This document shows, one piece after another, positions 1 through 64,000 of a DNA stretch of 64,000 bases. Below the pieces are notes generated by a model. It saw nothing but the letters and a program-made list of their open reading frames with translations. It searched no databases and was not told the origin of the DNA. The DNA lies in the NCBI GenBank assembly GCA_964035545.1, contig OZ037767.1, forward strand, positions 9,434,581 through 9,498,580, read 5' to 3'. Position 1 is the stretch's first letter. Each line of letters starts with the position of its first letter. The translations under genes were made by a program, and so were the position numbers. The stretch is from Bugula neritina (taxonomy: Eukaryota > Animalia > Bryozoa).

Positions 1-13
1 GTGCCCTTGCTAA

Positions 14-227
14 AAAAAATCACGCAAGTTTAAAGTCATTATCTCTGTGAGAAACTCCTGGTGGAAAGGGTTTTTGTTAAAGCTGGCTAAGGACTTATTT
101 AAATGAGGCACAGGAGCAATTATGACTGGATGCTTTTCCTAACATCACCAATGGCCTTTGACCGGGCTCGAGCCCATAACCTGTGTTCACTAGGCATACG
201 CTCTAACCCCTAGACCACGGCTGCTCC
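14..227 (-). mobile_element. tRNA-derived SINE (family A) with target-site duplication
   Basis: Reverse strand begins GGAGCAGCCGTGGTCTAGGGGTTAGAGCG...GGGCTCGAGCCC (A/B-box-like). GTGCCCTTGCTAA is directly repeated at 1-13 and 231-243. Related copies lie at ~23755-23965 and ~40938-41147, with a 3' fragment at ~45610-45750. Confidence 0.85.
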
Positions 228-2396
228 GTTGTGCCCTTGCTAAGTGGCAGGCATTTATTTATATATGTTTCTTTCTCATATCAACTTGACTGCATTTTTA
301 TTTATTGTAGTTGCTTGTCATTTTTTTATGTTATTATGCAGATGTAGCCCAATTTTGCAAAAGCGCTAGGTGATAAGAAGTTGGAAGACATATAATTTGT
401 ACTTAAACAACCCTCGTGCTATTATATTCTGAAAACATTCTTTTGGCTATCATCTTTTTGAAAACTTTTAAATGAAATAATTTATTTTAAATACAATTGC
501 TGTAAAGTGTAAATAATATATATGCGGTAGCATTTTTCACTGATCTTGAGATTGCAGGCTATTTGTCTTCAGTTGGTCCATGTTAATGCTTTTAGAACTG
601 GTTGGTACTATTCATTTTCAACTAAAGATGATAACTGTGGATAGTTACTTAAAAAGATATATATATTTTAGCATGAAAGTCTAATCTGTGTATGGGCCTT
701 GTATGGATATAAAGAAATTTGTCGCTTTAATTATTCAATGTCCTGATTGTATGTGCAAGGGTTATGAGAGCATTGTTTTCAGTTTGTAAGTGTTGTTTGC
801 ATGTTTGCATTCATTGGGTACATGCAGCAAGAGGGTTATTGTCTCCTTGTATTTAAAATACATCCAACTTCTGGTTAAAAGATTCATTCCAGTTGATTTC
901 AAAAACAACTTGTTAGCTTATTTGGTGATGTAGCCCGACATTTCCGTCAGGTTTGGTTCAGGCAAATCTATGCATGTGTTGTTCTTGTCAAACAAATGAT
1001 TATACTTTGTGTATGTACTATGTATGTATGTTTTTTGCTTTCTTAGACTTATGGAACTTTAAAGTAGACTCTGCGAAGAATATGATCACTGGTTTTTATG
1101 TTGCTATCGGCTATGTGTTTTAAAATTTATGTGTACTTAAGATAACATCTTGAGAGTTGAATGCAAATCTTTGTGTTTTCTTGCCTTCATAGAAGGATGC
1201 TTCCTCATAATTCCCATTATTAACCATTGTACAGACTGTAAGAGACTCTTGCTAATTCAACCAATCAACATTGGTGAAATTTACAGTTCGAATAGAAAAG
1301 AACATTGATTATACAAAATAATCGTTCCTATTTTTTAGCCTACACAAAAATCAGGCATTGTGATATGCAACAGAAAACATTAAAAAGTAACACATTTGAT
1401 GAGAGCTGTTCAAATACACTTTGAAGAAGATTTTCTGACTAGAGGGGTCATTTTAGTGACTGTGTTTGCGTCCCAAGACAAGAGGGGACTAAAATTGCTG
1501 TCAAAATAACATCCCAATAACATAGACCAAAAACTTGACCAAAAAGTATTTAATTACGAATCGGTTTACACATTTGAAAAAGTATATCCAGCGAGGTTGA
1601 AAATGCCAGTTCAACATTAGTAATAGATAGTACATAGAACGTTATTCACTAATTAGAATCTATAAAGTAACATAAACTTGCTTCACACAACTATGATAAT
1701 ATGGAGTAAATAAATTCAAAGCCTGAGCTGCACCAACATTCTACAAAGTTCTTTCTAAAGCAGTAGCATGGAGAAATTCGTCTATGAGAAGACTGTTGAG
1801 TTGTCACCAATGGCTGATGACTAGAGCTAAATAGTAGGCAGAATGCAGCAGTGTATCAGTGGATGATAGAGAACTTTGCTGCTGACACGTGGCATACCTT
1901 GACGGTATACTACAGCTACCCAATACAGTGTACATCAGAAATCTCCCCATTGATGTCTATGGTTGCAAACCTATAAAAAAACAGAAAACACGAGCCTTAG
2001 AAGCTGACGATGAAGTGCGATTTTATTGTGAGATCTACTTCAAATGTATAACAAAAAATAGTCTGTTCATGAAAATGAAAGCAACCTGTTCCATGTTTTT
2101 AGAAAGTAGATAAAACAATCAATATAGAGATGCTATAATTAAAGACATTATAACATTATTGGTTCATGGCATTATACCACCCCTCTTACCTTGACTAAGA
2201 GACCAGATGCTTCAAGTTCTCATAAACCATTCTTCGGACTATAATCTATAGAACACATAAAACTCAGCATGTAATATAACGCAATCAGAAACATTATTTT
2301 ATTATGAGCTTTGCTTCACATAACTCCAATTCAATTTCCGCATCTGCTGGTATCAGGCACCTGTTCGTGCCAGGCACTTACCAGTGTTAACACATG

Positions 2397-5300
2397 TCAC
2401 AAATACTCTGAAACCCAACACTCACCCTCATCCTTGTCCGAGTCGTCTAGATTTTCTTCTGAATCAGACTCTTGCATCTCCCTATCAGCTACTGTTTCAT
2501 TTATTTGCTCAGAAGAAATATTCTGCGGTTTTCCGGAAGAAAGTTGCATTGAGCTAACATCTCTCTTAACACGCTTTTCACTTGAAATGAACTCTGTCTC
2601 ACTCAGCTTCCGCTTCTGAGTTATATTCATGATTGAGGAGGTACTGTCTGTAATACTCGTATTACTATGAGGAATGTTGTTCGATTTTGACATAGCTGAC
2701 TTCAAAACAGCTTCAACTGATGAACTTGCTGACTTATTTCTTTCCAAGCAACTAATAAGTTGACTTGGAGGCATTTGCTTTCTAAATGAAGGAGCTGGAT
2801 TTGAAAACATGGAAGTAGAGGCAGGTGCTAGTCTCTGCAGTTTGGCTGAAGAGTTTGAGGGGAATTCATGTTCCAGAGATTCTACGGATGATTTACGTTT
2901 TGCAATACGAGTATGTACTTCATGCTGAGAGCTCTGAGGGAATTCTGTGCGTGTGGACACACCTTCAGTTGTCGAGTCTCTTGACTGAGTACAATAAACT
3001 ATGCTAGAAGAAGTACTAGTAAATGTTTTAATAGATGGTGCGGTTGATAGACCAGTAGTAGGTGTTTTGGTAGAACCATTATCCAACACACTTTGACCTT
3101 GAGCCACAGGTGAGTCACGAGCAGAGAGATATACTTTTACCACTTCATACTCCTCTAAAACATAGTAACACAGACTTTGCTATCATACTAGATATAGAGA
3201 CTAAGTAAAACCTAGTACTTAAACACATATATTCTACTGCAGAGGATGAGCTATTGGTGAGGAATTTCTTAGTTATTAGCGGCATTTTCAAAGGGTCTTT
3301 TTTTAAAAAAGACGGTTCTCAGTTTTTGTTCCATTGTATACTTTATGGTTAGATTCTGCTGAGGAAAAAATAGCATAATGATGCAATTTCAAATTATTTT
3401 ACTGGACAGGTTAGAATCCCGACAGTGCCTATAACTTAAACTATTTTAAGCTTATTTCAAATAGAAAAAAGTTTAAAGCTTCTATAAGTTCAAAGGTCAG
3501 CATTTTAGTAATGAGACATAGATTAATATTAAAGATGAATATTCAACAATCACCAAATAGCTATACATCCAGTTAATTAGTGAGCCATAACTTTCCTGCT
3601 TCTAAAAATTGGCATATCCAAGGTTATACAAGACCAGTCTAGCCAAGTATATAAGAGCTTGGACTACCGCAGATTTGTCCATATTTTAAGATAAATTTGA
3701 AAAGCAAGTAACGTTTAAATGATTATTTTCTACCTTGGCTCCTTTGCTGTTCGCGTTGACTCAATTTGGATTGCGAAGTTTCTGTAGGCTGGCCCATAGC
3801 CTTTTTCTGGAGTTCATTCAATATAATAGAGGTTACATCTTTTGGCAAAAACTTCTTCCGAGAAGAGCCACCCATTTGGCAAACAGGGTTACCCGATGGT
3901 GGTAAAGGCTGGTGCGACACCTGAAAATAGAATTAATTACTGATAAGAAAGTTTAGAATGCAAATAAATTTATTCTATCAGTATTGGCTATTAGTTTTTC
4001 TGTTCTGCTATTAATTACTTTTTATCAGTTATTTTTATTCTATGCTGAGCATAGACACAGAATAGACATGACATGGACAAGTAAATGACATGATATAGAC
4101 ATATATGTGATATAGAAGAGATATAACATAGAAGAGATATAACCTAGAATAGACATGACATAAAATAGACATGACATAGAATAGATATATTATATGATAA
4201 CATATATTGATACACTGCAAGTTGGTGCCAACTGTATGAGGTCGGGTCTGAATAAGTATGTGACTATAGAACACAGATCTTGCAGTTGAACTGTGATAAT
4301 AGTCAAAGTAAGAGTATTACCTAAACTAATAATAGGTGAGCAAGTCACAGTAACAATAGTCACAGTAGCAGTAGTCACAGTAGCAATATCACAGTAGCAA
4401 TAGTCACAGTAGCAATAGTCACAGTAGCAATAGTCACAGTAGCAATAGTCACAGTAGCAATAGTCACAGTAGCAATAGTCACAGTAACAATAGTCACAGT
4501 AGCAGTAGTCACAGTAACAATAGTCACAGTAGCAATAGTCACAGATCAGCAATGGCAGTTGTTATGAAGAGGTCACAAGGCATTTACTAGCCAGGCATTA
4601 AAAATCTCCAACTTTACAAATGAGATTGATAACAACTTTATATCTTGGAAGCTAGACAATAAAACTCCAACAGAAACTTGAGAAGTTGGGATTAGTGCTA
4701 GAGTTCTACATAATAGGCAGAAAATTTGTTCAGCTTACTTCACTTTGCACAGTCGATGAAGAGGACTTTGTATGATTTGCAGCCCCATAGTTCATCGCCT
4801 GGTAGATTACAGCCCGAGGGTTAGCCTGACTCAGCACAGCCGGCCAGAAGAACAAAGACTTGACCCTGCAAAATGTGAAGTATCATACAGTACCGCTTTG
4901 TACACCACTTCATACAGTACTTCATACGCAGACCCAACTTCACGTAGGTTTGGTCAGGTACAATATTTTAAAAATTTGTTCTCAAATTTAAAATCATACA
5001 ATAAGAGGAAATAAATTAGGCGATCAAAGATAATTTATTTGATCCACGATTTTATATAATCTTATTTGATCTTATGATCACGAAACTTGTTACGTTTTCT
5101 GTTGGCACATATTTCTTCATGAACATAAAAATATTGGACAAAGTTTGCCAAAAAGAAATTTCCAAAAAATTCAAATTTGAAAGCAACTTTAGTCTAAAAC
5201 TTGGAAAACCCAACAGGTTCTAGCTACATTCTAAAATTCTTGACAATTTTTACAAGATGCTTAGCCAGGAACAAACATTTTCTAAACTGCAATACTTTAA

Positions 5301-8300
5301 TAGACTAACCAGTCTAGGACCTGCATATGCACATGATTATACCAACAAGCATATGCCAAAATTTTCCAAATTTTGTAAAACAAATATTTATGTCCGACAC
5401 TATGCATGTGGACAAGCACAGAGGTCATATCCTATAGAGTGGTTATGCAAGGGTCAATCTCTTCTCCCCCACTGCTAGACCAGTTTAATAAAATGCACAT
5501 AGTTTCTGACATTGTGAACGCAACAATTAGCTTCTATTGCCCCTTCAACAGACCGCTCTTGCGACTACCCTCACTTGTTGCCGTAACACCAGCCTTCACT
5601 CACTCACTTTTCACTCAATTCTTTGTATTCTTTAGTCAACTTCAACTTGGAGATGAATTGCTCAGCTTTAAAAGAGTCATCTGCATTTCCTAGATTCCTA
5701 TAATGTCGCAATTTGGCTCTGCTCTTTTGAAAACAGCTGAAAATATTCATTAGAAATAAAGACACTTGTAACAAAGTAAATATCTACTTCATTTGAGAAA
5801 TCTTAAATTATTGACAACCAATTCTTAATCTCAATACAACTGCAACCAGTTTAGGAAAACAGGTCCAACTCAGTAGCTCCGAGTCAGTCAGTCTGCTCAG
5901 CTTGAACTCTGTTCAATCCCAGGCCATTTCCTTAGTCAAAAAACCTGATGGGTTTAGGCTGATGCTAGTGGGTGTAGGTACTAGTTCACTGTGAGAATCA
6001 GCAATATAACAGGTTGGAAAAGTACTAGTTGACATTTACCAGTAGTAAGTTTACCTACAACCACTATAGTCAAACTCCCGTTCAACCGGCATCCCAGTTG
6101 GACTGCACTGAACTCAAGACACAGCAACAGATTAAAGTTCTACATTAGTGGAACTAAGCCAGTTGTTTTCACATGGTTCCTAAGATATTAGGTGGGAAAT
6201 AAGGTTTTATTTATCACAACATCACACTAATCACACACTGAATAACTACTACTCACTAGAAAGCAGAAAGGCTGATCTGATTGGGCGGCAGCAGATAAGG
6301 TAGTTCTTTATTCAGTGTCAGATCTTTCTTGTGCTCATAACTTGCACGGAGATCATTTAGTTCTGTACTTTTCAGTGTACTCTAAATCATGCGACAGCAA
6401 AAGAAGATGACTTCTTTGGCATTTACACTACTATATATGCTTTCCTTATAGCATGGTTTATATAAGCAAGGCAGGTCTAAATAATCAAACTGTATAAAAC
6501 TTAACTTTACAGCTAGGCCAACACTAGTCAAACACTTTTAGAATATACTCAACTGGGACTACATTTAGTGTAATTAGTTTTCCAGTAATTTACCTGTACT
6601 GCAAACACCAATATGGGAAGTACCCTTAAATGGTAAAGTGCAATATCAATTCTATAGAAGGACTATCATGATGTTTCCACTTCTTTGAATGCATTTATGG
6701 TTGTGGTATGAATTAATTTATGGCTATGGGTTCATTGATGCAACTGTTCCCAAACATCAATAATAAATCCATTTACATAATGTGAAGCAATGGAAACACA
6801 GTATATAAGGGAACAAGCTAGATGACTCACTTTTTCAATCAGGTTTGAATAGCAGTGATGTGCTTCAGGGGAGAGACAGTTAGGTTTATGACCACTCAGA
6901 ATATCAATAATATTAGTTTCAACATCAGATCGACCTCGGTGGGGAGTCTGAACATGAGTGGGTGACTGCACTTTATCCGCTGTCGCATCTATCACCTTCA
7001 AAGTGATGGCTCTCAGCGTGGAATCTCGTTCCTTCAAGAAAAACACAGTGCCAGTGTGTTGAAATACAATGGCAGTACCTACTACCACAATACCTACTAT
7101 CACAGTGAACACTTTAACAGCACCACAATGCAACCAACCTTAGTAACTTCATATTTATAAACTTTTACAAAAAGCATTTTCATAAACTTTAATATAAAAC
7201 ATTATTTTAATGTTTAGAAAGGAGAGTATTTACCTTCATATGTTGACGGAGCAGCATTCGCTTTGCCTCCAGAATGTCAAGTACAGAGTTTTTTGTTAGA
7301 CTGGCATCAGGTTTGTCTAGCAACAGTCGTATGCTCTTCCTCTGCAATACAAGGCTTTATTATGTAGAGAATTATTCAACTCTAAATACTAACATGGTAG
7401 TAATACTAGATTAACACTAGAGAACTTGTGGTTAGAGAGAATTCTTATTAAATCGAATGAATGGCTCTCAACTAATGGAAAAACAACTGATGCATAGAAT
7501 GCAGTAAATCATGGAACTCTCCTTACATAAACACAAATGACATAGCAAGTTGTCACAGTATCTGCAAGACATCAAGTGGCACTGTGAGACAATGCTGGTC
7601 CTTTTTAATCAGCTAATAAAATTTAAGTTATCAACACAAGTACTAAGGTAATACTCATGTTTTGTTAAATTAAGTAATTGCTGCTAAGACTACCGCAATG
7701 TTTTGCTAGACCTAAATTTAAAAAATGCCAAAAACAAGTTTTGCTCAACTAAGAATTCTTATTACTCCGAGTAATATTTACGGTGCAAGTCAAATTAACC
7801 TAAAATTAATTGCATATAAGAAGGTCTTGCCAGACAGCTTAGTGCTGAAATCTCACTATGGCCAAATAAATTTTCAACATTATTATCATCACCTTATAGT
7901 TGAACTATAGTAGAGGCCAGTTTCAACAAATGAAACTCAATGAAAACCTTCACACAAAACATAAAGCTTTGATAAACTACAAGGTACTAGACAACTATGA
8001 CGTGACATGTATGCTAACTCACCAAAGTAGACATGACTGGGAGAGATACAGCATCAAACACCGGATAACCCAACAGCAACTGATGTAAAAAGCTTTCAGT
8101 CAGACTCTGGGTCACACAGGTCATCTCTATACTGTCTAAAATGAGTGGATGGTGAGGTGATTAGAAACAGTGACTACACACATCGAGTGTATAACTCCTA
8201 CTTATAAACTCAAGGTGTAGCAGCAAAACATATTAATCCTATAACAAAGATAGCCTTCATCCTGATGCAGTCACAAAAAGCACCACCACTGTAACGGCAC

Positions 8301-11300
8301 CAAGTTCCCCCATTCATGATAATGGTATAATTTCATCTATTTTTAGCAAAGTGAATAATGTGAACTCAAAGAGAAGATTGCAAGTGGCCTAATAACAATG
8401 TATTACATAACAATGTATCTGGCAACAACAAAATGATGAGAATGATAATGTTACTAACTAGAGGAGTTTCGAGAGAAAACTCTTGAATTCGCCACAATTG
8501 ATCCCGTTCTATTCTTTCTTGCACTCTCTCTCCAAACTATAGGCTGTGCGTATTCAGAATTATAGATTCTATTTCTTTTTCTTTCTCTGGTACTCTTTCT
8601 TGTTTCAGAGTCATCTACTGATTTCTCGGCAGCGCTTGGATTTTTCTGTTCCATCTGCTGCATATCGTTCATTTTATGCTGACCTGTGAAAGTATAATCT
8701 ACAGAATGAATTTGATAAAACATTGGTGCACCAGTACTCACTCAGATGGGTATAATTACAGAATAATTTTGGTGAAATATTATACAATCTGTCAGGCAAG
8801 AAATAACATATAACAGTAAGTGAATAAATTAACAGTTGCAGCAGTTACTAAAGTCAGCATAGCTTGCAGTTGAATCTCCATCATTTCAACCATAAACTGC
8901 CTTTCACACTTACGAGGCGAAGCGTAACTCTGCACACCTACCTTCTTCAAAATACTTGTTGGTAACAACTCCCTGGTCCTTTCTTTTCTTCAATAACTTG
9001 AGTCGCTGAGTAATACTGTTACCAAACCGTTGAGGGAAATGCTCTTCTCTTAGTTTGGAAATATCATCTAAAGATTCCGAGAAAGAGAGGACAACTCAGT
9101 TAACTGATATGGACTCGCACTCACAGGTAGAGAGATATTTCATTCTAATAGCAGACAAAGGTGCACTAACTAACTCACTCTATTAAGGAGTAGAAGCGGG
9201 GAGACTTACATTTCCTTTTGCTGTAAACATCCGTGTTTTCAGCCGCATCATTGTCATATTCCACCAAGTAGTCATACAGTATTTTGTCTTCTTCCAACGA
9301 CCAACGCATGAACTTCTTCTCTGGGTGCAAACTAGTGTGCCAGCGATCTCTACACGCACTGGAGTTGCGAGTCTTGACATCAGCAGCAATGTAGAGCCAC
9401 CGTCTGCCACTGTCGATTCTGTCACCATACAATGCCACTGCACTCACCAAAGCCTACACAGTGATATTGAAAGGTGACACCAGCTGTGACAGTTGACTGT
9501 ACAAAAACGTAGTAAAATCCACACACCGTGCACTCAGTAGGGGTAACGGGGGCACAACGGGCCGAATTTTGCAATTTTTGCTCTCATTTGTCTGTTTTTC
9601 AAGTTACTAGTTCAATAATCTCTAGTCTTAATGCTGCATGTGTTGTCTATTACAGGTATCAGTTTGCTGTTTCTAGCTCTCTCACAACTTTCAGAATAAC
9701 ATAATTTTCATGATGAAAAAATTGACCCATTATGCCCCGGTACCAGGGTACAATAGGCCACTGGGTGGGACACAACAAATATATTGAAACTTTGCGTATT
9801 TTGTTACATCTGATCTTTATTTATTTAATATTACAAATATATAAAGATACTTTTTTAGATCTACAGCAAAATTTATGTTTTAGCTGTACAGTTTGTGCCA
9901 CTACCGATAGCAGAGGAAGGCAAAATCAAACGCACATAACTCGGTTCTACAGTGCCATTATCATTACTGTTTAAAACTGAAAATGTTTTTTCATTTTCAC
10001 TTCAGATGAATTTTTATCAAAAAAAACTTTAGTAACATGTACTACAAAATTCGGAGTGGACTTTTTTCTATGAACTGTAGCTAAGGTGCATGGCTGAGGT
10101 TTGTGACTGGAGTACGGAAGGGAGAGGGGGGGGGCAGCAAATGAGCAAATCACAGTTTATTTTAGTCAAATACATGTATATTCTCTCAATGATATAATAT
10201 ATAATGAATATCATGACTATCTACTAGTAGCAACAGCAGAGTGTTTTGTATTATGTATAAAATGGCAAAGCTTTAACCTCACCAGACGTATATATTAGGG
10301 GAGCTTCACCTTGTAGTTTGGTAGTCTTACCATGATGTCGTTGATATTTTACAAAAAGGTCAGAAATGGCTATATCTATAGATTTTAGTAACATTTCAAC
10401 CAAATTTTTTGGGCAAACAAACTAATAAGTGATCAGGGTGCGATAATCAGGTGGCCCATTGTACCCCGGTCAGCGTGACACATTGTGCCCCGTGTGGCCA
10501 AATTGAAAATAAATGTGCCTCAAGGAAAATTTATTTTAGAGTTTGCTGTAGAGACAAGCATGGGCAACATTATCAGTAAAATCTAGGCTTGTTGCCTTTT
10601 GGTGTAAAAAGTTATAAAACTTCAACGGCATCTTAAAAAATTTACAAAAAGTAGGTAAAAACAGTTTTTGACTCGCCTTTTCAACACGTATGTTCCGCAA
10701 AGGCTGAATAATTATGTCAATATCTTTTTATGAAAGAAAAATCACAACTCCAAGTCAATAAGTTCTCTCACAATTTGGCTGGTTTTTTGTACCCCTATGA
10801 CCGCTGTGCCCCCGTTACCCCTATACACACACCATGAACAATCTGTATACACACAGTAAGCGCATTGCAGTAACTGCACAAAAGTTATTAACATGGTCAC
10901 TGATATCCAATCCATTGTTTTGTAATTGGTTAAACCCAAATGAAAATTGACATAAAAATAGTAAATTATATTTGTAACTTATTGAACTAAAACAGCACTA
11001 AAAGTTTTGAAATAAACATATACAAATCACAATTACCAACTTTTTTATTTAAATACCGTAAAATGGGGTAACTTTAGCCACTTGGGGTAACTTTGGCCAC
11101 TTTGGAAAAAATGTTTAAAATGTAGCTGGTGCTATATCTATGAAGTCTAAAGATATTTTAATTGTATATATGCACTGACTGCAGATTGGTGCATCCTATT
11201 CCTGAAAAATAATTGATATACTTATTTGCTGCTTCTCGCTGTCAGCCATTTTCAATTTCCTGTTTGACAACAAGATTTTCAGCGCTGTCCAACTTTAATC

Positions 11301-14300
11301 TATTTGAAGGCATTAGAAAAGCCGGACTCATTTTCTTTTTTGTATTAAAGAACTTTGGTAAGTATTTAACCAGGATATTTGTAATTTAGGTAAATAAATT
11401 GAAATCCAAAATTAAAATATGTGTCTTGAATTCACTGTGTACAATTTTTGACGAATTTGGAGTAACTTTGGCCATGACTAAATGGTACTCCAAAGTAGGT
11501 TTCTGGCAGCGCTGCGAATTTTCTGTTACTTCAGACACATAGTACATTACTCTCTAAAGGCACAATCATTTGATTCACCTATACCCAATGCTTTAGTTAT
11601 ATATTTGAAACAACTTAGAGTCCGAAATATGAAATAATTACATGGGGAATTATGCATTTTTGTTCCCAGACAGCAATTTTGTGTTTAATGTTTTTTTTTT
11701 ATATAAGAATTTGACCATGCATTGTAAAATGTATTTTTCAAGACAATTATACTCAGAAAATATTAAAGAAAAGTAATATCTCCAAGATATGGTATATCTG
11801 AGGAGATCATTGGTTTTGCTTTATTCACAAGAATTGGCAGCTGGAAAGTCTTGACAAGAAGTGACTAGAAATATGATATTACCAAAGGAACACTACAAAA
11901 CAGAGCCGCATGAAGACACAAGCTGAAGCCTGGACGCCAAACTGTGTTATCACAAGTAGAGGAGGTAGCCATTGTTGACCATACCTACTACAAAGCTGGC
12001 TCAATGGGGCTTTCCATTAGATAAAACAGACTTTCGAATAATAGTCAAGACCTATTTTGACAAATGTGAGAGAAGAGTACAACATTTCAAAGGCAACTAC
12101 CCTCAAGATCACTGGAGTCTCAGTTTTATGTCAAGACATAAAGATAGCTTGTCTCACAGGTTGTGCCAAAACATAGCACCGGAATGGGCAACAGTTAATT
12201 CTGAAGACAATACGCATTATTTAAAAAATCTACAGACAACTGCTACAGCCTATAGTTTGAAAGGGCATACTTGAATTTAAGATTAAATTCAATGAAATTT
12301 GAACTTGTACAGTGATTTATTCAATGTTGCCAGCAAATCACATGATTTTTTATACATATACAAAAGTTTTTACATTTAATAACAATGTACCTCGAATAAC
12401 TGTGGTTTCAATGCAATAATTACACTATTATAGCTTGCATTTTGTCTAAAATAATTTTTTTTTGTAGTAATGAAGTTGAATAATGTTGTTCTTTAATTTC
12501 TAACTGGCTAAAAAAGCTCCAAGTGCTGCTAACTTTAGCTACATGGAGAATAACGACACCGGCCAAAGTTACCCCGAAAATAGGGTAACTTTGGCCACCT
12601 ACTTTTTTTAATGCCACAGGAGATCTAGCAGTCCCAAACTGCAAATGGTTTTTTCATTTAGTGCATATGTTGATAAGCTTCATTTAGCATCCAAAAATTT
12701 TAAAGAATATTGTAATCCTTTCATATGACACCCAAAATATGTCTCAAAACGGCCAATGTTACCCCATTTTACGGTATAGATATATGTTGAACATTTAATA
12801 ACAGAAAATTTGTAATCTAAGGGCATGGATTACGTTATGAAATAATACCAACAAATCAACTTTAAAAACAAAAATATGTTATTATATTACCTGATCTTCT
12901 TTCTGAGTCCATGGTCTCCTTTTACACATCTCCATGTTTTCCCATCTGCTCTTACACTCATTTGGAGTCATCTCTCCTACTTTCCAGGCAACTGTAACGA
13001 GAACAGGTAAGGCAACTAATAAAATCATAATGGGAAGTATTTAACAACTACCACAGACAGACAGACAGACAGAGCAACGTCAAGTGAACATAGAACCAAC
13101 CCTTGTCCCAGCTGATTACATCCTCTCTACCAATATAGTTGTCTAGGTATTCACAGAGAGTTCTTTCCTTTTCTTGCGTCCAAGGTGCTGTCTCATAGTC
13201 ATTCAGTGCCTGCTGATATCTTTGCAGACAAATGAAGGGCGTTCGATCAGTCTATCAGTAAAACAACCACACTGATACCTTAGCAAGACATACAAACAGG
13301 AGATCTGCCGAGAAGGCATATAATATATATTACTTTGTATGGCACAGTGTATGTTACAGTGTATACTACAGTGTATACTACAATGCATACTACAATGTAT
13401 ACTACAATGTATACTACAGTGTACACTGTAGTATACATTGTAGTATGCATTGTAGTATACACTGGAGTCTACGCTGTAGTATACACTGTAGTATACACAT
13501 TAGTATACATTGTAGTATGCATTGTAGTATACACTGTAGTATACAATGTATACTACAGTGTATACTACAGTGTATACTACAGTGTATACTACAGTGTATA
13601 CTACAGTGTATACTACAGTGTATACTACAGTGTATACTACAGTGTATACTACAGTGTATACTACAGTGTATACTACAGTGTATACTACAGTGTATACTAC
13701 AGTGTATACTACAGTGCTCACACTTGAAGAAACTTACTCCCAACTCATCAGCCACCTGACACCAGCTCTGATGTCCATGTTTTTGAATGAGTTCTTTGAG
13801 TTTCACATCTTCAGAGGCAGACCAGAGACTCCGGTTGATTACTGGGTTGCAGATGTTACGATACAGATTGATGCAGGACTCGGTTGAAAAAGCTCCTTCC
13901 AACTACATCATTGTACATGAATAATACACAATGATAGCTACAGCACATGTATACAGAAACAGTAACTGAAAGAAAGGAGGAAAATGCAGTATGACCATTA
14001 CTTTACGCCGTTTTGTTGTGATACGTATTAGTTGTAAAGCTACTGACTATAGAGTGTGAACTTTAACCAATACATCATCCAATGAACAACATACATTTAA
14101 TTATCATAATATTATACGTAGTATGTATAATATACACTTATAGCATAAAACTAAATGCAGCATGGATAAATTGAAAATATACTAACATACTTATACCACA
14201 GCAAACACCATGATTATTGGTGCAAAGCAAAAATGCTACTTCAATATAATGGCAAGTGAGTCTAACAAGTAGTTTGGTGAAATGTTGACTGACTAAATGT

Positions 14301-17300
14301 GAAAAAATTTTCTATAATAAAGTTTAAGTGAATATGGTGGGAAAATAAAAAACTAAGAATTTAGCCATCAACTTAATTCAAATTATTCATTATTACAAAT
14401 AAATAGTCTATTAATTGCAAAAATGCGTTGAGTTAAAAATTAATTTTCCAGTACAGACAATCACAACTAAATGAAACCTACTCAAAGAGAAAAACAAGAA
14501 ACCTACATGGGTATTAGCTATGATAAGCCAATCAGCATGAGATATAACATCTTCCACAGACACATCACCGAGTTCAAAATGCGACTTCACATTGTCTATA
14601 GTATATAGAATTTCTTTCTGCAAGTAGAGTACACAAGTGTGTAAAATGATGCATAAATGTTACACAGTATATTATGCTATATAATATATATACAGTATAA
14701 CATGTCAAATATACACACAATAGAATAGGTTATATAATACATAAGCACAGTGGAATATTACAGAGAAATATATAAATAAACACAGAGGAATATGCTACAT
14801 ATCCACAAAACACTATATAACAACACTCACGCACACACATATAATATATTGATCAAACCAGCTCTATATATAGAGTGTACAACATGTTATATACATAAGA
14901 GATTATGCTATATATCCACCATACGCTATATAAGCATACACATATATATTCTTCAAACCTGCTCTGGGGTGTTCCTATCTGTGTTCCCTTGTCTCAACTT
15001 TCTCAGTCTAAGATGCAAGTCTCGCAGACACTTTGCTTTCATCTGTTCGTGCAAACAATCCATGAGTATCTCTTCCTGGTATATTTTCCCTGGCAACACA
15101 AGTTGACATTGATATTGAGTAATTGATATTGAGTAGTTGATATTGAGAAGCCGATATTGAGTAGTTGATATTGAGTAGTTGATATTGAGTAGTTGATATT
15201 GAGAAGCTGATATTGAGTAGTTGATATTGAGTAGTTGATATTGTGTAGTTGATATTGAGTAGTTGATATTGAGTAGCTGATATTGAGTAGTTGATTTTGA
15301 GTAGTTGATATTGAGTAGTTGATATTGAGAAGCCGATATTGAGTAGTTGATATTGAGTAGTTGATATTGAGTAGTTGATATTGAGTAGTTGATATTGAGA
15401 AGCTGGTATTGAGTAGTTGATATTGAGTATTTGATATTGAGTAGTTGAGATTGAGTAGTTGATATTGAGTGGTTAATATTGAGTAGTTGATATTGAGTAG
15501 TTGATATTGAGTAGTTGATATTGAGTAGTTGATATTGAATAGTTGATATTGAGAAGTTGATATTGTGTAGTTGATATTGAGTAGTTGATATTGAGTAGTT
15601 GATATTGAGTAGTTGATATTGAGTAGTTGATATTGAGAAGCTGATATTGAGTAGTTGATATTGAGTAGTTTATATTGAGTAGTTGATATTGAGAAGCTGA
15701 TATTGAGTAGTTGATATTGAGTAGTTTATATTGCGTAGTTGATATTGAGAAGCTGATATTGAGTAGTTGATATTGAGAAGCTGATATTGAGTAGTTGATA
15801 TTGAGTAGTTGATATTGAGTATTTGATATTGAGTAGTTGAGATTGAGTAGTTGATATTGAGTGGTTAATATTGAGTAGTTGATATTGAGTAGTTGATATT
15901 GAGTAGTTGATATTGAGTAGTTGATATTGAATAGTTGATATTGAGAAGTTGATATTGTGTAGTTGATATTGAGTAGTTGATATTGAGTAGTTGATATTGA
16001 GTAGTTGATATTGAGTAGTTGATATTGAGAAGCTGATATTGAGTAGTTGATATTGAGTAGTTTATATTGAGTAGTTGATATTGAGAAGCTGATATTGAGT
16101 AGTTGATATTGAGTAGTTTATATTGCGTAGTTGATATTGAGAAGCTGATATTGAGTAGTTGATATTGAGAAGCTGATATTGAGTAGTTGATATTGAGTAG
16201 TTGATATTGAGTAGTTGATATTGAGTAGTTGAGATTGAGTGGTTGATATTGAGTGGTTGATATTGAGTAGTTGATATTGAGTAGTTGATATTGAGTAGTT
16301 GATATTGAATAGTTGATATTGAGAAGTTGATATTGTGTAGTTGATATTGTGTAGTTGATATTGAGCAGTTGATATTGAGTAGTTGATATTGAGTAGTTGA
16401 TATTGAGTAGTTGATATTGTGTAGTTGATATTGAGTAGTTGATATTGAGTAGTTGATATTGAGTAGTTGATATTGAGTAGTTGATATTTATGTTACTTAG
16501 TATCTTTAGAAAGCCACCAATTAGTGCAACAGGCAAGACTTGACAACAAGTTTACAGCATTCAGAACAATAAAACAGTTGAGTGGATAAAATGAGTCACT
16601 TACAAACCCGTGGAGGTTCCAAATGAGGAAATATTTGATCTCTAACAACAGCATTCTCATTCTTAGGAGGTCCACTGCCCCATCGGTCTTTGAAATATGG
16701 ATAGGCAAACACATCTTCTCTTGCTGGTTTCACTCTGCCATTCAGTTGATTGGTCAGCTGCTTTTGGCATTCTTCCTATGAGCAGAATAAGCATGTATAT
16801 TTCATTTGTGCTTAGAGCTAATCAAAATATCAAAGCTATTTAAATAATTTCCACTTGAATTGTAAAAATAGCTGCACCCAAACCTAAACATGTCACACCC
16901 TGTGAGCCCCGAAAACAAAATACAACTTAGTTTAAAAATAACCCAGTCATTAGTGATACTGTTCATAAAAAGTTCCACCTAAGACATCTACAACCAAAAG
17001 TTTGACATGGTTTTGCTACAGCATTAAATAATGTAATGCAGATTTTCCATCTGATGAATTTTCCTAATTTAATCAACAGATTTGCTATTAATTATTTAGC
17101 TAATTTATTTATATTAAAACTTTATTGAATGAATCAGAAAGTTAATTAGTACAAAAGAATAATATTTTCAAGGCTTGGGCCAATATCCAACACAGTCAAC
17201 CAATCTGAAATTTTCTGATATATAGAAATAATTAAAATCTAGCAATCCAACACTTCAACAAAACATTTTCAAGGCTCTGTAGAACACTTTCAAAACATAA

Positions 17301-20300
17301 CAAAAATGTTGATTTGTCAACAATGAAAATCTAACAAAATATTTTCAAAGCCATTGTTATTGGAATGTCATTATGATCGAAGAAGCCATTTATGCAATAT
17401 TTAGCTCGTTTGCTAATTTGTTGTTCTGATATATTCTCGATTTTGCTATTGAATCTGTTCTATGCTTCACTATTTCTACAAAAACTGTTCACTGAATCAT
17501 ATTCACTCACTCGCTCACTCTCAGTATTAGTCCAACTCTACGTGAGTGCGACTAATTCTCATTTTCATCTTGCTTTTGGGCCTTTGGAACGATCAAGATG
17601 AAACTTTGGTTATCAAAAGCGACAAGCTTAATCAAAAGTAAGTAAAATGTTTTTCTAACTTTATACTTCAACATTAGACTATAGCATGTAGACTGTGGCA
17701 TACTGATATTGATATGCATACTGATATTGGTACTGTTACTGTTGTCATTTAATTTTAGGCTTGTCAGTTGTTGCTATTGCTAGGTGTTGTACTTGCTATT
17801 CAGATTGATTGAAACTGTTAGTTTTGAACTCGGTGATGAGATTATTATTGTCAATCACATAACACCTATTTTTAATTATATAACTCATTAAAATCAGAAC
17901 AGGTGTCAATTCCAACCACAACATATTTTTCAACTAAATATTATATTTTAAAATTCAAGAGTTTTATTGCGCAAATTCTTTCTAGTGATAGCAAAACAAA
18001 CAAGGCTTTAATAGTCAAGCTGTTTAGTTGGTCCTATGCCCTGCTATGTCACAGAAAAAGTTTCACTTCCTTGCAAATCGGTTTCATGCGGCACATAAAG
18101 ATATGTAAAAAAGCGAAACTACGCTTCCAGCAAATGATCTTTATGCACAGAAGTGCTCTCCTTTGAGCAAAAAACGTTAATAACAAATAAGTTTAGTGGC
18201 TTGTAGCCAAGAGAAAAAAATAAAAAGATGACAAATCACTGCCTGTGCTGGAACGAATTTTTAAATTCGTAGTTCATCTGAATTGAGTGTTTGAATGTTT
18301 GGATTGTTTTAGAGCCATTTATTCAAATTTATATTTAGAAAAACATACATGATTCTGCTCTATATCTAATATCATGTTGACCTGTTACTACTACCTTTCA
18401 TTGTTGTTGGTAGTGACCTTATTTTTATGATCTAACCTGCAGAAGTACATTTATGCTCACTGTGATGTCAAAATAATATAAAGAATAGTATATATTAAGT
18501 TAAGTATTCGTTCAGCTTATGTAAAACAGCATTGAGGTTGATGCCGACTGATCTTTACATATGTTTATCAAGTGACTGAGGAAATAAAAATTACATGGAG
18601 CGAACAATGAGTGAATTAAAAAATTGAGTGCTGCTATTGTAGTAACTAACGAAGATGGCTCAAGAAACGTTACCAAGATGGCCATATTTGGCATGACTGG
18701 TTTAGCGTGTGCATCACTCGCTTCTTACAAGCTCTACAAGTGGCTGGGGAGAACAAGCATTCCCGTCTCAGATAAGGTTGGAGACAATGACAATGCTCAA
18801 AGTAGCAGCGATGAAGCTCCTAAGTCGAACGGTTCGACAACTCAGGCTAATGAAGAAAGTACTCCGGTAAGTAGAAAGTTCAGTCGATATCGTCTATCGC
18901 TAACGTCTAAAATCACTATTTTTACCTGTGCCGATTTCACTTGTGCCATATTTAATAGACACTGTTTCAAGCGTGCAGCAGAAACTCTTGAAAATATATA
19001 TAAATAACAGCAACTCTTGCAAAACGACTGCCAAATAATACAGCAAATTATAAAAATGTTTTACAAGTATAGTGATCTTTGATGTACACAATCATGAGCT
19101 TAATATGGGACTTGCTGCCGCAGCCAAAGTATTTTTTATATTCTTTCAATTTGAAGTTTGCAGGTGTATAGTATAGTTTTGATTCATTTCAATGATAGTT
19201 TCTATATTTATACCCAACAGATATTTACAACGTAATTGCTCAAATATAGTTTTATATATACCAATGTATATCTTGATCTTGACAAGCTACACCTTGTTTA
19301 GAAAACTTCAAGGATGCAATATTACTACTGTTGTGGAAAATAAAAAAGTATTTCCAATATTTTAATTTTAAAACAGTTGAAACAGTTATTTTGCTAGATA
19401 AGCTACAATACAATCCATTCCCCCTATGGCCTATGTGAAGCCTGGCTAACCACCTCCTTTATGACAAACACCCTGTCGTGAATATAAATACACTGTGATA
19501 TTTTAGGCATGTGATATGATAAGTAAATTCTGAGCATTATAGATATATAGGCTCAACTAAGTTCTAGAAAAAGACTGAAAATCATACCCAAACTCAAAAT
19601 CTAAATGTTTAGTGAAGAAACTATAGCAAAAAAGTTATAGACCGAGGCTCAGCAATGTAGTAGAAGGTTACTCCATGCATTGTTAGTCTCGATTACAATG
19701 AAAGCTCAATCTATTTTGTAGACCTCCAACGCAACCTCTCAGGCTATCAAAGAAAAAGAACATGGCAACGGGCTCTTTAAGAAAAAACTATACCCTCAGG
19801 CTCTCAACTCATACCAAAAAGCTTTGGAGCTCTGTCCCAAAGAGGAAGTTAAACTGTTAGCCGTTCTGCACCAGAATAGAGCAGCTGTTCACGAGTGCAA
19901 GGTAAACCTGTTGTCTCATATTTTGATTATGTCACAAACACTATGCTAGGGTCACTATGTCTGCATTTTATCTGAATTGAACGCAGAGTAAACTGTATTG
20001 CTTTATATCTTTCATCTATACAAGACAATAGTTACGATTTGCATTTCCGACAGAAAAACTGGAAAACTGCGGTGGCAGAGTGTACAGAAGCCATAAGATA
20101 CGACTCAGCCTACCAAAAAGCATATTCACGAAGAGGGAGAGCCAATTCAGAAATTAGAAAATTCAAAGAAGCGAAGAAAGGTGATAATCAGATGTTTTCA
20201 ATAAAGCTATAATCTAGGATAAGAAAAGAGCCACTTTGCCTCGGCGCAGTATTTCACTCTGTAATCTTTATGATGTGTCCATGGTGATGGTAAATGTGTC

Positions 20301-23300
20301 CTAAAAAGATTTAGCAAACCCAGCTATTTCTCAATCCTGGCTGCAATGCACGTATTTTATGTGCTTCTAAAATTTATATACTAACCGGCTATTGCAGATC
20401 TGGCTGTTGGCTATTACCTGCAGAATTCCCCCAGCGAGGCGGCAAAGCAATCTTTAATCCTGGCCGTAGAGAAAGATGCGGAAACTGCAGTTGTCACCTA
20501 CATGAAGGTGTGCTTGCAGCAAAATTATTAAAACTTTTAAACACTTATTATTTCGCACCATGTTTTCTTGGTTACGTTCTGTTACCAGAGGTGATGAAAA
20601 TTACCTTCTGTTTACAATAGGTTTCTATTTTATAGAATCGGCAGCCCGTGCTGATTAGTGCTGAGAACGTGAGATCATATATGGCCAGCTTTCGGTTCGA
20701 TCCAGTGAGCACTATCCTCGCAAAATTTTCTGCACCAGTTGAGGGGAACAGGTTAGAGTGATATTTGCTAACAAAAACTAAAATATGTCATTTCTTAAGA
20801 AAATTCAAAAGTATGTTTTTCAATCACAATGAAAATTGCAAATTTGATAAGCTTCTTTTGTTCTATTCATGTGTACTTAACACCTATTTAATGCTCTGTA
20901 AAAATGTATTGCAAGTTTGTAAACTTTAATAAGGTTATATAACATGCCCTATACATATTTTTGCAAATGCGTTTTTAGGGTCCCTTTCCAAGTTGCATGT
21001 CACCAGTTTGAGGTGAAAGAATACGACGCAGTGCTTCCACATTTAGACCAACAAATGGCACTAGGAGGCAACAATGGGTACTTAAAAGAAACGTTGTTAC
21101 TCAGGGCGACATTCAGGGTCTTAGCTGGCTTGCCCGAAAAAGCCGAATCAGACATCGCCAAGCTCATGAGCATTAATGGCCTACCACCTAGGGTAGGTGT
21201 AACAAGCAGTGTTTGTAGCTCATCAAGAAATTCTTTTGAAATCATGCTTTCCTTTTGAGTTAGTTTATATTGTGTTTTCTTTTTGTTTTTAGTACATGTC
21301 TGCCGCACTTTTGCGGAAAGCTCTCTTGGCAATGGCCAAGATCAACACGTATGATGCCTTCCTGATGATGGCTGATGCCATCGCGTGTGATCCTAAGAAT
21401 GGTGATATATATCATCATCGAGGCCAGGTAATGTAAGACCAGGTTTATTGTGGTCGTCTTGCCTTTGTGCAGTATTTCACACTGTGTCAATTGTGATCTT
21501 TGCATGTATATCATACACTTGTCTTAGTAAGCATTGATTAATTTAGCTGCTTTTTAATTCCGCCTGCAATCATACATAATAGATGAAGTGAGAGTGCATG
21601 GTGGAATAGATGATTGAGATGCAGAGCCCAAATGTGTTTGTATGTGTGTGCAGGACCAGCATGCCTGGACATGCTTTACAGCAGTTAACATTATCTAGAG
21701 CTAGAATCCTCTGAAAAATGAAGCTTGAAAACTGTCTTTTCAGTTACTTTTTACAGCATCATCTTCTATGAACTGACAAATATGAAAACATCCAGTGCAC
21801 GTTTAATTTGCATAAAATATGTCTATATATAGTTTAATTAGCCATGAGTGAGTTTTTTCTTCTATATATTCAGTCCTAATTGCTATCTTTGCAGATTAAC
21901 CTGCTGATGGGTGACATGATAAGCTGCATGGACGATACTGAAAAAGCCATCCAGTACAACAAGACGGAGGTGCCAGCTCTTGTCTTTCAGCAGAAAATGT
22001 GTGGTAAGTCATCTTAATCAGTCCTCTTTTACTACATTATCCCTCGCCTAAAGTCTAACTCACACTGATGAAAAAAAGCTTTCTAAACTCATATAGCACT
22101 AGAGTCTCCTGTTCTTGCATAAACTGATTGTGAATTGGTGCATTCATGAAACTAGTTAACTGTATTTAGTATTCTCAGGTAAGCTAATGCCAGTAAATTC
22201 ATGTTGATTATCATAGAGTTGCAAATGGCAATACATGCAAAGAGAGAGGAGGATCTCAATGATCTTTTGTCGGAGATGAAAAATATGCTGGAAAAACACT
22301 CCACTGAGCCCAAAATCTGGGGCCTCTATGCTCAAATGCTCATCTCATTAGGCAATGGTGAGAAAGCTCAAGAAGTTTATGACCAGGCTATCGCCTGCTG
22401 CCCCAACCGCCCGACTCTCTACATTCAGGCATCGTAAGTACTATTTATAACTTAGGTGAATTAATTTGCCTATTCAAGTGTTTACTTTAGTTGCACACAC
22501 TTTTGATATATATGGATATATATATATATGCTTGCATGAATCTGATGAACTTGTAGTCAACTGCTGATCTCATCGGATAAGGGTTTGGAGAAAGCCCTCA
22601 CCTACCTCAACAAGGCTAAAGAAATAGACCCTTACTATGAAAACACATACTCTCACCTTGGACATGTATATCTTAAACTGTGAGTACTTTTTTCATACTA
22701 AACTTTTTCCCCTGAAGCTTTGAGCTAACATTTAGCTACTATATAGTAAATTTTTATTGAAAAACTGCAATGCTGTTTTGACTCGCAATACCTCATTGTT
22801 CCGGGCTAACTGATTTACTAGAAACTCATTTTCTCCATACCACAATTTTGCATGTCTGCTATCAGCTATGTTTACCTATTTACATTGAAAGTGTTGAGGG
22901 AGAGTTCAGTTATGCACACCAATCATCTTGGTAGAGCCATACAAAGTTTTAGTCAGCTATTTTAACAATAATAGTGATTGCCGAATATTTGTTAAATACA
23001 TTGTGATTTGCAGAGGCAAGATAGATGAAGCTCTGGAGAGCTACCAGAAACTTCTTGAATACAGCAGAAATGCTCCCGACGTTAAAAATGCTATGATGAT
23101 GGTTAGCTCTGTCGAAGCTCAGCTAGAGATGAAAAAGAACTTTGCCATGGAAGTTCCGAACATCTTTCAAAACTAATAGCCAGTTCGGCTATCGTGATGG
23201 TGTTTCCTATTGGATCAACTCAAACAATCAAGCCATTGCATAAAACATTACATGGCTAGTAGCATATGCTTTAGCTATCAACTTCTACCAACTGGAGTCT

Positions 23301-25389
23301 AGAATGTTGTGTAAGTGGTCAGCTAACCAGAGTGGTGAAGTGACAGACAGCACATATTATGATTATTGGGCTTATACCCTAGCTGTTACCCAGCATGATC
23401 ATGCTTAACTTTTCCCAGGCTGACAAAAAAGTTTTAAAAATTTTATTGTACTATACATTTGCGTGCTATTATTAAAATAAATGTTGAAACGTTCAGTTTC
23501 CAAAAACATGGTGTGTCCACCCTTGGAGTGTAATGAGTGAAAGATAATTGGAGGTTACTTCTAGACTAATATATATTAATATACATGAAATTACTGTGAG
23601 ATTCCTTTATAACCACATGATTTCTAAGCAAACAAACTTCAAATATCAAGTTTAGACATAATATCACTTATATTCAGAAAAAACATGTCCGGACTAGTAG
23701 CACTGTGACTATTAAAACTATGACTCAACTATTACCACAGTAATTATTACTACTCACGCAAGTGTATAATCACCATCTCTGTGAGAAAACCCCTGATGGA
23801 AAAGGTTTTCGTTCTAGCGGGCCGAGGACTTATTTAGATGAGGGCAGAGAGGCAATTATGACTGGATGCTCCTACTAACATCACCAATGTCCTTTGTAGG
23901 GGTTCAAACCCATGACTTCATGATTACTAAGCAAATGCTCCAACCCCTAGAACACAACTGCTCCCTATAATGACTGTTACTACTCTGACTGATACATTAC
24001 AATTGTGACTGAACTAACGTTACCTGATTCTGTATATTCTTATCCAACAACTCTTTCAAGTTACCAAGGTGCATCCGCAGCAACTCCTGGTAAGCCAAAT
24101 TCAACTTCAGTGCAGTTTCTAGGGTATCACCCAATTCTTCTTTAGAACCGTCTTCCATATCATTAGTGATGCTTTTTTCAACATCACCTTCTCCTCTAAT
24201 ATCATATACAGATACATATATATATATAAATCATATAAACCCTGTTCTGGCTGGAAGCTTACACGACTTCCCCTGTTGGTGGGATATCATCACTGCTTTC
24301 ACAGACAGAACTTGGGGTCTGAATATACATGATTTTCCGATATTTCCAAAAGTACTACTTCAAAACTGCAAGGTGGTAGATTCAAACAACGCAGCATATC
24401 CATATATGTATTAGCTATTATCTACGGACTGTTTGAAGGTGGTAGATTCAAACAATTTTGTTTGGCAACACATTTTGTGCTCATGCTAATAATACTATTG
24501 CTGACTACTCTTAGCTGCCTTGACACATAGCTTAATAATTTAGCTGGCTTAAAAGTTTAAACTTCACATGAAAATATTACTTCTAAAAACTGCATCATAA
24601 CATTTATGATGCAAGATAAAATACTTGCCGGTGAATATACGTTGTACTGATCGCTGAAGTAGATCCAGTGGAGAACGGATCAACGTGGCCTTGACCTGAA
24701 CTACCTTGACCTGAACAGGTGTGTAGCTCACCATCTTCATCACTATCTTCTTCCACTACTTGGTGAGAATCACCTTCAATACACAGAATGTACATGAAAA
24801 GGTAAACAAGCTGCTCTATGCTATATGATTAATAAACACCACACTGACAACTTCTAGATAACATTTAAATTCCCTCAGACTTCTTATTTTAGTTTTATAT
24901 TGCAAGGAGGATGTATCTATATCAAGTATTCAGGGTTATTATTCAAATTTCATAATTTACTCAAAACAATTAAGAGAACGTTTCATTGATGGCCGGTTGC
25001 TGTGCATGTATACACAGGCCTATAGTTAAATGTGCATATTCCTTTTTCTAAAGTTATCTAGTATAGTACAGTATATCAGCAAAAACATTTATTTCCTTAT
25101 TTCAAGTTTCAACTGTTGGTAAAATCTAAGCACGCTTCTTCAGCAAAATATTTTTTCACCAAATTAGTGGAGGAAAAATAACCAGCCACCAGTTAATATA
25201 AGCATAGGTAGTGGTGTAGGACTAAGGCTTAAGCATTGCTCAAGAACCAGCATTTTAAAATTTCAAGTTCAAAAGTGCTAACATACTGTGTTGACAAAGA
25301 GGGGTGTTACCTTGTTGGTGAACACTTGACTGCAGCACAAGCTGTATTTGGTGTATGTCATCATCTAATTTTTCACCTTCTAAATCCAT
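2397..25389 (-). CDS. SNAPC4: snRNA-activating protein complex subunit 4 (SNAP190), Myb-repeat protein, ~1190 aa, 20 coding exons
   Basis: Phase-consistent exons: 25311-25389, 24629-24773, 24024-24195, 16604-16775, 14959-15089, 14507-14617, 13738-13902, 13101-13251, 12891-12991, 9210-9453, 8942-9067, 8459-8683, 8023-8135, 7234-7341, 6831-7031, 6257-6381, 5608-5736, 4739-4865, 3734-3920, 2397-3154 (3570 nt in total). Motifs resembling SNAP190: MDLEGEKLDDDIHQIQLVL, LETALKLNLAYQELL..LLDKN, PYFKD..GPP.N, tandem Myb repeats (WSASED..L..HG..SW..VA.ELG; WTQKED; CRDRW...L.P...RWSLEED), LLPPN, YKELSEKVKSLFFWPAVLS. The exact 3' end is uncertain (alternative donors at ~2425, ~2380, ~2189). Confidence 0.88.
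4343..4545. repeat. 15-bp minisatellite (AGTCACAGTAGCAAT)n, ~13 units
   Basis: Directly visible; produces the spurious CDYCY ORF. Lies in a SNAPC4 intron. Confidence 0.95.
9540..10821. mobile_element. Non-autonomous DNA transposon (pogo/Fot1-like MITE)
   Basis: Perfect 17-bp TIR GGGGTAACGGGGGCACA / TGTGCCCCCGTTACCCC, with TA on both sides. Internal copies of a GGGGCACAATGGGCC-like motif at ~9730-9775 and ~10450-10500. No ORF. Confidence 0.85.
11056..12774 (+). mobile_element. Internally deleted pogo/Fot1-like (Tc1/mariner superfamily) DNA transposon
   Basis: TIR CCGTAAAATGGGGTAAC...GTTACCCCATTTTACGG with TA TSD and repeated subterminal GGGGTAACTTTGGCC motifs. Broken transposase N-terminus at ~11870-12240 (KYDITKGTLQNR..PGRQTVLS..EE; WGFPL..DFRIIVK..F..N.P...W..SFMSRH), typical of HTH-psq/CENP-B DNA-binding regions. 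No DDE domain seen. Confidence 0.88.
13345..13715. repeat. 12-bp minisatellite (AGTGTATACTAC)n with an internally inverted block
   Basis: Forward units at ~13345-13420 and ~13545-13715; reverse-complement units (ACTGTAGTATAC) at ~13421-13545. Confidence 0.93.
15108..16488. repeat. 14-bp minisatellite (GATATTGAGTAGTT)n, ~99 units, with a 392-bp higher-order repeat
   Basis: The variant unit GAGATTGAG recurs at 15447, 15839 and 16231 (392 bp = 28 units). Fills most of SNAPC4 intron 4. Confidence 0.95.
18678..23176 (+). CDS. TOMM70: Mitochondrial import receptor TOM70-like, copy A (~560 aa, 11 exons), nested antisense in SNAPC4 intron 3
   Basis: Exons 18678-18866, 19722-19901, 20054-20180, 20398-20507, 20636-20751, 20979-21192, 21293-21427, 21895-22003, 22217-22433, 22557-22679, 23014-23176, all GT-AG and in phase. 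N-terminal signal-anchor ([22 protein letters not shown]), TPR clamp (KEHGN..F; HQNRAA; YQKAYSRR), [26 protein letters not shown] at ~23476. Confidence 0.9.
23755..23965 (-). mobile_element. tRNA-derived SINE (family A)
   Basis: Colinear with 14-227. Also present at the matching position of duplication copy 2, so it predates the duplication. Confidence 0.8.
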
Positions 25390-25739
25390 ATGCCTGTGCC
25401 AGAAGGAATAACATAACTGAATAGATGAGTGGTTTACGAGTTTATACTTACCAGTTAATGCACAGCAATGCATAGTTAAATTAAAACGAAAACTATTATT
25501 ACAGAAGTGAATCAATAAACAATAAATTGCACAAAAACATCTGAGTAAAAACTTTTACCAATAAATCAAACTACCTTAAAACTATAGGTGTATAAATATA
25601 ACCTGATAAGTCTTAAGAATACTTGATATAACTTGAATTCGAAAACTTAAAAGTTTGAAAGTATAGTCCTATCATGATCAAGTAATCATATAAGTTGTGA
25701 ACCAATTAGGACTTCTTATATAATAATCATTCACATTAA

Positions 25740-26330
25740 CTCAAGTCCCCAAGTCAATTGGAAGCAGTAGAAATTCATGAGTTGATAATCTCCCTCCACA
25801 AACCTCAGCCCACAACTCTTTGAAAGGCTATGTGATCGAGTGACATGAGCTAGCTAAGAATTTCAATTGATGATTTTTAGCAATAGTGAGGAGGTCATTA
25901 TGGCATTCAATAGACTTTCAAACACAACTCAGGACTTCTTTTTTTGTTATAAAGTCTTTGTACATTTAACAAAAATGTTTCCATAACAGCTCATTTCAGA
26001 AGCTTTCATTGGTCTTCAAGAGTTGACTGTGATGATCGATGACCCATATGCATTAAGGAGATCTGATACTGCAAGAAAGCCCTGCAGTTCTAATTTGTAC
26101 TTGCAGTTGCCAGTGAACTTTCAGATTGATTTCAATTTTGTGAGTATTGATGTTGCTTGAGCTACTCTTACAAGCATTTCATTCTACGGACCTTCTACAG
26201 TGACAATCCATCATAGGTATTTAACGTGGTTTACTGGGTCTGACCATTTTTTTTAATAATTTCATCATTTGTTTAAAACCATCCGTTTTGTTGGCCACTA
26301 TTTTTGGCACTAAGTTCAAATAGGATGACT
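25740..26330 (-). mobile_element. Degraded RTE-clade LINE 3' fragment
   Basis: Broken minus-strand frames read EMLVRVAQATSILTKLKSI*K..YKLEL..; MKASEMSCYGNIF; HNDLLTIAK..LKF..HVTR..LSK, resembling the RTE post-RT region (RIAQA..L.KL..IW; EMRCYR.IL; DLLT.VK.RKL.WYGHV.R). Absent from duplication copy 2. Confidence 0.7.
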
Positions 26331-27139
26331 AGTATTATTTATTAACATACTTTTAAACATTGCACGAGGAATGAAGCTATTTACCACAACAGCTTCTTTT
26401 CTCAAACTATATGAAACTTGAGAAAAAAACGGTAACACACATAGTCCTAAGTGACAACAACTTAGTGATGTGCTGCATTGTTGTCAGTATTACTATTACT
26501 AATAGTAAAAATAATAGTGATAGTACAGTAGTAGTACTTGCACTGTTACTGTAACTCTTGTTAGTGTTACAGTGACACTGACTAAGTTACTGTTAGAGTT
26601 ACTAGTGCTAGTAGCACTACTACTAGTGGTAATAATATTAGACAAATACTAATAATAATAGTAATAGTTACTGTTAGCATTAGTATTACTATTGCTATTA
26701 GTATTACTATTACATTACAGTTAGTATTAGTATTACAATATACTAATACTATAACTTATACTATAAGTATAAGTATAATTATACTAAAAGTAAATACTAT
26801 TTCAAGTACTAGTGTGAGCGTCTAGACTCTAGAGTCTAGTACTTGTAGTAGTAGTAGTATAAATATTACAATTAGTATTAGTATAACTATTAGTATTACT
26901 ATTACTATTAGTATTACTATTACTAATAGTAATACTAATACTAATAGTAATACTTATAGTATTAGTATTACTATTAGACTTAGTGTTAGTGTATTACTGT
27001 ATACTAATACTTTAAATCGGGTTACTGTTGATAATATTTAATAAATATCAACTTTGTAATACTTAAAAGCTAAAAACATAACATAAAGATTAGGAGGTAG
27101 AACTCCGGGTTATTTATATTATTATAATTACTAGTACTA

Positions 27140-27515
27140 GTAGTATTACTATTTAGTATTTATGGACTTGTTATTTTGAACACCATCAATTCTGAAGGCT
27201 CAAAGCGAAAGTGCAAGCACATTTACGCTAGCGACTAGTGCGCGAAAATATTATAAATACGCTCCCGAATACAACTAGAGTCATTTGCTCCTATTTTTAA
27301 AAGTTAATGTAATTAATCCCTCTTACTTTAACGCGAACGTACTACACTAATCAGCATCATGCAGATCAACGAGATTATTTTATTCAACTTGTTCATTTGA
27401 AAATGCGCTAAGATGATGGAAAATTTGTTTTGATTTTAAAGTAACTCAAATATAAACCGAAGAAAAAACTTTTTATGATAGTCGCGTACTAACAAAACTG
27501 CCAATTTCACAAAAC
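27140..27515. promoter_or_regulatory. Probable bidirectional promoter, copy 1 (between SNAPC4 and the MRPS30 relic)
   Basis: Lies between the divergent 5' ends, locally CpG-richer (GCGCGAAAA, CGCGAACG), homologous to ~42230-42611. TSS not determinable. Confidence 0.5.
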
Positions 27516-28818
27516 ATTCGGTTCCTTGGCAAAGAGATGCAAACTTTTTTACGTCGTAGTCCATCCCTATGCCTATCTTATGCATTAGACAGAGTAAAAG
27601 CAAGCTCACGGTTTTGTTATGCTGTACGTTTTATTAGCACTAAATGTGATAGTAACTCACCACACATGAAACCTGAAAAACTCTGAACGTCAGTAAAGTA
27701 ATTTCTCAACACAATGTTGGTAGGACTAGGAATACTCACTCATACTGTAACCATTGCCATTGTCATGTGGCCGTGAATGGCATTATGCTTACGATCATTG
27801 CAGTGAGTGAGACTATGAGTATGACTATGAGTTATGGGTATCACTATCAATATGAGTATCACCACGATACTGACTATGACCATCACTATCAGTATGAGTA
27901 TGACCTGGAGTAGCCTAGGAGTATGTCAAGGCAAGGTGAAACTGAAGATGTAGTCGTAGGACTTGGAGTACTGGTACTACTATGTCTACTAGTGCTACTA
28001 GGTAGTAGTACTACTACTAGCAGAAACACTAACTAGTGCTACTTAAGTTGTGTAGTACTAATAGTTGTAGTTACACTTACAGTTGCTGTTAGTATTACTA
28101 TTAGTAATTGTAACACAAGTAGGTAGTAGTGGTAGTGGTAGTGGTAGTGGTAGTAGTAGTAGACTGTATTTTTTTTATACACACATTTGTATACATAAGC
28201 CATAACATGCGGGTCCAGCCCTTTCTCGAGACCTCTGGAATTTCTTTGAATGCAGACCTGTGTGATACAAGGGAGCATGGTTTAGCTATAGAGTTATCTC
28301 CTTTGAGAACATAACTGACAATGTTTTGATTGGATTTGTAGCAGTGTCTATGACGAATTGACGACTGTGTACCTAATCCGCATGAATATCCTGAGAAAGC
28401 TTGCTATTTTGTCATATTGTCTGTGACTGAAGTTTTATTAACATTTCAAGAAGATAGTATTGTGGTTCCAGTCGTGTCTTTTCACTTCTGTTTCATTGAT
28501 TTTTCACAAAATTCAGAAGATTTTTTATATAGGATATTTGATAAAATTATAGTTACTAAAATATAGGTACATCATACATGCAGGCAGCAGAACATTTACT
28601 GAGTTTCTTATTATTCTCTCATGAACGCATGGGTATCATAAGTTATGGTGCCAACTCTTTCACAATCTACTGCCTGAACTTCTTATTAGGACTTCACACA
28701 GTGATAGTGACTATAAAATTGCATGAGTTCTTGCAATCTAGCTGATATAAAGTATCCATGTCTGCTACTTATTAGAGATGCAGACGCTAGTAGTACTGAA
28801 GATGAGCGGAAAGACAGG
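27515..28818 (+). pseudogene. Truncated MRPS30 pseudogene (exon 1 relic and start of exon 4)
   Basis: 27515-27695 matches MRPS30 exon 1 (42612-42783) but has lost the ATG (CAATGGCTTCC to CATTCGGTTCC) and carries indels. 28735-28818 matches 45780-45864. Exons 2-3 are missing. Confidence 0.85.
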
Positions 28819-28849
28819 GATCAGTATTTATCAACAATTTAATAGCTGG

Positions 28850-30303
28850 CAGGTCTGATCATTGTCTTACAGAAGACACCTTCTTGGTATGATAATGTGT
28901 TGTTTTCTGCCAACAATCAACGCTTATGGTCAGGAAATTTTCGTATGCCCCAGCAAACAATAACAGAGTTGTGTCTGATTTCAGAAGAGGCCATGAGCCC
29001 AACGGAATGTACGGTCAGGGAGCCTATTTTATTCTTGAAGAGGTATGTCAAGCTGTTTTTTTGACTAAGTTATGATTTTCATGAAGTACTGTATTTTTTT
29101 TTCTTCAAATTTATAACCATAATAGAACCAATTTAAAATTCTACAAAAAACGTAATATTCAGTGCTTAACCTACTGGAATTTAGATTTTCAGAAGTTAGT
29201 GGACAATTGTTTTTTAAATACTTTGTTGTTTCTTATCTGATATTAAATGTTGCAGGATTTGTATTGCCATGTACAAATTGGCTAGCTGTGCAGAGTACAG
29301 AGTGGTTGCTGAGAATTTCGGAGTCAGTAAGATCACAGTGCACAGTTGTGTGTATTTATTCTGCATTGCTATAGGTGATAAGAAAAGGGAGTTTATCATT
29401 CGGTACAGTCTAGATGATTCCAAACAGCCCGCATATCAAACAGAACAAAGATATGGCTATCCACAAGCAATAGGAGCCATTGATGGCTGTCATATCCTCA
29501 TTACAGCTCCATCTCACTGAATGAGTGACTTTATTTGTAGAAAAGGCTGGCCTTCATTAGTGTTACAAGCTGTGGTGGACAGCGATAATATGTTTCAAGA
29601 TGTATATTGCAACACTCCTTAATCTGTACACGATGCAACCGTTTATTTGAGATCTCCTCTGCTTGAATTTTTATCAAGAAAGATGCCCGTGAATGACAAA
29701 CTAATTCAAGGTAGAAAAATCCCACTGCACTTGCTAGGCTATCCAGCATACCCTATACCTCCATACATTATCAAAGTGTTTGCAGGCCAGAACCTTACTA
29801 ATAAACAAGAAAACTTTACTGCATATCATAGCAGTGCCTGGATGTGTGTAGAAATAGCTTTTGGATGGCTGAAGTCAAGATGGAGGATACTCTCGAAACG
29901 TTTCGACATGCATTACACTTTTGTTCCAAAAGTTGTGAATGGTTGCTGCATTCTCAACAACATACGTGAAAGAGTGACATTGAGTTCCCCTGCCCAACTT
30001 CAGCATGATTTACTAACTTTTTCACAGCTAAATAATCCCTCAGACGACACAGTAGACAGAAGAGCTGTTGAATTTCGCCAAGCCATCGCAGAACATTTGT
30101 TCACAGATCTACATTTTAGAAAAACCATTTCACCATTAGCCTGTATTTTATGGTTAAAAATACTCTATACTAATAACAGAAATAGATACTAATTACTGTA
30201 ATAACTGTTGACATGCTATAATAAGTCTGTGTAAAGATGCAAATATAAGTATATACAACAAAAATAAATTGTGACAGTCTGATACACTTGACATATTACT
30301 GCA
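28850..30303 (+). mobile_element. PIF/Harbinger transposase pseudogene (HARBI1-like DDE), with an intron at ~29043-29256
   Basis: W..NFRM; LYKLAS-like YKLASCAEYRVVAENFGVSKITVH; GAIDGCHI; RKGWPSLVLQAVVD; SVHDA; LLGYPAYP; CVEIAFGWLKSRWRIL. In-frame stops at ~29518 and ~29620. Confidence 0.92.
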
Positions 30304-30379
30304 TTTACTTTTAAAACTTTCACCTAACACACTTATAAGAGTATTGCAAAAATACTAAACAGTAAATCAAACAGCCAAT

Positions 30380-30590
30380 GCTTTCAAAAAGTAACTTTTG
30401 CTTGTTGCTAATTCTACCATGACAAAAGTAATGGCGAACTGTTTTCTGTATTCTAAAAGTTTTCTAACCTCCAAAATTTTCCCTATCCAGTTTGGCCACA
30501 GATGCATCCACCTCTTTTACCGCTAGCCTATAACCATAGACCTCTCTCAACTTTTCATATAAGTGCTATGTGGATGGTGAAATGCCTGCA
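30380..30590 (-). pseudogene. Possible 3' remnant of the Harbinger Myb/SANT (trihelix) partner gene
   Basis: After a minus-strand CAG acceptor it reads GISPST*HLYEKLREVYGYRLAV, like the W..Y..MD.VLG.RP end of Myb/SANT-like domains. Convergent with the transposase, as in many Harbingers. Confidence 0.45.
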
Positions 30591-30673
30591 GCAAATGAGT
30601 TAGAGAAAACACAAAATTTATGCATAAACCAGCAATAACAAATATATAAATGTACATGTATTGCTGACCACAG

Positions 30674-30707
<34 letters not shown>

Positions 30708-30789
30708 CTATATATAGTTCTATGACTAAAAATTGAAAAATTTTGAAAAAGAGAGTATTTATATTTGGTATTGATACTTTTCTGGATGT

Positions 30790-31710
30790 AATAAACTTAT
30801 TTATTCATTTTATACTACAAATTCTTTCACGTATTGCAAGCTACGCCCACCAGGTCGTTGTGTATGGTTGAGTGACTTTGTTTTGAAATTTACATTGTTT
30901 ATGTATTGCTACGCTGGAATGCGTTAACTAGCGTCTGTCAAATGCGCAAGCAAAAATTTACGTCTATGTGAGCACGTGCTAGAAATCTCTTTGCGTTTGT
31001 TGAGAAAAGATAACTCTGGTTGTTTTAAAATTACATATTTCACACATTTCACACCCAAGTTCATCTGTTGGTAAAGTTTAAGTTCGATTTACAAATTTTT
31101 CAAATGGTCCAGTTTAGGTTGAATTTCGTGTTGCTTTCTGTTATATTCCAGATGTTTTTGCTGAGTTGTGTGTTGCTGGCTTTTTCTGCATGCAGGAAAG
31201 AGGGTTTATGGTTGTCGAATCTGGTTTTGAAGGTAGTTGAACAGAGCCCTATGTATGATTGGCTGTAGTTATTGTCATGTCTTGTCACATTTTCTTGGTA
31301 TATTAGGTCTTTGTATAAGCATTTACCATTTAATGGACAGTGGGAAGGTTGTTTACAGTTACATTGTGTGTCGATTAGTTTAGCAGTGGTAGTAAGGATG
31401 TGTGCAGTTTTAAGTTTGTGTTGGTTCCAGCCATCAATAATAATATTTTTCATGTTGGGCATGCATGAGTAGCTAATTGTTGTTATGGTTTTCCTATTGA
31501 AAATTTTACTTAGTTGGTTTGAGGGTGGAAAGCATTTGTCGATAATTTGAAGAAATTTTTTTCCTATTTTGGTTTTCACTGTTGAACTAAAAGGTGGGTT
31601 GTGTCACAATCTGTTTCTATTTCTATTATTTTTGTTGGATTTAGGGGTCAGGTTATATTTTAATTTATAGGCATATCCACTGTTTGAGAGGTCGTCTTGG
31701 TATGGTTGTA
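30790..31710 (-). mobile_element. Penelope-like retroelement 3' fragment (thumb/linker plus GIY-YIG endonuclease; Naiad-like)
   Basis: NPPFSSTVKTKIGKKFLQIIDKCFP...KIFNR..SYSCMPNM; CNC..CPLNGKC...LIYQ...YIGLCSTTFKTRFDNHK.SF...TQLSKNIW; LNKRKEISSTCSHRRKFLL. Contains stops and a frameshift. Confidence 0.88.
30810..30865 (-). ncRNA. Degenerate hammerhead ribozyme in the Penelope 3' pLTR
   Basis: Minus strand reads CTGGTGG-GCGTA-gcttgcaa-TACGT-GAAA, the CUGAUGA / stem II / GAAA core layout with two A>G changes. Confidence 0.55.
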
Positions 31711-31784
31711 CCACCACCAAACTCTGCACCATTTAAACCATGAACTGAGCTTCATTTCGCTGCTAAACTTTTTACTTCTATCAC

Positions 31785-32680
31785 TGCAGTAATATGTCAA
31801 GTGTAACAGACTGTCACAGTTTATTTTTGTTGTACATACTTATATTTACAATTTTACACAGACTTATTATAGTACGTTAACAGTTATTACAGTAATTAGT
31901 TTCTATTTCTGTTATTCTTATAGAGTATTTTTAACCATAAAATACAGGCTAATGATGAAATGGTTTTTTAAAATGTAGAGTTGTGACCAAATTTTCTGCT
32001 ACGGCTTGTCGAATGTCTACAGATTCCCTGTCAACTGTGTCGTCTGAGAAAATACTTGGCCGTTGAAAAGTTAGTAAATCATGCTGAAGATAGGCAGGGG
32101 ATTTAACTTTTACTATTTCAGATATTTTGCTGAAAATGCAGCAACTATTTACAACTTTTGGAAGAAAAGTGTAATGCATGTCGAAACGTTTGGAGAGTAT
32201 CCTCCATCTTGACTTCAGCCATCCAAAAGCTATTTCTACACACATCCGGGTACTGCTATGATATGTATTGAAGTTTTCTTGTTTATCAGTAAGGTTCCGA
32301 CCCACAAACCCTTTGATGATGTATGGAGATAAAGGGTACCCTGGATCACCTAGCAAGTGCAGTGGGACATCTCTACCTTGAATTAGTTGGTCATTCTGAG
32401 GCATCTTTCTTGATAAAAATTCAAGAAGAAGAGATCTCAAATAAACGGTTGCATCGTGTACAGATTAGGGAGTGTTGCAATATACATCCTGAAACATAAA
32501 ATCGGTGTCCACTACAGCTTGAAACACTAATGAAGACCAGCCTTTCCTACAAATAAAGTCACTCATTCTGTGAGATGGAGCTGTAATGAGGATATGACAG
32601 TCATCAATGGCTCCTATTGCTTGTGGATGGCCATATCTTTGTTCTGTTTGATAGGCGTGTCGTTTAGCATCATCTAGACT
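31785..32680 (-). mobile_element. Inverted second copy of the Harbinger transposase segment
   Basis: Reverse complement of 29407-30303, sharing the stop in YCNTP*SVHD. Confidence 0.92.
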
Positions 32681-35600
32681 CTGGAGTAATATTCGCTTTG
32701 CCTCCAGAATATCAAGTACAGAGTTTTTCGTTAGACTGGCATCAGGTTTGTCTAGCAACAGTCGTATGCTCTTCCTCTGCAATACAAGGCTTTATTATGT
32801 AGGTAATTATTCAACTCTAAATACTAACATGGTAGTTATACTAGATTAACACTAGAGAACTTGTGGTTAGACAGAATTCTTATTTATTCGAATGAATGGC
32901 TCTAAAGTCTAAACTAATACAAATACACAAATGACATAGCAAGTTGTCACATTATCTGCAGGGCATCAAGTGGCATTGTAAGACAATGCTGGTCCTTTTT
33001 AATCAGCTAATAAAATTTAAGTAATCAATACAAATACTAAGGTAATACTGAGCAATTGCTACTAAGACTAACAGAATCTTTTGCTATAGTTCAAATTTAA
33101 AAAATGCCGAAACAAATTTTGTTGACCAAGAATTCTTATTACTGTGAGTAATGTTACAATGTGTTACATAAGAATGTATCTGGCAACAACAAAATGGTGA
33201 ATATGATAATGTTACTAACTAGAGGATTTTCGAGATAAAACTCTTGAATTCGCCACAATTGACCCCATTCTATTCTTTCTTGCACTCTCTCTCCAAACTA
33301 TAGGCTGTGCGTATTCAAAATTATAGATTCTATTTCCTTTTTTTTCTTGCTACTCTTTTTTGTTTCAGAGTTTCTGTTCCATCTGCTGCGTATCGCTCAT
33401 TTTATGCTGACCTGTGAAAGTATAATCTACAGAACAAACTTTATAAAACATTGGTGCACCAGTACTCACTCAGATGGGTATAATTACAGAATAATTTTGG
33501 TGAAATATTATACAATCTGTCAGGCAAGAAATAACATATAACAGTAAGTGAATAAATTAGCAGTTGCAGCAATTACTAAAGTGAGCATAGCTTGCAGTTG
33601 AATCTCCATCATTTCAACCATAAACTGCCTTTCGCACTTACGAGGCGAAGCATAACTCTGCACACCTACCTTCTTTAAAATACTTGTCGGTAATAACTCC
33701 CTGGTCCTTTCTCCTCTTCAATAACTTGAGCCGCTGAGTAATACTGTTACCAAACCGTTGAAGGAAATGCTCTTCTCTTAGTTTAGAAATATCATCTAAA
33801 GATTCTGAGAAAGAGAGGACAACTAAGTTAACTGATATATGAAGTGAACGCCAGAAGCTCGATAAACAGCTTGGTGCAAACTGCATAAGAAATAATCTTA
33901 AAACGAAGTTTGAATTACATGTACAATGAAAATGAATATAAAGAAAATAGTATGGAGTAAGAAGTATTAAGAAATTAAATGCCAAATTTTCAAGGAAAAC
34001 ATCACAAAAATTGGTCAGAGGAGTGACACCCGATATTGTTTCGTCAAAAGCGAATGATATCTTTAAACAAAATCTATTGTATAGTTGAGACAAATCTGGA
34101 GTAGATATAAATCCAGCAAAAGAAAGAAAATATCATCACCGCAAAGCCGATCTGGTGTTTTGCAATGATTAAATTCAGCTCACAAGTAGCTCCATGCACA
34201 CACCACAAGAACACCCACTATGGAGTCGCATTCACAGGTAGAGAGGTATTTCATTCTAATAGCAGACAAAGATTTCACTCTATTGAGCAGTAGCAGCTGG
34301 GAGACTTACATTTCCTTTTGCAATGAACATCTGTGTTTTCAGCTGCATCATTTTCATATTCCACCAAGTAGTCATACAGTATTTTCTCTTCTTCCAACGA
34401 CCATTGTATGAACTTCTTCTCTGGGTGTAAACCTGTGTGGAAGCGGTCTCTACACGCACTGGAGTTGTGAGTCTTGACGTCAGCTGCAAACCAGTGGATT
34501 AACACATTTGCTATTCTTTATTTAGCTAATTTATTTATATTAATACTTTATTGAATGAATCAAAAGTTTAGTTGATGCAGAAGAATTTGGTTAACACATC
34601 AGCATAAAATTTTCAAGGCTTGGGTCAATGTCCAACACATTCAACCAATCTGAAAATTTTAGATATATGTATATAGACAATTGAAATCTAGCAATCTAAC
34701 GCTTCAAAAAACATTTTCAAGGCTCTGTAGAACACTTTCAAAACATAACAAAAATGTTGATTTATGTAAATAATGAGAATCTAACAAAATATTTTCAAAG
34801 CCATTGTTATTGGAATGCCATTATGATCGAAGAAGCCATTTATGCAATATTTAGCTCGTTTGCTAATTTGTTGTTCTGATATATTCTCGATTTTGCTATT
34901 GAATCTGTTTTATGCTTCACTATTTCTACAAAAACTGTTCATTGAATCATATTCGCTCACTCTCAGTTTTAGTCTAACTCTACGTGAGTGCGAGTAATTC
35001 TCATTTTCATCTTGCTTTTGGGCCTTTAAAACAGTCAAGATGAAACTTTGGTTATCAAAAGCGACAAGCTTATTCAAAAGTAAGTAAAATGTTTTTCTAA
35101 CTATATACTTTAACATTAGACTATAGCATGTAGACTGTGGCACACTGATATTGATACTCATACTGATATTAGTACTGTTACTGTTGTCATTTGATTGTAG
35201 GCTTGTCAGTTGCTGCTATTGCTGCTATTGCTAAGTGTTGCACTTGTTATTCAGATTGATTGAAACTGTTAGTTTTAAACTTGGTGATGAAATTATTATT
35301 GTCAATCACATATCACTTATTTTTATTTATATAACTCTTTAAAATCAGAACAGGTGTCAATTCCAACCACAACTTATTTTTTAACTAAAAATTATATTTT
35401 AAAATTCAAGAGTTTTATAGCGCGAGTTCTTTCTAGTGATAGCAAAGCAAACAAGGCTCTAATAGTAAACTGTTTAGTTGGTCCTATGCCCTACTATGTC
35501 ACAGAAAAAAGTTTCACTTCCTGGCAAACCGGTTTCATGCAGCACATAAAGATATGTAAAAAAGCGAAACTACACTTACAGCAAAAGATCTGTATGCACA

Positions 35601-36127
35601 GAAGTGCGCTCTTTTGAGCAAAAACGTTATTAACAAATAAGTTTAGTGGCTTGTAGCCAAGAGGAAAAAATAAAAAGATGACTAATCACGGCCAGTACTG
35701 AAACGAATTTTTAAACTCGTAGTTTATCTGAATTGCATGTTTGAATGTTTGGATTGTTTTAGAGCCATTTATACAACTTATAATTAGAAAAACATACATG
35801 ATTCTGCTCCATATCTAATATCATGTTGACCTGTTGCTACTACCTTTATATTGTTGTTGGTAGTGACCTTATTTGTATGATCTAACCTGCAGAAGTACAT
35901 TTATGCTCACTGTGATGTCAAAATAATATAAAAAATAGTGTATATCAAGTTTAGTTTTCGTTCAGCTTATGTAAAACAGCATTGAGGTTGATGCTGACTG
36001 ATCTTTACATATGTTTATCAAGTGACTGAGGAAATAAAAATTACATGGAGCGAACAATGAGTGAATTAAAAAATTGAGTGCTGCTATTGTAGTAGCTAAC
36101 GAAGATGGCTCAAGAAACGTTACCAAG

Positions 36128-39100
36128 ATGGCCATATTTGGCATGACTGGTTTAGCGTGTGCATCACTCGCTTCTTACAAGCTCTACAAGTGGCTGGGGA
36201 GAACAAGCATTCCCGTCTCAGATAAGGTTGGAGACAATGACAATGCTCAAAGCAGCAGCGATGAAGCTCCTAAGTCGAATGGTTCGACAACTCAGGCTAA
36301 TGAAGAAAGTACTCCGGTAAGTAGAAAGTTCAGTAGATATCGTCTAAAATCACTATTTTTACCTGTGCCGATTTCACTTGTGCCATATTTAATGGACACT
36401 GTTTCAAGCGTGCAGCAGAAACTCTTGAAAATGTATATAAATAACAGCAACTCTTGCAAAACGACTGCCAAATAATACAACAAATTACAAAAATGTTTTA
36501 CAAGTATAGTGATCTTTGATGTACACAATCATGAGCATGTGATATGATAAGTAAATTCTGAGCATTATAGATATATAGGCTCAACTAAGTTCTAGAATAA
36601 GACTGAAAATCATACCATAACTCAAAATCTAAATGCTTAGTGAAGAAACTATAGCAAAAAAGTTATAGCTTAAGGCTCAGCAATGTCGTAGAAGGTTACT
36701 CCATGCATTGTTAGTCTGGATTACAATGAAAGCTCAATCTATTTTGTAGACATCCAACGCAACCTCTCAGGCTATCAAAGAAAAAGAACATGGCAACGGG
36801 CTTTTTAAGAAAAAACTATACACTCAGGCTCTCAACTCATACCAAAAAGCTTTGGAGCTCTGTCCCAAAGAGGACGTTAAACTGTTAGCCGTTCTACACC
36901 AGAATAGAGCAGCTGTTCACGAGTGCAAGGTAAATCTGTTGTCTCATATTTTGATTATGCCACAAACACTATGCTAGGGTCACTATGTCTGCATTCTATC
37001 TGAATTGAACGCAGAGTAAACTGTCTTGCTTTATATCTTTCATCTATACAAGACAATAGTTACGATTTGCATTTCCGACAGAAAAATTGGAAAACTGCGG
37101 TCGCAGAGTGTACAGAAGCCATAAGGTACGACTCAGCCTACCAAAAAGCATATTCACGAAGAGGAAGAGCCAATTCAGAAATCAGAAAATACAAAGAAGC
37201 GAAGAAAGGTGATAATCAGATGTTTTTTAATAAAGCTATAATCTAGGATAAGAAAAGAGCCACTTTGCCTCGGCGCAGTATTTCACTCTGTAATCTTTAT
37301 GATGTGTCCATGGTGATGTTAAATGTGTCCTAAAAAGATTTAGCAAACCCAGCTATTTCTCAATCCTGGCTGCAATGCATGTATTTTATGTGCTTCTAAA
37401 ATTTATATACTAACCGACTATTGCAGATCTGGCTGTTGGTTATTACCTGCAGAATTCCCCCAGCGAGGCGGCAAAGCAATCTTTAATCCTGGCCGTAGAG
37501 AAAGATGCGGAAACTGCAGTTGTCACCTACATGAAGGTGTGCTTGCAGCAAAATTATTAAAACCTTTTAAACACTTATTATTTCGCACCATGTTTTCTTG
37601 GTTACGTTCTGTTACCAGAGGTGATGAAAATTACCTTCTGTTTAAAATAGGTTTCTATTTTATAGAATCGGCAGCCCGTGCCCATTAGTGCTGAGAACGT
37701 GAGATCATATATGGCCAGCTTTCGGTTCGATCCAGTGAGCACTATCCTCGCAAAATTTTCTGCACCAGTTGAGGGGAACAGGTTAGAGTGACATTTGCTA
37801 ACAAAAACTAAAATATGTCATTTCTTAAGAAAATTCAAAAGCATGTTTTTCAATCACAACGAAAATTGCAAATTTGATAAGCTTCTTTTATTCTATTCAT
37901 GTGTACTCAACACCTATTTAATGCTTTGTAAAAATGTATTGCAAGTTTGTAAACTTTAATAAGGTTATATAACATGCCCTATACATATTTTTGCAAACGC
38001 TTTGTTAGGGTCCCTTTCCAAGTTGCATGTCACCAGTTTGAGGTGAAAGAATACGACGCAGTGCTTCCACATTTAGACCAACAAATGGCACTAGGAGGCA
38101 ACAATGGGTACCTAAAAGAAACGTTGTTACTCAGGGCGACATTCAGGGTCTTAGCTGGCTTGCCCGAAAAAGCCGAATCAGACATCGCCAAGCTCATGAG
38201 CATTAATGGCCTACCACCTAGGGTAGGTGTAACAAGCAGTGTTTGTAGCTCATCAAGAAAATCTTTTGAAATCATTCTTTCCTTTTGAGTTAGTTTATAT
38301 TGTGTTTTTTTTTTTGTTTTTAGTACATGTCTGCCGCACTTTTGCGGAAAGCTCTCTTGGCAATGGCCAAGATTAACACGTATGATGCCTTCCTGATGAT
38401 GGCTGATGCCATCGCGTGTGATCCTAAGAATGGTGATATATATCATCATCGAGGCCAGGTAATGTAAGACCAGGTTTATTGTGGTCGTCTTGCCTTTGCG
38501 CAGTATTTCACACTGTGTCAATTGTGATCTTTGCATGTATATCATACACTTGTCTTAGTAAGCATTGATTAATTTAGCTGATTTTTAATTCCGCCTGCAA
38601 TCATATATAATAGATAAAGTGAGAGTGCATGGTGGAATAGATGATTGAGATGCAGAGCCCAAATGTATTTGTATGTGTGTGCAGGACCAGTATGTCTGGA
38701 CATGCTTTACAGCAGTTAACATTATCTAGAGTTAGAATCCTCTGAAAAATGAAGCTTGAAAACTGTCTTTGCAGTGAGGAAACCCTAGTTACTTTTTACA
38801 GAATCATCTCCTTTGAACTGAAAAATATGAAAACATCCCACGCACATAGTGCAAGTGCAACATATAATTTGCATTAAACATTACCAAATCTAGTTTAATT
38901 AGCCAATTTTCTTCCTTTTCTGACTATAGTCAGTCCTAATTGCTATCTTTGCAGATTAACCTGCTGATGGGAGACATGATAAGCTGCATGGACAATACTG
39001 AAAAAGCCATCCAGTACAACAAGACGGAGGTGCCAGCTCTTGTCTTTCAGCAGAAAATGTGTGGTAAGTCATATTAATCAGTCATGTTTTACTACATCAT

Positions 39101-39627
39101 CCCCTGCCTGAAGTCTACCTCACACTGATAAAATAGGATCTTTCTAAACCCATATAGCACTACAGTCTCCTGTTCTTGCATATACTGATTGTGAATTGGT
39201 GCATTCATGAAACTAGTTAACCGTATTTAGCATTCTCAGGTAAGCTAATGCCAGTAAATTCATGTTGATTATCATAGAGTTGCAAATGGCAATACATGCA
39301 AAGAGAGAGGAGGATCTCAATGATCTTTTGTCGGAGATGAAAAATATGCTGGAAAAACACTTCACTGAGCCCAAAATCTGGGGCCTCTATGCTCAAACGC
39401 TCAGCTCATTAGGCAATGGTGAGAAAGCTCAAGAAGTTTATGACCAGGCTATCGCTTGCTGCCCCAGCCGCCCGACTCTCTACATTCAGGCAGCGTAAGC
39501 ACTATTTATAACCCACGTGGATGAAATTGCCTTTTCAAGTGTTTACTTAAGTGGCACACACTTTTGATGTATATGGATATATATATCTATATATATATCT
39601 ATATATATATATATCTATATATATATA

Positions 39628-39694
<67 letters not shown>

Positions 39695-40373
39695 ATATGT
39701 ACATATATATATATATATGTATAAATATATATATATATATGTTTGCATGAATCTGATGAATTTGTAGTCAACTGCTCATCTCATCGGATAAGGGTTTGGA
39801 GAAAGCCCTCACCTACCTCAACAAGGCTAAAGAAATAGACCCGTACTATGAAAACACATATACTCACCTTGGACATGTATATCTTAAACTGTAAGTATTT
39901 TTTTCATACTAAACTTTTTCCTCTGAAGCTTTGAGCTAACATTTAGTTACTATATAGTAAGTTTTTATTGAAAAACTGCAATGCTCTTTTGACTTGCAAT
40001 ACCTTATTGATTTACTAGAAACTAATTTTCTCCATACCACAATTTTGCATGTCTGCTATCAGCTATGTTTACCTATCTACATTGAAACTGTTTCGCGAGA
40101 GTTCAGTTATGCACACCAATCATCTTGGTAGAGTCATATAAAGTTTTAGTCAGTTATTTTAACAATATTAGTGATCGTCTAATATTTGTTATATACATTG
40201 TGATTTGTAGAGGCAAGATAGATGAAGCTCTGGAGAGCTACCAGAAACTTCTCGAATACAGCAGAAATGCTCCCGACGTTAAAAATGCTATGATGATGGT
40301 TAGCTCTGTCGAAGCTCAGCTAGAGATGAAAAAGAACTTTGCCCTGGAAGTTCCGAACATCTTTCAAAACTAA
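36128..40373 (+). CDS. TOMM70: TOM70-like, copy B (11 exons, apparently intact)
   Basis: Exon-for-exon match to copy A with conserved splice sites and the same stop. I saw no frameshift or nonsense change, and about a dozen amino-acid differences (LYPQ/LYTQ, PVLIS/PVPIS, HST/HFT, QMLIS/QTLSS and others). Confidence 0.88.
39568..39740. repeat. (TA)n microsatellite, expanded relative to copy A
   Basis: ~170 bp here versus ~25 bp at 22505-22530. Confidence 0.95.
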
Positions 40374-40937
40374 TAGCCAGTTCGGCTATCGTGATAGTGT
40401 TTCCTATTGGATCAACTCAAACAATCAAGCCATTGCATAAAACGTTACATGGCTAGTAGCATATGACTTAACTATCAACTTCTACCAACTGGAGTCTAGT
40501 ATATTGTGTAATTGGTCAGCTAACCAGAGTGGTGAAGTGACAGACAGCATTGGGCTTATACCCTAGCTGTTACCCAGCATTACTGGTGATAATGATCATG
40601 CTCAACTTTTCCCAGGTTGACAATGAAAATATGTTTTAGAAATTTTATTGTACTATAAGTATGTGCGCTATTATTAAAATAAATGTTGAAACTTTTAGTT
40701 TCCAAAAACATGGAGTGTAATGAGTGAAAGATAATTGGAGGTTACTTCTAGACTAATATATATTAATATACATGAAATTATTGTGAGATTCCTTTATAAC
40801 CACCTGGTTTATAAGCAAACAAACAAACTTCAAATGTCAAGTTCTATCACTTATATTCAGAAAAAACATGTCAAAACTAGTAGCACTGTGACTATTAATA
40901 CTAGGACTCAACTATTCCCACAGTGACTATTACTACT

Positions 40938-41147
40938 CACGTAACTTTTTAGTCACCATCTGTGTGAGAAAACCCCTCATGGAAAGGATTTTTGTTCTAG
41001 CGGGCCGAGGACTTATTTAAATGAGGGCAGAGAGGCAATTATCACTGGATGCTCCTACTAATGTCACCAATGTCCTTTGTAGGGGTTCAAACCCATGACT
41101 TCGTGATTACTAAGCAAATGCTCTAACCCCTAGAACATGACTGCTCT
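40938..41147 (-). mobile_element. tRNA-derived SINE (family A), duplicated copy
   Basis: Matches 23755-23965. Confidence 0.8.
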
Positions 41148-41270
41148 CTATAGTGATTATTACTACTCTGACTGATACATTTCAATTGTGACTGAACTAA
41201 CGTTACCTGATTCTGTATATTCTTATCCAACAACTCCTTCAAGTTATCAAGGTGCATCCACAGCAACTCA

Positions 41271-41468
41271 TCCCACTCAGTTTTCTCCAGAACTTCACTG
41301 ACCCCCATGCACTCGGTCAGTTAAGGGGCCCCACTCGCCACTCAATTCCCTGAGAGTACTTCAAAAAGACAAGGCCAAAACAGTTTAGAAAATAATTGCC
41401 CCCACTAGGATTCAAACCCGAGACCTCTGACTTGCAAGCACGTGTGCTAACCATTGCACCACGGGACC
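41271..41468 (-). mobile_element. Second tRNA-derived element (SINE family B or tRNA pseudogene)
   Basis: Minus-strand 41468-41398 reads GGTCCCGTGGTGCAATGGTTAGCAC...CTTGCAA...GGGTTTGAATCCTAGTGGGGGC. A/B boxes and D arm are present but the anticodon stem does not pair. Present only in copy 2, at a deletion breakpoint. Confidence 0.65.
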
Positions 41469-42229
41469 ACTGGATAAACTATTAACTACAGATGCAGGAC
41501 TAAGCACTGTTCAAGCACTAACAAGAATGTACCAGCACTTTCACTTTAAAATTTCAAACGTGCTAGCATAGCATGTTGACTACTGAATTTAGCAAAAGTC
41601 TTACCTTGTTGGTGAACACTAGACTGCAGTACAAGCCGTATTTGGTGTATGTCTTCATCTAGTTTTTCACCTTCTAAATCCATCTTCTCATACAAAAAAA
41701 ACAATAAAACTAAATCACTAAGACTAATAGTAATACTAACAGTACTGATAATAGTAAATGTAGTACTAATACTAATAGTAATAGTGACTAATACTAATAC
41801 TAATAGTTATAGTGAAATATTAAGTCTAATACTAATACTAATAGTAATACTAATAGTATTACTAGATAATTCAGTGAGTTTTCAAAAATGAGCAAAATAG
41901 CATAAAAATACATGTCTGGATAAAGGGAAACTATTACTATTTACTATTAGTATTAGTATAAGTATTAGTATTAGTAATAACTAATACTAATAGTAATAGT
42001 AATACTTATACTAATACTAATAGTAATAGTAATACTAATAGTTATAGCAATACTAATATTTAATACTAATAGTAATAGTAATACTAATAGTAATACTAAT
42101 AGTATTACTATTAGTATTAGTATTACTGTAATAGTAACACTTCAAGCTAGTGTTGATAACATTTAATAAATGTTAACTTACTAATACTTAAAAGTTATAA
42201 GATAAAGATTAGGAAGTAGAACTCCTTGG

Positions 42230-42611
42230 GCTTGTTACTTATATGATTATTATAATTATTACTATTCATTCATTTTTGACATTTAATCACGATGAATTCT
42301 CAAGGCTCAAAGTGAAAGTGCATGCACTAGGAAATGCTGCGCGAAAACTACGAATAAAAGCTCTGAAATATAACTAGGGTCTTCTGCTCCCAATTAAAAA
42401 GTTAGCGTAATAAGTCTCCTACTCAACACGAACATTTTACACCATACGACGTCGTGTGAATAAATAGGTCATATTATGCAATCTAATTATTTTAAAAATA
42501 CAAAAAAATACTGTAATTTATATTTTATTTAAAATACACATTTGAATGTAAACTTGGAAAATTATTTATTTGAAGGTCGTGTCCTAACAAAACTGTCAAT
42601 TTCACAAAACA
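42230..42611. promoter_or_regulatory. Probable bidirectional promoter, copy 2 (between the SNAPC4 relic and MRPS30)
   Basis: Homologous to 27140-27515, retains GCGCGAAAA, and lies immediately upstream of the MRPS30 ATG. Confidence 0.55.
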
Positions 42612-45600
42612 ATGGCTTCCTTGGCAAAAGGGTGCAAACTTTTTTTACGTCGTACTCGTAGTCCATCCCCATGTTATGCAGAAAACAAAGTAAAAGCAAG
42701 CTCACAGTTTTGCTATGCTGTACGTCTTATTAGCACTGAATCTGATAGTAACTTGCCACACATAAAGCCAAAATATCCTAAAGGTCAGTAATTTCTCAAC
42801 ACACTCACAGTATGAGTATCAGTATGAGTATGACTTAGACTATGAGATTGAGTATGACTATCTATCACTATGATACTGATTATGGCATTGAATTTGATAC
42901 TTTGGCTATGAGTATGGCTAGGAGTAAGACTAAGAATTACTATAGTATTACTATTAAAACTCCAACTGGCGACTAGCTCTAGGACTAAGAGTAACTGTAA
43001 GACTAAGAGTAAGAGTAGCTGCTGTTGGTATAAAGTAAAACTAAAAGTATGAGTATGACTATCAGTATGAGTATCACTATCAGCATGACTATAACTGTGA
43101 AAATCAATACAAATATGTCTATTAGTAATACTATTAGTTTTTGTAGCCTAGGAGTTGGTCAAGGCAAGGTGTAACTGAAGGTGTTAGTATAAACCGTAAG
43201 ACTTAGACTTGGACTACTACTACTTACTAGTAGTACTCTAGTTTTAGTTATATCATAGCTTCCAACCTTTTTCATGCCATTCCTTTCGTTCACAAATGTG
43301 TACTATTAGTAATTAATTTCTCCCCCAATTTGAAAAGCACATTTTTAATGACTGAGATAATGATCTTGGCAATGATAATGTCAATGTGCTATAAGTGTCT
43401 ATATTTGTATATTATATAGTATTTGATTATGACATTATGATTATGATAATTATTGTAATAATTCAAATTATATTATAATGCAATATTACATATATATGTA
43501 TAAAGCACGAAGCAGTTCAATTATTATTGTAATGGCTGCAACTGATGCTTTTGTGCCAGCTTACTAAGGCTAGTTTTTTTTACCATTTTGAAGGCTTGCA
43601 TTGATTATTTTATGAGAATCCTATCTCACATAAAATTTGATAGCTGGTGCTGAATAGCATCAAAATTCTGAGTGTTTTGTCTGCTATGTGTGGGTAGAGT
43701 TTTTTTGTTGACACCCAGAATTCATCAATGGCAGAGGTTTCTTTATATATTTGTTAACTAGCTCAATGAAATGCTTCTGTAACCCTTCTGTAATCTTATT
43801 ATGTTTAGAATTTTTTTCCTTTTTTAAAACTAGCTCAGGGAAGTACTGTTAAATATCTATTAAAAGTTTAAATGCTCAGAAATGTTTTAAAAAACAATCT
43901 CGAACAGTTTCTTTTCCTAATAATACATTTAGTGTGGAAATTATAACCAATTTTTCTTTTTAATCTTTTTTTTAACACTCGAAAATATATAATGTTTAGA
44001 TTCTGAGCTTTTATTTCCTGTGTTCTACTAAAAACTATCTGTTCAATTTACCAAACTTTTTCTTATTACTTTTATTCAGTTGAAATACAGAAACAATATT
44101 TACAGGCAGCTGGTATAGCTTTAGTTCTAAGAAAGCCTGGAACTGGTTCAAAGATGTAGATGCTATTGATAAGCTCCCTACTATTGAAGAACGACTGTAT
44201 CATAATATTGGCTCTAAATACCAACAGTACTATTTTGATGTAAAGCCATTCCAGCCTGACCCAACTTGTGTTGAATTTACTGAAGAAATAACCAAGTCAT
44301 GCCTAGACTCTAGTGTGAAAGCTGGCCAAACCACAGGTTGGTAAAAGTTAGTTCAGGTCCAACATTGTTTTCATTATATGAATACTTAGGGTTATTTTCA
44401 ATGATTATCATGGGCCACCTTCATAATTGTGTGTCTAATATTTACCTACGGTAGTGGGATGGAGTCAGAAAACTGGATCATAACATAGCGAATTAGTAAT
44501 ATTTTTCATGGTTTCAAAATAATACTAAAGTTAGTGTTCAGCTAACTTAGCTCTCTGCTGGTCGAATATGCAGTTTATTTAATTGATCTTTTAGTCTACT
44601 GCAAGTAAGCTTGTTCAACATATATATGTTTTTCTTTGACATTTGTTCTACAAAACACTTTGAGCTAAGCACTGACAATCAATAATTTCACATATGATAA
44701 TAAATTATTGGAAACTTTCTGCTAGTAATAAATATTTTAGCTGAAAATAGTTTTATATAGCAAAAATTAGAATATTTCATTCATGGATTGCTAAGTTTTA
44801 AATCTATACTTTTTCATGCATGTTGAAAACTGCTTATTACAGATATATAGTGACTAGTTCCCTGCACTCCTCTTCAGACAATGGAGGCTCTTACTTATGT
44901 TCAGTCAGCGGATTAGATCTCAGATAAATGTAGCTTCTTTTTCACAAAAGTCAGCCCAAAGGGGAAAATTATTACAGATCCTATAGAGTGTCTAGCTTAC
45001 AAGCCTCTGAGCACTATTCACCATACTCAATTCCTTCCCTCTGTTAGCTTCAGCAGTTTATAGTAACTACTTAGTCTGCTAGGTGAAAAATGCAAATGGC
45101 TTTTAATCAAATCCTACCAATCTGTTTATGAATAGCCAACCCATGCTATCTGTGGATTTTGTAGACATTGACTCTAGCAAATGGTTATCAATTACTACTG
45201 ATGTTCTTTCTACCATCAATGATGAATGTAAAAACATTGTAAGGTAAGAATTTCCTTTTGGTTTCACACAATCATGACCTCATACACTATGCTCCCATCG
45301 TTAGAATATATTTGTACTGGATAGATTTAAGGTTGTGGTAACATTAACATTGGTTCATCTGATTGAAAGTTCTAATTTCTAATTAACTTTGTGTTTTATA
45401 TGATCTAAAACTATTTTATAGAATTAGAGTTACTAATATACTTCATACAAGCAGCACACTTCACCCTGTGTCTTATTCTCTCTTGAACACCTAGACATAT
45501 TAAGATATAGTGCCAACTCTTTCACCAATCTATTGTCTACCTACAGCTCATGTTAATAATTTGATAATATTAATTCAGAACAATATTGTGATTTTAACTG

Positions 45601-48600
45601 GTCTGTAATCTAGCATCCAATCATAATTGCTCTTTTGCCACATGTAAATAATAAGTCCTGAGCTCGATTTAAAAAACCCTTTCTATCAGGGGTTTTCACA
45701 GTGATAGTGACTATAAACTAGCGTGAGTAGTAATAGTCACTATAGTAATAACTCAGCTGCAGGAATAGCGGAGTTTTTGGAATTTAGCTGATATGAAGTA
45801 TCCATGTCTTCTACTCATTAGAGATGCAGACTTGAGTAGTACTGAAGATGAGCAGAAGAACAGGCGGCACCGTTTACTTCTGGACAGCATCTTGAGACGG
45901 CTGCAGACAGTGCTGTCAGTAGAATGTCCGGACCTTGTTAGTTGTGACACTGAACGAGATGTCAACCTACAAACTCATTGGATTCGAGGGGGTGCTAAAA
46001 CACCTCTTCAATCATTCTGCCAGGTGAGTTCCAGGGCTAAACTCTAGAGCTCAGTATTTAGATGAACGATTCTTTAAGCATCTCCGAGTTGGGGTGACTG
46101 AATGCAGTAGTTTGCGGGTTCTCCAGTTTGAAGTTGGAAGTTTCAATTGTACTCCGTCACCCCCAACTCGGAGCTGTTGAATACAGTCCACTGAATACAG
46201 TCCAGCACTTTTTATTGTGCAAATAAGTGAGTCACAAGATTACAACATTATATTCTAGTATATAGCCTGTGAACACAGCTCTAGTTCACGAGGTTGGTGA
46301 TTCTGTGCGAATACTTTATAGGTAATTGTTAACTGTAAATGCATTGCTTCTCGTGTGTAGGTTGGCTATCGAGGAGGCCCCGTAAGGTACGGTTACAAAC
46401 AGAATACTGAATACCAGTTGAGGAGTCATATGCCCCTGTGCACTGTGAGTAACCCATAGTCACGCCTATCTAGCCTGTGTACCACTTGTTTGTTAGGTGA
46501 ATGTCAACCTTTCATGAATTGATACTAAATACTTAACATGTCCGTGACCTGCAAGTTTTAACTCTTTGCTGTGCAGAACCACCTGAATGGAGTGGAATCT
46601 CATGCCAAGCCACTAGATCCAGTTCCACCAGAGGAAGCTTTGCATGAGTATGCCGACTACCATGAGAGTATCCGCAAGGATCTTAACACAGGTGACTACC
46701 AGACTTGCGGGGGGGGGGGGGGGGGCCTGTTCAACAACCCACTCTGCCATCTACACTGTACTTTCATTGCTTCAAACGGATCCTGCTCGTGTCGGGTGGG
46801 AATGAAAAACCCATTCACATAATGCAAAGCAATGGAAGTGAAGCAATGAAAACGCAGTGCTTGACTGTACAAGATAAACATTTTATTGTTGATGTTTTGC
46901 TCTGTAACTCTTCGGAAAGTTTAGCATTGTAGCTTTAATTTGATCTTAAATTAACACTGATTGTTGTTAAATTTAAAGGTTATTTAGTCACTTACATAGG
47001 AAAGCCATTGGCATCTGGCGAGTGGTTAGAGCACTTGCCTAGTATATCATAGGTTAAAATCATAGTACTCATAATGATGTCAAAAAGGCCTCTGGCCTCT
47101 TGTGCTACTTTGACCATATTACTAGCATAGTCCTTAGCTAACATGCAAATTCTTAGTATCAAGAACTCGCAGGAGTGATTACTCGTCCTTATCTACCATT
47201 GTCATTCTCTGTCTCTAAGTAATAGTGCGCGCTATAAAATAAGTCTTTGTTTGTATTAATTCAGGTGGCTATAATGCTCACAAGAGAGGATTAACCAAGC
47301 ACTGCTACTCCATGCCACACCAACCTGGTTTCATGTACGGGGCACCTGCTGAATTTGTGAACCTCTCTCTGATCATGCCTACAGCCACAAGTGTGTCTCA
47401 AAAGTGGTGGGAAGATCAAATGGATGCGAAATGTCTGGAGGAGTCACTTGTGAGAGCTGGAATAGTTCACTCGTTTGCTACGGCCAATGCTGTAGCTCAC
47501 TATCAAGGTAAAGTTGTGTGCTAGCATTAGCCATCAGTACATTGCATCTTCTCCGCCTGCTTGTTTTGTAAAATACATTGTCAGCATTGTAATGTGATGA
47601 GTTTTCCAGGCTATGATATGCACCACGATCTAAGCTCTCCAATACTCACACAGACCTTAGTGTTTGATAAAAACACCTTCACTCTGATAACCTACCAGTT
47701 AAATACTCTCCGGCTGTTTGTACACGACGTGGACAACTGCAAGTATAATGCGTACAGTCACACTCGTCCTGTGCAGCTCTACCAAAGTATCACAGATGAT
47801 GGAACTGTAAGTTTCTTCTAATTAAACTTGAGGCTTTTGTCGAAAAAAATATTAGTTTTGCTTTTTTGCCCATTGATTCAATTTTTCAATCTGTTAGAAA
47901 AACCTTTACGACATTGTGGTAAATTTAAAGACAGCTGTGAGCAGAGACATTGTTGTGTAAAGCTGTCTGGTCAATATTGTGTTGATCAACCTCACTAGCT
48001 CAAGAGCAAAGTGTTCAAGTATGTGGCATATAATGTAACTCTCTACCTACCAGGTTTAACTTTAACTGTGGCTAGAAACTCAAGATATTTCTCTCAACAA
48101 ATTATAGACTCTCTTTATTGTTACAGATAGTTGGCTTCAACCCTCAGTGCATCAAGATGATAGGAGAGTGTATGTTGGCTAGCCTCGCACAAGGAGTTGC
48201 CGTAAATCCTCATCTAAATCAACAACAGATGAAAACTCCCTCTAGTGGTGACATTTTTCCGTATCTTCCAAAGTATCCTAGATTCTCAGACATCCCAGAG
48301 CTGCACCCTGGTTCAGCTTCCATACCCACATTCATTAGGTACAGTGTATGATAGTAATTACTCTCTCTAGCTATCAGTGTGTAGACTGTGAACACAGTGG
48401 TTGGATCGTGAGCTTTGTGGTGGGATTGTTACATGCTTCGCATGTACTTTTCATTTGATGTATGGAAACAGTTGCACCACAACCATAAGTCAAAGCAAAC
48501 TGCAACCACAAGTTCATTCTTACATCTGTACAGATTCATTGGAAGCAATAGAAATGCAGTGATATTGTATGTTCTGAAATCTATGCTGTATATCATAAAC

Positions 48601-49129
48601 TACCCATTGTGCATGTTAACATAATCTCATTAATTATGAATATAGATACAATAAACCTGATGAGCCAATGTCTGAATGGGATCTTCATCCTAAAGACAGA
48701 GCTCGGAGGGCAAAGGAAAGGAAGCATGAACACGAGTTTACCAAAGGGTATGAATCATTTACATATAAAGAATACAACTCCTCCTTTATTTAATAATTAT
48801 TCCGCACTGTATATATTTCTACTCTGTGTTATTTCGGTAGATAAACTACTCTTTGAGAAGCATATTTTGGCATATCAATGATTCTACAAGTGTTTTGTTT
48901 AGTTTTAGTATCGTGTTAGGAGTTGTCTTACTAGTGTTGAGGTAATGTAGTGTTGCTCTCTTACAGACCACTAAGTGATCGGGCAGAGCCACCAGCTCGA
49001 GGGAAAACCAAATTAGACTTGCACTTTGCTAAAGTTAGACAAGAAAAGAAAAGGCAAAGAATTGAATGGCGGGATGAAGTTCTAGCTTACAAGAAAACAC
49101 AAGAAATTGACAAGAGCAATGACAGTTAG
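42612..49129 (+). CDS. MRPS30: Mitochondrial ribosomal protein mL65 (MRPS30/PDCD9 family), 11 exons
   Basis: Exons ~42612-42783, 44106-44336, 45164-45243, 45822-46023, 46361-46444, 46578-46691, 47266-47507, 47610-47806, 48128-48338, 48646-48747, 48967-49129. Arg/Ser-rich presequence-like N-terminus; PHIKPKYPKGSW, LPTIEERL, HWIRGG, PGFMYGAPAEF, AHYQGY..DLSSPILTQ..YQLNTL, LYQSI..IVGFN. Confidence 0.85.
46050..46205. mobile_element. Small palindromic MITE-like element in an MRPS30 intron
   Basis: CTCCGAGTTGGGGTGAC (~46082) is inverted against GTCACCCCCAACTCGGAG (~46156), with weaker pairing extending outward. Confidence 0.6.
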
Positions 49130-51475
49130 AATAGTTTACTTGCAGTATATGTGTGTGTGTATCAGAGGGGTGCATAAGCAGTATAATGACTGACTGCCTG
49201 GGGGAGATTTCAGTGTTAATCTTGCAAGCACCAAATGTTGAAAAATCTAGAGTTGTGTTCAAATAAAAATAATGACAGTTTTGTAACCAAGCTTGGTAAT
49301 TATCTACATCTAGTTAATTTATAGATTTACTATTAACTGGTGAGATTTCTGGTGTGCTACTTTATATACAGTAAGCTGTTGGTGTTTTTGTCTGCTATGA
49401 TTTTGTATGTTAAACTGCATGCAAAGTAGCTATCAACTCTGAATGCATATAATCTGTTTGACTCTCTAGTCTAGCACCTTTGCTCTTTAATATATGACTA
49501 TCTGACTTTATGTGTAAATTATAAGAAAATATTTTATTGGTAATTTTCAATAAAAATATACAGTAAGTATCTAAATCAGTTTTTTGGTAATTTTTTAATT
49601 AATAAGTAACAAATTTGAAATCTCACTGATTTCTGCAAGCAGTATTTTGTAATAAGATTCACTTTAGAGTCCGTATTGGTAGAAGCTGCTACTGTGTGTT
49701 GTTCAAACAATTTCTAAATTTCGAAAAACCACTCAATGCACTAATAAATAGTAGTAATACTATATAATATATAGTTCGTGGTTAGCCTGCAAAAGTGAAG
49801 TATGTTATGAACCAACAGGGGCAGAAGGGCCACTTGTAGAGTGCGGTAATGAAAGATTTGGGCAAAGAGTTAGATAAATATTCCACCAGCTGTTGTGCAA
49901 AACTGCAATCAACCAAATATATACTATCAAGTTTTTCTAAACGGCCAGTTGCAACAGAACATCAGTCGACAGATTTTTTTATGGAACTTGCCTTACTCAT
50001 TGAGTTGACAGCCAAGCTTTTAAGTATGCATTACTTCTTTTAACACCATCATTACAGGAAGTAGGGATGCAATTAATGACCAGATCTAGCCTTATTGGTA
50101 ACTGAGCAAATGTCATCTCATTCTAATATTATCTATGTTTTAAAGAGCCATCATTATATAATTTGTCACAAAACTATTTAAAGATGCAGCTCCTGGTACC
50201 ACAAAACTTTTAAAATTCTATTTGCAGACACAGACTTTTTAGGCATTTTAATTTGCTCTATTTATATTGCGCAATGAGAACTTTTTGCAACAACTTTGTT
50301 CTAAAATAAACAATGTATATTATACTGATTATATATCCATGTAAATGGTTGCAGCTGACAGAAATAAGTTTTAAAACTTCACCCCTTTACCTTTGAAATG
50401 AAATATAACTGTATTCCAATTCAGCGCCATTTAACTTATTAAAAGTTAGTTGGTCAACCTGTTAGGCTGCTTTGGTGTTTTTGCAATTGAGTTGAAGTTT
50501 ATAAAATCGGTGTTCTGCAAATTTTTGTGCACGTCTTGGATGACGTTTCAGAGATAAAAGCAGCGAGGCGATGCTTCACAAACGGAGAAGACAATTCTCT
50601 ACTTTACTTGGGTTTTTCTGATATCTCACGTGGTTTTTTCGTATGGGTCAATGTCATTTTCAATGTGAGGCATTCAAACTAAAACTAAACTAACTTTCAA
50701 ACTAAAACACACTAACATTCAAACTAAAACTGACTTCAAGGCATAATGTTATGTTAATTTATATTTAGAGCTATGTTAATATCAATAAATTACCTATTAA
50801 ATAATTATAAAAAGGAAAAGTAAAAAGTGATAGGTTAATTTAAAAATGATGTCTTTGACTTTGAGTTTGAGTCAAAATCAAAATGAAAATAAATATAATT
50901 ATAATTTAATTTTACATTTTTAATTATAATCATTTTAAAGCTGAAAGTGAATTGAATTAAACTTGCAATTTGAATTTGAAGTAACACTATTTTATGACTA
51001 TCACTATGAATCTGAGTATGACTATTTCAATCTCTAACTTACTAGTTCAGTAGTTGAGTTACTAGCTTGATAGTTGATTATCATTATGATTATCATATTC
51101 ACTATGATGATGATCAATACCAATATGAATATGAAATTGAATACGAATATCATTTACTTTTAGGAACATTTTGATTTACTCTTAGCAACATCAGCATGAG
51201 ATCATGATTATCATAATTTACTAATTACACTTATAGTTATACTTATAGTCATGGTGACTATGCTTATGGTGGTAATGGTATTGAAATTATTGTCTATTGA
51301 TCATGATTCGTGAGTCATGGTGTAACTGTAGGTGTAAGTCTTGGGCTCATGCTTATACCTAATCTTATAATTATACTACTACTAGTATTGTAATGGATTC
51401 TCATCCTCTACTGTTCTGAAGTAACTGCGTGCGTCAGTATTATAATTACTGTTGCGTATGTTTTGAATGCTGTAA

Positions 51476-52262
51476 TGCCCATGACACACTACAGTCGAAA
51501 CTCGACTGTGGCGGCCATTTTAGAGCTGCTCGCGCATACCTTCAACGTCACGTCCTACTTTTTGCTGGTCACACTACAGTTCACTACAAACGATGAAAGC
51601 TAACTGTCTCTAGCCCCGCAGTAAACTTTTAACCAATAGGAATGCCATAACTCAGTTTCTGCAGTATCCACAGTAACCAGCAATCAAATTTAGCGCAATT
51701 TATTGAGATTTACTGGCATAATTTAATAAGATTTACTAGTTATTTTAATTCTAGTTTACTAGTTTCAATTATTCAAAATTACTAGCTTTATTTAATGAGA
51801 TTACCTAGCTTTATTAAAGCTCATTCACTAGCCTAAAGAACTAAATAGTACGCTAATAAAATTCAACCAAATTAGAAAAAACTAAATATGCAGATAAAAT
51901 TTAGCAAAATTTATCTAATAAATACTTATTTTCATAATTTATTGAGACTTATACATAACTTCATCATAATTATTTTAAAAGTAAAATAATATAATTTTCG
52001 AAGAACCAAATCAAATAATAATGCTCGCTAGTAGCACGTGGAAAAAGTAAAAGCACTTAACCAATCAGGGCTTACCTGGCCAGTCAGTGATTGGCTGATC
52101 GCTCAACTTCAGCGTTCAGCGTTCGACATGTCGAACTTTCATCGCATCGCTAAAAACTGACAGTTGCGTTCAGAAATCAGACAGTTGTGACGTCACAGAG
52201 GTCAGCGCTTAGCCTCGAAAACGCGTTCAAAATGGCGTTTCGACTGTAGTGTGGCAGCCCCA
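51476..52262. mobile_element. PIF/Harbinger-type MITE
   Basis: TAA on both flanks. Imperfect TIRs: TGCCCATGACACACTACAGTCGAAAC versus the reverse complement TGGGGCTGCCACACTACAGTCGAAAC. No ORF. Confidence 0.8.
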
Positions 52263-53249
52263 TAATTGTAGCTAATGGGGCTTGTGAAAAGCCTCTATTC
52301 AATATATACTCATGCTAATACTTGAAGGTAAAACTAAACCTACACACATAAATTGAAAAAATAATATTAATTTGTTGTTGTAAATCACCTCTCTGCTGTG
52401 TACAGTGTCACTTGCCGTTAGTGAGTGTTGCTGTTGAACCTAACCATAGCAATTCGTAACTCATCACTGCTCCCATAGCTGCTAACACTAGTAGGCTAGT
52501 AGTTAGACTTGAAGTTAGTATTACTATTACTATTAGTGTTACTGACACTCATACTAACAATGTTAGTCGTACTATGTGTGTAAGACTTAATAATAATAAT
52601 AATAATAATACTTCTTCTAGGTATAGCACTACTGCTGTTGCTATGATATGCAACGTGGTAATAGTGCTAAGAGTGAGACTGCACTGTCACTGAGCTAGTT
52701 CCATCACACAGGCATTTTAGATAGTTTCAAAAGCAAGCTCAAATGCCAATGCTATTAGCTATAAACTTGATGTTTGAATATGCTAGAACTCTTTTAAATG
52801 GTTTAACTTACTTTTTGAAATTTTACATACATGTTTACTCTGACGTGTTTTTAAAAGTTTGCTGGTGCATGCAGTTTTCAATTTAAGAAAAAGTCGTTTC
52901 TGTTTAATCTAGCTTAAATATGTAGCTATAATAGATCACACAGTTTAAAATAAGGATTCCATGTTATTATGAAAAATTGCATTGGATGAGAAACATGAAA
53001 CATTGATATTTTGTTGGAAAATAACTAAAATATTTTTTTTATTTTAGACGCATGTTTAACATTTTCTCGTTAATCTTCTGGGTTTGAGGTACTCGTTTGA
53101 TATCCTCAGATTTCTACAAGTGTTGTCAATTATTACCTATGTAACTTCTTGGAGTTGATTTAAAATATTGTCATTTACTAACAATTATCTGGGTTGTAGA
53201 TTTGTGAGATCTGTGAATAGCTAGTACACTTTAAAAGATCTTTGAGGCA

Positions 53250-63999
<10,750 letters not shown>

Positions 64000-64000
64000 A

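Follow-up and report, generated by a model that had tools for sequence, protein, structure and literature searches.

The 64-kb stretch of DNA analysed here (hereafter the window; it contains no N) carries a real tandem duplication in Bugula neritina. Self-BLAST of the window revealed two direct, colinear copies of one unit, with 71–95% identity over kilobases, far above chance. The matching edges, 7248/32683 and 28818/45864, are those given in a preliminary description of this DNA. The reciprocal decay proposed there was also borne out: SNAPC4 is open in copy 1 only and MRPS30 in copy 2 only, while TOM70 is the sole intact gene present twice, both copies being open. The net outcome is best explained as one SNAPC4, one MRPS30 and one extra TOM70, with four intact TOM70 genes genome-wide.

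Table 1. Features of the window, in window positions
Feature	Position	Strand	Basis or remark
SNAPC4, intact, 21 exons, 1188 aa	2220..25389	-	reading frames and splice sites, no stops
Copy 1 of unit, surviving homology	7248..28818	.	self-BLAST
TOM70 cassette common to C1 copies	16809..23679	+	fills nearly the whole of SNAPC4 intron 3
TOM70-A coding region, 12 exons, 585 aa	17598..23176	+	open; antisense within SNAPC4 intron 3
Dispersed repeat, ~210 bp	23754..23964; copy 2 at 40937-41146	.	same place in both copies
Copy-1 promoter region with remnant of MRPS30 exon 1	27030..27691	+	without ATG, indels; ~26% non-coding divergence from copy 2
Remnant of MRPS30 (intron 3, exon 4)	28535..28818	+	copy-1 homology ends here
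Decayed Harbinger/HARBI1-like transposase with stops	28819..30303	+	begins directly at homology edge
High-copy dispersed repeat between Harbinger relics	30674..31710	-	>40 copies at 82-88%
Second Harbinger-like relic, inverted	31785..32682	-	DDE_Tnp_4, E 3e-16
Copy 2 of unit, surviving homology	32683..45864	.	self-BLAST
SNAPC4 remnants: exons 11 and 12, parts of exons 10 and 14	32683..34489	-	self-BLAST, reading frames
TOM70-B coding region, 12 exons, 585 aa	35040..40373	+	open
Further SNAPC4 remnants: exon 3, 3′ part (41207-41269), and exon 1 (41605-41683)	41207..41683	-	
MRPS30 (mL65), intact, exons 1-8 open	42612..47806	+	reading frames, PF07147

Gene content and reciprocal decay

The gene identities proposed in the preliminary description were supported by domain and structure searches. 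SNAPC4 contains tandem Myb repeats, and its exon 10 matches SNAPC4 in PDB (E 6e-10), c-Myb scoring higher on that single exon; a PDB search with exon 4 gave no match. MRPS30 passes the curated cut-off of PF07147 (39.5 bits vs 25) and has 92–100% amino acid identity to its ortholog in L030; its exon 7 had no match in PDB. Human TOM70 is the only PDB match of TOM70 exon 7 (E 0.005) and the best match of exon 8 (E 0.013), and exon 3 aligns over its full length to TOM70 110–164 (E 8e-7). Exon 2, read by eye from the translation, appears to encode a hydrophobic anchor-like stretch with a basic flank. When exons were searched singly, matches to TIGR00990 stayed below the cut-off, and a single TPR exon compared with protein representatives returned generic TPR proteins only. 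Setting aside its top matches (C4:6.19 Mb and small contigs), the genome-wide search with TIGR00990 yielded no better verifiable TOM70 candidate.

Intact SNAPC4 has a GC-AG intron 2, and its intron 3 (16776–24023) contains TOM70-A. The second copy of SNAPC4 retains exons 1, 11 and 12 and parts of exons 3, 10 and 14; exons 2, 4–9 and 13 are lost. Exon 12 carries deletions of 32 nt and 1 nt and is frameshifted, with a stop, and an insertion of ~380 bp (33839–34218) lies among these remnants. No second SNAPC4 3′ region was found genome-wide. In the remnant exons pN/pS is 0.25, a hint that copy 2 may have been under constraint for some time. Both the ATG and the donor site of the exon 1 remnant are intact, so that antisense read-through into TOM70-B, which lies downstream, might still occur. 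Reciprocally, the only exon sequence left of copy-1 MRPS30 is exon 1, frameshifted and devoid of its ATG, and a piece of exon 4, exons 2–3 having been lost. Intact MRPS30 probably has a last exon after exon 8, to ~48350, a putative assignment read from the window sequence.

TOM70-A and TOM70-B both have canonical splice sites and no stops. A start at ATG 18607 was rejected since it is out of frame with stops throughout, and a 40-nt upstream exon 1 fits instead. Within scored codons B differs from A by 34 nt and 13 aa, with pS of 0.052 vs pN of 0.0095 (p 2e-6; pN/pS 0.18). The un-nesting claimed earlier does not hold at the level of the gene: copy A still lies in SNAPC4 intron 3, and only its paralog B is without a coding host. 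TOM70-B, open and 98% identical to A, is, as read from the frames, a copy outside a working host gene.

Divergence of the two parts and the edges of homology

Non-coding divergence between the copies is 6.0% (324/5436 columns) in the left part, which holds SNAPC4 and TOM70, compared to 25.6% (193/754) in the right part with the promoter and MRPS30 (p 8e-55). Within the left part, TOM70 introns 2–7 are 2.9% diverged vs 6.7% for the segment from intron 8 to the 3′ flank (p 3e-6). The contrast is smaller in exon remnants (5–11% vs 13% between the two parts) than in introns.

Both copies were then compared three ways with a sister lineage known from Bugula neritina metagenomes, contigs of which differ by 0.1–0.5% over long matches between samples. 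Unique changes in MRPS30 introns numbered 58 in the remnant, 20 in the functional copy and 24 in the sister; in the TOM70 core there were 44 in A, 61 in B and 363 in the sister. Over ~310 columns, partly of low complexity, the functional:sister ratio of 20:24, which is independent of the rate of the remnant, speaks against a recent split of the MRPS30 part and rejects it at p 8e-7 to 9e-4; for MRPS30 intron 3 alone, remnant vs sister gave p 0.10. Over the same MRPS30-part columns this genome and the sister lineage are 17–18% diverged. Three unrooted DNA trees join TOM70-A with B, against the sister copy (100/100, 96/96 and 94/90). On these comparisons the MRPS30 remnant appears to be older than the split from the sister lineage and the TOM70 A/B split younger, and the single duplication event of the preliminary description was not upheld. 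In TOM70 exons 3–8 the divergence from the sister copy is much higher than in the introns between them; conversion of these exons of the sister copy by C1 paralogs was considered, and was unsupported by comparison. Longer sister-lineage contigs across the TOM70 flanks were sought by extension and none was obtained. The ~210-bp repeat occupies matching positions in the two copies and was thus inserted before the younger copying step.

A gap-free junction of 3.9 kb separates the copies and is absent in the same form elsewhere in the genome. Its two Harbinger relics are 89% identical to each other. The first has only three matches in the genome and no recognisable element end at its start, and the second breaks off inside the transposase, right at the edge of the SNAPC4 exon 14 remnant, which argues that deletions shaped both edges. 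The termini of the element could not be defined because both relics are truncated and the only other copy is partial too. Positions 7248 and 45864 fall within SNAPC4 exon 14 and MRPS30 exon 4, which had been taken as the breakpoints; both edges, however, abut truncated and decayed Harbinger-like sequence. Edges 28818 and 32683 only bound the surviving homology and are probably deletion edges. The repeat between the relics may be Penelope-like by our own reading of its ORF; Pfam gave no confirmation of this identity.

Proposed history and its alternatives

We consider it fairly probable that an old tandem duplication was followed by reciprocal decay and later re-copying or gene conversion. In the distant relative L029, MRPS30 exons 1–2 lie head-to-head with SNAPC4 exons 3–5, the arrangement that the preliminary description held to be ancestral, and SNAPC4 intron 3 is 665 bp long and without TOM70. 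The pairing is therefore old and the nesting of TOM70 most simply derived, as judged from this single distant outgroup contig, in whose lineage a later loss may have occurred. Four steps can be proposed. SNAPC4 and MRPS30 would have begun as such a pair. A copy from an already duplicating TOM70 family would then have entered SNAPC4 intron 3, the unit having probably come from a looped-out piece of a tandem array or from a circle, as the absence of TOM70 in the outgroup and the permuted flanks (see below) suggest; the TOM70 trees being unrooted, we infer the direction of this move, from C1 to C3, the chromosome of the window. The old tandem duplication would have covered, at a minimum, the promoter shared by the two genes together with the beginning of SNAPC4 and the 5′ part of MRPS30, providing one promoter copy per gene, with the redundant partial copies decaying; the decay is observed, and the age relative to the sister lineage comes from the ~310 columns. 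Finally, the SNAPC4/TOM70 part of copy 2 would have been re-copied from, or homogenised with, copy 1; the mosaic ages are observed and suggest long-tract gene conversion or unequal exchange, latest in the TOM70 core. Subsequent deletions would have taken most copy-2 SNAPC4 exons and trimmed both ends against the Harbinger relics. The survival of TOM70-B may be due to its own upstream region and purifying selection. An old duplication predicts an MRPS30 remnant in the sister lineage too. An old large duplication with conversion and an old small duplication with a second, one-sided copying cannot be told apart.

Were SNAPC4 exon 14 and MRPS30 exon 4 the sites of the true breakpoints of one tandem duplication, the uneven divergence would have to come from the local rate of mutation or from faulty alignment of sequence rich in repeats. 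Colinear homology does stop exactly at both positions, the right part is rich in TAG/TAC-type simple repeats able to inflate divergence, and exon remnants differ less between the parts than introns do. We nevertheless find this unlikely, given that the 20:24 ratio rejects a young age whatever the rate of the remnant, that deletions probably made the edges at the truncated relics (32682 and 28819), and that the pN/pS of the SNAPC4 remnant exons hints at constraint on copy 2. Unequal crossing-over between diverged Bugula lineages, through hybridisation or deep polymorphism, would turn the 26% into lineage divergence instead of duplication age. B. neritina is a sibling-species complex with COI identity of 88.5–91.8% and unsettled hybridisation (PMC4183541), and the excess of TOM70 exon over intron differences from the sister copy is a sign of mixed ancestry. 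But 26% exceeds the divergence from the sister lineage, and the donor would have to be a yet more distant species, which makes such an exchange quite unlikely.

TOM70-A and B differ by 3–7%, a divergence also reached between haplotypes of some marine invertebrates, and two haplotypes could have been joined in tandem during assembly. Each haplotype would then lack a working copy of either SNAPC4 or MRPS30, both of them essential single-copy genes. Moreover, the right part diverges more than the sister lineage does, sister-lineage contigs are nearly uniform across samples, and the gap-free junction is unique in its form. A false join appears very unlikely.

The TOM70 family and the nested cassette

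Two further intact and four broken TOM70 copies are found elsewhere, on chromosome C1. The intact copies genome-wide share 74–98% protein identity with dN/dS of 0.13–0.21, and at least two TOM70 lineages are common to this genome and the sibling lineage. The intact count thus went from three to four, not from one to two as the earlier idea of a doubled dosage had it, and the argument from dosage is therefore weak. The C1 copies match the cassette, and the rest of SNAPC4 intron 3 is ~165 bp and one repeat. The 5′ end of the cassette (16809–17070) matches sequence downstream of a TOM70 gene at C1:6.52 Mb. Block order is permuted: window 23584–23679 corresponds to 20136–20240 of C1 locus Y and window 16809–17070 to Y 20591–20860. 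The junctions at the cassette ends are at 75–80% identity to C1, with the ends too decayed for a reading of microhomology. That the flank block is a transposon was ruled out, for it matches TOM70 clusters only. A permuted flank order between array and cassette resembles duplication through a circular intermediate, as for tilapia vasa (PMC3245284) and human segmental duplications (PMC7450558); unlike in those cases, ~350 bp of C1 spacer is absent from the window, and the order would follow just as well from excision out of a tandem array.

In partial tandem duplications, genes cut at the ends of the unit decay, any gene enclosed whole is kept in two copies, and ages are mosaic. The present locus resembles partial tandem duplication with interlocus gene conversion in its adjacent direct copies, decayed cut genes, enclosed gene kept twice and mosaic ages. 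It is unlike the usual case in that the survivor is an internal nested gene and that the truncated pair is bidirectional, so that each gene has come to own one copy of the promoter region. PMC5345166 deals with incomplete duplication accompanied by conversion. PMC8467205, citing Assis et al., gives 56 lineage-specific nestings vs 4 un-nestings among 1:1 orthologs of human and mouse, has internal genes arising mostly by insertion of young duplicates into introns, and describes them as mostly short and intronless. TOM70-A is likewise an opposite-strand internal gene, and its derived nesting fits such an insertion; unlike the typical internal gene described there it has 11 introns, and unlike in un-nesting as described there the nested copy persists, with paralog B in a dead host. 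No paper on expansions of TOM70 in animals, or on tandem duplication as a route to un-nesting, came up in a literature search of incomplete coverage.

The putative N-terminal anchor-like stretch and TPR clamp, together with the TOM70-specific core exons, liken these genes to TOM70/TOMM70 and yeast Tom70-Tom71. To our knowledge, most animals have one TOMM70, unlike the four intact and four broken copies here. It is possible, though rather doubtful, that the four working paralogs are kept as mitochondrial import receptors with divided functions and that the locus records a round trip, with intron entry from a circle or array, exit by tandem duplication and host decay, and B expressed unlike A through freedom from antisense SNAPC4 transcription. 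If so, A and B would form a natural pair for testing transcriptional interference in nested genes. No mechanism here is new, and the case is tidy but ordinary, given the other free-standing TOM70 copies in the genome and at least two duplication steps. Un-nesting is seldom recorded in animals, and the locus offers one concrete way for a nested gene to gain a copy outside a working host. Should both be expressed, comparison of nested A with B would directly test the constraint that nesting places on expression. The wider finding of an animal with four intact TOM70 genes may prove more interesting still.

The duplicated unit and the ancestral gene pair

The studied Bugula neritina assembly has a size of 216 Mb and chromosome-scale contigs, with the window at C3:9434581-9498580. 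Comparison of the window with itself revealed direct colinear copies running from 7248/32683 to 28818/45864. Gene models were built per exon, and database searches with the spliced models likewise took one exon at a time; Pfam and PDB matches supported the names SNAPC4, MRPS30 and TOM70. As the preliminary description had it, SNAPC4 is open in copy 1, MRPS30 is open in copy 2, and TOM70-A (copy 1) and TOM70-B (copy 2) are both open. The partial counterparts are eroded: SNAPC4 of copy 2, a copy with several large internal deletions, retains none of exons 2, 4-9 and 13, and its exon 12 is broken; MRPS30 of copy 1 is devoid of exons 2-3 and of a start codon. TOM70-A and TOM70-B differ at 34 coding bases (pS 0.052, pN 0.0095, ratio 0.18, p 2e-6).

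Genes and repeats of the locus and further TOM70 copies (window positions unless a contig is named)
Feature	Position	Strand	Description
SNAPC4	25389-2220	minus	21 exons, 1188 aa, open (exon-by-exon model)
MRPS30	from 42612	plus	open (exon-by-exon model)
TOM70-A	17598-23176		12 coding exons, 585 aa, open
TOM70-B	35040-40373		12 coding exons, 585 aa, open
Minisatellite in SNAPC4 intron	15109-16488		14-mer x 99
Minisatellite in SNAPC4 intron	13326-13716		12-mer x 31
Minisatellite in SNAPC4 intron	4343-4544		15-mer x 13
Additional TOM70 copies, same introns (n=6)	C1:2625223-2631400, C1:6511008-6531391, C1:10493700-10506700		L010, L013-L015, L018-L019

SNAPC4 intron 2 (24196-24628) is of the GC-AG type, the GC donor being required to keep the frame open. 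On the plus strand, 57824-64000 contains exons of a putative two-domain AAA ATPase, NVL/VCP-like from its motifs.

The contigs closest to the studied genome (83-89% identity) come from metagenomes labelled AY690838, an accession found in bryozoan papers, the one on the B. neritina mitogenome among them; we infer that they represent a sibling lineage within the B. neritina species complex (hereafter, sister lineage). In one of them (L032:960-975) SNAPC4 exon 10 carries a 46-nt frameshifting deletion, absent from the near-identical L033, which may be an assembly slip, a null allele or a broken second SNAPC4 copy of the sister lineage. A more distant relative, contig L029 (40-67% amino-acid identity), has exons 1-2 of MRPS30 in head-to-head order with the SNAPC4 exons as far as exon 5, the very pairing that had been proposed as ancestral and later split by the duplication. 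The pair is therefore old and was divided by the duplication. SNAPC4 intron 3 of L029 is 665 bp long and contains no TOM70, so the nesting, assumed earlier to be ancestral, is most simply a later gain.

Junction and age of the copies

The arrangement is probably real. A false join of haplotypes is disfavoured because either copy, read as an allele, would lack a working version of an essential gene that has no further copy in the genome, because part of the unit has diverged beyond the sister-lineage distance, and because the junction is unique and free of gaps. The other PF07147 match, on contig C4, is presumably mL37, a paralog of MRPS30.

Between the copies (28819-32682) lie two decayed Harbinger-like transposase pieces, inverted, 89% alike and flanking a high-copy repeat. 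The left piece begins immediately past the MRPS30 exon 4 remnant; the right one is cut in mid-transposase, exactly at the start of the SNAPC4 exon 14 remnant. The exons named in the preliminary description are correct, but given these abutting relics and the large deletions inside copy 2, the breakpoints are best read as deletion edges rather than original duplication ends, which would make the unit size a minimum. The relics are low-copy, the sole further copy being partial (C3:4.39 Mb), and a transposon may or may not have triggered the duplication. An apparent intron is seen in these Harbinger/HARBI1-like relics at about 29044-29255.

In non-coding sequence the copies differ by 6.0% over the stretch bounded by SNAPC4 exons 14 and 3, and by 25.6% in the promoter region and MRPS30 introns; TOM70-A and TOM70-B differ by 2.9% within introns 2-7 and by 6.7% in the part that begins with intron 8. 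In three-way comparisons with the sister lineage, unique changes in the TOM70 core numbered 44 (A), 61 (B) and 363 (sister), and in MRPS30 introns 58 (remnant), 20 (functional) and 24 (sister). Had the MRPS30 part split as late as TOM70-A and TOM70-B, 14-23% of the non-remnant changes would be expected in the functional copy, against an observed 20/44 (p 8e-7 to 9e-4). This argues, with moderate strength given the small and partly low-complexity sample, for two ages, the pair being split first and the TOM70-bearing part copied or homogenised later. We consider it fairly likely that an old partial tandem duplication was followed by reciprocal decay and by later conversion or re-copying of the TOM70-bearing part.

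Nesting and expansion of TOM70

Homology to the TOM70 copies on contig C1 spans 16809-23679, almost the whole of SNAPC4 intron 3 (16776-24023). Upstream of TOM70-A lies a piece that corresponds to C1-array sequence located after the TOM70 3' flank. Such permuted block order is the expected trace of a circle or looped-out array unit (PMC7450558), and the TOM70 cassette may have reached intron 3 in this way, although the trees, being unrooted, would fit either direction of transfer.

TOM70-B had been described as having escaped its host. The coding host is indeed lost, but escape may be incomplete: TOM70-B sits downstream of SNAPC4 exon 1 (41683-41605), which persists beside the MRPS30 promoter and has kept both its ATG and its donor site. 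Acceptors are kept in remnant exons 11, 12 and 14, and antisense transcription through TOM70-B is possible. The locus behaves like known partial duplications and differs from un-nesting among orthologs (PMC8467205), the sense in which that term does not apply here. Its worth lies in a near-identical gene pair, one nested and one not, and in an unusual TOM70 expansion.

Two C1 copies, at 2.625 Mb and 6.511 Mb, are intact (12/12 exons in frame, canonical splice sites). Two partial copies adjoin the 6.511-Mb gene as part of a local array, and two at 10.49-10.50 Mb are rearranged (inversions, a 96.6% tandem pair). Judged from ORFs only, the C1 copies appear intergenic. The duplication took the intact count from three to four rather than doubling the dosage, four intact TOM70 genes being an unusual number for a single animal. 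Intact proteins of different loci are 74-83% identical (dN/dS 0.13-0.21), and the sister lineage (L028) holds an ortholog of the 6.51-Mb gene with the same neighbour upstream. The strongest TIGR00990 matches of the assembly (C103:25776-26744, on a small contig, and C4:6186525-6186737) fall outside this family and are probably other clamp-TPR proteins.

TOM70 exons 3-8 (19722-21427) differ from those of the sister lineage (L021:1853-3557) with pS 0.38-0.72 and pN 0.08-0.14 and long branches on both sides; the introns between them differ by 10-16%, and exons 9-11 have pS of about 0.2. One option is that exons of an old paralog were retained while introns were converted.
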